A stretch of 64,000 bases of DNA from Raja brachyura (GCA_963514005.1 OY740818.1:14942001-15006000), one strand, 5' to 3'. Positions 1 through 64,000 are shown, counted from the first letter of the stretch. The notes: a model not told the origin generated them from the letters alone. Program-made: numbers and translations.

Positions 1-720
1 GAGATCAGCGAGTACAGGTGCACAGTTCCCTGAAAGTGGTAAGTCGTGTGAACAGGACAGTGAAGGCAACGTTTAGCATGCTTGCCTTCAATGGGAAGAA
101 CACAGAGTACAAACGTTGTGACATCATAATGCAGCTGTACAAAACATGGGCGAGATTGCCTTTGGAGTACTATGCGCCGTTCTGATCACCTAGCTAAAGG
201 AAGGATTTTATTAAGTTAGACAGGGAGCAGAAGACAATACACATATGTAACTGATGTAACACATATGTAACATATGTAACGTGGGCTTGAGTTATAGGGA
301 GAGGTTGAAAAGGATGAGAGTTCCCTTTGGAGCGTAGGAGGCTGAACGATGACATTACTGAGGTGTACAAAATAATGCGCGGCATGGATCACATGAATGC
401 TCATAGCTAATTTCCCCAGGGTAGAAGATTCAAATACTAGATGTCAAAGGCTTATGATGAGAGTAGAGAGATTTAAGTGGGTCATCAGCGGTAACTTTTT
501 CCACTCAAAAGATTGGCCGTATCTGGAATGAATTGCCAGAGCAAGCTTTAGAAGCTAATGCAATAACAAATTCCAAACGCCTTCTTGACAAACATATGAT
601 CAGAAGAGTTCATAGGGCTATGGGTCAAATATAGGCAAATGGGATGAGCCAAATGGTCCAAACATGGTCAGATTACACAAGGTGAGCCAAAGAGACAGTT
701 TCTGCTGTATAGCTCAACAA
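1..720 (+). mobile_element. Decayed CR1-type LINE 3' fragment (end of ORF2 plus tail)
   Basis: Degenerate CR1 ORF2 C-terminal coding (VQVHSSLKV..., QLYKT...LEY..., RRLNDDITEVYKIM) with stops, followed by a CR1-type tail. A small (ACATATGTA)n repeat sits at about 240-281. Confidence 0.75.
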
Positions 721-1374
721 CTCAAACTATCCAGGAACAAGTGTCCTCAAGTGTGAACAAAATGCATCTCCAGAGGAGGTGTTGGCACTGATTAGTGGGC
801 AACTCCCACATCAGAAGTCTGTGGATCCATATCCCACCTCAGATGTAGCTTCACCTGTAAATTAATGCATTACAAGGTGCTGACAACACCACTTCTCGAA
901 CAATTCAGAAAAAACTGCCAATGCTGGAATCTTGAGCAAAAAAATAAAGGAAATCAAATGGATAGGTAGCATCTGTGGAGGGAATAGACAAATTATGTTT
1001 CTGGCCAGGACCTTTCTTCAGCTGGCCTTGAGTAAATAAAAGTGCAATCATAAAACCCTAACCTGACCGAGTAAAGCTAAACCAGAGGATACTACTCTTT
1101 AGGGAGTAGCACCACACTGCTAAATGAGCCTTCTGTCTGGTGAGGCATCCACTCAGCTTTCTTTTGGGTGAGCCTCCGTATTCAGCCTTCTGATCGGTCC
1201 TTCGATAAGCTCGGGTCTTGTCCAGCATACCTCATTGCAGACATTGAACTTTGTGTCCAGAAGTGCTACGATACAACACCGAGATCTATATTCTGCTCCC
1301 TGGACCCTGCTCATCATTCCATATTTTGTACTTGTACTTGCCGCAAGTCCTCACCTATCACCCTATCAGCCGTC

Positions 1375-1890
1375 GCTTACAGCATATAATCCTCCAACAT
1401 TTTTGCCAACTCCAACGGGATCCCACCACTCGTCACATCTTACCATCTCCGCCCCTTTCCACAGACAGTTACCTCCGCAACTGGTGAACTTGTCCATTCC
1501 CACCCAAATCACCGCCTCCCCAGGTACCTTCCCCTGCAACCATAGGAGGTGCTACGCCTGACCCTATACCTCCTCCCTCAACTCTGTCCAGGGACCGCAA
1601 CCGTCCTTTCAGGTAAGGAAGAGTTCATTTACACCTCCTCCAACCTCATCTACTGTATTCGCTGTCCCAGGTGTGGACTCCTATATCAGTGATGCCAAGT
1701 GCAGACTGGACGATCTATGTACCTCTTCATATCTCATCTCCCTCTCCCCTGACACTCAATCTGAAGGGCCTCAACCAGAAACATCATCTATTCCTTTTCT
1801 CCAGAGATGCTGTCTGACCCTCTGAGTTACACCGGCTTTTTGTGTCTATCTTGTGTGTAAACCAGCATCTGCAGTTCCTTCCTACATGTT
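1375..1890 (+). mobile_element. Penelope-like element fragment (Zn-knuckle/GIY-YIG start plus 3' tail)
   Basis: Broken frames give HIILQHFCQLQRDPTT, GTFPCNHRRCYAC and TSSNLIYCIRCPRCGLLY, matching the copy at 22230-23386. The shared tail (degenerate hammerhead-like motif; ...CCAGCATCTGCAGTTCCTTCCTAC) follows. Confidence 0.75.
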
Positions 1891-2099
1891 TTGCCTTGGT
1901 TATATGTGTATTGCATTATCTGATTTGATTGGATAGCATGCAAGCTGTCCACTGCACTTCATTAACGGGACAATTGTGCAGTTAAATCAACTCATCTCAT
2001 CTATCAGGTGAGACGTTCACTCATCTCTTCCGTCAGATTAATTTAAAAGTTGCATTTTGAAGTGTTGATAAGCTTTCTCCTTAACCTCTGTCATTCCAC

Positions 2100-2395
2100 A
2101 AATGGATCGGGTACTTTTACCCAGAGTAGGGACATCGAGGACCAGCGGACAGAGGTTCAAGGGGAAAAGATCCGTGAGGTAACCTTTTCCACACAGAGGG
2201 TGGTGGGTGTATGGAACAAGCTGCCAGGGGAGGTAGTTGAGGCTGGGAATATCCAATCATTTAAGAAACAGTTGAACAGGTACATGGATAAGACATGTAT
2301 GGAGGGTTCTGGACGAAGCGCAGGCAAGTGGGACTAGGTGTGGGCGAGTTGGGCCGAGGGGCCTGTTGCTACACTGTATTAATCTATGACTCTAG
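2100..2395 (+). mobile_element. CR1 LINE 3' end
   Basis: ORF 2050-2337 contains FSTQRVVGVWNKLPGEVVEAG..FKKQLNRYM, the typical CR1 ORF2 C-terminus. Tail GGGCCGAGGGGCCTGTT...TCTATGACT. Confidence 0.85.
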
Positions 2396-2749
2396 TCGAT
2401 CTATGACTATAAATTAAAAAAAGAAGATAGACACAAAAAGCTGGAGTAACTCAGCAGGACAGGCAGCATCTCTGGAGAGAAGGAATGGGTGACGTTTCGG
2501 GTCGAGACCTTTCTTAGACTAGTCTGCGGAAAGTGAAACGAGAGATGATGTAGAGATAGAGAACAAAAAAAACGTAAATTGAAGGTGATCACACTCCCAT
2601 CTAATACGTCTGGATGCACTGAAATACGCTACAATATTTCATACTACAACTTCAGCAAATGAAGTGGGGCTCAACCAATGGCACATCACATGGTCAAGTG
2701 GGTTCAATCGGGAAATTATACAGCGGAGTCCAGTGTGTGTTAAGAATCG

Positions 2750-3430
2750 GGCGGAAAATGCGGAAATGCGTCGAAACCAGCAAAGGATCCGGCCGCTGCT
2801 CAACATCATTCCCACATCTCTTCAGGCCCAAGACTTGGCCTCACCCGCCTTTTGGGCGCAAACCTGGGGCCTGTTTCAACGAAACGTCGGCAAGGCCCTG
2901 AGCAGAGGGAGCGGAGGCCTTGTACTTGTGGCACACCCGTGGGACGATTCCCTGGAAGCTCCAGCCCACTTAACCCACGACCGCCCCAGGCTGCATGGGG
3001 CCGGGCCGGACCGGGCCCCGGTTACCAGCCGCCGACCCCGGCCCATCCACCGCCTACATCGGGCCTAAGCCTTGGCGTCACACCGTCAAGCGAAGGCCTC
3101 GGCCTATGCCATTCGTGCCCACCGCGGGTCCGGTCCAGTCCATGCCAGAGCGGGCCGAGAGCCTGAGGCCGGGCCGGCGACCACTCCGCGGGCTACTCAC
3201 CGCCTTCCCGAGGCCTCTCTCCGCTCGCTGCCACGTCCGTCTCTCGCCCGCCCGCCCGCCGCGCTGACGCAATGACGTACGCGCTGCGTCACGGCGCACA
3301 ACAAGCTCCGGGGTGTCGCGCATGCTCACTGCACGCAGTGAAGCCCGGCGCCATTTGCCGGCGGTGAGGGGAGAAGATGTTGTCGCCGCCGCCGCCGGTC
3401 GGGGCTGCCTCAGGTCACACACGCAGCACG
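2750..3430. promoter_or_regulatory. CpG island / housekeeping-type promoter
   Basis: Very GC- and CpG-rich. Tandem GC boxes at 3247-3260, CRE/ATF-like half sites (TGACGCAA 3265-3272, TGACGT 3273-3278, TGCGTCA 3285-3291), NRF1-like GCGCATGC at about 3318-3325, and a YY1 core CGCCATTT at 3349-3356. Confidence 0.75.
3201..3260 (-). other. Putative non-coding first exon of a divergent - strand gene (SEC24C suspected from synteny)
   Basis: Consensus donor GCG|GTGAGT on the - strand at 3201/3200, directly downstream of the promoter motifs. No coding exon of this gene is visible, so identity and TSS are inferred only. Confidence 0.45.
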
Positions 3431-3473
3431 GTCTGATCCACAACCTTTCCCGTTATTAAGCCGATAAGGATGT

Positions 3474-3800
3474 GTTTTGGAAGGAACTGTGGATGCTGGT
3501 TTACACCGAAGATGGACACAAAATACCGGAGTAACTGGGTCTCGACACGAAACGTCACCTTGATTCATAGAAATTAGGTGCAGGAGTAGGCCATTCGGCC
3601 CTTCGAGCCTCTACCGCCATTCAATGTGATCATGGCTGATCATCCAACTCAGTATCCCGTACCTGCCTTCTCTCCATACCCTCTGATCCCCTTGGCCACA
3701 AGGGCCACATCTAACTCCCTCTTTAATATAGTGAATATAGTAAATGTAGATTCCTTCTCTAGAGACCCCGCTGAGTTACTCCAGCTTTTTTGTCTATCCA
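3474..3800. mobile_element. PLE-tail fold-back unit interrupted by a - strand CR1 tail (3566-3730)
   Basis: An inverted PLE tail arm (GGAAGGAACTG...GGAGTAACT) and GGGTCTCGACACGAAACGTCACC are followed by a CR1 tail nearly identical to the reverse complement of about 15940-16105. The direct arm (CCCGCTGAGTTACTCCAGC) then resumes. Confidence 0.65.
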
Positions 3801-3904
3801 AGCTGATGGGGATCCGTTTGATTTATAACAAAGACCCAGTGTTTGTGTAAGGCTCATAGTTAGAGTCCTCATTGGTGACCCTCGGACGGTCTTTGCTCGG
3901 ATAC

Positions 3905-4590
3905 AGATTCAAAATGCTGGAGTAACTCAGCGGGTCAGGCAGCATCTCTGGAGAGAAGGAATAGGTGACATTTCGGGTCGAGACCCTGCTTCAGACTCCA
4001 GTACACTAGTTATATGTCCTTCTTCAGACAGTCAGGGGAAATGGAAACGAGAGATATGGATGATGATAGGGAAAAATATAGAACAAATGAATGAAAGAAA
4101 TGCAGACAAACTTAACAATGATCAAGGAAATGGTCCGTTAGCTGCGGACTAGGTGAAAACAAGTTATACATAAAATGAAATCCATCGGGACCTCAGTGAG
4201 ACTAGTGCAATGACTAGGATGGAGGAATGATGGAGAGAGAAATAGGGGGCAGCAAGCGTTACTTGAAGTTAGAGAAATCAATACTCATGCCACAGGTAAG
4301 CTGCCGAAGCAAAATTTGTGCTCCAATTTGTGTTTGGCCTCAATCTGACAATGGAGGAGGCCCAGGGCAGAAAGGTCAGTCTGGGAAGGGGAGTTAACGT
4401 GTTTGGCAACCAGGAGATCGCGTAAGCCCATGTCGCATAGACCCAGCATAGGTGTTCAGCAAAACGATCGCCCAGTCAATGTTTGGCCTCGCCGATGTAT
4501 AAAAGTCCACACCTCGAAGAACGGAAACAGTAGATATCGGACTTACACTTGCAGACATCTGAAGAACAACCTCGCAGCATCCATACTCTC
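3905..4590 (-). mobile_element. Penelope-like element 3' fragment (GIY-YIG remnant plus tail)
   Basis: 4255-4540 is homologous to 22420-22700 and 56010-56290. Tail with hammerhead-like motif at 3963-3996. Confidence 0.7.
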
Positions 4591-5845
4591 AGTACCCTTC
4601 AAAGTCATAATTAAAAAATAAAGGTGCTGTCGATTTAAATATAAAACAAAAAACATTCAGCAAGTTTGGCAACATCTGTGGAATGAGAAGTTGCATTAAT
4701 ATTCTAGGTTGAGGACTTAATCTGAGCCACTCAAAAAAGAGGAAGGAAACCTTTATGTCCATATGTAAGATAATTATTTGCAGGTCTCCTAAGGAAAAAA
4801 ACGTTCTGTGCGGACCTGGCATGAACCCGATGGGCTGAATGGCCTTACAGTGTATTCCTAAGTTCATCTAGGGTCTGCTTTCTTAGGCGTTTATATCCGA
4901 TTCCAATGTAACTATTGCAAAGCAGATAATTAAACAATGAGGAGAAAAACACAAATAAATCTGAATTAGGTTCAGGAATGCAAGCAACTTCTGTGGAGAG
5001 AGAGAGACATTGTTTATATTTGAGAAAATCTTACTGAAATAAATCGCTCTGAAAGACAAAAAAAGAGCTGCTTCGTTTCCAACCGCGCAACAGTGACTGG
5101 GAAGCTATGTATTTGACTGCACAGTTTGAAAGGTCCAATTTTAACATAACGTTGTGACTTATTCAAGCAAATCTTCCTGCAGAATCAAACGTTGTTTTGG
5201 CATTAATGTTGTGAAGCGGCAATGTCATAATATGCACAATTAATATTTCTGACGTGACCAGTGTCCGCATATTCAACACCTGAAACGACCACAGTGTTAT
5301 TCTTTGCAATCTAAACCGGTTAAATTGGAACCCAGAGCATGTCCGAAACAATCAGATACAGATATTATCCTTTCACTATTCAGTTTTCGAATTGAACAAA
5401 TGTCCCAAAATACTTTCGCTGTAAATCTCTGTGCAAATCCTGGCAACAATGGTGAACAATTGGTACTTGATCGCATATCCCAGCATTATGCCTTTGGTGT
5501 TGTTTTTGGTGCTAACAAAACAGATAAAACCAAGAAGGGGCACTTCAGCTGACATTTATAGTGGCGTTTTAAACCTGAACTCAGGCATGTGCATTTTCCT
5601 TATGGATCTTTCCACAGCAGCGCTGTGCGATTGACGTAACATGTGCTGAAATTTGGCCTTCAACCAAGAGCCCCTTACGTTTGTTGCTGCTTTGCTGTGG
5701 GGAGGAGAGCACAACCGAGTGTCTCGCACTGACCTCTCGGCGGCCGCAACCAGTCACCTCGCTCAAGATGTGAATGATGGCGAGAACCAGGGCCATGGAG
5801 ACCACCCGGGAACATAACGTTTGTTGAAGAGACGAGGAGGAGGTC

Positions 5846-5950
5846 ATGGGGACCGGCGAAGAAACCCTCGTCACCTTGAGTGGTGGTGCGCCCTGGGGCT
5901 TCAGGCTACATGGAGGATCCCACCAAAGCATGCCGCTTCGAGTCGCCAAG
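5846..5950 (+). CDS. SYNPO2L: Synaptopodin-2-like protein, coding exon 1 (PDZ N-terminal half)
   Basis: MGTGEETLVTLSGGAPWGFRLHGGSHQSMPLRVAK contains the GGAPWGFRL PDZ carboxylate-binding loop. 105 nt, phase-0 donor AAG|GTAGGA. Confidence 0.93.
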
Positions 5951-8841
5951 GTAGGACAGCGGCCCAACACACTAACCCCCACCCCAAACCCGGCCAGGGA
6001 GAGTCCCCAACGCGACCCGCCAAAGAGGGATCCCAGATAAAAGAGAGACCTCCAAGACAGAGAGGTGGTGGGGTGGGGGTGAGAAGTAGGGACTGTAACA
6101 CAGAGGTAGACCCCAACTCATTGAGATCCGTACCCGAGCAAAGCCTTTTCTCCTCGCCTCCTCCCTTTGGACCCCAGCCCCGCAGAGAAATGAGAGAGAG
6201 AGCGGGACGACCGATAGCGAGATATCTCCTTTTAAAGATACATGCTCAGAGCCCTGCCGAGAAAGAGACCCACAAACCTAGGGAGACGAGGGAAATGCGC
6301 GTAACTGCCCCCCCAAATTGGAGGGAGGGAGGGGATTGCCAGGAAGAAAGACTCAGACCAAGAGACACCCCAGAAGTTCGCTAAACTGGGAAAGAGAACA
6401 CCCCCAGCCTTCATCTGCAAATGGTTTGTGGAGTTCGGGACACACACACAATCACCGCATTTCGACATAATTTACTGCAATTATGCTCGATTCTGTTTTC
6501 GCACCTGCCAATTACTTTAAACTTTGATCTCAAATTACTCGGGGCAAAGACCCCGAACGTGTAAAGGCGGTCGGTAAAGTCAGACTAACTTTGAACGGCG
6601 GCGTGAGCGTACCGCGGGGGGTTTTGCAGGAGCCAAACTCTTCTCAGGATTGCACATGCATCATATCGATTTACCCTGTTGCTAAGGCCCCGCGCGTGGA
6701 ATCAATATCACCCGGCTCCAATGCATCTCCAGCAGGATCCTTCAACCTGTAACACGAAGATACGCACAAGTCCAGCTGAATTATTTTCAGCAAAAACTTT
6801 GCCAAGCCCGTTAATTTGGTCAGTCTGGCTGGTAATTGGGAATATTCGCACATGATGTCGAAACTCGCTAGATCTGATTGAATCACTCCGCACGCCTGCA
6901 ACATTAACGCGGGCAGCGGCCAAAAGGTTTTGGAGGTCAGATGCCAAATAAATCCTCCATGAGATAAGAGGGGAGGAGGATACTGACATTTGCTTTCAAT
7001 TCATTTCCAAGTCCCCATTCTGGAATAATATTGGAACGATTTTTAATTGTTATTAAATATCTATACTACAAAGGTGACTATACCACAAAAGGTGTAAGTT
7101 GCACTGAGGCAAGCACAGATTCTGCAAAGCACCCTACAAATGCATTATTTCTTTTTTAACAACGTCAAGTATATCCATGTGTAGAAAGGAACTGCAGATG
7201 CTAGTTTACACCGAAGATAGACACACAAAGCTGGAGCAAATCAGCAGGTCAGATTGAAGAAGGGTCGGACCCAACACGTCCCCTATTCCTTTTCTCCAGA
7301 GATGCTGCCTGACCCGCTAAGTGTGTCTATCTTCCAAGTCTATCCATGGCGCTTTCACATAGCCAGCACAGACATAATGTTTCAAATAGCCTTCTTCTGT
7401 ACAATATAATTCTGTGATTCCAGATAACTGCTTTATTCCTTGCCCTGTTTTTAGGCCTTAGCAACTGATCAGTGATCACATACTTTGCTGGAACAGTAAT
7501 CACATTGGAAAGTGGAAACAGATGGTATAAATAATACGGGGAAAAAAGCATGTTTGTGACCTGTATGTGAGCTGAGAGTATTGGATCAGAAATATCCCAC
7601 CCAGCAAGCTGTCTCCATTGCCAACACCACAGATCTTTCAGATTTTCAGAATACTTGTATGAAAATAATTGTAAATTCAGTAATTGTTTGTTCAGAAGAT
7701 TGCAAATCTACACCAATTTAAATAAGTTGCTGATTTGAAGGGTCTCGAGACAAAACATCACCCCTTTACTTCTCACCAGAGATGCTGCTGCATTACTCCA
7801 GCATTTTGTGTCTATCTTCGGTATGTAACCAACATCTGCAGTTCCTTCCTACACAATTCTTTTTCATTGTCTGTGCGTTACCAGTGTCACATTCAGTTTA
7901 AGGCAGTGATGCGGTTGTAATGTTGATAACAGAAACGGTTCAAAATGAGCAGGTGAGCAGTCTTGCCTTTCAATTAGAATTAGAACCTGCAGAATGGATT
8001 CAGGTTAAAAATAAATCTTATCAGTTTGGAATAGGTATAGTAATGAGACCTGTGTCTAATGAGTGTAGTGAGTGCAAAAGGAAAGTGAAGGAGTGGGAAA
8101 AGCAGGCACTGGGGAACGTTTTCAGAGAAAATGTGTAAAACAGGTCTGAGCAAGGTATGTGATGCTGGATTTTGGAGAGATTAATGGTGGCATTTAAGGT
8201 TAGGATAGTGAATGTTGCAGCCAAGACATGTTTACATTGAAGTCCATATCAAACATCTATGTTATTTGAGTCCATCGAACATTTATTTGTGTCCAGAGAA
8301 ACATTATTGGAGGAAATAATAAATTGTGAAAAATGTTGAGAAGGGCAATGAGGTAAACTGGGTAGCTGAAAATTAGTTGATTGGTCAGATCCTTGGAAAT
8401 ATGAGCCTATTATGATGATGGGATGAAAGCATATTTATTTGTTTGTTCAAAAGTAAATTTCTCATAGACTTGCTCTTGTCAGGAGAGTGTTGTAGGACAA
8501 CAGAAGAGCATGGATTTAGATCTCTTCAAGATGATATGCATCATCTAATTGGTTTAAGTCAACAGAGGTTCATTGCATTCAAGCTCAATCAATGTTCAGA
8601 TACGTTGATCTTGTGAGATATCTCTGATTAAAAATGTTAAACTTTATTAAGAGTACATTACCACTAATAACGAGTGCCATTGTAAATATACAGTGTAGGA
8701 GAATGTCAGAATGTGCATTGAGTGTAATTTTGTTTACCATTTGGTGGTTTGTTATTCAATGTTATCACATGAAATTGCTGAAAATGTGAAATATGAATAT
8801 AAAGATTAAAAATCACTCAAAAATTCCCTCTGAAAAGAATC

Positions 8842-9581
8842 AATCACAATCGCAATAATACTTTTTAGCCAAGTATGTTTTGCAACATACAAGGAATTTC
8901 ATTTGCCAAGTCAGTCACACAATAAAAATCAACGAACACACACAACACATTTTAACATGAACATCCACCACATTTCTCCTCCACATTTCTCACTGTGATG
9001 GAGGACGAAAAAAATGTCAATCTCTTCCCTTAGCTCTCCCGCGGTCAGGGTCCTCGAGCCCTCCATTGACGGGACGATCTTGACTCCCGTAGCCGGCGGC
9101 GTTTGGGCAGTCCGCGTCGGGGTGATGAGCTCCTGCATCGGGGGGATGCCGGCTTCCCCGCGCCGGCTATCGAACCCTGCATCGGGGCTGGTTGAACCTT
9201 CCTCGACATTGGAGCTTCCCGACTCGGCCTCTCCCGAGACTGCGAGCACCCGATGTAAAGCCCCCAGGCCGCAGTTGGAGCGATCACAGGCAAGGGATCA
9301 ACTCCGATGTTAAGTCCACACCCCACGGGTGCACTCAAGGTCAGTCCGAGGATGCCTCCAGCTCCATCGATGTTAGGCCGCTGAGCGACCGGAGACACGA
9401 TACGAAATATAATCGCATCTCCGGCAAGGTAAGAACAGAAAAAAAAAAGTTTCCTCCGACCCTCACATAAATCAAACCGGAGAACGTTTACACAAACTTT
9501 TAACACGCACTAAAAGTAAAAAAGATGAAAAAATGGACAGACTGTTTGCGGTGCTGTCAATTGTGCAGCACCCCTGGTGGT
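8842..9581 (-). mobile_element. GC-rich non-autonomous retro-element (LINE-derived, SINE-like), copy A
   Basis: CpG-rich core in an AT-rich intron. On the - strand it has a hairpin at 8962-9004, then a LINE-type tail ending in short simple repeats. Same architecture as 27980-28803 and 53480-53870. Confidence 0.6.
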
Positions 9582-11103
9582 AATACGACAGTATCTCCAA
9601 ATGTGGCTTGGTGGTCATTTTTATCTGATTACATTCTGTGAAGTGCCAAAATATTTTATTCTCCTATGAGTTAAACTAATACAAGTTGCTGTTGAAACCT
9701 ACCTACCTCATTCATCGTGTTGCTCTAATATGAAGCTGATAATAAGATAAATTGAACTGGGAAACGTACTCAGAAATATAATGAGTATCAATTAGAACAC
9801 AGGCAGCAGGGATTAGATGAAATTAGGTTTAAAAATGATCGAACAAAAGCATGAATGGTAGTAGATAAATTGAGGCAGTGGCAGGTCATGTTGCAGAGAA
9901 TTAATTTGCATGACAGATCAATATGGCGTCACCAGCGCAGTTCATAATCAGATAAGGCACACAGATTGCACATTATCAAAATATTTTCACTTGTTGAAGG
10001 ATCAATTAAATGGATTATTTTGAGAAGATGAACTAGGTGAAAAGTAAAGGAACAATTTAGTAGCTTGCAAGGCAATAAACAAAAACTCAAGATTACAACA
10101 TTTATTATGCTCTTCGACAATCTGCCATAACAATTTGTAAATTTAGCACGACATTACAAAGGGCATATTGAAAACATATTTTCTTAGGACTGCTCTCATT
10201 CATTGCTAAATATTGTTCCCACAATTAACTACAGATTTGCCCCACATCTTGTGACGGTACATTTGGGATTTTATTTTTTTTGGGTAGGGGTAAGGTCACT
10301 TTCAATCAGCCGATGGAAAGAAAAGGTCATCCTTTCCTCGGCTGAATGCTTGACAGAGAATTTGAATATAAGGTATGCAGTTCTGACTATGGGAAAGGTG
10401 AGAAGCTCTTCGGACATTGCTTGCTAGCATTTTGGCTTGATCGATGGTGACATCACCTGGCTCAGTTAACAGAGTATTATCTGTGGACACAAGCACTGTT
10501 CATCCATTGCCACAGTCTCTGAAGGACTGTTCTTTAAATCAGAGCTTGAACCGAGTTCCTGTCTGCTTGTTGGAATGAGTGGAAATAGTGATATGGGATT
10601 CGATATGGGAAAGCACAGCTGCTGAATCCTTGCCAGAGAGCATTCCCAGTGCTCAGTATTTCATAGAGACTTAAGGCAGAGCAACATGTCTCTTGGTTAA
10701 ACACTTAGTTTGCTTTAGTTTAGTTTAGTTTATTATCACTGAGATGTAGTGAAAAGCTTTTGGTGCATGCATATTTTGGCTTTTTTAACTATTTTTGCCT
10801 GTGCCAACTCTTTGAAAGAAATATCCAATTTATTCCACTTCTTGTATTCCATTACCAGAACCCTTTATTTTTTTCCTTTTCACATATTTGTTACTTTCCC
10901 TGTTGTAACTTCTGCTTTCACAAACCTTTCACGTTGCATTGAAAACAATCCTCCTTCTCTCACTTTTTGGGCCAAGTTTTGCAAAAACATCAGATCACAT
11001 TCTCGAGACATTTATTTTGAGATTAAATAATTTAATTTCATTTTCATTTTATGAATGTCAATCTGCCGTTAGATGATGGAATTTCCCAGGAACTACTCAG
11101 ATA

Positions 11104-11397
11104 GGGGCAGCACAGTGGTGCAGCGGTAGTGCTGCTGGGTTTGATCCCGACTATGGGTGCTGTCTATACGGAGTTTGTACGTTCTTCCTGTGACCACGTA
11201 GGTTTTCTCAGTGATCTTCGGTCTCCACCCACACTCTAAAGACATACAGGTTTGTAGGTTAATTGACTTGGTATAAGTGTAAATTGTCCTTAGCATGTGT
11301 AGGATCATGTATGTTAATGTCCGGGAATCGCTGGTCAGTTCGGACTCAGTGGTCAGAAAGGTCTGTTTCCGCGCTGTATCTCTAAACTAAACTAAAA
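11104..11397 (+). mobile_element. tRNA-derived V-SINE (HE1-like) with CR1-type tail
   Basis: A-box-like GTGGTGCAGCGGTAG, B-box-like GGTTTGATCCC, V-domain-like GGAGTTTGTACGTTCT...CCCACACTCTAAAGAC, and tail CTGTTTCCGCGCTGTATCTC(TAAAC)n. Confidence 0.8.
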
Positions 11398-11461
11398 TCG
11401 CATCCAGTTAAGGAGCAGCCCCGCTAAGCCCCGAACACTGGTATTTTGATAAGCCCTTCTA

Positions 11462-13021
11462 CAGTGCCCTCCATAATGTCTGCGACAAACACCCATCATT
11501 TATTCAAACTCACATGTGGTTAAAGTGCACATTGTCAGATTTTAATAAAGGCCATTTTTATACATTTTGGTTGCACCCTGTAGAAATTACAGCAGTGTTT
11601 ATAATCCCCCCATTTCAGGGCACCATAATGTTTTGGACATAGCAATGTCATGTAAATGAAAGTAGTCATGTTTAGTATTTTGTTGCATATCCTTTGCATG
11701 CAATGACTGCTTGAAGTCTGCGATTCATGGACATCACCAGTTGCTGGGAGTCTTCTGTGGTGATGCTCTGCCAGACTTGTATTGCAGCCATCTTTAGCTT
11801 AAGTTTGTTTTGGAGGCTAGTCCCCTTCAGTTTTCTTTTCAGCATATAAAAGGCATGCTCAATTGGGTTCAGATCGGGTGATTGACTTGGTCACTCATGA
11901 ATTCACCATTTGTTGCTTTAGCAGTATATTTGGGATCATTGTCTTGCTGTAGAATGATCTGCCGACCAATGAGTTTTGAGGCATTTGTTTGAACTTGAGC
12001 AGATAGGATGTGTCTATACACTTCAGAATTCATTATGCTACTACCATCAGCAGTTGTATCATCAATGAAGATAAGGGAGCCAGTACCTTCAGCAGCCATA
12101 CATGCCCAGGCCATAACACCCCACCACCGTGTTTCACAGATGAGGTGGTATGCTTTGGATCTTGGGCAGTTCCTTCTTTCCTCCATACTTTGTTCTTGCC
12201 ATCACTCTGATATAAGTTAATCTTCGTCTCATCTGTCCACAAGACCTTTTTCCAGAACTGTGGTTGCTCTTTTAAGTACTTCTTGGCAAACTATAACCCG
12301 GCCATCCTATTTTTGCAGCCAACCAGTGTTTTGCATCTTGCAGTGTAGTCTCTGTATTTCTGTTCATAAAGTCTACTGCGGACAGTGGTCATTGACAAAT
12401 CCACACCTGACTCCCGAAGAGTGTTTCTGATCTGATGGACAGGTGTTTGGTGGTTTTTCTTTATGTCATCAGCTGTGGAGGTCTTCCTTGGCCTGCCAGT
12501 TCATTTGCGATTAGAAAGCCCACCAGTGCTCTCTTTCTTCTTAATGATGTTCCAAACAGTTGATTTTGGTGAGACTAAGGTCTGGCTGATGTCTCTAACA
12601 GTTTCATTCTTGTTTCTCAGTCTCATAATGGCTTCTTTGACTTTCATTGGCACAACTTTGGTCCTCATGTTGATAAACAGCAATAAAAGCTTCCAAAGGT
12701 GATGGAAAGACTGGAGGAAAAAATAGATGCTGAGAGCTCTCTTATTAAGGAGGCAATTAAACATACCTGAGCAATTACAAACACAGGTAAAGCCATGTGT
12801 CCCAAACATTATGGTGCCTTGAAATGGGGGGGACTATGTATAAACACAGCTGTAATTTCTACATGGCGAAACCACAATGTATAAAAATGGCCTTTAATAA
12901 AATCTGGCAATGTGCACTTTAACCACATATGATTTTTTTCTATTGCAAATCTTAAATTGTGGAGTACAGAGGTAAATAAATAAATGATGGGTCTTTGTCC
13001 CAAACATTATGAAAGCCACTG
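11462..13021 (-). mobile_element. Tc1/mariner DNA transposon, IR/DR type, with defective transposase
   Basis: TA|CAGTG at the left end and CACTG at the right end. TIRs of about 180-225 bp carry internal direct repeats (TGTCCCAAACATTATG at about 12798 and 12996). Transposase pieces on the - strand from ATG 12668: MRTKVVPMKVKEAIMRL, GRPRKT, WTDETK, VKHGGG, QQDNDPKYTAK, SQSPDLNPIE. Stops, frameshifts and deletions are present. Confidence 0.93.
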
Positions 13022-13369
13022 CCATTTATCCATTTCCCTTTTAAATACCTTTCTGAATTCTGCCTCCCCATTGTTTCTTGTCACAGCATCCCCCTGCGTT
13101 GAAACTTTTCCTAATCCCCCCATTTTTTCCATGACGTTTGTAAATTTATCCCCATAGTTACTGACATACCTACCAGTGGAAAGAGTTTGCTGCTATTTAT
13201 AAATACCTTTGAACCCCTTGAACAGGTCTGCTCTCATAGCTGATTGTTCTTGTGAAAAGAGCAGCAGCATCTCTCAGACCTCTTCACAATTAAATCCTCT
13301 CACTCCCAGGATCAAATGTTGAAACCGCACACTAAGATGGAACATTTGTTCTAACATTACAAATGGTTA

Positions 13370-13840
13370 GGCTTCATTTGGACTATATTGTTCAGTTTTG
13401 GTCACTGCTATAGGAAGGATGGTGTTAAGCTGTAAAGAGTACAGAGAAGAATTATGAGGATGTTGTCAGGACTTGAGGGTCAGAGCTATAGGGAGAGGTT
13501 GGGCAGGCTAGGACTTTACTCATGGAGCACAAGTGGATGAGGGTGACCTTATAGAAGTGTTTAACATCATGAGGGATATGCAGTCTTTTGCCCAGAGTTG
13601 GGAAATCAAGAGCCATAGGTTTGTGAGAGGGGAAAGAACCAATAGGATGCTGAGGGGCAACGTTTCCACACAGAGCAAGGTGGATGTATGGAATGGGCTG
13701 CCAGAGGAAGCAGTTGAGGCAAGCACTATAACATTTAAAATACATTTGGACGTACAATAGTAGGAAAGGTTTAGAGGGACGTAGGGCAAATGAGGGAGGT
13801 GGGACTAGTGTTGATGGTGTATCTGCTGTATGAGTCTAAA
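13370..13840 (+). mobile_element. CR1 LINE 3' fragment
   Basis: GDLIEVFNIM...STQSKVDVWNGLPEEAVEASTITFKIHLD in ORF 13533-13760, plus an upstream LDYIVQFWS..YRKD motif. Confidence 0.85.
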
Positions 13841-14409
13841 TCTCAAGTTTAAATGAGCCATCTGCCTCCAAACATATGAATTCTTTAGAGGTTTATAATT
13901 TTATAAAATTATAAACCAACTGACCAATTTATACTTTGGAGATAATGCAGCGCCCCCTTAATTGTAGATCTCCTTGATGCTCAACCCATTGACAATTAAA
14001 CTAATGTATAATTTGTGTAATTTGTGTCCATTTGTGTATGTCCATTTACACCACTAGATTATTACCTAGGTGTGACAGGTGCAAGTTACACTCCATGTGT
14101 CATCTGTACTCAAGAAATCAGATCGAAATTGTCAGTCAGAACTATATTTAGCTCAACAGAATGTTCTTTCATATCATGAAATGCCACCTAGCTAGTCCCA
14201 AAGGCAACCTCGTGCATTGAGTATGCAATGACTCACACAACTCTGTGTGTGGTGTCAGGTGTGGAGATGGTGTTGAAAGCTCTATGGTTGGACTGAAAAT
14301 TGTTTAAGTCCACAAAAATAATGAAATGACCTTATGACATGGTGATTATTTCTCAGCACTTTCTTCTATAAGCTAAATTATAATTTTAAAGTGTGTTTAG
14401 TTTTTTTGT

Positions 14410-14740
14410 CAGGTAATCATTCAGGATTGAGGAAGACTTGCTTCCACCACTACCTATGGTTCTGAGGTGACAGGTCAATGTGAGAACAGCATAATCTTTC
14501 ATAGTTGGGCAAGAGGTTCTTGACAGTATGGGTGCTAGGTAGTTTGTGAGGTGGTGCGCTCCTTTCACCTATCACGTTGGGTTTCTTTGTGCTCCCAACC
14601 CATGGACCTGAGGTTCTGATTATTATTTTGATTCCTCCTTTTCTATTTCAAGTGCTCATAGGCCAAAGCACTGAAGTCAATGGAATGTTGCAGTTTTTTT
14701 TAGGAGACTGACCACATCCTTGAATCTTCTCTTCTCTCAA
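14410..14740 (-). mobile_element. Old LINE fragment (RTE-like)
   Basis: Resembles a decayed non-LTR 3' end with no intact ORF. The family call is tentative. Confidence 0.35.
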
Positions 14741-15499
14741 CATGGAAATCAGGTTCATGTCTATTTAGCCAATAGCCATAAATGATGAATCTGATGTTAG
14801 CATGCATCCATAATAATTATGGTATTCTTTTAGAACATAAAAAGTAGGATTCAGAGCATATCCTGTGGCTTCTTGAAACTATTCCACCATTCAGTAAAAT
14901 TGTGGCTGATCCCCTCACTTATCCACTCTCATACTTCATTTCTGCGGTCCAAACATCTATCAGAATTCATCGTGATTTTACTCAATCATTGAAAATCCAA
15001 AGCCCATCAGTTCAATGTAGTTATTCTCCCATAAGTAGTTTACCATGAGTCTATGTCCTCTTGCTCCAGAACATTCTGTGCTTCATGAGAAATGAATTAA
15101 TCTCACCTGTACCATTTAATCTCTTGCTTGGTTATATTAGTAAACATTCAATTTTCCAAAGTAAACAAATAAATACTGATTGCTGTGGAATCTACATTAA
15201 CCTTCTTTGTTATGGAATCCTTAATCCACAATTTCCCAAATGCTTTGAATGTTTTATAGTTTGTTTTGTGGATCTAGCTACCACTGGCAAGTCAGGCATC
15301 GATTGCCAATTCCTGACTACTTTTCAGAACGTAATGATAAGCCACTTTCTTGAGACACTGCTGGTGAATGTACTCTCACAATACTATATTAAGTTGGGAG
15401 GTAGGATGATGAATGGACCACAATATATTTCTAAATCTGGTTGGTGTGCAACTTGAAGAGTATAAGGTGTACCCCCACATGCTCTATTTGTTCTATTAT

Positions 15500-16445
15500 A
15501 GTCGTACAGCATGGAAACAGGACCTTCGGCTGAACTCTCCCACACTGACCAAAATCCCCCATCTACACGTCCCACCTGCCTGCCGGCCCATATCCTTCTC
15601 AACCTTTCCTATCCATGTACCTGTTCAAATATATTTTATATTTCCTGGGATGTCAGGACTGTCTTATGAACAAAGACTGCATAGACTCGGTTTATACTCT
15701 CTAGAATTTAGGAGATTGAGAGGCGATCTTATAGAAACTTACAAAACTCTTAAGGGGTTGGACAGGCTAGATGCAGGAAGATTGTTCCCGATGTTGGGGA
15801 GGTCCAGGACAAGGGGTCACAGCTTAAGGATAAGGGGGAAATCCTTTAGGACCGAGATGAGAAGGACTTTTTTCACACAGAGAGTGGTGGGTCTCTGGAA
15901 CTCTTTGCCACAGAGGGTAGTTGAGGCCAGTTCATTGGATATATTTAAGAGGGAGTTAGATGTGGCCCTTGTGGCTAAGGGGATCAGAGGGTATGGAGAG
16001 AAGCTAGGTACGGGATACTGAGTTGGATGATCAGCCATGATCATATTGAATGGCGGTGCAGGCTCGAAGGGCCGAATGGCCTACTCCTGCACCTAATTTC
16101 TATGTTTCTAAGTGTCCTTATAGTACCTGCCTCAATCACCCACTTTGGCAGCTTGTTCCTCATACCCAGCACCCTTTGTGTGAAAAGCCCCTCAGACCCC
16201 ATTAAATCTTTCCACTCTCACCTTAAATTCATGCCCTCTGGTTCTTGATTGCCCTATTCTGCGTAAGTGATTCTGTGCATTTACTCAATCTATTCCCCTC
16301 ATGATCTTATGTGGCGCTATTAGATCACCTTTTGTTCTCCTGCTCCCCAAGGAATAAAGTCCTAGCCTGCTCAACCACTACTCAGGCTGCCAAGTACTGA
16401 CAATATCCTTGTAAATCTTCTCTGCTCCCATTCCAGCTTATCTCT
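15500..16445 (-). mobile_element. Older CR1 3' fragment split by a nested insertion
   Basis: - strand CR1 tail at 15500-15635 (TACAGCATGGAAACAGG...CCTATCCATGTACCTG). It continues at 16110-16445 (GTACCTGCCTCA...GGCAGCTTGTTCC...). Confidence 0.8.
15640..16109 (+). mobile_element. Young CR1 3' fragment nested in the older CR1
   Basis: Uninterrupted PGMSGLSYEQRLHRLGLYSLEFRRLRGDLIETYK...FFTQRVVGLWNSLPQRVVEA...GIRGYGEK to stop 16021, followed by an intact tail. Confidence 0.92.
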
Positions 16446-17154
16446 GCATCCTATCCAGCTTATTGATAGCCAAGGATGCAGGTTTGGGTGGTACTATATC
16501 AGTATCATCCAAGGAAGCATCATCCACTCAATCACTTTGCATTGCCACAGGTGGGAATTAATATTTTGGCTAGTATATTGTGTAGCATCAAGCCGGCAGC
16601 TTGGTCCTGTTGGGGTAGAGCATCTTGAATATTATTAGAGCTGAACTGATCCAGGAAAGAAGAAAGTATTTGTTTCTGATCTAGACAGAGGAAATGTTTG
16701 CCTTTGCAGCTATGTGAGCTGATTTTGAGAGTGAACAAATCATCACTTTCTTGCACTTGCCAATTTCAGATAACTAGTCTGAAATCATTGTAGAGAAGAC
16801 TTCTTGTAGAACCCAATTCTATTTGCTAATTCTACAGCAAAGCTTTTATAGGAGGAGACATAGTACAGTATTGAAGAATTATAAGCTGCGTCAAGAGTCA
16901 AGTCAAGAGTGTTTTATTGTCATATGTCCCGGACGGGACAATGAAATTCTTCCTTGCTGCAGCATAACAGAGAGAACAAGAGAGAAAAAGACTTTCTCTA
17001 AAGACTGCCTCATCCAATAAACGTTGGAACCTCATGCATTATTCAATCATACTATAACCACACCATCTGTTGGGAGAATGGAAGAGATACTTCCCAAAGT
17101 CAAACAAGCCACCTGCAAACCATGTGACTGAAGATGCCATGTAACTCTCTTTAT

Positions 17155-17325
17155 AGACCCAATGAACGTTCAAACCTACATGTTTTTGGAACATGGGAGG
17201 AAACTGGAGCACCTAGAGAAAACCCACATGGTCACAGGGAGAATGTACAAACTCAGTACAGACAGTACCCATCGTGAGGGTTTCTGCCACTGCCGCTGTG
17301 TCCAGGGTTCATTTTGTGGTGGGTG
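17155..17325 (-). mobile_element. Partial V-SINE
   Basis: Reverse complement of the V-domain seen at 11160-11260 (GGGAGGAAACTGGAGCACC..GAGAAAACCCAC..GGTCACAGGGAGAATGTACAAACT). Confidence 0.7.
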
Positions 17326-18089
17326 AACAGCGCTGGATACATAATGAAAACGATTTATCTGACCACCCTGAAGTTTGCTCAGGTCATTGTAGCACCCTTC
17401 TCAGAGAGTTGTTTTGTCATTTATAATACAACCCAATTAACCTACCTCCTCAGAATGACCTTGTCCCAAGGTGACAATCAACTAAGTTGCAGTTTGCTAA
17501 AGCTTTCAGTTCATCGCACAGCCAATTAACAAGCACCAGGCATATACTTCCTTTTGTACTTTAAACAGAATAAGTGACTTTGAATTGCAAAAGGTAATTC
17601 CCAACATAAGAATGAGATTTAGTAAAAAGCAAGATAAACAGCTGGGATAAATGGCCACTGACCCCTTATACATCTGACAAAATTCAAATGGTCCTAGCTG
17701 GGGTACCAGTGAAGCCTCACCAACCTTGCAGTGGTATGAATAATAAGTGTGTTTTTGGAGACAAAGCAATGGGCAAATGCATGGAAATCAAGTAATCTTA
17801 GTCAAGAACAAGCTCGAGCTCAGAGAAATTCCACACTCGGCAGAGTCAGAAGCAGAAACCCAGAATAATAAGGATAATTGTTGCCTGATTGGTGTCTGAC
17901 CACAGATTAGAGGTTTGATCTGAGGCTGTTCCAGTTTGTACACTCAGTTACGCATTGAACAGTACATTTATTTATTCATGAACAATGAAGGCCATTAAAT
18001 CATACTTGAAAGACAGCGAGAATACAGCAGTTTCATTCTATTTCTGGTTAACTATTACTTGAAGCAGAAATGTTTTCATAGAAGGAAAA

Positions 18090-18365
18090 ACATTGCATTT
18101 ATCCAACACCCTTTACAATCTCTGAATATCTTAAAGATTTAATGCCAATGAAATACTTTGGTAATGTAGTTATTAGTGTATGAATAAATGCAGCAGCTAA
18201 TTTATACAGTATGATTCCACAAAGAGCAATGAGGCAAGTGATCAGATCATCTGTTGTTGTGATGTTGATTGATGGGTAATTACGGACCAAATCACAGGGG
18301 AAAGCAGAGCTAAGGCTAACATTTCATCATTGGGGCATTGCTAGATTCATTTTATGATATGCTGA
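18090..18365 (-). mobile_element. Ancient Deu-domain SINE (SacSINE1/AmnSINE-like) remnant
   Basis: TTGCATTTAT..CCCTTT..., GCCAATGAAATACTTT..., AAATGCAGCAGCTAATTT...CCACAAA.AGCAATG...TGATGTTGATTGA. Homologous to 44390-44790 and 28805-28990. Confidence 0.6.
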
Positions 18366-19261
18366 AGATAAAGCAGGAAATGTTTCCCTTTTTTTTAAAA
18401 AGAATATACTTGGAAATAGATGGCTGCAATCAAATGAGGTGAACTTGAAACGGTCTTATTGCATAACATAGCTGTCTGCTTTCTTTGGTTTCGTGTGATG
18501 CCTTACATGAGAATGAGATTTGGTAACAAGCAAGATAAATAGATGGGATAAATGGCCACTGACCCCTCATATGCATCATATGATCAGATGTGTCTCCAGT
18601 CTGGCAAATCAATCATACGTAAACAGCCAAAGGAAGAGATTAGGGCTCATTAGATTGCTATCAATGGATGTCAGCGGCTTCAGAACAGCATTGAGCCAGG
18701 CTTTGGATGAAACGGTAGGCGATTCGATGAAGTCTAGGATGATGGTCAGGATGAGAGGCAAAGAGAAATTAATCCACAACCTTCTCTTGACTGAAAGTGG
18801 TACTCAGTCTTCCTTGTCAAGGGGTTGTGAAGAATTACTGAGAGTGACTTTCATAGGTAGACTGTGGTTGATGTTGATAACAGACAGATTGGACCCAAGA
18901 ACAAAAAGATTAGTCGCCCATGGTTGCTCTTGGTTTCTGGTTCCTAAGGAGAGCTCCCTCTGAGTCCTGTTTCTCATCTCCACTTTTTCTCTCCCCACCC
19001 CCCTGATCTCCATGTCTTCTCACCACCTCTCCTGTTTTGGTCGAATGGCCGCGACAAATTTATGATCCATTTTCATTGTATTATTTCTGGAAAAATAAGG
19101 TAAGCACCTGCTTGGCACAAAAGATACCATTCTCTGGTACCAGTGTGATGGAGGATCTTTCCATTTTGGGCTTCGGAATAGAATATAATTGGATTTTGTC
19201 CATGTGTTTTGTTTAAAAGAGTTATAAAACAAGAAATGAGAATGGGTTCTGGGGAAATTTA

Positions 19262-19605
19262 TGTTCAGCAGCGCATTTAAGTGGTGCTGGTTTCTGACGG
19301 ACACAGTGAAGGATGTACCGCACATCTCTGTCCTCCATGCAGCTGGCAAGCTCCTCTTTTGTCTCTGCACACGTCTTCCATCAACGTCTTCAGCATTCTT
19401 GTTTGGCCCTCCCGGGTTACGACTTCCATGGGTGGGTTCCCACAGCACAACCTCGTTTGCAGGCAGTTCTGGGTGGCGGTGGCAATGACCAGCGAGCCTC
19501 ATCCTTCTCCACTTCATCTTCTCGGTCAGAGGTGGAATCTCCCCATAGAGCTGGGCGTTAGTGATGTGGACCCTCCAACTGACATTTTGATAGCACGCCG
19601 GAAAC
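19262..19605 (-). mobile_element. RTE/RTEX-clade LINE 3' ORF fragment
   Basis: NVSWRVHITNAQLYGEIPPLTEKMKWRRMRLAGHCHRHPELPANEVVLWEPTHGSRNPGGP, a typical RTE-type C-terminus. Confidence 0.8.
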
Positions 19606-20574
19606 CAGCAGCACTGCGTCGCTAATATTTTCAACGATTTAATAAAAAATAAATCAATCAAATAAAAGCATTTAAAATCGTCAACATATTTGTTACAAGA
19701 TAATGAATGAGGTGAAAGGATTTGGTGTATTAATAAAGCGAAAGGCTCTCTGGCCTTCCAAAGACCGAGATTGCGTGGATAAAATTAATTAATCCCTTTA
19801 CTTCTTTGAGCTGTTGCATTGTTTTATATTTATTAGTTCAGCTCCTGAATATACAGTAATGCCAAATGCTCCCTCCCCACTCTGATGTCCTATTTTTGGA
19901 TGGGGGAACGCATACTGCAATAGTGTTTATTTTTATCCAGTACCACATGCCATGGCATTCCGGAGCTCATTTCCATCCACACGCATTTTGCATGGATTGG
20001 GACAGATTACTGTCAGGGAGAAGGCCAGGAGAATGGGAATGACTGGCAACGTGCCGATGGTCACGTAACCACAATGCCAGACAAAGCTATTATGGGTAAA
20101 ATGGCGAGAGCAGGTGCAATCTTGATTTCAAGTGCTGTATATGTGCAATCAACACCAATGTCAACAGCAGTAAGATTTTGGCCAAGTCACTTAATGGACC
20201 ATAATCTAAAATATGTAGGGATGATTTAATTAAGAAACAGAGGGAGGGGTAGGCCGATAGCCTGCTCACTATTCCAAAAAGTCACGACGGCTCTGAGAAT
20301 TATTTTCAATGCAGATGGTGAAAATCTGAAACAAAATCACTGATGAGTGGTTCCCATATTCTCTGTTTTTATTTTTGGATAATCTAATATTGGTCAAAAC
20401 AACATTTTCCTGCTCTCTTTGCAAAACCTTAGCTTCCTTGCACCACACATAGCTAGAGGCAAGGAACTGCAGAAGCTGGTTTACAACAGAAAAAGTGCTG
20501 GAGTAACTCAGCGGGTCAAGCAGCATCTCTGGAAGGCATGGATATGTGACTCATCTGAAGACAGGTCTTCTTCT

Positions 20575-22020
20575 GAAGCTGATTCCCCAGCTCTAGATAC
20601 CACCACTATGGAAAACATCCAGTCAGCATTCACACTGCTAATTCTCCTCAGAATCTTGTCTGTCTCAATAAGATCAACCCTCACTCTTCGAAACTCCGAA
20701 GAGCAAAGGCCCAATCTGCAAAACCTTTCTTCATATATCAACCCTTTCATTGCAGGAATCAACAGTGAGCCATCTCTGCACTGCCAACATGTAAATATAT
20801 ATTTCCTTGACCATGAATACTGAAACCACATTAATACTCTGGTGCCCTGTAAAGATGCATCAAGAATTCCTGACCTTTGTAGTCCATACTTTGAAATAAA
20901 GGCCAATGCTCCCATTAATCTTCCTAACTACTTGCTGTCCGGCATACCAACCATTTGTGTTTCATGCACTAAGGCAACCCCTTAGCACACCATGGGAATT
21001 TGTAATCTCACTCCATTTAAATAATAATTTGCTATTTCATTCTTCCTTCTGAAATAGTCTCATATGTTCCTATGTTATTTTCCATCTGCCAGTTTGTTAC
21101 CTGCTCACTATGCAATTTCCAAGGTGTTTTGTGTCCTTATCATAACTTACATATCTTTCTAACATCGACAAACTTTAATACAATAAGATCAGTCCCTTCA
21201 CCCGTCATCAATGTTGATTGTGCAGGTTGTCCCATGGTTTTGGGCACCAAACCTAAGGATGTACACACATAATATTATTAAATTCAAACGTCCAATGTAC
21301 AGACAAGTCAATTTCCACAAACAACCCCTCTCTCCCTCTGTTTTTCATAGTTGTTTTTTAATACATCACTCTTATGGGCTTTTGATCCCTATCTCTAGAG
21401 TAGATTATTATATTGAGTGAATTTTGTGTATTTTCCAACTTATGGACTAAATCGACTAATAGATATCTGTAAAATTGGAAACCATTCATTCCCCTGAACA
21501 GCCTGTGAATATTTGAAGCCCCAGGCCTGAACACTGCCACACACCCCTCGTGACTGACTGCCAATCTGAAAATGACCCACCTCCAGAATTTATGTTTTCT
21601 ATTTATTAGCCACTCACCGACACATGTCCATATATTAACCCGCATCCCATGCCTATTTGCCCTGTTCAATGAACTTTTACATGGCACCTTATCGAATGCC
21701 TTCTGTTAATCCAAATCTACTGGCTCACCTCAATCCATTCTATTTGTTACATCCTCATTGAGTCCTAGCAGATATGTCACATATAATTACCCTTCCGTCA
21801 AACTAAATTGACTCTGATTGTTTGTCTGACATTTTTTTAACTGTCCTGTTGTTACATCTTTAATAATGAATATCATGAATAATGAAAATCATTTTCTCAA
21901 TGACAAATGTAATGTTAACTGGTCTATAATTTCCAACTTTCTGTCTCCTTTTTTGAATAGTGCCATTTTCCCTGTGATCCTTCAATCCACTGTGAATTCT
22001 CCAGTATCTATGGAGTTCTG
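20575..22020 (-). mobile_element. Decayed CR1 ORF2 (reverse transcriptase region) fragments
   Basis: LIPAMKGLIYEERFCRLGLCSSEFRRVRVDLIETDKIL, plus upstream RT motifs (DFQKAFDKVP-like at about 21680-21720; GVxQxSxLG at about 21520-21555). Confidence 0.75.
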
Positions 22021-22229
22021 CAGGGTTAACTCAGCGGGTCAGGCAACATCAACAGACTGAGGCTGTAGAAGGGTCTCGACCCGAAACAGACCCTATTTAT
22101 TTTCTTCAGAGACGCTGCCTGACCTACTGAGTTATTCCAGCATTTTGTGTCTATCTTCAATGTAAACCAGCATCTGCAGTTCCTTCCTAAACACCACGTA
22201 TCCTTGGATCCAGGCCATCGGATCCAGAG

Positions 22230-23386
22230 TGTACACAAAATGCTGGAGAAACTCAGCGAGTGCAGCAGCATCTATGGAGCGAAGGAGATAGGCAACGTTT
22301 CGGGCCGAAACCCTTCTTCAGACTGATAGGGGGTAGGGGGAGGCAGGGGGAAGAAAGGAAAAAGGAGGCGGAGGAGCCCGAGGGCTGAGGGAGAGGTGGG
22401 AAGGGGTGGAGACAGCAAGGGTTAACAGAATTGAGAGAATTCGATGTTCATGCCAAGAGGATGCAGACTTCCCAAGCAGAATATGAGGTGCTGTTTGTCC
22501 AATTTGCGGTGTTGCTCACTCTGGCCGCGGAGGAGGCCCAGGACAGAGAGGTCGGATATGGAATGGGAGGGGGAGTTGAAGTGCTGAGCCACCGGGAGGT
22601 CGGGTTGGTTATTGCGGATCAAGCGGAGGTGTTCGGCAAGCCTCCGCTTGGTCTCACCGATATAGATCAGTTGACATCTAGAGCAGAGGATGCAATAAAT
22701 CAGGTTGGAGGAGGTGCAGGTGAACCTCTGCCGGACCTGGAACAACTGCTTGGGTCCTTGAAAGGAGTGGAGGGGGGAGATAAAGCGACAAGTGTAGCAC
22801 CTCTTGCGGTTGCAAGGGAAAGTGCCCTGGGGAAGGGGTGGAGCAGGAGGGAAGGGAAGAATTGACATGCGAGTTGCGGAGGGAGCGGTCTTTGCGGAAG
22901 GCAGACGGGGGGAGATGGGAAGATGTGGCGAGTGGTGGGGTCACGTTGGAGGTGGCGAAACTGGCCTTTGGACTATGTGTTGTATGTGCCGCTGGTGGGT
23001 GAAAGGTGAGGACCAGGAGGACTCTGCCCTTGTTGCGAGTGGGGGGATGGGGAGAGAGGGCAGTGTTGCGGGGTACCGAGGAGACCCTGGTGCGAGCCAC
23101 AACTATAGAGGGGGAGGGGAATCCCCATTCTCTGAAGAATTAGGACATTTGTGATGGTCTGGTGTGAAACACCTCATCCTGGGAGCAGATGCGGCGTAGA
23201 CGGAGGAATTGGGAGTAGGGGATGGAGTCCTTACAGGAAGCAGGGTGGGAGGAAGAGTAGTCCAGGTAGCCGTGGGAGTCATTGGGTTTATAGTGGATGT
23301 CGGTCAGGAGTGTATCACCTGCGATGGAAATAGTGAGGTCAAGGAATGGTAGGGAAGTGTCGGAAATGGTCCAGGTGCATTTGAGT
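22230..23386 (-). mobile_element. 5'-truncated Penelope-like retroelement (RT C-terminus, Zn-knuckle, GIY-YIG endonuclease, hammerhead-bearing tail) with TSD
   Basis: LPFLDLTISI...YKPNDSHGYLDYSSSHP; GTFPCNRKRCYTC; NLIYCILCSRCQLIYIGETKRRL.EH...VAQHFN...GMN (GIY-YIG). Flanked by ATCGGATCCAGAG (22217-22229) and ATCAGATCCAGAG (23387-23399). Confidence 0.9.
22291..22325 (-). ncRNA. Minimal hammerhead-ribozyme-like motif in PLE tail
   Basis: - strand CAGU-CUGAAGA-A-GGGU(UUCG)GCCC-GAAAC-GUU-GCC has intact CUGANGA and GAAA cores and a stem II. Stems I and III are minimal. Confidence 0.6.
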
Positions 23387-23501
23387 ATCAGATCCAGAGG
23401 ACTACTTCAATTTTGGCCCATTAGTTTGCCTTGCACCTTTACAGAGGTGATAGAGATTGTTTCTTCTTCCCTGCCTTATGCCCCTTGATTCTCAATTCTT
23501 A

Positions 23502-23720
23502 AGGGCCTGTCCCATTTGGGGGTCATTTGCGCGTCATTTACGCTACATCATTTATGCATCACAACGCGCACGTTGTGATGTGCACGTGATGCGCGCATGG
23601 TGCGTGGTGACGTAAGCAGTGACGCGCTGTCGCACGCAGCGCCCCAGGATTTTGAGATTCACAAAATCTTCGCACGCTACCTGCGTGAAGCTCAAAAGAC
23701 ACCCAAGTGGGACAGACCCT
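23502..23720. mobile_element. PIF/Harbinger-type MITE
   Basis: 19-bp TIRs AGGGCCTGTCCCATTTGGG / CCCAAGTGGGACAGACCCT (17/19 match), TTA target duplication on both sides (23499-23501, 23721-23723), and a CpG-rich interior. Confidence 0.88.
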
Positions 23721-24568
23721 TTATATTCACAAAGGGATAAAGCGTGGAAACTGGTGCTTCCGCCCTCCGAGTTCATAGTGACCTACAGTATCCATTTATA
23801 CCAACCCAACATTAGCCCCATTTCTTTCTCCCCATATGAACTTTTCAGATTACTACTGCTCATCTACGGACTATTTGCAATTTCCATTGGACAATTAGCC
23901 TACCAACCTTTGGATTCACCTATGCGATAGCATTGTGATGTTATCTTCACCAGCACAGTTCAAGACTAGCACGTGTTTGGAGGAGAGTGGAATACCTGGA
24001 GGAAACCGTATGGTAACCAGGAATATGTACCAGAGCCCACACCAGAGCAACACATGGCGCAAGACAGGTGACCACTGATTTTGGGGGCAATGAAAAATTT
24101 GTGCAAATAAATCATAGGTCTGTCTGTTCTCTGAGGTAAAAGCACCATTTCAAAGAATACCAATTCTCCCTGGTATCCTAGTTAGTATTTATCTCACAAC
24201 CAACAGCTTAAAACACTTTGAGTCATTATTTGGTCGTTACCTCTGTTACTAGGGTTTGTTCTTCATCTCCAGCCCTTCCCTCTCCGTCCTCTCCCTCCCC
24301 TCCCCTCCCCTCCACACCTGGCTAGCAGCATGGTGCACCTACAAATGTCCGGCAGTTGTCAAGGCAACTCCAACAGAATCTCCAAACTGCAGTCTCTGCC
24401 ACTAAGGACAAGGTGGTCGGTCAATGGAAACTAAATAAACCTACTTGGAATCACTCCACCTGAATGAGACCTATCATACGTTCCTTCAGCATTGTGATAG
24501 TACCTTAACCAGCGCAGTTCAAGAAAGTGCTCACCAACACTATCTCAAAGATAAATGAGGATTGGCAG

Positions 24569-24601
24569 CAAAGATCCTATAGCTCCGCTATAGGATCTTT
24601 G
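24569..24601. mobile_element. 33-bp micro-MITE (perfect 15-bp inverted repeat, 8-bp TSD)
   Basis: ATTGGCAG-[CAAAGATCCTATAGC-TCC-GCTATAGGATCTTTG]-ATTGGCAG. Confidence 0.8.
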
Positions 24602-26400
24602 ATTGGCAGTGCATACTAGCCCTGGTAATGTGGCATAATTCCATGATAAAACTAAAAGATTGACATTTGAGAAGGTCTTTATTGGCGACTTTACTTTTTT
24701 TAAGTGCTCCTGATGTCTAGATTGAATCTTTGAGTTAATGCACCAGAGGGTATTAACATTCTTAATTAGTGTATCTGCCTTTTAATTAATTTAAAATATA
24801 ATTTATGCATTAACTTCATTGGGTGAGATGTTGTCAGCTGACACCAGGTAGATGTGGTTTTGGAAGGATGTTCGTGGATTGTACGTTTAAGGTGTTTTTT
24901 TCAATTCGCAAGATCTGGGGATTGCTGGCAAGAGGGACACTAATTACTCATCCGTAATTTTCTTTCAAAACATGATGTTGTATCTCACTAGGATCCCAAG
25001 TTATGACAGTGCCTATGGGGTGCCATTAACTATGATTTCCAGGATTTTAACATAAAGGCAAATGTGAAATATGTTAAGTTTGAACAGACGGATCCCTTGT
25101 GTTAATGCTGTATGTGCCTACTGCCAATGTCATGTGAGGTGATAGGGACCAAAGTTAGACGCACTTCAAATTCCATGTCATCAGCTGAGAATGAAGCAGG
25201 AACCCAGAGTCAGGTTGTAGATAAGGGTGACGGTTGGATAATTCCAGGAACTGCAATTTTATTTATTTTCCATTAGAAAAGTTGACAAAACAAATAACTT
25301 TTATCAGATGGGTTAAAAATAAAGTTGTCTTCTGTTTGCTCTTTTGCTGAAACAATATATTCTTTGATTTTGCAGTCAAATATTTTTAAAAAGTTGCCCT
25401 GGATGTTCTGTCAAGACACAACAATTAGATGTACTATGTAAAGTTCAAATTAAACTTGTCATCAAGTTTACTGTGTCATCTTCCCACTGTAAATCATTTT
25501 GTTAAACGTGCTAATTTCAGGTTTTTAACCAGTATTTCAGCCAGTTGGTTCATGATTACGCATGAGTTTCATAACTAAGTGCAGGGAAGTCACAATGCAA
25601 CCCAATCCAGGGACCCCCCAGCTCTGAACAGGAACATTTCCAGGTGGGGAGATTTTGACAACTAAATTCTTATAAGCAATAAAACACAAAAAAAACTCAC
25701 ATCCTTGGCTCATAAAGTAGGGGAAAAGATAGAGGAAAGAAACTGATACCTAAACCCCAGAGAGAAAGGAATTAAGGTTACAAAGTGACGTCAGCCAGTG
25801 AAAATAGGATGTGTCTCTTAAAAAACATTTATGGTTGCTGCGCCATGAGTGAGAGAAACGGTTTCTCAGTACTTACTGGGGAATGGTATACACGCATTCC
25901 AGATAAGTTAGTGCCTTAAATAAACTGTGTGCGGAGAGATAATGCATGTGAAATGACAGCCAAGCGCAGTGCCTGCAATGTGTGGACCGCCTGCAATGAC
26001 ACCTGTCATTGAGCCGATTGCTATTTTCGGGCATTGAGTAATTTGGGATTTGCCTTCAGCTCTCAACTCGGTAAAGTAGCAACGCAGGTTCACAAAGACA
26101 GACTTTTGCACATCGCGGGCAATGCAGGGCAGTTTTTAGCAGTATTGATCATTCTGTAGGTTGAGCAAACCATACAGGGAAGACTCAACTGCTATTAGAA
26201 GCCACATTCTATGAGATGTCGAAGATTTCAGTTTAACATTAGTATTTATTAACATTGATTCTGAACCATGAGAGTCTATTGAGAGAAATAAAATGATAGC
26301 TGACCTGTGCTTCCATTATTTAGTAATGTCTGCTTATTGTGCAAATATTGTCAGGGAGTCACACTGATTCAAATAATTGTCATTTAGTTATCAGAAAATA

Positions 26401-27283
26401 CTCGGTGCTCGTTAAATGCTAGACATATATTAATACAATTTAAAGTATTATACAGATTACATTATTCGAAAACCAAATTAAATAGTATATTTCCTAATCT
26501 CTCCTCTATTTGTGATAAATGTAAGAATTTAGAAGCAAATTTAACACACAGTTTTGTTACATGTCCTAAATTGAATTATTATTGGACAGAAATGTTTAAA
26601 GTTATTTCTGAAGTTCTTAAGGTTAAATTAGAACCTGACCCAAAGCTAATAATACTGGGAATTCCAGAGGCTAATTTGATACTTACACTAGATCAAAGAA
26701 ATTTCCCTGATTATTGTTTGATATTAGGGAAAAAAATAATATTGAAATTTTGGAAGGGAACATTATCCCCAACAATTAAAATGTGGGCATCAGAGATGTT
26801 GGAGACGTTGCAGTTGGAAAGAATCAGATTTGTCCTTTTGGACGAGTATAATTCTTTTCAACAGATATGGTCTCCATATATACAGTATTTAGAGAAGTAG
26901 CTGTTCTTGGCATCACGGCTCGACTGACACCCTGCGGGATTTGATGAAAATAATGTATTGGTATACCAGGATATATGCATGTCTTTACTGATATTATTAT
27001 TTGTAGTTGTTTCATTTATAATATATTGTGTGGCTTTTAATTGATATATATACATAATATGTCTTTTTTCTTTTTCTTCATTTTTTCTTTTTCTTTTATA
27101 CCAAATAATTATTAAGGAATTATAATTTTATTGATTAATAATGGTATTTCTCTTTACCCACTTTTATTTTCAAAAAAAAATAAGATAATAATCATTAGAG
27201 TACAAATATTGATTTAAGTTGATGTTTATAACTCAGTTTTAAACATTGAGAATTGTTTATTGCTAATAAAAAAATTATTCAAA
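26401..27283 (+). mobile_element. 5'-truncated L1-clade LINE (ORF2 C-terminal CCHC region plus 3' UTR) with 15-bp TSD
   Basis: Open frame 26403-26900: IQFKVLYRLHYSKTKL...CDKCKNLEANLTHSFVTCPKLNYYW...WSPYIQYL. T-rich 3' UTR and AATAAA/A-rich end. TSD AGTTATCAGAAAATA at 26386-26400 and 27284-27298. Confidence 0.9.
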
Positions 27284-27455
27284 AGTTATCAGAAAATAAG
27301 TGATTGTAAACAACAACTCAACGAGCAAGTCTAAACCACTTGGCCCATTAAGCCAGCTCAGTCAGTGATCTGCCAATCTTTGGCAGGTTGCAGTCAGTAT
27401 GGGGAAGCTATTATTTTACATCAATGAAAGGAAGGTCAGGGAGTTATCGTTGTCT

Positions 27456-27695
27456 AATACAACATGATACAATAGAACTTTATTCATCCCTGGAGGGAAA
27501 TTGGTCTGTCAATAGTCATAAAACACAAGAAATATGAAACATGAAATTAATGTGACGAGTGGAAAGGATTGGGGATGTGCAAAGACTGGGAGGGGGGGGG
27601 GGGGGAGGGGACACCCCACGACAGAAGGGGTGGAGCTATACAGTTTGATAGCCACAAGGAAAAAGGACCTCCTGTGGCGCTCTGTACTACATCTG
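27456..27695 (-). mobile_element. Rex1/Babar-type LINE 3' end
   Basis: - strand reads RCSTERHRRSFFLVAIKLYSSTP, then a tail with AATAAA and short terminal repeats. Confidence 0.65.
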
Positions 27696-27979
27696 CAAAC
27701 TACGTGGTCATGCCCTACACGATGACAATCACAGGGATTATTGACCTTTCTTTTTATCTGTCATAAAATGCACACGCTGTTATTTCCAAGGAGACTAATT
27801 TCTTCCAAACAATCTTGATAAGAATGATACTTTTTTAATAATTGAGATTTGTATGCATAGTCAGTGTGATTCATCTACATTGTCAGCAATAATTGTGCTT
27901 TGCACAAGTGAACTTGTTCCATTGCACATCTTCTCACAAAGCTTCCTCTCAGTATTGGGGTCCAAAATGAAGTTTGATC

Positions 27980-28803
27980 CAAAGGTTCAAAGGTTATTTT
28001 ATTAGTCATGTACACCAATTGGTGTAGTGAAATGTTTCTTGCCAATGCAGCACATTAAAAAAAAAAAGAATACAGACAATAATAAAAAGATTTTAAACAT
28101 AAAAAACATCCCCCCCACAATGGTTCCCATTATGAGGGAAGGCATAATGTCCAGTCCCCAACCCATGTCCACCCATAGTCAGGCCTATTGAGGCGTCCGC
28201 AGTCGCCTTCACGGAGGCCCGATGTTCCAGGCCGTTCTCGCCGGGTGATGGTGCTCCGGCGTCGGGAGAATCCTCTCAGCGGCTTGGGACACCTGGAACG
28301 GCCGCCTCTGTACCGGAGTCTGCGGCCTCCGATGCCAACATGGCCGCACTGAATGGAGCTCCCCACTGGCTACCGATGTTAAAGTCAGCGCCGCTGGCCG
28401 CTCCACAGTCCCGCAGCCCCGCGATGTTTTTCGTCGGCAGTCTTCAGCTCACCAGAGTTCCAGCACGGCGACCTAGGCAAGGCATCACCCGCTCCGCTCC
28501 GCGATGGCGCTCCAGCACTGCGCCGCAGCGTAAGCCGAGGTTCTGGGCGGTCCCCTTAGGAAACGCCGCTCCAGGCCCACTGGTAGGCTGCGGGGACGGG
28601 TCGAAGATGCAACCCGGAGAAAAGCTGCCTCTCCGACCAGATAGGGACCAGGAAAAACAGTTTCCCCCTTCCCTCCCCCCCCCACCCCCACATAAAAAAG
28701 AATAGACTCCAAACAAAACACTTTAACTCACTAAAAATAAAGAAAAGAGTGAAGAACAAACAGCTGCAGGCTGGACAGCCATACCGTACAGGACGGCGCC
28801 CCC
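27980..28803 (-). mobile_element. GC-rich non-autonomous retro-element, copy B
   Basis: - strand begins GGCGCCGTCC...ATGGCTG, then a T-rich segment, a CpG-rich core, a hairpin at 28110-28140, and a tail with CTAATAAAA and (CCTTTGAA)-like repeats. Confidence 0.6.
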
Positions 28804-28804
28804 T

Positions 28805-28990
28805 ATAATTAACCAATATTAATTCTCCAATCAATTCATCAAGGTCATTACATTGCTGATTATGGGAGTTAATTATGCATATTTTGGCTGCTGCATTTCC
28901 TAAGTTACAGAAACGCATACACTTGTAAAGTATGTCAATGGTTGTAAATCACTAAGGCTGTGACAGATACTGGAGGAATGCAAGCTCTTC
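28805..28990 (+). mobile_element. Deu-domain SINE remnant
   Basis: GGTCATTACATTGCTG.TT.TGGGAG...TTGGCTGCTGCATTTCCTA..TTACA..., the reverse complement of the copies at 18090 and 44390. Confidence 0.55.
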
Positions 28991-31846
28991 CACTATTAAA
29001 CGCTTCAGCGCAAATCTCCTCATTGTCCCTGTGAGTGTTACACAACAAATATTGTCTTTACCATGCCAATTGGGCCCACGAAAAATGTTTGAGTTTCACA
29101 CTAGTATTGGAGATTCCAAAATATATTGCACTTAAATCAAGAAAACAGATTGGATTAAATTAGTTTGTATTCCGTTTTGGACATTAGATGGGACCATAGA
29201 ACTAATGCATTACATAAGGAGGCATTTAGCCCACCTAATTCTACCACTAGGCCCTTCTCCAGAAACTTGCACATTTGTCTCAACTAAATATCCCCTCTTG
29301 CAGGTCACGATGAAGCATGCTTCCCACCACATCTGCAGGTAATGCATTGCAGATTCTAATCGCATGTAGCATAAGTGTTTTATTGTCATTGTCTTTCGCT
29401 TTTTGTTATTGCTGTTACCTTTAGTTTTCAATCACTCTATCAATCAAAGCCCCCCCACTATCCACTCTGTTCATATCCCTCATCATTTTTTATGTCAATC
29501 AGCTACCTCCAAAGAAAACAGTCTACCTTTTCTTAGCTAGACAAAAGAAAACAGCCTTTTCTTGTCTCTCCATGTAACCATCGTCCCTCATCTCAGAAAC
29601 CAAACTGGTTAATCTTTTGTGGACCTCTTTGATATCTACCTGTGAAAATCTTGTCCCTGAACTGCAGCAGCTTGGGTGATGACTTTTTTTTGAGATCACA
29701 AGATTGAAGTTTACGAAGCACAAACAAATGTCGGCCTAATTTGTTGATATTACTTGGAATTTCATGCTGGAAATGAGCGAAACGGTTAATTTTTATCTGA
29801 TGAATGGTCATTGAACTAAAACATAAAATCTATTTCTCTTACCATACATAGTGTCTGACGTGCTAATTATTGACAGCATTTTTTGTTATATTTTGTATTT
29901 CCAGCATCTGCAGTGCTTGGCTTTTAAAATTTAATGCTGCGCAGCTAAAAGATTGGAAGGAGGGTTCTGACCCAAACCATCACCTGTCCATTCTCTTCTG
30001 ATCCGAAATGTTAACTGTCCATTCCTTTTACAAATGCTGCCTAACCTCCTGAGTTTGTGTTTTGAACAAATGTTATGTATTAGCTACAAATCATCTTGAC
30101 ATGCTGTTCAATTGTCATAGTCATACAGCACAGAAATTGTCCATTTAGCCCTCAAGATCCATGGTGACTGTTTGCTCATCCACACTGATCCCATTTCCCC
30201 TAATTGGGTTCACATCCTTCTGGGCCTTGCCTAGTCAACTGCCTGTCTCTATGTCTCTTGAACACAGTGCTGGTATTTGATTCTATCATCTTCTCTGGCT
30301 TCAGATATCAACCACTCTGCAAAAAATATTGGTCGGAACTTATTTCAGTCCTATTCTGGACATGTTTTCCTGATGCACTGCTTCACAAACAAGTCACCTT
30401 TTGATATATGACTCACTGTTGCTGTTTAAGCAAGAGCAGGCTATTCAGCAAAGGCATTGCAGCTAACCTCTGTGTAATCCCCACCCAATAACTCATGGAG
30501 TCAAAATCAGGATTTGGACAATGACTAATTTTCACTGCTGCAATGCCAGGAGTTGTACAGCTCCTATAATCAGCTATCTAGTGACATTATCCAATAAGTC
30601 ACCCACATATAATTGTCCTCATTGTCTTTAGCTATTTGAATATGAATCTGCGTTCTACATCACAATAATTTTGTCCAATTCTTTTGGTCATCTCTATACT
30701 TTTCGAGGCATTTTTCTCCGCTGTTACTGGAATGCAATGTCCCAATGTCCTCCGTGTTTACGGAGGACATTGGGACATGAGGGAAAGTAGGACACCTTGA
30801 ATAAATAGTTGATTTATTTTTCAACTGCGACGTTTTGGGGCATTTGAATCTTCCTTTAAACAAGTTAACATTCTGTACTGAGTTTCTTCAGCATAGATGG
30901 GATTTGAAGACACAAATTGATATTCAAAAGAACAGTAACTTATAAGTGTGCTGGTAGCTTTTGTACACAAATTGTAAGCTGCTAGGAGTTTCTGAGTAGG
31001 ATTGACTTCGCCTCTAATTACTGACCTTAGTCATGTTGACCTAATATTTCTGCTTTCAGGGTTATTGGGTAAATTCAGCACAAATTCAGCAAAAGTTTCA
31101 GGTGTGATTGTGTCCAGCGTAGGGTTTTGCTCCAAACTGGTTGCATATTGCCAAGTGCAAAGATTGGGCATGGACCAGCACAATTGTACAGTTGTTTGTG
31201 TAATTTATTTTTAAAAATTGTATAACCCCCGTATATTTACGACGTGGCTTCATTAACAAAACAGAAAACATACTTTTGCAAAAAAGATTTTTTTTGTCAA
31301 TCCCTCAACCTGAGACACAATTCTTGAATCAAAACTGACTTTCTGAATTCAACAGAACCATTTATTGGTATCACTTGTATGGTCAAATTGGATTTTTTTT
31401 TTTTCATATTTATATATTTTGGACATTTCCCCCTTTAATGTCTTTTATCCCTATTACTATTTCTAAGAATATGCAGAATGGGTGCAATTAGCAACAACGT
31501 GTCAAGATAATTAATTATTCTGCAGTATCATTAGTTTTATCGCTGAATTCTACCACAATGTTTTAAAAACTAGCTCGTTTCTGAAACAATTGGCATTGGG
31601 TGTAACTCCAACTGAACATTTATCATTCTCATGCTCCAGTTTGGCTGATTTCATTGTTCTGATAGTAACAGATCAACTAAACACAGATCACATCTGGGTG
31701 AGTGAGCATAAGAGTTCATTTTTTCCAACCAAAACTTAAGCATGGAATAATGATTCATTTATTTCATGTGAAGGAGATTTTTTTAAATAGTGCAAAATAA
31801 TGATTTTAGCATCAAATCACAGATCCTTTTAATCGGATTATTCCAG

Positions 31847-31998
31847 GTGCGGAAGCGAGGGAAAGCTTGTAGAGGTGGGCTACGTGAGAATGATACCCTC
31901 CTGACCATCAACGGAAGATCTTGCAGTGGAATTTCACATGCAGATGCCATGAACATCATCGACTCTTCAGACGGGACTCTGCGCATCTGGGTCAATAG
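31847..31998 (+). CDS. SYNPO2L: SYNPO2L coding exon 2 (PDZ C-terminal half)
   Basis: Acceptor TTCCAG|; VRKRGKACRGGLRENDTLLTINGRSCSGISHADAMNIIDSSDGTLRIWVN(R); 152 nt; donor AG|GTAC. Phases 0/2 fit the neighbouring exons. Confidence 0.93.
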
Positions 31999-32755
31999 GT
32001 ACAAAACACGGACGGTGCAAAATGCAAAAACCTGCTTTCCTTTATTGAAGCAGTTTATCAATCCTTAGATTTTTAAATGTCTGGGCAAACCCAGTTAAGG
32101 TTGTTCAATGATAAAGGAATATGATGGCGTGGGTGCAGAAATGTTATTCCATCTGTTTGGAATTCCGGGGTCTCTCAACACTGCAGTGGTGAAATATTAC
32201 CCATAGATTCAGTTCATCGTTATTATTCCAGGCATGTCAACCTAGTGAAATGAAGGTGAGATGAACATCATGTTTATTACACTCACTGGCCAAGGTCTCC
32301 AGGGTGGAATAACTGCAACTAAGCAGGAAGTTCAACCCTTCTGGTCTTAGGGGACGCTTTAGTGGGAATGTGTCATGAAGTGCATTCACGGGTGAGATAT
32401 ATTAGGGATGTATAGGTAATCAGGCAGGGGAGGATGAGGTCAGATCCGACTGGACGGGGTTATATAATCACCTTGTGCCTTTATGTTCTTTAAAACGCCC
32501 AAAACGCCCTCGTCCCCTCCCCACAACCTCAGCATCTACAAAGCTACAAGCTTATCCCTGTAACTTGGCTGAAGGGACTGAGAGAGAGTGACTATGCACA
32601 CTTGATATTTGAACCCATGACGGGCGTTCTTACCCACTGATTCCAGTCCAGCCCGTGGCAGCCACTGAGGTGCCACTAATCAAGGAGGGTGCTAGTCTAT
32701 CCCTGGTTCAATTGTTCCATCGCTTCTGATCCCAGTAACTTGAATCCTCTTCTAG

Positions 32756-33669
32756 GATTTCGTGCAGCCCGGCAACTGGCAGCTTTCACTCTGAGACCAG
32801 CCCGGCCACCGCCCCCTGTGAACGGAGCCAAGAAACTTCAAAAGTCCCCGGGCTGATGCGGGAGCCCCCCAGTGTGAAGCCAGAGGCGTCCCGCGGCACC
32901 AGCGGACTCCGGGGTCAGCCGGAGTGTTACACCTCGCCCCCGGACAGTGAGGCGTATTACGGTGAGACCGACAGCGACGCGGACCACACGGCCAGCGAGA
33001 GGCAGCGGAGGCAGAAGAAGCGCTGGCCGGGTCCCAGGGCGCCGGTGCGGGGATCGGCGGACGAGGCATCGGAGCAGAGCGAGTACGATAGCGCCCCGGA
33101 GCCCGTGTGGAGCGACTGCCGCTCCCCACTGAGCCCCCTGTCGCCGGAACCCGCAGCATCCGCCTGTCTGGATCATCCCAGCCTCGCCCAAGGGGCAATC
33201 CCGAGGATGTTTCAGCCCAGGAAGGTAGAAGCCAAGATTAATATCTGGCAGCCCAAGGTGGAGATGGCTACTTACCCCAAGCCTGGTCTCGCCCACACTA
33301 TCCTCACCCCCAGCAGCCACACTCAGCCCACTCCCTGTTACCCTCCCACCAACCCCAACTATCCCAACTACCACCCCACCTACCCCAACACCAACACCAA
33401 CCCCGCCTATGCCAACACCTGGTCTGCCCAGTCCAGCGGCGAAGATGTCCCTCTGCGACAGGGTATCCTGGGCACGTCGGAAACTGACAGCGGCTTCCAG
33501 GAGGTACCTGCCCAGGCCGCCTCACCTGAGCAGAAGCTGCTGCCGACCGCCAGCCTGCCCAGCTTGCCCAGCCTGAGGGATACACAGATGGTGCCCATGG
33601 TGGGCCCGGTGACCAACCCCGTGGACGAGGTGCTAACCACCACCTACAAAGAGAAGGCCAAGCAAGCCA
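32756..33669 (+). CDS. SYNPO2L: SYNPO2L coding exon 3
   Basis: Acceptor CTCTTCTAG|, open frame in phase with exon 2. SYNPO2L-type motifs SPPDSEAYYGETDSDAD, DSGFQE and MVPMVGPV..PVDE.LTTTYKEKAKQA. Donor A|GTAAGT (phase 1). Confidence 0.9.
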
Positions 33670-33914
33670 GTAAGTGTTTTTAGTTACCTTCTAAGATAGC
33701 CTCACATAGTTTTAAACCTAAAGTCCTCCGATGCTCTGGGCTTTTCTGATGTGTTCAATGTGCTGCTATTAAGTGGAACATGAGAGGTTTAGAGGATATG
33801 AGGTCAACTCCCTGAAAAGCGCGTCAGTTGCTCTCTGTTACTTGATACTCTGTGTGATCTTATGGTCAAGACTCGAAAACAGTTGTTTAAACAAGCCCAT
33901 GAAAGCTCCGTGCA

Positions 33915-33924
33915 TATATATACA

Positions 33925-33956
<32 letters not shown>
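33915..33956. repeat. (TA)n microsatellite
   Basis: Visible TA/TG dinucleotide run. A similar (TA)n lies at 48401-48442. Confidence 0.9.
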
Positions 33957-33957
<1 letters not shown>

Positions 33958-35085
33958 TCTAATTTACTTCAATAGTGCTATCCTTTAAAGCTTTCGAATA
34001 AAACAAAGTTCTATTATTTGATGCAGCAAAACTTATTACTTTGGGATAATAAGTGTTGTTCTCAGGTACATGCAGATTCCACTGTGTTGGTGATACAATG
34101 GTTTAATATAGCAACCCTTGCCAATGAGATTTCCAGTGGAAGTAAGATTTGGTGACTGCAAGTCACTGGTGATAAGAACGATAAGGTTGGGTCACAAGGT
34201 TAAGGGCTTTATTGGGAGTTTTAGATTGCCATATTGTGATGGCTGCAAGATGTGTCGGGATGGTGGGAAAGGGAATGAAAGAGCATGGTGTCAGAAAATC
34301 CAAAGTTGGGCTCAGGAAATTGAGGCTATAGTAAGGGTGTCATCGGTTATGGGGAGAAGGCAGGAGAATGGGGTTGAGAGGGAAAGACAGGTCAGCCAGG
34401 ATTGAATGGCAGCATAGACGTGATGGGCCGAATGGCCTAATTCTGCTCCTAGAACTCACGACGGCTTGAGGAAGTTGCTTCTAGTATTGAAATGCCATTG
34501 AAGAGAGTTGAGGATAAAGAGGATTTTCTTTTGGCTGACATTCATGAATTGCTGACACTAATGACCTATTTAAACTCTAGCATTTAAAATTAAACACGCC
34601 TTAAATAATATATGGAGACAAGAATTACCCACTTAATATTGCTTACTGCCACACTTTGCAGCCAACGTTTTTTTTCCCACTAGGATCAATTTGTAGATCT
34701 AAAGTATATTCAGCTTTTGACCATGTTTACTTGACTTTTGAAACAATGTTTTCTTGCTTATCCCACAGTTATGAGTATGAAAAGTATTTTAATGACATCA
34801 CTGCCTGAGACTTTGACACATTTCATTCTTGTGTTAATCGCCACAATATTCTTTTTAGCTTTACTTGTCTGAAAAAAATCTCTTGAAGGCCGGTTTGAGC
34901 GGAGACAGATGCTTAAACCCATCACACAACTAGTTGGTATGTAATGGGTAAAAATAGTCAAACAGACAGAAGTTCTTAACCGTCCTTTTGTCTGGTCTGA
35001 CAAGGGGAGTAAAAGGCGATAAGAGAGCTTGGCAGACTTAAGAGTCTTGGGCTCACTCCAGTTTATGAGTGATTACAGTGTCTAT

Positions 35086-35188
35086 ATGGAACTGAGGACA
35101 CAAAGTAATACTCCAAAGATTAACAGAATGCAGAGATCACAAACTGAAGAACCAGAAAAGAAAACCAGCAAGCATCAAGTTTATGCAG
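35086..35188 (+). CDS. SYNPO2L: SYNPO2L alternative first coding exon (short PDZ-less, CHAPb-type isoform)
   Basis: ATG 35086 (an in-frame upstream ATG is at 35065) reads MELRTQSNTPKINRMQRSQTEEPEKKTSKHQVYA + G|GTATTT. This is phase 1 and joins exon 4 as ...VYAELHRSES. As recalled, the mammalian CHAPb N-terminal exon is of similar length and ends ...FYAELQRAES. Confidence 0.72.
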
Positions 35189-37149
35189 GTATTTGAATCT
35201 GTACATACTTTTAAAGTGTTAGCTAATTTTACTGCGAATGGTCTACAATTTATTTTTGTTCTATCCTTAAAAGTCTTACAATTGAAATTGGTTTCATGCA
35301 TGTAACCCAAGGTAAGATGGAAGGTCAACATTTTAGCACCAACTTATTTTATTCAATGTGTTTTAAATATTTACTGCAAGAGTATGGAAATGTCAGTTTA
35401 CTCTTTACCACAGAAACAAATGCTCAAACGGTTGTTAGCCTTGGTATATCTTACACAGTTAAAAATGATAGATGTACAGTTTCAAAACTACCAATTGAGC
35501 CAAAGATATTTGCTTTGCAAATCATCACTTTGTGACTGCAAATATTTATTCAGCTAGACTCTGGTGGTGTAGATTTTTCTTTGAGAACGTAAAGAAATGA
35601 TCTGGCTTTATTTTTCAACCCTGGGCACGTTATTGATAGTGAACAGTGACATTTTACAATGTTTCGGGTCTCCAGTGTTTACAACTGGTGGGAGTAGAGG
35701 AAGAGGTCCTGTTGCTGGTGGTTGGTTGTAGCAAAATTAACATGAGCTCCGTAAAATTTTGAAGAGCCCTTTTTTCTCCCCCAGTGTTTCATGCTTTAAA
35801 ATATACTTTTTTTTTGCCAAAGTGAAATTGAATTATGATAACTTCTGGGTAATTTTATGTAATTCCAGAACTTACACTGTGGTTTTCTTGAAGTGATTTA
35901 CCCCTGCGTGCCTGAAACTATTTTTGCATCAGTTTTGCACAGGATGCATCAATCACAGTCCAATGCCCCTTTTGGAACATTACAGGAAAATATGGACTCT
36001 TGGGACAATGATGTCTTAATAATGCAGATTTCAATTAGTACACTTTGGCCTTACACCCACACTGCACTGATATACCCCATGCTCCAAGACCTTGGTCCGA
36101 AAGCTCTCTGATCTTTGAAACTGTGCTTCCTTCCCGTTGGTCCGGGCCAATAAAGACACATGCCATGAACCCCCAAAGTGATGTCTAACCCCAACACTTC
36201 AAATTGGTTCATCTTGTGCCATTTGGTGAACCCAATGACCCCATGAGATCCTATTGTGGGGGGGTCCACTTATTCTTCCCCTGCTCTCCACTGACCACTC
36301 ACCTGATCATTACACCCCAACTCTGGGCCTCTGTCCTTTTTTTGCCAACCCCTTCTACCGGTCCTGATTTTTTCAGAATTCTTCCTGGTCCCAGTCCTTG
36401 GCCTATAATCATAAGTCCTCTTTACCCCTGGACCGGAACAGTCTCAATTCCAGGTGATATCCAGTTACAAAATCCTACTGCAACCAATAATATAGCATAT
36501 CCATCTGGGTGCAATAAAATTTCCAGGCAGCAGTTTTTATTGGTCGGGTTTCCATTTCACTACCATTCATGATAAACTAAATCTTCTATTACAGTACATA
36601 TATATTAAACTTTTTCTCTCCTAGGAGGGGTCCGGCACCTCAAATAAGCTCATGTCTTGAATTGGCTTAAATATTCAATCGATGCATTTGAGCAGACTCC
36701 ATGCATGTTCGTATAGCTTTTTATACCAGTGTTATAGAAAGAGCAACTCATTAGCTGGCCAAAAAGAAACATTTCATATTTCTTCAATAGAAATGATCAA
36801 AATGAAATCGGCTGAACCTATAGCAAATGGACATGTTTCAATATCCTAGTAATATATCAATAGTTAATAAATGCAATTGTTTTTCCCAAACACGTCAGCA
36901 CTTAATACATTGATACAATGTGCAATTCATTGAGGCTGGAATGTTACCCTTTCTCGCAGAATAAATTACCTCATAGAAGGTCAGCTGGAAAAATAACAGC
37001 AACATTTTAAAACATCGATCAGAAATGTGTTTTGGGGATACTTCCAATAAACTTGCGATGTAATGATTTTTCCTCGATCATCTGAAGATTCATTAATGTT
37101 AGCCTCCAGTCTGTCGACATTCTTCTGCAATTTTGGTTATGCGTTTTTT

Positions 37150-38790
37150 TGTCATCTGGACAGCATTTATTGCCCATCCTTAATTGGCCTGGAGAAAGAG
37201 ATGATGAGTCACTTTCTTCATTCACTGTTATCTTTCTTATGAAGGCTGCCGAGTCCCTGATAGTATTTACCTTCTTGAATGTTGCTGGAGTTGTGTTAAT
37301 TCACCTGCCTTGCACTTTGTCAATGGTAGAAAAGTGTTGAGATGTCAGTGAGTCACCCACTGATAATACATAGTTTTGGACCTGCTTTTGTAGTCGCCAT
37401 CCTGAAATGGCTGATCCAGTTCAGTGAAGACAGAAGGAACTGCCAATACTGGTTTACAAAAAAAAAGGACACCAAGTGTGAAGAAGGCCTTGACACGAAA
37501 CATCATCTATCCATGTTCTCCAGAGTTACTCCAGCTGTCTGACCCACTGAGTTACTCCAGCACTTATTTTTTGTCTTTTTTTTTGGTCCAGTTTATTTCC
37601 TGACCAATACTGACCACCAGAAAGTAGATGACATGGAACTCAGATATAGTAATTCTATTGAATATCAAGAATTTGTTAAACACTCTCTTGCTGGAGATGA
37701 CCATTACCTGGCACTTCTGTGGTACAAATGTTACCTGCTACTTATTAGCTCATGCTAAATGTTATCCAGCTGTGTTTCAAGCATGGAGGCATAGACTGGT
37801 CGGCTTATTTGCTGAGGAGTTATGAATGGTATTAAACATCCTGCGTTTTCTTGTAATGGAAGGGTGGTCACTGATGGAGCTGCTGAAAATGGCTGGGTCT
37901 TGGACTCTCTTCTCAGGAACTTCAGCAGTACTCTCCTGGGGCTGAGATGATTGACCCCAAACAGTCACAACTATCTTGTGTGGCGCAAAGCATGACATTG
38001 ACCATCGAAGTGTCCCCCCCCCCCCCTGCAGCCCATTGATTTTAGTTTTACAAAGCTTTTTGATGCCACACGTGCCTCATGATGACATAGCAGTCACTCT
38101 CATTGCAATGTGAAATCAGTTCCTTGGGACAAAGTCTGCCATGGAGCCCAGCAATCCTGGTGAATGTGAGGCAGGAGGTAAATGGATAGTATATACCATT
38201 GGCTAGCACTGTCGGCACCTTCCATCGCTTTAGAACAAGCACCGGTCGTGAAATTTCATGTAAATATATCATGTCAGAGATAGGTCATTTCCGGAGGAGG
38301 AGTATATGACTCCGCAAAGCTATTCCGCTATCTAAATGCAATTCAGAAGCATAATGTCATAATCTTTACCTGCCTAGAGTGGTTCAGTGCCACGAATTTT
38401 GAAGGCGCTCAACACTATCCAGGAAAAAACAGGTCATCATTCCTTCCACCACCCTAAGGATTCACACCCTTCAATAACAAGTGCATCATTGCTGCAAACT
38501 GTGGTCCATTGGCAAGAATCCTTTGGAAGCATCTCCTAAACCAGAAAGTCCACCATTGGAAAGTCAAAGATAGCAGATGACTGTGAACAGAACCACTTCC
38601 AACCTGTTTAAATGTTAAGTGTTAATCCTGTTAAGTGATATTGCATGAAGCTTTGCTGGGACAGAACAGTGAAAAAGCACAGTGGAAGTACCTTCAACAT
38701 ATAGATTTCAGTGGTGTATAAATAAGGCAGCTCAGGGGTAATTTGAGATCGGTATTTAATGTGGGTCTTATCTGTGATGCTTATATCTGG
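37150..38790. mobile_element. Cluster of old CR1/L2-like LINE remnants with a PLE fold-back unit at about 37430-37575
   Basis: Decayed tail (CAGCATTTATTGCCCATCCTTAATTG) and RT-like segments on both strands, with no intact ORF. Confidence 0.5.
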
Positions 38791-39807
38791 GGAATGAAAA
38801 TAAAAACATACTTGCTCATTGTATTTTTCACAAAGTCACGGTGAGGTCTAGTTGCTTCTTGGAAGAAGCAGAACTATAGGCAGGGGGTATTTTCACTGAG
38901 GAATTCAGTCCCCACCTCTAAGGTATAAAAAACGTTATCCTTTTCGACTTCAGATCGATTTATCCTGTTGCAGTTTTATCTTCCTGCCACTGATGTACTG
39001 CGGTGTCCCCAGTGGTGAAATGTGGAATAACAGACCGATGATGTTCTAATCAGCAAGCTCCTTTCTAATAAAAGTAACTTGTAATTTAAATTGGGGAAGT
39101 TCACAGGCCACTCATGGAGACGGGAGATTGTGAATCTGGAAAATATATTTGTAAACGCCCTGCCTCTGGCATCCTTCCATCAGACTTACGTTCACATACC
39201 TCAGAGCACCACATGAGCAGATTCCACAGGTTCTCAGGCTGAGAACCTGTGCACCCTTTACACCACAAGGTGATCAATCCTCAATAGGTAGTTTGCCCCT
39301 TTACATCAATTCACCAGCACAGTCCCTAACCTGTGCCTTAGAAGGAACAGAGGTACAAGAGACTATAGATGCTGGAATCTGCAGCAAAAAACAAATTGCT
39401 GGAGGAATTCATCGGGGTGGGCAGCATCTGTAGAAATAAGTGAATTGTCGATATTTTGGGTCAAGATCCTCCATCAGGATTGAGAGTCTCAATTGCTTTC
39501 CCTTCACAGAAACGTCAACCATTCCCTTCTCTCCACAGATACTGCTCAACCCGTTGAGTCTCTCCAGCAGTTTCTGTGCTTGAGGCCACACAGTCGATGT
39601 GCTTCTGATCTCGTCTGAGCTTTAGTGCACAATCTGGCCAGAGCAGCAGGGTTTTTAATCTTACATCTTGGGCACTATCTTTGCTCAGCTACTCAAAGAC
39701 ACTTAGGGCAATCAGCTTTCCATTTATTTGCCAATCCTACTCAGCCTCTGTGTGGAGATCATTTAATGCAGCTGGCATCATTGATTCGCCTGGTCTGCAT
39801 GCATTTC

Positions 39808-40150
39808 CTCAGCCACAGTGGTGTAGTTGGCAGAGTCGATGTCTCACAGTGCCAGAGACCCAAGTTCAATCCTGTCCTCAGGTGCTGTCTGAGGAGTGCT
39901 TGCATGTTCTCCCTGTGAATGCATAGGTTTTCTTCAAGTGCTCCAGTTTCCTCCTGTGTTCTAGACAGGCAGGGTGGAAATTGGGCACAGGAAATTGCCC
40001 CTTGTGATAGATTCTGGGAGCACTGATAAGAATTTGGGGAGAATAAATAAAATCGATTAATGCAGTCTATGTGTAAAAAGGTGGCTGATGACCAACAAGG
40101 AACTCAGTGGGCCGAAGTGCCTGTTTCTATGCTGCATTCTCTATGACTGA
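39808..40150 (+). mobile_element. V-SINE (HE1-like), second full copy
   Basis: tRNA-like head (GTGGTGTAGTTGG...GTTCAATCC), V-domain (TGCATGTTCTCCCTGTG...GTGCTCCAGTTTCCTCC), and CR1 tail (GGGCCGAAGTGCCTGTTTC...CTCTATGACT). Confidence 0.78.
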
Positions 40151-41433
40151 GATCACAGAATGCAGATACACTGTTGAGTTTCTCAGGGTTTCGAGGCGGT
40201 CTTTTAGTTTTCAAAGAGTGTGTTAAAGCATTTCATTATGAAGATTACGTCAGTAGTGTGATAAAACTTTGCCCATGAGTTGCTGAAATAAATATTTTGT
40301 GTATAAATGCCAGCAATTTAAATAATTAATCCTTGTGTTGCTAAACACAGGGTGATGGAGAATTAAGTAATTCCTGTTTACAATGTGTCATCTATTACAG
40401 TATACCCTCCTGGTTCAGGTATGGGTTGTGTTAGTAATGACATTGTCAGCTCATACCTCAGTATCAATGCAGCTTCTGAGGAAGGCAGCCATCAAAGATT
40501 TGGGTCCTTTGCCATTGGGATAACACATAGTTCATTGAGATGACCTTGTGAAATATAATCCCATTTTAATTTGGGATATACTGCAGCCACTTTGTGCTCA
40601 TCAAGGGATCACCAACATAATAACCAGGGTATTCCACGTAAGTGAAATAGAAAACGCTAGAGTTCTGATGAATTGTCTCCAACCTGAAATATTAACTCTG
40701 TTTCTCTCTCTTCAGATACTGCCTGACCTGCTGAGTATCTCCGACATTTTCTGTTTACTTTTAAATTTATTCAGCATTTTGAGTTTCTATTTTGTTTTTT
40801 TACTGGCATTATTTGGGTGATCAATATTGCCCTGGGCACCAGGGAGAATGCCATGTCCCTTTTTCTATGACCACCTGAGAGGGAGAAGGTTTATGACCTA
40901 ATCTGAAATTCAGTCTAGTTTTAGAGCTTTGTTTTGGGGTGGTATTTGTACCCAGAATCTGACTCGGAGAGCACCAACTCACTGAGAGTTAATGTCAGGC
41001 AGCAGAATTGGAGGAATCTCCACGCTGTCTTACAACATTACTTTGTTCCCCTCTGATGGTAATTCTCCTTAAAGGCAGAAGATTCAATCCTCGACACTCC
41101 TTTTTTCCACTGTCCTGGACCGAGATACTGTCCAACACTTCACAAACTTAGATTACAACAAGCATTTTGTTTAAAACAGATCTGATTACTTTCATCACTT
41201 CTCAGTTAATGTCTTCCATATCACTTTCCATTTGTGATTAAAACCAGTGTAGCATAACATGAAGAATATCTGAGGGATTGTTGTTGTTTTGAACAAGGCT
41301 GATTAAGGAAAATACCCTTTGGTGCTGTGGGATTATTTTGTTACACTTGGAATCTAGGATGTGTAATTCTCTTGTGTTCACAGTAATGTTTCAGAAGCTT
41401 GTTAGTTTATTCCTTTGTGTTCTGACATTGCAG

Positions 41434-44309
41434 AGTTACATCGGAGTGAAAGTGTGCAGGAGAAGCAAGCGAAGGAGGCCAGGACAAGATGCAAGACCAT
41501 CGCATCCCTCCTCACCTCTGCACCAAACCCTCACTCAAAGGGGGTTCTTATGTTTAAGAAGCGCCGTCAAAGGGCAAAGAAGTACACCCTCGTTAGTTAT
41601 GGAAGTGTAGATGAGGAGAAGCAGAGTATGGACGAGGACGGGGAACTGCTGCCTACCAGCGAGTCTGAATTTGACGAAGAGGCGTTTTCTGATGCAAAAA
41701 GTTTGACAAATCAGTCAATGGGGTCAGACTGGGACAGTTCTTACCTGGACATTGAAAAGCCCAAATCTGAGCCCCATGGTCTAACTGAAACCAAAGGGAA
41801 GGGTGTTATATTATTTGAACACCAGAGACAACGAGCAAAGGACTATGTATTGGAGGAACCTCCAATTCAGACACAACACAATCTACCAATGAAACCAAAG
41901 ACAGATGCTGAAGTGATGAGGTGCAGCGCAATGAATGGAGTCCCTGCCTGGTCCAGGAGTACGACTATGTGTGCTGGAAATCCAGCCTCGGACCCATTGA
42001 ACTACTATACAGAAATGAATCTGTCGCCAATAGTACGTGCAGAGACCAGTTTGCCAAGGCCTAGTGAGCAGCACCATTCACAGCACATCGTACAAGGTCC
42101 CCCTGGCCTACCTGGGGTGGCAAATTGGACAGCAAGACCATTTACTCCAGGTTGTCAACAGAGCCATGTGAGTCCTGTACACTCTGTCTGTGCTCCAGTG
42201 CTATATCGGCAAGGTACAACAAATACAGCTCCTGTCAAACCCTGGGAACAAGCTGTGCAAAACAAACCCACAAAACCTTTCTCACCTCCAGCAGCGGTAG
42301 TCTCCACGCCAACTGTAAATGCCACCCCTCAACCTGAACCAAAGAAAGTTTCAGTGCCAATTAGAATGGGAACGCATTATTTGCCAGCAGCTGTGTTAAT
42401 ATCAGCACCACCACCACCACCTGCTGTGATGCCACATCCACCTGCTGTGATGCCACATCCACCACCTGTGATGCCACATCCACCACCTGTGATGCCACAT
42501 CCACCACCTGCTGTGATGTCACCACCACCTGCTGTGATGTCACCTCCACCTCCTGTGATGTCACCACCACCACCTGCTGTGATGTCACCTCCACCTCTTG
42601 TGATGGCACCACCATCTGCTGTGATGTCACCTCCACCTCCTGTGATGTCACCACCACCCCCTGTGATGTCACCACCTGCTGTCATGTCACCTCCACCTGC
42701 TGTGATGTCACCACCAACCACAGTCATGTTACCATCATCGACAACAATGACAGCAGAATGCACAGCGATGCCGACGCTGGCCGCGGTGACCTCGCCAAAG
42801 CCGGTGGTGATGGTGTCATCAATCATGGCGATGTCACCACCATGCGTAGCAATGTCAGCAGATTGTACCATGGCATCACCACCTGCTGCAGTGATGTCAC
42901 CACCACCACCAGCAGTGATGTCGCCAGCATCTGCAGTGATGTCACCACCACCATTGATGACGTCACTATTCACAGCAACTCCATATTCGCCACCTCAGGC
43001 TCCGGTCACCAGCAGCGCTACCTTTCGCATTGCCTCAACATTGCTGCCACAGAAAAGGAGCGAAGCCCCTCCCGAAGCCGTCGTGAACGCTCCTTCCATT
43101 GCTAGCACGTCATCAACAGCTTGGACATCCAACCAGCCATCTGAGAGCTTGGCCACAAGAGAGCAACGAATTTCAGTGCCCGCTTCTAAAACTGGCATCT
43201 TGCAAGAGGCACGTCGCAGAAGCACCAGAAAGCCGATGTTTACGAAGACTGAACAGAAAAAAACCTCACCAAACCCTGAACTTCTTTCCATGGTACAAAA
43301 CCTGGATGAAAAGAAGCCAGATCATGTTGGAGCAGGATTTGAATCAGGACCTGAAGAAGACTTTTTGAGTCTTGGTGCCGAAGCTTCTAATTTTATGCAG
43401 TCTCAGGCACGCAGGCAAAGTGTACCTCCTCCAGTAGCCCCAAAGCCTCATTTAAAGCCTCAGTTAGTTGGCGGTTGTTATCCGGTGGTGAATGGAACCA
43501 ATACACCAGCAACCCTGCAGTTGAAAGGAAAAGGGGCAGAACTTTTTGCAAAGAGACAAAGTCGCATGGACAAATTTATTGTTGATTCAGTGCCAACCCA
43601 CTCTTCCCAGCCAAGAGGACCATCTCCCACTCCTTCCCTTCCTGCTACATGGAAATATTCTCCCAACATCCGGGCTCCGCCACCAATCGGTTATAACCCC
43701 ATTTATTCCCCATCATATCCATTAGCAGCCAGCAAGTCCCAAACAATCCCCAAAACAGAGAAGAAGTGGAGGCCAGGAGGGAACCAAAAGGTGGGAATAA
43801 AAGCCATTGATTTCATGAGACGTCAGCCTTATCAATTAAATCCGGCCATGTTCAGTTTCGATGAATCCACCTTGAGATCACAAGGGTGGTCAGGATGTGC
43901 TCCAACCACGCCACAAGGCCAACAATCCTTTATCTCCACAAAGCATGTCCCTGTGAAGACAGCAAGAGCGTTCGAGATCAGACGCTTCTCAACCCCAGTG
44001 CCGACCATCACTCCCACAGTTATTGCCCCGCGGTCAGCCACCACACTCGCTGAACCCGTGTGGATGTCGGCGCCAAACTCCCCCCCACCGGTATCAGCCA
44101 AAGTATCTTACAGCAATGGGCTGTCTCATCAACACTGGAGAGCAGCTGGAGACAGTTCGGAAGTGGCCTTTGAACCATCAGCTCTTCAATTCCTGTCCAA
44201 GGAAGATATGCAAAAGAAGCCATCAGTACCCACCCCTAGACCGAGGTTCTCAGCTGTGAGAGGTGGAGGCGGTGGTCATACATGGAGACCTGGGTCAATC
44301 CAGGAATGA
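41434..44309 (+). CDS. SYNPO2L: SYNPO2L terminal coding exon 4
   Basis: Acceptor TTGCAG|. Motifs LHRSESVQEKQAKEARTRCKTIASLLTSAPNPHSKGVLMFKKRRQRAKKYTL (NLS), REQRISVPA..TGILQEARRR, SPNPELLSMVQNLDE, LKGKGAELFAKRQSRMDKF, GIKAIDFMRRQPYQL and EIRRFSTP...APRSATTL.EP.W, the last diagnostic of SYNPO2L rather than SYNPO2. Stop TGA at 44307-44309. Confidence 0.95.
42406..42960 (+). repeat. Coding minisatellite encoding (P)PPAVMS repeats
   Basis: About 19 units of 18-24 nt (consensus CCACCACCTGCTGTGATGTCA), all multiples of 3. Confidence 0.9.
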
Positions 44310-44389
44310 AAGTATGTTTGTGCATTCTAGATTCTTAGTGAATAGGTGAAGATTTTCCAACAAAAAGAGGACTCTGATCCTGAAAGAAA

Positions 44390-44790
44390 AGGAAGATTTA
44401 CATTTATATAATCACTTCTCTGGACCTCATGACACCCCAAATTATATTACAGTTTTGATGTGCGTCACAGTGTAGGAAGTACCGCTGACAACCTTTGTGC
44501 ACAGCAAGCTCCCACGAGTAGCAATATAATGGTAACCAGATTATCTGGTTTTAGGTTTTAGTTGCGGGGTAGATTATTAGCCAGGGTGCGCAGGTTTTCC
44601 CCCCATGTTTTTTTTTGGTTTCAAATTGGCACTGTGCCCTCTTGAACATTCATCCAAGTAGGGCAAATGAAGTGGTCTCTATAGGGCCCCTGGAGCAGAG
44701 CTGTTTCAGTCCTGCACTGGCATATGTTGACATGCAGTCAAGTCTCTGAGAGGGACAAAGACTCACGCATTCAAGAACGCTGCCACTTAC
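44390..44790 (-). mobile_element. Deu-domain SINE in the SYNPO2L 3' UTR
   Basis: TTACATTTATATA..., TTTGTGCACAGCAAGCTCCCAC..AGCAAT...ACCAGATTATCTG.TTTTAG...CAGTCCTGCACTGG...CAAGTCTCTG matches the recalled SacSINE1/AmnSINE-type consensus. Confidence 0.62.
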
Positions 44791-47209
44791 ATCCAAAAAA
44801 CTGCCATTCTAAATCTAAGTAATTTTTCATAGAGCTCTGTAATAATGATTTACGACCATATAATGTTGTTTAAAATGTAATAGTTAATTGTTTTGCATTA
44901 ACTGCAGGAATAGACCTCTTTATATCCAAAAAATGGAGCGGAGATGGAGGTCATCTTGAGGTCTCTCTATGCATTGCAATTCTTTATGAAAACCTGTCAG
45001 AGTTCTGATTGATAAAACACAGTGGCGCACAGAATTAAATATCTTTCTTCCCAGAATATCTCCTTTGGAACACAAAGGAAGCACATCATCATGTTTTGCA
45101 ATTAGCTGAATTTGTACCGTGTAGTGTGACATTGATATATTTATGAAAAATTCTTTTTCAGTGCACATGGAATTCCATTTTTTTACTGTGTGATAAGCAA
45201 TACATAAATATTAAATGTTTCAACCGAACAAACAGAAATTCCCAGAGCAATGGAAAAGGATTTCAAGAGTGAATATTTTCAGAGGAATATATGGATTTGG
45301 TTAAGTTTCTGGTAGTGGTGTCTAGCATGAGTTATGAATGATCACACCAACAATCGCAGGCACGTGGCAATAGAATTAGATTGTTATTACTGTTCTACAG
45401 CAGACTGTGATTGTGATGACATTTTGGGATGTAAAGATAAACATCAGGAGATTCTCAGGAAAATCCAACACAAAATGGTGTGATTGTTCTTTCTCAGACA
45501 AATGGTGTATCTGCAGTTGAGGAAACAGAACCAACTCCGGCACGGTTGATTGTCAGTTTAGACTTGTTTCCAAATTAATCTTCCATTTATATAAAGAGTG
45601 ACTGAGTTGTCAATGATCTGGCACCATCCTTTCAAGGCGAGTTGAGTTTTAATTCATCAATTGTGTAATACCAGTCAGCTCTTAAGGATAGGTGCAATGT
45701 CCATCCACTCCACTACATGGATACATTTTCCATTGTTGCCACCTTTAGATATTGTTCATTTGTCCACCTGGAGTGAAGACGACGTCACCTGATCACACAC
45801 TAAGCTGATCAATCATGTGCCATGCTTCAGATGTAAACACCACTCTATCAAAGGACAAAAATAGCTCAGATAAAGTGCTCTGACCCATTTCAGTGGGAAA
45901 ATACAAATTATATTATTTATTAAAATCATGCAATTTGTTCCTAAGTTATACTCGGGCAGAGCCAAATACCAACCGTAGATCTTATTGTTGATAACAACAT
46001 ACTCTTAATGATAAAGCTAATTTTTGGATGCCAGAGTGCAAAATGTGCAGTGCTATTCTTAACGAAGTGATATAAAACTGACTGTATTTGTTGCTAAACA
46101 ATTAAGATGTATGAAGGCTGTGATGATATGAAGTAGCTATGGTCAGAAATTATGGAATTGATTGGAAATGCAAGGAAGATTGGATCAGATGGGACATGGG
46201 TGATCTTGGTTTCTGTATGTAGAGATGGGAAGCAGAGTAAATGGAACTGGGGATTCGTTCAATGATTTGAGCTGGTTTAAGGTAATATTCGATAATGCAA
46301 GGGTTAATCATTTGCAAAGAGTAATAATTTGTAAATGTTTTCTTCATGCTATGGGTTTTGCCCAACCACTGAGACTTAACACACATTGGAGTTCAGTAGT
46401 GCAAATCTTCACTTTTTGCAATTTCACACAAAACAGATAAGTGCCTTGATTATTAGCATTGCCAAACTGAATAGTTTAATATCAGTTTTGGCTTGCAAAG
46501 CTACTGTGATTTGAAAGCCGTAAATCTCACTTGCTTTACTGTAATTTTCCATCATCACTAATTTGCATTTAGCTTTGAAGAAAATGGGCTCAGGAGATTG
46601 ACGCTAACTCGTGTTCTTGTTCGATTGCTCGCGTCATGTGTCCGTGTGAGGCTCTTCACAAAACATTCAGCAATGGATGAATATCAAATCATTCAATAAT
46701 TACCTTGAAATCAAAGGCAAAATATTGGATCTGGAAATATGGAATAAAAACAAAAGCTGCTTGAAATGCTCATTGGCATTAATTCTGTTCCTCATCACAA
46801 ATAAACAATAACTCTGGATCAGGCTTTCGAGATGAAGTTCCATTGCCAAGCTGTTGACCTTCAATAGTTAATTGTTTTCCCCCAGATAAGCTGCCAGGTT
46901 GACTGAGCATTTCCAGCACCTTTTGTCTTTAATTCTCAGTCATTTCCAGACAAAGGCGCCCTTACAGAGTCTGCGTGCTTTGTTAGGAGTATCTTTGGAG
47001 TGACAGATTTTCCATAAATGAATTACATGCATATCCCCTTATAGGTTTTAGAGCACTTTGGCTACTGTAAGTGAAGCAACACAGCTCTGCACTTTACGAA
47101 TACCAATAGATGTGTCTTATTCATTAGATGTTTAGCCTTACTTTGTGCAAATTATATGCATTTCTGCAGTTTTAATGTTCAAACTGTGCTATGTATGCTG
47201 ATGTAAAAT

Positions 47210-47215
47210 AATAAA
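47210..47215 (+). terminator. Candidate SYNPO2L polyadenylation signal
   Basis: AATAAA at the end of a mostly unique AU-rich 2.9-kb stretch after the stop codon. Other ATTAAA candidates exist upstream. Confidence 0.3.
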
Positions 47216-48049
47216 ATGTGAATAATTGATACATTTGAAGGTGCTGTGAGAATGAATACGTGACTAGCAGGTGTGGAGTGGGTTACAACTGCACCTTTGG
47301 AACAAGTTAAGGTGGGCAATGATGGATATTGTTTGGCTCTTTTCAAAGGAGTTGGATCATTATCTTCCCAGGAATATCGACACAAGCACAACTTTTGTTC
47401 TTTCTTGCTCTAAGGCTGTGAGTATTCCAGGATGGTCTGCAATCTGCAGGAATTGCAAATCTCCAAGAAATTGCTGGATGAAACTCTGGGAAAACAAATT
47501 TCGGGGACCACAAAAATATATAACAATGTAGGGCAAATAGATTGCTTGAAGAATGGAGATTATGTAAATAAATCTCCAGGAATATAACTGTCCAGAGCTG
47601 GTAACTAATAATTTCATTCTTGGAAGAAAGTTTGGTTTTATTTGCTGCAAAGTTGGGGACAATTTACCTTTTTCATTTTTTTTATTGGATGTGGGCATTC
47701 CTTTTAATGACGCATCCCTAATTATCCTAGAGAAGGCTTCTCAGAAAATGCTTTCTTGAGACCTTCTGATGAAGGTACACCATCATGCTGTTGGTTCAGG
47801 AGTTCCAGCTTTTGAACCAGTGGCAACGTAGGGATGGAAATTATGTTTTCAAGTCTGAATAGTCTATGACTTGGAGTAGAAAACCTTCAACTAGTGGCAT
47901 TCTCTTACATCTATGTGCTTCTACATAGCAAAGATTGCAAGTTTAGAAGGTGTTAGCCTGGGTGACTAATTGTGGTGTGTTTTGTGGACAGTGCAAGTCG
48001 TGTTGGGAGCAAATGTTTGGATCTATTTTCTTTGGTGATTAGAAGAATT

Positions 48050-48400
48050 GAAGGCTTACCTTATTGCAAAATTTAAGGTCCTGGTGAACCCCTTACTTTA
48101 AAAAGAACATGGTACCATTGGAGGCTGTCCAAAGGAGATTCCACGGACAGGATTGTCCTAAAAGAAAGGTTAGATGGTTTGGTTTCATTCCTTTAAAAAA
48201 CTGAGACGTAACTTTTTCAAATCTAGAAGATCTTAAGGGGGCTTCGCATGGTAGATATTGGGATGTTTTCACTAATAGAGAGTCATGAACAAGGTTACAA
48301 GATAAAAGACCAATCATTTAAAAACTGAGATACATGGAAATTCTTCTTTCAGAAGGTAGTGAATGTCTGGAATTATTTTCTCCTATGATGGCCAGATCAT

Positions 48401-48446
<46 letters not shown>

Positions 48447-48590
48447 TGATAAATATTAACAGATCAAGGAATTGAGGACTAAGGGGAATAGGTACAGAAG
48501 AGGAGCTGAGACTAGTATAGATCAACTGTGGTCGTGTTGAATGGGAGGGCAAATTTGGGACCTGATGGCCTACTTGTGCTTCTCTTTCCA
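48050..48590 (+). mobile_element. Old CR1 3' fragment with (TA)n expansion
   Basis: YFKKNMVPLEAVQRRF..., TTCTTTCAGAAGGTAGTGAATGTCTGGAATT, and tail GATGGCCTACTTGTGCT. Confidence 0.7.
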
Positions 48591-49231
48591 TGAGTCCTTG
48601 TAAGGGTTTTACTGAGGTCACCTTCACATGCCGGGATGTCAGTTTCTCTGAATTCTTAAGGTGGTAGGTTCTGAACTCTTACTTTCCTGTATTTTATGAT
48701 TCCAATGAGCTGACCACAAAGTTGTTCACATGCCGCACTTGTAGATGGTGGAAGGGCTTTGGGGAGAGAGCAGATGAGTGACTCGCTGGAGCCTTGATGA
48801 CTGGGAATGAAGGGGAATTCCATCCACGACGGAGGGATTTGCTCGTATGTTTTGGGCACAGCCTTTCCCATTGTGAAGTGATGGGGGCATAGCAGTGTCT
48901 TGTTTGTGCTGGCAATTTTTCCAACCAGGCGCAGCAGGCAGACGGATATGTAGCAATCCATCGTCAGCTCGCAACTGCCAGGTTCCCTGCTGCCTAGGAG
49001 CAAGGTGACGTAAGGGATAAAATTATCTCCAGCGATGGACAGAATGAAATCAAAGTAGGAGTCAAACATGAAGGGAACTGTGAACCTGTCACAAAACACA
49101 CAAGGATTATTAACCGGGCAGCTGTCATGAATACCAACAGGGGCAGTAAACATACTGTAGCATTGAGCTCAAGGAGCAGGTTAGCACACCATATGATAAC
49201 GTGAAGCGTTGCAACCCACCATGTGATAATG

Positions 49232-50283
49232 TAGCAATGTTACAAAATTTTGAGATTTAAAAAATCAAGTCTGCAATTTATCCCAGCAGATAAAGCATAA
49301 AACAAAGTTTAATTTGACACCTAATTCACTTTCATATCTTCAGTAGTAAAAACATTATGGCCATTTTCATACTCAGAAATTAGCACCTTGTTCCCTATTG
49401 CTTTTCCATTGACTTAACACAAAAGCTGTGATCAAGGATAGTCAAAAGCCCATAACTTTCTTAAAAATTAAGAGAACTCAAAGATATTTTCAGTTATTAT
49501 AGATTGAAGCATTCTGAAACAAATATGAAACAATCTTACTTGGATGACCTGAAATTAAAGCATATGATTAGTTAGTTACCTAATTGTAGCTAATTACAAA
49601 ATTCAATTATTAGATCTAAACATCTATCCATTTCTTAAGAAAAGGTTAACATTTTTTAAAAGCCTAAGTGTCCAAATAACATTCACACAAGAATTCACAA
49701 TATAACATGATTTTTAAATCTCATTGTCATGAATTTATAGGCCAAATGGAAGGAATTTAGTGTTTAATTCCCGTAAATTAATGGCCATTTAAATTGTCTT
49801 GCGAGTGGGTTTTTGTGGAACGCGATGGATTGGAACATTGCAGTTTGCGGTGAATTTAACACCCATATCGGCAGGAAAAATACTGCCGGTTCTTATTTTT
49901 TCTAAGTCACCTTTTCACAACATGAAATTTTGATTAAAGGCATCCTTAGAAGCACGTTTTTATGTAAAAATAAAAATTGCGTACCTTGTTTTGTCCCCTA
50001 CGTGAGATCCGTCCCTTTGTTGCCGTTCACGGCTTTAGAAGATTATTTTTAATTTACTCATGCTAATAAATGATCCAGCGTAGTTTAAAGATAACTCCAT
50101 AAAACAAATGTCAGAGCAATTTCTCTTCAGCAACTAAGCCCCCTGAGATTAATTGATTTGAATAGTCTGGAGTAAACGGTATTTAAAATCCGCCCCCCCC
50201 CCCCTCTCAAAGGCGCCAAAGTCGCGCACATGGGCAGTGGCAGAACTGCAGTGCCGCTAAAGGTAAGTTTTGTAATATACCTA
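49232..50283. mobile_element. Putative non-autonomous DNA transposon (about 1.05 kb)
   Basis: Imperfect TIRs TAGCAATGTTACAAAA / TTTTGTAATATACCTA (13/16), flanked by GATAATG (49225-49231) and GATAGTG (50284-50290). AT-rich, non-coding interior. Confidence 0.5.
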
Positions 50284-50290
50284 GATAGTG

Positions 50291-51450
50291 CACCACTGAC
50301 AGTATGAGACCACACCATGCACACCACTCATGAACAGTGTGGCAGTGGACAGGATACAACAGTGGACGTGTGACTGAACTGCCAGACAGTGTAATGTGTG
50401 ACAGTAGACAGGGTGAGAGGGTACACTGCCTGTTGGTATATAATGTGAGAGTGTACAAGTTGTGAGAGTGCACTTGCTGATGGTGTATAATGTGAGAATT
50501 TGCAGTGGTGACGGTAGACAGAGTTCCACCTAACAAGGGGACTGCCAGGCAGTGCTCGGCAAGGGAGTGTGTCAAATACATTGCATGTCAGTACAGTGTG
50601 ACAGAACACAATCTGATGATGCAAACCCTGTATGAGGAGAGTATTAGTGTGACAGGGCATTGTATGAAGCCTTGTGTGTCTAGAACAGGAGATATTATTC
50701 TGCTCAACGTATGCCAGGGCAACATGTGACAGTGCAAAGTATGAAGGTGATGCACTGTTTATTTTGACCAAACAGCGAGTGACAATAAACATCGATTTGA
50801 AAATAAAAGTGTGTTTACATATATACAATATGTCTATCAGAATATATAGTGTATATAAATCAAATTAAAATTAAAACACAACCAATCTAGTGACGGTGCA
50901 GCTTTCAATAATAACAATAATAATTTCAATAATAAATGTTAGTATCATATGTGACAATGCACCTTGTGAAAGAAAGAGCATAACTTGTGACAGAGTGCCG
51001 TGTAACAATAATGTGAAAGTGCCGCAGTGAAGCATGTGAGAGAACAAGAGTGCAAGATGTGACTGACAACAGGACAGCCAAAATGCTCTTGACAATTACA
51101 TCGGTACAATGCATTATGTGATTTTGTAACATGACGGTTTGCTGGAACAAAGTACGACAGTGTGATGTGTGACATTGCTAGGCATAGCTGTGGAATAATA
51201 CAATGCACAGCTTACAACACTTACAGGCTGAAAGAGCAATGAGTTTCAGAGCACCATTTGATAACAAAACAGTGCAACATGACAGGGCCACATAGGAACA
51301 AGCACCATTTGAGAGAATAGCATGTGACAATGCATGAAATGCAATAATGCAACTGGTGACAACACAACGTGTGATAATATTCAATGGCAAGACATGCACA
51401 ACAGAATGCATGACAGCACAAAATATGGCAGTGAAATATGTGACAATGGA
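50291..51450 (+). repeat. Degenerate (GTGACA)-motif array
   Basis: About 20 occurrences of (T)GTGAC(A/G) on the same strand with irregular spacing. Confidence 0.6.
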
Positions 51451-52109
51451 ACAAGTGGTCTGCTGCCCGGACCTGTGAATGGCCACCCTACAGAAGGTTA
51501 TATCAACTGCCTGAAGAAGGGTCCAGACCGAAAAATCGTCTGTTCATTTCCCTCCACAGATGCTGCCTGACCTGCTGAGTTCCTCCACAGTCCGTTTTTG
51601 TGCTCAAGATTCCAGTATCTGCATTATCCAGTGTCTCCTTTGACCAACCTGCCCTCCTCAGACACTATGGGAGCTCCTCAGAGATCCTCTCCTTTATGGG
51701 AGCATGGAGCTGAAGTGCGACCAAAAGTTGAAGAGTAGCCTTTTCAAATACATAAACTGGGGCTGAAACTTTTCATTTTCTATGTAAACACAGACACAAA
51801 CTCCTCCAGACTACAAAATTATTTGAGGGGTTGGGTGTCCATAACCAAATTAAAACCCCCTGTAGAGCATTGCTCTGTGCAATTCTCTCCATCCCAAGTC
51901 TGTAAAGGGAGAGGGCACCCATGGAGGGAGACCTTCACTGGGGATCCGCCTTGCTACCAAATTTCAAAACAGTCTGAAGGGGCATGTCCAGATTGCATAT
52001 AAGAGTAACGAATTGGAGAGTATGCAGGAGTAACCTGCACAGGAAATGCTTCCATGTTGTGTGGAAGAGCACAGTAGTCAATTCTAAGGGAAAGCTCATA
52101 TTCATAGAT

Positions 52110-52960
52110 TCATAAAGGAATATGAATATTTGGAAACATTCTCTTCAGCCGATCTCGTCCATGCTGACCAAGATACCCTAATCTTATTTGTCTGTTTTTG
52201 CCAATATGCCTTTAAATCTTTGCTATCCGTGTACCTGTCCAAATATTTTTTAAACATTATAATTATACCTGTCTCTATCACTTCATCTGGCAGCTCATTC
52301 CATAAACCCACAGTCCTCTGTGTGAAAGACATGTCTCTCACATCTTATAGAGTCATAGAGTGATACATGTGGAAACAGGCCTTTCAGCCCAGCTTGCTCA
52401 CACCAGCCAACATATCCTAGCTATACTAATCTCACCTGCCCACAATTGGTCCATATCCCCTCAAACCTGTCCTATCCATGTACCTGGCAAACTGTTTCTT
52501 AAAAGTTGGGATAGTCCCTGCCTCAACTACCTCCTCTGGCAGCTTGTTCCATACACCCACCACCCTGTGTGTGAAAAAGTTCCCCCTCAGATTCCTATTA
52601 AATCTTTTCCCCTTCACCTTAAACCTATATCCTCTGGTCCTCCATTCACCTACTCTGGCCAAGAGACTCTGTGCATCAACCCGATCTATTCCTCTCATGG
52701 TTTTATACACCTCTATAAGATCACCTTTCATCCTCCTGCGATCCAAGGAATAGAGTCCCAGCCTGCTCAACCTCTCCCTATAACTTAGACCCCCAGTCCT
52801 GGCAACATCCTTGTCAATCTTCTCTGTACCCTTTCCATCTTCTTTAAATCCTTCCCCTCTCACCTAAACCTATGCCATCTAGTTTCCATCTGCCTACCCT
52901 GGGAAAAAAAAACAATCTACTGTGACTATCTATGCTCTTCAGAATTTTATAAATCTCTAT
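52110..52960 (-). mobile_element. Nested CR1 3' fragments (younger copy 52346-52841 inside an older copy)
   Basis: ORF 52432-52863 reads GLSYRERLSRLGLYSLDRRRMKGDLIEVYK...FFTHRVVGVWNKLPEEVVEAG. The host is ORF 52102-52341 (FTQRTVGLWNELPDEVIE), which resumes after 52841. Confidence 0.9.
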
Positions 52961-53479
52961 ACCACACATAACCTTCTCCAAAGCTGTACTAAAGTCCAGT
53001 TAGACGTTGCCAGCTGCCTTGCCCTCATGAATCCTCTGTTACCTCCTCAAAAAACGCAATCAATTTTGTGAGATATGGTTTGCTCACAAAGAAAGCCATG
53101 TTGACTATCACTAATCAGTTCTTGCCTTTGCAAATGCAGATAAATCTTGTCTCTCAGAATCCCTTGCAATAACTTACCCACCACTGATGTTCACCTAAGG
53201 TAGTCTGAAGAAGAGTCTCGACCCGAAACATCACCCATTCCTTCTTTTCAGAGATGCTGCCTGACCCGCTAAGTTGCTCCAGCAGTTTGTCTCGACCTTC
53301 TTGGTTCTTGGTTACTTGGTCCTCCAAAATATTCCAATTGGAATTTAAACTGGAGGTAGTGAAGGGAGGGGTTAAGCCAGAGAGGGTTATTGGGAAGAAA
53401 GTGCCACTTTAAATTTAGTTGCATCTGGCTAGGCAACCGTGGCTTGAAACCACCATACAGCCATACAGTAAAAAATAAA

Positions 53480-53870
53480 GAACACAACATGGAGTAGAAA
53501 TTCAACATAAAACATAAAACATCCCCTCACAGCAAGATCAAAGTTTCCCGCTGTGAGGGAAGGCAGCAAAGTCAGTCTCTTCCCCTGATGTTCCCACTGT
53601 TCACCCGTGGTCGGGGCCTCCCCGAGCCCTCCGCAGTCGCCGCCACGGGTGGCCCGATGTTCAGGCCCGCTCGGCGGGCTGATGCAAGTCCGACGTCGGG
53701 GCTGGGGGACGTCCTCAGCGGCCTGGACCTAAAGTCGGCCACCTCCTACCGGAGTCCACGGCTCCCAAAGTCCGCAGGCCGCGCAGGGTGGAGACACAAC
53801 GCTGGAGGCTCTCAGCAAAGGGCGCCAGGACTCCATGAAGTTCAGCACCGCCCGCGTTGGAAGCAACATT
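53480..53870 (-). mobile_element. GC-rich non-autonomous retro-element, copy C (partial)
   Basis: Shares CCGCAGTCGCC...GGCCCGATGTTC.AGGCC...CTCAGCGGC with copy B, and carries the hairpin at 53523-53560. Confidence 0.6.
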
Positions 53871-54994
53871 AGATTGAGAGATAGTGCTATAGTGCAACAT
53901 GTGAACGCACAGCATGTAACAAGAGCCTGCTCAACCTGAGACCGTATTAGAGTACTATGTGATGATATTTTGATTCATTGCAGGGCAACATAATTATCTG
54001 ACTCCAATCAGTACCACTTAAGCCACGACGGTTGGCAGCAAACAGACGCTAGAGAGCAAGTGGACTCGAGAAGGTCACAGCCCGGAACAGGTGCATGAAG
54101 CTAGATTCCAGAGCAGGAGAGGGGTTGCTGGATAAGAATAATAACATTCTTTATTCCAGAAATACTGTATACTATTTGCATTTGGCTCCAATTTTGCTAT
54201 TTTTGCCCATGAGATACTCATTTTCATTTATTATTGTCCTGTGTACCAAGTTGCAGTGAAAAGCATTTGTTTGTCTGCTATCCGATCAAACCACACTGTA
54301 TATGAATATAATCAAGCAGAAAAGGTGGAGCAAAGAGAAAAATGCCAGAGGAAGATACAGTTGTGTGTTGCTCTGGTAAATAATGATCAGCCATGATCAC
54401 ATTGAATGGCGGTGCTGGCTCGAAGGGCCAAATGGTCTACTCCTGCACCTATTGGCTATTGTCTATAATACCTGGATTACAGGCCAAGTTGGAGAAGATG
54501 CGTAGATTTAAACATGAAGAAGGCAACAAACAATCTCCGCAGCTCCCCTTCATGAAGAGCGACACAAGGACCACAAGTATGATGCAGGCCCACCATGCCT
54601 ATGCAGGCTCTCAACAAGAGCATCGCTCTTTCCTTCTCTCTCATAGCTCTGGAAACTATGACTTATTAAAATTGCCTTTGGAATTTTCCACTGAATTTCC
54701 TTTCATATTTGCGTGACCTGGATCATTAATAATGGATAAACTCGTTCTCCTCGTCTCCCCTTTGGTTCTCGTACTATTCACCTAAAATCTGTGTTAGCTC
54801 CTAAGCTTCCAGTGCAGGCAATATTTCATTCCCTTTCATTTCATCATGCCTTTCCAATGTGACTCTTTTATAATACTTGAAAACCAAAATAAAGCATCAA
54901 TTGGAGCCATGTTACAACTCACAATGATATTGTTATTTCAGTATGAGTGCTTGTTGGAGAACATATGGAGCATGGAATAAGCACATAATTCTAT

Positions 54995-55510
54995 GATATG
55001 TACTCACCTCATACCACGCAAAGTCACTGCTCTCCCTCTCACCGTCTCCTTTTTTCACAATATTGTCACAGCATCATCGTTTTCAATTTAAAATATGCAA
55101 AGAATTCTCTCCAAATGCCAACTTTTTTTTTCATTTCTACTTCACACTTCCTCGTACTCTCAGTCTGTCACCTTTCCCTCTCATCTTCCTCCTCCTTCTT
55201 CCTATCCACCCACTTTTTCCTCATCCACTTTCCGAACCTCTTTTGTTATTCTCTCGCTCTGTCCTTCTTCCTCCCTCGCTATCCCTGTCACATGCGCCAT
55301 TCCCCAATCCCCAATCCCTCCTCTCACTCTCCTTCCTTTCTCCTGATCTTTACTATTCTCTCTACCTTTCTATCTCTGCCTCCTCCACATTTCTATCCAC
55401 ATTTATCATGCCCTCTCTATCCTTCCTCCCGCTCCTTTCTCTTTTCTATTCCCTCTCCTCTCTCGACAATCCCTTATATTTTCCCTTATTGCTCCCTCTG
55501 TCATTTTCCT
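54995..55510 (+). repeat. Polypyrimidine (CT-rich) low-complexity tract
   Basis: About 500 bp strongly C/T-biased. It explains the spurious F/L/S/P-rich ORFs in all three + frames. Confidence 0.75.
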
Positions 55511-55782
55511 CTGTTACAGAGCGACATAACAAATAAACTAGGGTAAGCCATTTGGCTATGTTATGTGCTATGTTCCTCAGTCCTCTGTACCATATTCCTC
55601 AATCAATCTTTGATTCCTTTAATATCCAAAATCCAACCTTCACTGTTTTGGACAGATATTGAATGACTGAGCTTTTAGGTAGAGAATTACACACTCCAGA
55701 TGAAAGAAAATGTCTTCCCATGTAAGTCCTGAATGCCTAATAAATATAATCGATATATTAAAACATCAACTCTTCGTTCTTG

Positions 55783-56554
55783 TTTAAAAAGGAACTCCAG
55801 ATGCTGGAAAATTCAAAGGTGCTGGAGAAACTCAGCGGGTGAGGCAGCATTTATGGAGCGAAGGAATGGATGACGTTTCGGGTCGAGACCCTTCTTCAGA
55901 CTGATGTGGGAGTGGTAGGGGCGGGAAGAAGAAAGGAAGAGGCAGAGACAGTGGGCTGTGGGAGAGCTGGGAAGGGGAGGGGAAAGAGGAAGAAAGCAAT
56001 AACTACCTGAAATTGGAGAAGTCAATGTTCATATCGCTGGGGTGTAAACTGCCCAAGCGAAATATGAGATCCTGCTCCTCCAATTTACGGTGGGACTCAC
56101 TCTGGCCATGGAGGAGGCCCAGGGCAGAAAGGTCGGATTCAGAATGGGAGAGGGAGTTGAAGTGCTGAGCCACCGGGAGATCAGGTTAGTTATTGCGAAC
56201 TGAGCGGAGGTGTTGGGTAAAGCGATCGCCAAGCCTAAGCTTGGTCTCACTGATGTAGAGCAGCTGACACCTAGAACAGCGGATGCAATATAAGAGGTTG
56301 GAGGAGGTGCAGGTGAACCTCTGCCGCACCTGGAAATACTGCTTAGGTCCTTGGATAGAGTCAAGGGGGGAGGTAAAGCGACAAGTCTAGCATTTCCTGC
56401 GGTTGCAAGGGAAAGTACCAGGGGAGGGGGTGGTTTGGGTGGGAAGGGCCGAATTGGCCAGAGAGTTACGGAGGGAGGGGTCTCTGCTGAAAGCCGAAAG
56501 GGGAGGAGATGGAAGATGTGGCCAGTGGTGGGATCCCGTTGGAGGTGGCAAACA
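55783..56554 (-). mobile_element. 5'-truncated Penelope-like element (GIY-YIG plus tail) with probable TSD
   Basis: Homologous to 22230-22960 (PGTFPCNRRKC; FTCTSSNL.YCIRCSRCQLLYI.ETK..LGDRF..H). Flanks CTTCGTTCTTG (55772-55782) and CTTAGTTCTTG (56555-56565). Inserted in an old CR1. Confidence 0.88.
55868..55903 (-). ncRNA. Minimal hammerhead-ribozyme-like motif in PLE tail
   Basis: - strand CAGU-CUGAAGA-A-GGGU(CUCG)ACCC-GAAAC-GUC-AUCC, with intact cores and a canonical GUC triplet. Confidence 0.6.
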
Positions 56555-57429
56555 CTTAGTTCTTGATGTCCCAGTCTGGGGAAACATTATTCATGCAACC
56601 CCAAATAATTTTGTGTCTTTCAATGCAATTATCTCTTGTGTTTTGAAATATGAGACAATAAAAGATTTTTTTAAAGATATAAATTGCTGGAGTAACTTAG
56701 TGGGTCAAGCAGCATCCGTGGAGAACATGGATAGGTAACGTTTAGGGTCAGGACCCTTCTTCAGACACATTGTGCTTGTGTGCATCACGGATGTGTGTGT
56801 GTGTGTGTATGTGGGGGGGGGGGGGGAGAGGGAGGGGGAGAGAAAGTTAAAAGGGAGAAAGGGCAAGACAAAGCATGACAGGCAATAGGTGAACACAGGC
56901 TAGGGCATTTTTGATAGGCGGATGGTTCGTCAAACGTAAGAGATAAGAAATTGTTGTGAGACGAGAAGACTGAGCAATTGCAATAGTGAATCCAGAGGAA
57001 GGAATCAAGGTGCACTGTCGGTGGAGGGGAAGTGCAGATATTGGTACACGTCCAGGTGGGGCATGGAGTAGGGGGAGCAGTGAAATATGGTCTCACTGAC
57101 CTCCTGCCAGAGAAAGGAGGAGAACCTATTTAAAGTAGGCATATCTTGAGATGATTTATTTATTTATTTCCTTAATCAGTAGTAGATCATTCCTTGGGCA
57201 AAGAAACCAGACGAGTAACGTTATTCCAGGTGAGATCTCACCAGTACCAAATGTAATTTGTAGTAAGACCTCTGGTACTCAACTCATATTACAATGAAGA
57301 CCAATATACCATTTGCCTCATTTCATCTTATTTTACCTTTAATTTTACAATTACTACTGCAATTCACAGGAGGCTATTTTATTAAATTAGGAAATGATAG
57401 TAGTTAAGTTGATCATTTGTAAACCCTTT

Positions 57430-58290
57430 TGCCCTGCACAAATTACCTCCCCTGAAATACACCTGGCCCCACTTAGTCTCTATCCCAACCAAACTACATC
57501 CTGACCCACTTAAGTTACCTCTGCCAGAATTACACCCCATCTCGTTTAAAGCTGGCTGATCTTTATCTGAAATGTACTTACTTTACCTGAATTTATACTT
57601 CACCTGAATAACCCCGCAAATTTACTCACACTCACCCCACCACACTTGAACTACAATGTACTGGCCGGATTTGAATTACATCTCATCCAAATGACATCCT
57701 GCCTTCATTACACCTGCTTCACTTGAATTACATAATATTCAAACTGGTCGGCATCCCATATGAATCATACCAACCCAAACCATATCTATCTTAAACTGTA
57801 CCTCATCTAAAACACACCCAATTGTACTTGAACTACACCTGCCCGAACCATAGCTCAACCCATTTGAAGTACACTTTGTCCAAACTACATCCTGCCCCAT
57901 TTAATAAAACCTGTCCAAAGTATATCCCATTCCATTAAAACAGTGCACTTCCCAATCTACGTCCCAACTCATTTGAACTACACCATGCTCAACTTGAAAT
58001 AGGCCCTGCCCAGGGTCTCGACACAAAATGTCACCTATTACTTTTCTCCAGAGATGTTGCCTGACCCGCTGAGTTACTCAAGCATTTGTGTCTGTCATCT
58101 GTCCAAACTTTATCCTAACTCACTTGAACCATACCTTCCCAAAGAACCATACCTTACCAAAGTTCCCGGCCAGGCTCTGCCCAATTTACAATCTGCTTGA
58201 TTTACACTCATCCAAATTAAATCCCTCATGATTTAACATTTGTTTGATTTATACCTCTCTTGACACCAGGTTTACACTTGCCTAATTTAT
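57430..58290 (+). repeat. Degenerate minisatellite (about 36-bp unit)
   Basis: Recurring ACTTGAACTACACC / CCAAACTACATCCTGCCC motifs, interrupted by a PLE tail at about 58010-58095. Confidence 0.6.
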
Positions 58291-58399
58291 ACTGGGATTG
58301 TAGTTTGTTCTGCTCAGCCTATGTCAAAGTTCAAGCAGGGGAATGGTGTCCCTGGTGTAGACACACAAGAATGGGAAAACTGTTAATTGGTGTGCTTTC

Positions 58400-58662
58400 T
58401 TGGCCATAGTTTCCATGTGACTGGTCCAGGACAAATTATTGAAGACAATCAACCATCTCTACTTCGGCACTATTAATATAGACTGGGATGTGTGTACTGT
58501 TTCGCTTCCTGAAGTCAATCACTATCTCCTTTGTCTTGCTGACATTGAGAGAGAGGTTGGTGTCATGGCACCAAGTTACCAGCTTCTCAATCTCCTTTCT
58601 GTACTCCGTCTCGCCGTTATTCGATATCCAGACCAATATGGTGGTGTACTGGCAAACTTGAT
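58400..58662 (-). mobile_element. Rex1/Babar (L2-related) reverse transcriptase fragment
   Basis: IKFA...ISNNGETEYRKEIEKLVTWCHDTNLSLNVSKTKEIVIDFRK...VYINSAEVEMVD. Confidence 0.8.
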
Positions 58663-59129
58663 GTTAATCAATTGAGAAAAGCAAACGATGTTAATTAAGG
58701 TCAATAACATTTCATCAGAACATGTATTCGTTCCACGGATGCTGACTGACCTGCAGAGTATTTCCATTGTTATTACCGAATACACACGTCTTGGTTGGAG
58801 GGAACAGACATTATCTGGGGCTAGACACCAGATACCAGAGACATCAAAGATTTGAGAAAGATAGAGAAATTTACACCTAGGCATCAATGGACAACCTGTC
58901 TTCCAATAATATGTTGCTGAGGGGCAGAATATAAATGAGAAACAAGAGGTGACCAAGAATGGATTATTGTGAAGATTGTAAACGGGAGACTGAGACAAAC
59001 ATCGTGATAGAACTTCCAACCCAGATAAGATTGTCCCCAGTGTTTCATAGTGTAGAGGCATGACAAAGAAGTTCTTGCTAGGATCCATGCATTCTGAAAG
59101 TCTGGGCTCATGGTCTCCAATGGCCTTTT

Positions 59130-59705
59130 CTTGCATTCCATGATGAGAAAAAGGTTGTCCATGACATTACATGAATGCTGGTTTACAGAATCAATGCAAT
59201 TAGATTGACATGTGGCTGCAGATCTTCAGCAGAGCTGAATTGTTTACACTAACATATGTAGTCAGGTGCCATCCCACTCTACAGGAGTTAGGGAATGGTA
59301 ACTCTGTACGATGATTTAGCTCTTGCCTCAGCTGGGGACATTGTCACTTCCAATACCTCACTCACCACCCTGGGCAGCACCTGTTAACTTAGCACAGGGC
59401 AGCAAGCAAATATGTCAACTTCCTGGCTTCAATACTCAGTAGCATTGTACATGAGTCAGCAGGGGAGCAGCAAGACTTTGTTTTGTTACTTGAATAAAAA
59501 GCAACACACATCTTGGAAATTCTGACCACAGTTTACGGCTTTGAGATTGTATCACAAAAACAGTTCCTCACCATTCTTCACACCTTCACTCCAATTTTGT
59601 TTGTTTGTTTCCACCTTAACATCCAAAGTTTGAAGACTGCTTACATACATGGTTTTATCTGGTGTCTCTGCTATCTGAGACCCTTGGTTCAATACTATAT
59701 ATATC
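59130..59705 (+). promoter_or_regulatory. Candidate MYOZ1 muscle promoter region
   Basis: Repeat-free segment with MCAT-like CATTCC 59134-59139 and GGAATG 59292-59297; E-boxes CAGGTG 59263, CAGCTG 59329 and CACCTG 59378; AP-1 TGAGTCA 59452; TATA-like 59696-59704. Confidence 0.4.
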
Positions 59706-59729
59706 TCAATGATGCACATGCGAGAAAAA

Positions 59730-59890
59730 CATTTGGAATCAAATTCGCTGCACTTTGCATCAGCACTTGGTGCTGTGCAGACACAACTCCAGTCTATCCT
59801 TTCTGCACAATCTCTACGGTTTATCCCATGAAGACCTTGATTTAGCAAACTCGGAGGTGAGCCTGCAATATCCCAGCAGATTTTAAAAAG
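59730..59890 (+). other. MYOZ1: Putative non-coding exon 1 of MYOZ1 (5' end approximate)
   Basis: Perfect donor AAG|GTAAGT at 59890/59891, 423 bp before the acceptor (CCCATCAG| at 60313) of the ATG-containing exon. Confidence 0.55.
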
Positions 59891-60341
59891 GTAAGTCACC
59901 ACAAACATCTTATAATAAGATAATTTTGGATAGTCTTGGCACTGGTTGTATCTCCCTGGATTTGTAAGGAGTAATGGATCTTTGGTTCAGAGTTTTATGT
60001 GGTTGGCCTAATATAAGGATAACTGTTCTCTTTCAATATCTTTGTCATATAAATGTTTGTCTGCAGAAAATAGGAATAAGACTGAACATTTTATTAACTT
60101 TCTTGCATGCATTCCCTGTTGTCTTTTCAGTATGTGCTCAATATATCAAGATCAAAATATTTGTGTTTCTTAAGTCACTAATTTTGGAGTACTTAATGAG
60201 AATCAGACAAAATGTGAATGCTTTTGGCAGTAGTTAGTGCGCACCGTTGGAAATGTTACCCCGGGTGTAAATGTCATTGCCAATGCGTGTGTTTTCTTTT
60301 CTTCACCCATCAGTGGCAAGAAAGGATAGACTCCATCGACC

Positions 60342-60417
60342 ATGCCGTTAGCTGGGACACCCGCGCCCTCCAAGAGGAAAAAGTCGTCGAGAACCATCAT
60401 AAAAACGTTTAAGGATG
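60342..60417 (+). CDS. MYOZ1: Myozenin-1 (calsarcin-2/FATZ-1), first coding exon
   Basis: Kozak ACCATG; MPLAGTPAPSKRKKSSRTIIKTFKD resembles the recalled MYOZ1 N-terminus MPLSGTPAPNKKRKSSK. Donor G|GTAGGT (phase 1). Absent from the ORF track. Confidence 0.9.
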
Positions 60418-60826
60418 GTAGGTCCAGGACATGAGAATCTCTCCATACACATCGAGGATCACAGCCCTCCCTATAAAGATACCAAGCTCTTCCAAAAAAA
60501 GCTGAAGCGGTTACTCGGATTACAGGGTCATTTATCTTGGTGCTTGTATGTATCCGCAGCTGATTTGCAATGCGGTAAACTGTGAAATGGCGTTTCTGCC
60601 TAATGCCGGCATTTCTATCATTAGTTGTGGTTGATATTAAATAGCTGGCCTTTTTTGTTTGTTTGTGAGGAGTTTTGCAGGCTGAGTCTTATTAATAAAC
60701 ACCCAATTTCCCCCTAGATTTAAAAAAAAATCAGTCACTGATTGATTGACACCCCGACAATGAAACATTGAATATTTCTGGAGGTGCTGGAGAAACTCAG
60801 CGGGTGCGGCAGCATCTATGGAAACA

Positions 60827-60859
60827 GGCAACGTTTCGGGCCGAAACCCTTCTTCAGAT
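60827..60859 (-). ncRNA. Minimal hammerhead-ribozyme-like motif in an isolated PLE tail (60783-60859)
   Basis: - strand CUGAAGA-A-GGGU(UUCG)GCCC-GAAAC-GUU-GCC, core identical to 22291-22325. Confidence 0.55.
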
Positions 60860-61174
60860 ATCCTTTTAATCTGGATATCCTTTTAATCCGAGCCTCCTGC
60901 AAACTTTGATTAAAAAAACCCGTGCAGAGCCAGAGATCTCCCCTCTCCTCTCAGGAGCACACGTCAGTCCTTCGAGCTGGCGAATGCAAACAGCTGAAGA
61001 TATGTGTGATTTAAGGAGTGCGATGTCTGTAATATTTGCCGCGCTGGCCTGTAATTCCAGCCTCCAAGTCGAGAGGAATTGGCGAGCGCGCAGTTCAATA
61101 AATACCCAGCGCCAAAGGTGGGTCTCGCTGCCGCCGATAATTCTTTCACTATTTTAAACAATTTTCTGTAACAG

Positions 61175-61344
61175 CCGGGGCCGAGATTAACCTCGGGAAG
61201 AAGATCAGCATCCCTCGGGATGTGATGTTGGAGGAACTGTCCCTGATGAAGAATAAAGGGTCGCAGATGTTTAAAGAGCGGCAGCGCAGGGTCGAGAGGT
61301 TCATCTATGAGTCACATCCCGACGTCTTTCACCCAGATTCGATG
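61175..61344 (+). CDS. MYOZ1: Myozenin-1 second coding exon (gene continues beyond the window)
   Basis: Acceptor TTTTCTGTAACAG|; (A)GAEINLGKKISIPRDVMLEELSLMKNKGSQMFKERQRRVERFIYESHPDVFHPDSM, a calsarcin-family signature. Donor ATG|GTAGGC. Confidence 0.94.
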
Positions 61345-63179
61345 GTAGGCATTTTTTCCTTCAGGATGTTACCAGTTAAAACCCAAGCTCTAATGCTGCC
61401 TCAGAACAAATCTTGGAAACAACACGTTCCCACATATCCTTCCCACTCATGCTCCCTCTCCATTTCTCCTTGTGTATTTTCTACTGGCTGATAGTGAACA
61501 TCTGCCATTTGAGATAAAGGGAATCCCAATACAAGATGTGGTCATTTATATGCTGGTGTGGAGTAGCCCCAGGATGTCATCACATCTCCAGCCTTGTCCC
61601 AATGATATATACACCTTCATCTTCAGGATCACAATCCAGGTGAAGGATCTTAATCTGAAACATCGACCGGCCATTTCCCTCCACAGATGGTGATGGATCC
61701 AATGACTTCCACCTGCGAATTGTTTGTTGCTCCTGATTCAAGCACCTACACCCTCTTGTGTGTCAGCATCCTCCGGTACTAGGTATGCTAACTTGAACAT
61801 TGATGTTCAAGTGGCTTCACCCTAACCACATCATGCACTGTTGGGACTAATCCAAAGCAGCATCCCTGAGAGAGAAATTATCTCTCACTTTCAACCTCAG
61901 ATGTTAAGGTCCTTCTCAATTGATTGTCCCCTGGCCATTCTAACCACACCTCTGACAAGAAGGATGAGGTCCCACTTATACCAAGATGGACACCTACTTT
62001 CAGTCTACCCTTTCCATTTCCCAACCACATAAGGCATGATTTAAGGATTCCACCCAATCCTGTGATCACACCGCATTGATAGTTCCATTTCCCCCATGAA
62101 CCAAGCTCCTATCGTTCATAAAGCCAATCTTCTGCACCCTTACTCCATTCTCACTATACATCTATATCAACTTCTCTTCCAGATACCCATGTGTGTTATG
62201 GTAAGTGGTCTCACCTCCCCTTCATAACCAACATGATCACCTTTAAACTGCAAAAATTGGCATTTCTCCCAATTAACTGTTTAACAATACTGCCCAATCT
62301 TTGCATACTGTTTTAGGGTAATACATTTTTATTATATGTCCTCCAAAAAGGTGTATTTACCTGCATTTCGTGGTGAAAAATCAAGGAAATATTTTCCCCA
62401 TAATATAAAGAAATGATTATATTTGTCAATTAGATTGAAATTTCTGTAGACTGGTTGATATTCAGAGCCGTCTCTTCTTGAGATGAAGAAGACATGGAAT
62501 AAAATGAAAATAACATCAAAATAAGAAATCCCCTCATCCAGAGAATGGATTTTGTCCTCTAGGGATATTTAACTTGTTAATAGTTTAAAACGAGGTTTGG
62601 ACAGATTAATAAAATATTTTAAAATAAAGTGCACTTTAGCTAGTGTGGCCCAACCCAAATATTACAGAGTAGAAACTATTGATGAACATGGTTAAAAAAA
62701 AGAAACCTGAAACTACAGTAACAAGAGGAATGGGAAGAATAGGATAGCCATTGGAAATAGCGACCAAATAGTGAACCTATCATTATAATGTGGACTCTGT
62801 GTACACAAAGCAATTATAACACTATCTGCAGTGAGAGAGACATCTTCCAAGGCATACTGAATGACTTCATATTGAATTGACTCCTTAGACTTTGTAGCAC
62901 CTGACAGCCTCTGTATGGCATACTTCACTCCTGATGTTAAGCCATGTTGAATGTTTTGCAAGCATACTTTACACAATGCCAACTTGTATCACAATTTCAA
63001 ACATGCCAGATCTGCTCACCATTTAATTTAATCCATCTGACTGACATTCAGCCTCATTTTCACCCATATCCAATTTGTATTATTTTCACTTTCTTTTCTC
63101 TTGAAGTTGATGCATAAATTAATTTTATCACCATATTGGGTTTGGTCTAAATTAACATTTATAGAATTTTAATCCAAGA

Positions 63180-64000
63180 AGAGGATTAGGCTGAGGGGAG
63201 ACCTGATAGATGTATATGAAATTATGAGTGGCATACATCATCATGAATTAATAAAGTTGGAAAAAAGAGCCAAGGGTATGAATTCATGGGGTGCATTTGG
63301 GATCATTTTTTAGAAGAATATATTATAGAGCCAGCAAACTTGGATCTGATAATAAGTAATATAGCAGGTTTTTAATTAATAGCCACAATATGATAATATT
63401 TTGTAATTAATTTGAGAGGGAGAAATTTAGGTCAGAAACAGTTGTGTTTAACTTAAAGCAAGGAATTACAATGAATTTGGATTTAATTGGCTATCGTTGA
63501 CTGGACTGATAAATTAATGGGGAAGACAATTGATGATGAAGGCAAATGGATAAGAAGGTAATTCATACCACTCAGCTGATTAATCATAGTAAGGAGAAAC
63601 ATTTCCATGGAAAAGATGAACCAAGCAGAGCAAATCAAGAAATTGAACAAAGGTATTTAAAGAGAAAACATATGAAGGCAAACATCAGCAGTGGACCTGA
63701 AGACTGGGATACATTCGGCATCAGGCAAAGGAGGCCAATCATAATAATAAATAGAGGAAATAAACTGAGAGCAAATATATGGGAGTGTACATCTGGACAA
63801 TAAGAGGTTCTTAAAGGAAGAATGAAGTCCCTCATCATTGGCCCCTTAAAGAATGAGCTTGTGAAATAGTTTTGAGGTAGAAAGTCGTGGCAGAGGAATT
63901 AAACGGAGACTTTGCACCCATTTTTATGGTTGAAGATACTACAAACATCCTATTAATACTGAATGATGAAGGGAGAAATTAAATACCGTCACCATCAGAA
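63180..64000 (+). mobile_element. Decayed CR1 fragments
   Basis: RLRGDLIDVYEIM motif at about 63185-63230, followed by decayed endonuclease-RT linker-like sequence. Confidence 0.55.

What the first reader, a model, noticed from the sequence alone, without database searches (positions are those of the whole stretch)
990..61675. Dispersed family of ultra-minimal hammerhead-like ribozymes carried by Penelope tails
Seen: about 20 copies of the motif CTGAAGA-A-GGGTnnnn(A/G)CCC-GAAAC-GT(C/T) or decayed versions. Approximate positions are 990, 1761, 2487, 3537, 3963, 7254, 7735, 22063, 22291, 29795, 29955, 37480, 39447, 51511, 53203, 55868, 56733, 58012, 60827 and 61642. Stem II is kept while its loop varies (CUCG, UUCG, CCUG) and U-A swaps with U-G. 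In four cases the motif lies 3' of GIY-YIG coding remnants on the same strand. Known: PLEs carry minimal type I hammerheads in their terminal repeats, with palindromic stem III regions proposed to act as dimers. Inference: here stem III is reduced to the loop-less palindrome ACGU/AACGUU, which can pair only between two copies, and stem I is about 2 bp. This is either an obligate-dimer ribozyme at the lower size limit, or a catalytically dead fold kept as an RT recognition signal. At about one copy per 3 kb it would be a very abundant ribozyme-like motif in this genome.
Basis: partly seen in the sequence, partly recalled or inferred. Interest (0 to 1): 0.75.

Follow-up and report, generated by a model that had tools for sequence, protein, structure and literature searches.

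The report
Skate Penelope retrotransposon minimal hammerhead remnants
The repeated motif is the stripped-down self-cutting RNA that Penelope-type jumping genes are already known to carry, left behind here as mostly broken end-fragments in what appears to be a skate genome, so it is a new example of a known thing rather than a new kind of ribozyme.

Summary
Observation confirmed. All 20 stated positions fall on hits of a 95-135 nt repeat; it has 22 motif-bearing loci (31 profile hits; 0-1 in shuffles). All 4 GIY-YIG remnants carry a same-strand copy 3' of them. The host is a skate or close relative. The loop-less helix III, the extra base after A9, the dimer model and high copy number were all published for Penelope-like elements (PLEs) in 2014, with monomer and dimer assays. 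Only 3 of 22 loci keep the full core, stem II and palindrome, and only 2 also keep stem I. Short copies begin at the ribozyme's 5' edge, not at its cut site. They end at two sites about 35-40 nt apart, far 3' of the cut. So they were copied from uncleaved RNA by internal priming, as shown for the anole PLE. An RT-recognition role for the fold is not supported. Modestly new: the lineage, a 2-bp covarying stem I that the published descriptor misses, and the sharp 5' boundary at an initiator-like motif. New member of a known kind; interest 0.27.

The parts
55870..55901 (-). Complete minimal hammerhead motif (subfamily B): 2-bp stem I, CUGAAGA, unpaired A, 4-bp stem II with CUCG loop, GAAA, ACGU palindrome, C17; predicted cut between 55872 and 55871
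55780..55869 (-). Tail of the same copy, long form, with the AUGCUG/CAGCAU hairpin
55902..56002 (-). Pyrimidine-rich 3' UTR (about 80% C+T) ending in an initiator-like / splice-acceptor-like TCAG just before the motif
56003..56552 (-). PLE endonuclease remnant (C-x4-C-x2-C linker, GIY-YIG, CCHH) with two in-frame stops
22292..22323 (-). Complete motif (subfamily B): UUCG loop, U.G pair in stem II and at 2.1-1.1, U17; predicted cut between 22294 and 22293
22232..22291 (-). Tail, short form
22422..23385 (-). 5'-truncated PLE: end of the RT region plus endonuclease, broken by a stop and a frameshift; lies in SYNPO2L intron 1, antisense
60775..60858 (-). Short solo copy with complete core, stem II and palindrome but only 1 stem I pair; starts one base before C3
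1338..1887 (+). PLE endonuclease remnant (to 1714), shortened UTR, decayed motif at 1761, long tail
3890..4556 (-). PLE endonuclease remnant (4264-4556), about 230-nt UTR, duplicated motif start at 4027, near-complete motif at 3994, short tail
2418..2580 (-). Copy with about 65 nt of UTR, decayed motif at 2517, short tail
3476..3800 (.). Head-to-head pair: inverted long-tail arm 3476-3536(-) joined to a copy starting in stem II at 3537(+), which is split by an unrelated insertion at about 3561-3750
7183..7350 (.). Head-to-head pair: inverted long-tail arm (-) and decayed short copy at 7254(+)
7735..7856 (+). Decayed solo copy, long tail
20452..20576 (-). Copy whose stem II region is replaced by what reads as an inverted copy of its own 5' end
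   Evidence: read from sequence
22027..22194 (.). Decayed copy at 22063(+), long tail, preceded by a short inverted tail fragment
29796..30057 (+). Decayed subfamily E copy (29797), then decayed copy 29953 with a tandem partial repeat at 29999
37437..37577 (.). Head-to-head pair: inverted long-tail arm (-) and decayed short copy at 37478(+)
39355..39580 (.). Head-to-head pair: subfamily D copy 39477(-), long, with C-G/U-A stem I, and short arm 39507(+)
40658..40785 (+). Subfamily E copy: core 11/11, AUAU palindrome, 7-bp stem I, stem II broken
913..1025 (-). Decayed subfamily D solo copy
51507..51626 (+). Decayed subfamily D solo copy
53201..53300 (+). Solo copy, core 11/11, one stem II mismatch, palindrome lost at its CpG
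56670..56768 (-). Subfamily C solo copy, CCUG loop, G12 mutated
58012..58100 (+). Decayed solo copy starting just before stem II
61632..61760 (+). Decayed subfamily D solo copy

Best explanation
These are the terminal units of several subfamilies of an endonuclease-bearing Penelope-like retrotransposon of the Neptune/Nematis type in a skate genome. SHOWN: each unit is a minimal type I hammerhead motif followed by a 55-105 nt structured tail; longer copies run back through a pyrimidine-rich UTR into the GIY-YIG frame; nearly all copies are decayed. INFERRED from anatomy plus the anole PLE work: the element's protein starts reverse transcription inside the RNA at one of two sites in the tail (about +90 and +130 from C3), on RNA that the ribozyme has not cut. 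It often primes from both nicked DNA strands, which gives the head-to-head pairs with one long and one short arm. Most products are short and stop at the ribozyme's 5' edge, possibly because the transcript begins there. INFERRED from selection on the core and stem I and from published assays of relatives: in the active element the motif is a real but conditional ribozyme. It cuts after GUC/GUU only when two copies pair through the 4-bp palindrome and both short stem I helices, most likely with help from the element's protein, and it serves to process or turn over tandem transcripts rather than to drive insertion. The dispersed solo copies have no partner and are most likely inert.
For: PLE link: the frame at 22422-22940(-) matches RT plus GIY-YIG proteins, best hits from Rhinoraja and Rhincodon, E 1e-50 and 1e-45; 4 of 4 remnants carry a sense motif. 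Uncleaved templates: 21 of 22 loci run on to a 3' end at about +80 or later, 11 at +109 to +131 and 10 at +80 to about +96-105. Two start sites and an optional 30-40 nt tail are described in PMC11167929 and PMC8557442. In 4 of 5 head-to-head pairs one arm is long and the other short. 17 of 26 fragments lacking UTR start within about -3..+8 of C3; identity among the 17 loci is at background upstream (0.26 at -30..-6, against 0.56 at 0..+13). Selection: subfamily majorities are invariant at 10 of 11 core and 7 of 8 stem II positions against 21 of 36 unpaired tail positions (p=0.016). Pair 2.1-1.1 is U-A in A and C, U.G in B and C-G in D. Named structure 84.4% paired against 77.7% shuffled (2/500). 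Both stem I pairs are kept in 10 of 14 loci with letters there. Published: monomer inactive, dimer weak; cleavage needs the PLE protein and is dispensable for insertion.
Against: No cleavage or RNA data here. Core against the whole tail is not significant (p=0.11; 0.056 with stem II added). The paired/unpaired split of the tail was chosen after seeing the data, and subfamilies hold only 3-9 hand-assigned copies. No both-sided change in stem II; RNAalifold on the 20-row alignment predicted no pairs; tail stems show no both-sided change. The active double-hammerhead fold scores 19-28 kcal/mol above the homodimer minimum, and in longer context the core strand is predicted to pair elsewhere (no positive control run). 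Subfamilies D/E mostly lack the palindrome. No full-length or tandem element is in the window, so the dimer partner and pLTR layout are not seen. The test of 5' clustering used a crude uniform null and hand-read start positions.
Confidence: 0.72

Rival explanations
1. The 95-135 nt unit is a separate non-autonomous element (SINE-like, or retrozyme monomers) with its own transcript, mobilised in trans by the PLE protein, rather than a by-product of the full-length RNA.
For: 17 of 22 motif loci lack UTR and start at nearly the same point. An initiator-like motif sits at that point in 4 of 5 UTR-bearing copies. Non-LTR retrozymes are reported to derive from PLE terminal repeats and to leave dispersed monomers.
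Against: Solo copies fall in the same subfamilies as endonuclease-bearing copies and share their diagnostic bases. No head-to-tail array of intact units is present; the closest same-strand spacing, 156 nt, is between decayed copies of different subfamilies. Monomers cut from a ribozyme-processed array would start at +28, which is not where the peak lies.
Confidence: 0.17
2. One reading: the fold is catalytically dead and is kept as the recognition signal for the reverse transcriptase.
For: Stem I is only 2 bp with weak pairs, and the active fold is strongly disfavoured in the energy model. Copies come from uncleaved RNA. Cleavage is dispensable in vitro for the anole PLE, and no RNA-seq ends were found at its cut site.
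Against: All catalytic positions and the NUH triplet are kept in the majorities of subfamilies A and B, and C wherever a majority exists, which protein binding alone would not require. Start sites lie 55-105 nt downstream next to another hairpin. In the anole PLE the minimal template starts at +20 of the ORF, 3' of C3 and G8, and core mutants insert normally, while the wild type does cleave with protein.
Confidence: 0.08
3. Individual genomic copies are host-used ribozymes that act on SYNPO2L or myozenin pre-mRNA.
For: 10 loci lie in SYNPO2L introns, 7 of them sense.
Against: None of the 7 sense intronic copies is complete; all 3 complete ones are antisense to both genes; no intact same-strand neighbour is close.
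Confidence: 0.02
4. The hammerhead resemblance is chance in an ordinary repeat.
For: No Rfam hammerhead model matched at E up to 1.
Against: Exact fit to the published PLE consensus including the extra base after A9 and the G10.1-C11.1 pair; expected position 3' of the endonuclease; relaxed descriptor gives 2-3 hits against 0.00-0.07 in shuffles.
Confidence: 0.01

Closest known systems
Minimal hammerheads (min-HHR) of metazoan PLEs, Cervera and de la Pena 2014, PMC4209133 (e.g. Acropora Neptune, Nematostella, Culex, Xenopus tropicalis, Latimeria families)
   Same: CUGANGA, one unpaired base, G10.1-C11.1 stem II, GAAA, two-base palindrome with no loop, NUH; located in the terminal repeat 3' of RT-EN; mostly dispersed single copies from truncated PLEs. 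The 28-nt core span equals that of the Acropora, Nematostella(2) and C. remanei rows.
   Different: Stem I is 2 bp with U-A or U.G next to the core and usually an A.C mismatch third; the 2-bp rows I read there are all G-C pairs. Total 32 nt against 34 nt for the smallest rows (my count). It falls under their descriptor's 3-bp minimum. No cartilaginous fish is among the rows I read.
Small PLE-associated hammerhead variants that cleave as dimers, Lunse, Weinberg and Breaker 2017 (PMC5785218)
   Same: By its title and the summary in PMC6765202: PLE-linked, very short palindromic stem III, dimer cleavage.
   Different: Paper not held, so whether it covers sharks or skates or 2-bp stem I variants is unchecked.
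PAc, Poseidon PLE of Anolis carolinensis, Frangione et al. 2024, PMC11167929
   Same: Motif at the repeat junction; two internal RT start regions separated by the tail, in an AC-rich stretch about 85-92 nt 3' of the cut; both DNA strands primed; unprocessed RNA is the template. Long ends here also finish in AC-rich bases.
   Different: PAc is Poseidon clade and its ORF starts in stem II. The skate element has the cysteine linker of Neptune/Nematis, and its ORF start is not in the window.
Non-LTR retrozymes (bioRxiv 10.64898/2026.07.22.740005; PMC7229834 listing only)
   Same: Short non-coding PLE-derived units with a type I hammerhead, reported in one unnamed chondrichthyan genome.
   Different: Defined as tandem arrays (mean unit 363 bp in that genome); here the units are dispersed 95-135 nt monomers or inverted pairs.

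Membership tests
PLE minimal type I hammerhead (min-HHR) | Core CUGANGA ... GAAA and NUH cleavage triplet | tested here: met
   Complete with stem II and palindrome in 3 of 22 loci; subfamily majorities invariant at 10 of 11 core positions, the exception being G12 at a CpG in D
PLE minimal type I hammerhead (min-HHR) | One unpaired base between A9 and 10.1 | tested here: met
   A in 20 of 20 loci with a letter there; feature
PLE minimal type I hammerhead (min-HHR) | Stem II of 3-7 bp opened by G10.1-C11.1 | tested here: met
   4 bp; G in 17 of 21 and C in 15 of 21; 82% of cells paired but no both-sided change
PLE minimal type I hammerhead (min-HHR) | Helix III reduced to a loop-less palindrome (15.2-16.2) | tested here: met
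   CG in 3 of 3 B copies; A copies CG 3, CA 4, TG 2, as CpG decay would give. D/E are mostly CA, a form also listed for a Latimeria family
PLE minimal type I hammerhead (min-HHR) | Helix I closing the core (2 bp or more among published members) | tested here: met
   2 bp in 10 of 14 assessable loci with subfamily covariation; 7 bp in one copy; 2-bp published rows
Published RNAmotif min-HHR descriptor (a search tool, not the family) | Stem I of at least 3 bp | tested here: not met
   My re-implementation: 0 hits at 3 bp or more, 2 at 2 or more, 3 at 1 or more
PLE minimal type I hammerhead (min-HHR) | Sits in the terminal repeat, sense, 3' of the RT-EN frame | tested here: met
   4 of 4 endonuclease remnants
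PLE minimal type I hammerhead (min-HHR) | Self-cleavage as dimer or with protein | not testable with these tools
   Energy model only
Endonuclease-bearing PLE, Neptune/Nematis type | RT followed by C-terminal GIY-YIG endonuclease | tested here: met
   22428-23385(-) aligns to residues 128-450 of P0002, which has RVT_1 and GIY-YIG matches; the RT core itself is not in the window
Endonuclease-bearing PLE, Neptune/Nematis type | CX2-5CXXC linker and CCHH motif | tested here: met
   Read from the translations; definition
Endonuclease-bearing PLE, Neptune/Nematis type | Optional 30-40 nt tail and inverted 5'-truncated arm | tested here: met
   Two 3' end classes and 5 head-to-head pairs; definition
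Endonuclease-bearing PLE, Neptune/Nematis type | Partial-tandem layout forming pseudo-LTRs | tested here: inconclusive
   No full-length or tandem element in the window
Neptune versus Nematis clade | Placement in an RT phylogeny | not tested
   No reference set and no RT core in the window
Non-LTR retrozyme | Tandem array with at least two consecutive complete motifs | tested here: not met
   Same-strand spacings and completeness; definition
Rfam hammerhead families | Match to the covariance model | tested here: not met
   No hammerhead hit at E up to 1; 2 chance miRNA hits

The most novel reading that the evidence does not exclude
The skate PLE transcript starts at an initiator three bases before the catalytic core. 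The RNA would then begin with the ribozyme, stem I could not exceed 2-3 bp, and the 5' and 3' copies of one transcript would be each other's dimer partners, joining the RNA end to end. Internal priming within the 5' repeat would run off the RNA end and give the abundant 95-135 nt solo copies, much like strong-stop DNA. The RT start signal would be the tail's AUGCUG strand pairing with either of two CAGCAU arms, which would explain the optional PLE tail as a duplicated stem arm. If this window is typical (2 complete motifs per 64 kb; 95% interval 4-113 per Mb), a skate genome would hold thousands to over 100,000 complete motifs that the published descriptor cannot see.
Probability: 0.25. Interest if true: 0.55.

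Novelty: new member of a known kind. Interest (0 to 1): 0.27.

Why it matters
The ribozyme type is known, so its presence changes little. Two side results could be useful to PLE specialists. First, censuses that require a 3-bp stem I would miss these families, so ribozyme counts in cartilaginous fish may be much too low. Second, the many short copies record where reverse transcription starts and stops in vivo. That gives a genome-scale test of the internal-priming, uncleaved-template model shown in vitro for one lizard element, now in a second PLE clade, and bears on the open question of what PLE hammerheads are for.

Tried and rejected
A fuzzy edit-distance scan timed out with no output and was replaced by nhmmer. 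Rfam gave no hammerhead match. Pfam did not recognise the window's endonuclease frames at E 0.01; one matched GIY-YIG at E 0.038. RNAalifold on the full 20-row alignment gave no pairs. The lower within-subfamily mismatch rate of the core (8 of 160 against 114 of 987, p=0.012) I do not count as evidence: the alignment trims mismatched 5' ends and hidden subfamilies inflate the tail figure. In one search two rows (37477, 61637) were set in the wrong register and were disregarded for stem I. A splice-acceptor reading of the UTR end (YAG in 3 of 5 UTR-bearing copies; Drosophila precedent) could not be told from the initiator reading; no shared upstream exon was found among solo copies. The AACGUU six-base palindrome was rejected as the active helix III because A14 and U17 are core and cut-site positions (recalled hammerhead numbering). 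The conserved ATG at +49 was considered as a start codon and set aside: the subfamily A frame closes after about 17 codons and subfamily changes fall on first and second codon positions (read by eye). A weak UTR match for 56764 was rejected as a C-run. R-scape was not available.


Full report
Setting. The long frame at 41406-44309(+) is SYNPO2L, 93% identical to Rhinoraja longicauda and 83% to Pristis. Coding exons map to 5846-5962, 31820-31999, 32754-33668 and 41430-44306. A calsarcin/myozenin exon lies in 61141-61491(+). The window is therefore from a skate or close relative (inference).

Observation. A strict CTGANGA...GAAA search finds 13 sites, 6 of them in this family. A profile built from 13 copies finds 31 hits at E<0.05, against 0 in the reversed window and 0-1 in 10 shuffles. 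The hits make 22 motif-bearing loci and 9 other fragments, together about 2.9 kb or 4.6% of the window by hand-set boundaries. The repeat is not just the motif: it is the motif plus a shared tail, 95-135 nt in all, which I sorted by eye into five subfamilies (A 9, B 3, C 3, D 5, E 2). Three loci keep core 11/11, stem II 4/4 and the palindrome (22321-, 55899-, 60857-); two of these keep both stem I pairs. Much of the decay is at CpG sites, including G12 and the palindrome itself.

Link to PLEs. The frame at 22422-22940(-) retrieves 6 longer proteins of 452 candidates, led by skate and whale-shark sequences with RT and GIY-YIG domains. tblastn maps four remnants, and each has a same-strand motif 3' of it. 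The two best-kept remnants show the CX2-5CXXC linker and CCHH motif that mark Neptune and Nematis elements (PMC8557442). All are truncated and broken; no active element is in the window.

Is the ribozyme fold under selection? Subfamily majorities are invariant at 10 of 11 core positions, 7 of 8 stem II positions, 17 of 20 paired tail positions and 21 of 36 unpaired tail positions. Core plus stem II against unpaired tail gives p=0.016, against the whole tail p=0.056, and core alone against the whole tail p=0.11. The named structure is 84.4% paired in 13 copies, against 77.7% in shuffles (2/500) and 8-49% in slid controls; related sequences can pass these controls without structure. Stem II has one one-sided change and no both-sided change in that alignment. 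The better evidence is in stem I: pair 2.1-1.1 is U-A in A and C, U.G in B and C-G in D, and pair 2.2-1.2 is G-C in A, B and C and U-A in copy 39477. The third position is usually A.C. One E copy (40665+) has 7 pairs in register; 0.03% of window positions would pair that well with its 3' strand. Subfamilies D and E have A at 16.2 in 7 of 7 copies, so their ancestor was probably not palindromic there. Selection on the fold is thus likely but not shown strongly from one window.

Could it cut? In the energy model the active double hammerhead scores -2.9, -7.1 and -0.3 kcal/mol for the three complete copies, against homodimer minima of -21.7, -28.3 and -28.8. The 2.1-1.1 pair has probability near 0 in monomers. 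The model ignores tertiary contacts and I ran no positive control, so this says only that unaided cleavage is unlikely. That fits published results: min-HHR monomers inactive and dimers weak (PMC4209133), and the anole motif cleaving only with the PLE protein (PMC11167929).

What the ends record. Of 22 loci, 11 end at +109 to +131 from C3 and 10 at about +80 to +96-105; one is cut short by a tandem repeat. The cut site is at +27/+28, so the templates were not cleaved there. The two classes match the optional 30-40 nt PLE tail and the two RT start regions of the anole element. Five loci have an inverted arm at their 5' side; in 4 of 5 one arm is long and the other short, as priming from both nicked strands would give (inference). 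Each end class lies about 10-25 nt 3' of a CAGCAU arm that can pair with the same AUGCUG strand (no both-sided change). At the 5' side, 5 of 22 loci extend into the UTR; the other 17 start within about -3..+8 of C3 (one perhaps at -11), with background identity upstream. Nine further fragments start at +14 to +81. In A/B/C solo copies, G at -2 (5 of 7, p=0.006) and T at -1 (5 of 7, p=0.02) are kept and C at -4 is not (1 of 7). An initiator-like YYANWYY (consensus recalled) with its A at -3 is present in 4 of 5 UTR-bearing copies, but most of it is forced by the core, and YYA alone occurs at 7% of positions. A transcription start there is a hypothesis, not a result.

Host effect. Ten loci lie in SYNPO2L introns, 7 sense and 3 antisense. 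None of the sense ones is complete, and all 3 complete loci in the window are on the strand opposite both genes; three is too few to call a bias.

Comparison with what is known. PMC4209133 defines the min-HHR precisely by the absence of helix III and loop 3, notes the extra base after A9, and lists many CGUC and CGUU families, 2-bp helix I members and thousands of dispersed single copies per genome. The skate motif meets every sequence feature of that family that I could test. It differs in the weak 2-bp stem I and fails the paper's search descriptor, which needs 3 bp. It is not a tandem retrozyme and matches no Rfam model. It works like, and is filed as, a PLE min-HHR; catalysis is untested.

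Literature seen. PMC4209133: parts 1-2 of 4 of the text and the whole supplementary PDF as extracted text. PMC11167929: passages and the second half of the main text. PMC8557442, PMC6765202, PMC2377424, PMC10085705, PMC6155905: passages. bioRxiv 10.64898/2026.07.22.740005: first fifth and passages; its supplementary tables were not seen and may list the chondrichthyan families. Lunse et al. 2017: title and a review's summary only. Searches listed no paper describing this motif in skates or sharks (judged from the listings shown); repeat databases could not be searched, so absence from print is not established.

Verdict. Real feature, known kind, new lineage, mostly dead copies. Interest 0.27; the most novel open reading (transcript starting at the ribozyme, run-off short copies, large hidden census) has probability about 0.25 and would merit 0.55.

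Noticed in passing
window 41406-44309(+), with exons 5846-5962, 31820-31999, 32754-33668: SYNPO2L gene; the last exon carries a long proline-rich tandem repeat (about 42380-42700) that breaks the alignment to relatives.
   Followed up: partly
window 61141-61491(+): Calsarcin/myozenin exon (Pfam E 1.7e-28), probably MYOZ1 by its recalled neighbourhood to SYNPO2L.
   Followed up: no
window 40658-40700(+): Copy with full core, AUAU palindrome and 7-bp stem I but broken stem II; suggests an older subfamily with a conventional long helix I.
   Followed up: partly
window 55895-55903(-), 22317-22325(-): UCAG-U-CUGA across the 5' edge of the core is self-complementary; in two-strand folds it forms an alternative, inactive dimer that buries C3-A6.
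   Followed up: partly
window 22322-22420(-), 55900-56002(-): The UTR is a polypyrimidine tract ending in CAG one base before U2.1, like a 3' splice site; in Drosophila Penelope an intron ends at helix I.
   Followed up: partly
window 3566-3730 and 15940-16104: A 165-nt segment 96% identical between two sites, in opposite orientation; one copy is inserted into the motif copy at 3537. Looks like a young SINE or LINE end.
   Followed up: no
window 2121-2394, 13416-13809, 16118-16452, 52348-52841 (similar frames at 15413-16021, 20508-20927): Several related fragments, 65-76% alike, whose translations resemble the C-terminus of CR1/L2-type LINE proteins (recalled resemblance).
   Followed up: no
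window 11869-12833(-): Tc1/mariner-like transposase remnant (weak Sleeping Beauty HTH match, E 0.001).
   Followed up: no
window 26388-26900(+): 170-aa frame resembling the C-terminal region of an L1/Tx1-type ORF2 (recalled resemblance; no Pfam hit).
   Followed up: no
window 22194-22232: Copies 22063(+) and 22321(-) meet tail to tail across about 40 nt that contain a short inverted repeat.
   Followed up: no
window 3995-4030(-): The first 11 bases of the motif are duplicated 33 nt upstream of the full copy, with a short unrelated spacer.
   Followed up: partly
window 20551-20576(-): The stem II region is replaced by 16 bases that read as an inverted copy of the motif's own 5' end, as a template switch would give.
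   Followed up: partly
3' junctions, e.g. window 1887, 2420, 7856, 37578, 56674: Several copies run into A/T-rich flanks, in line with the AT-rich target preference reported for the anole element; not quantified.
   Followed up: no
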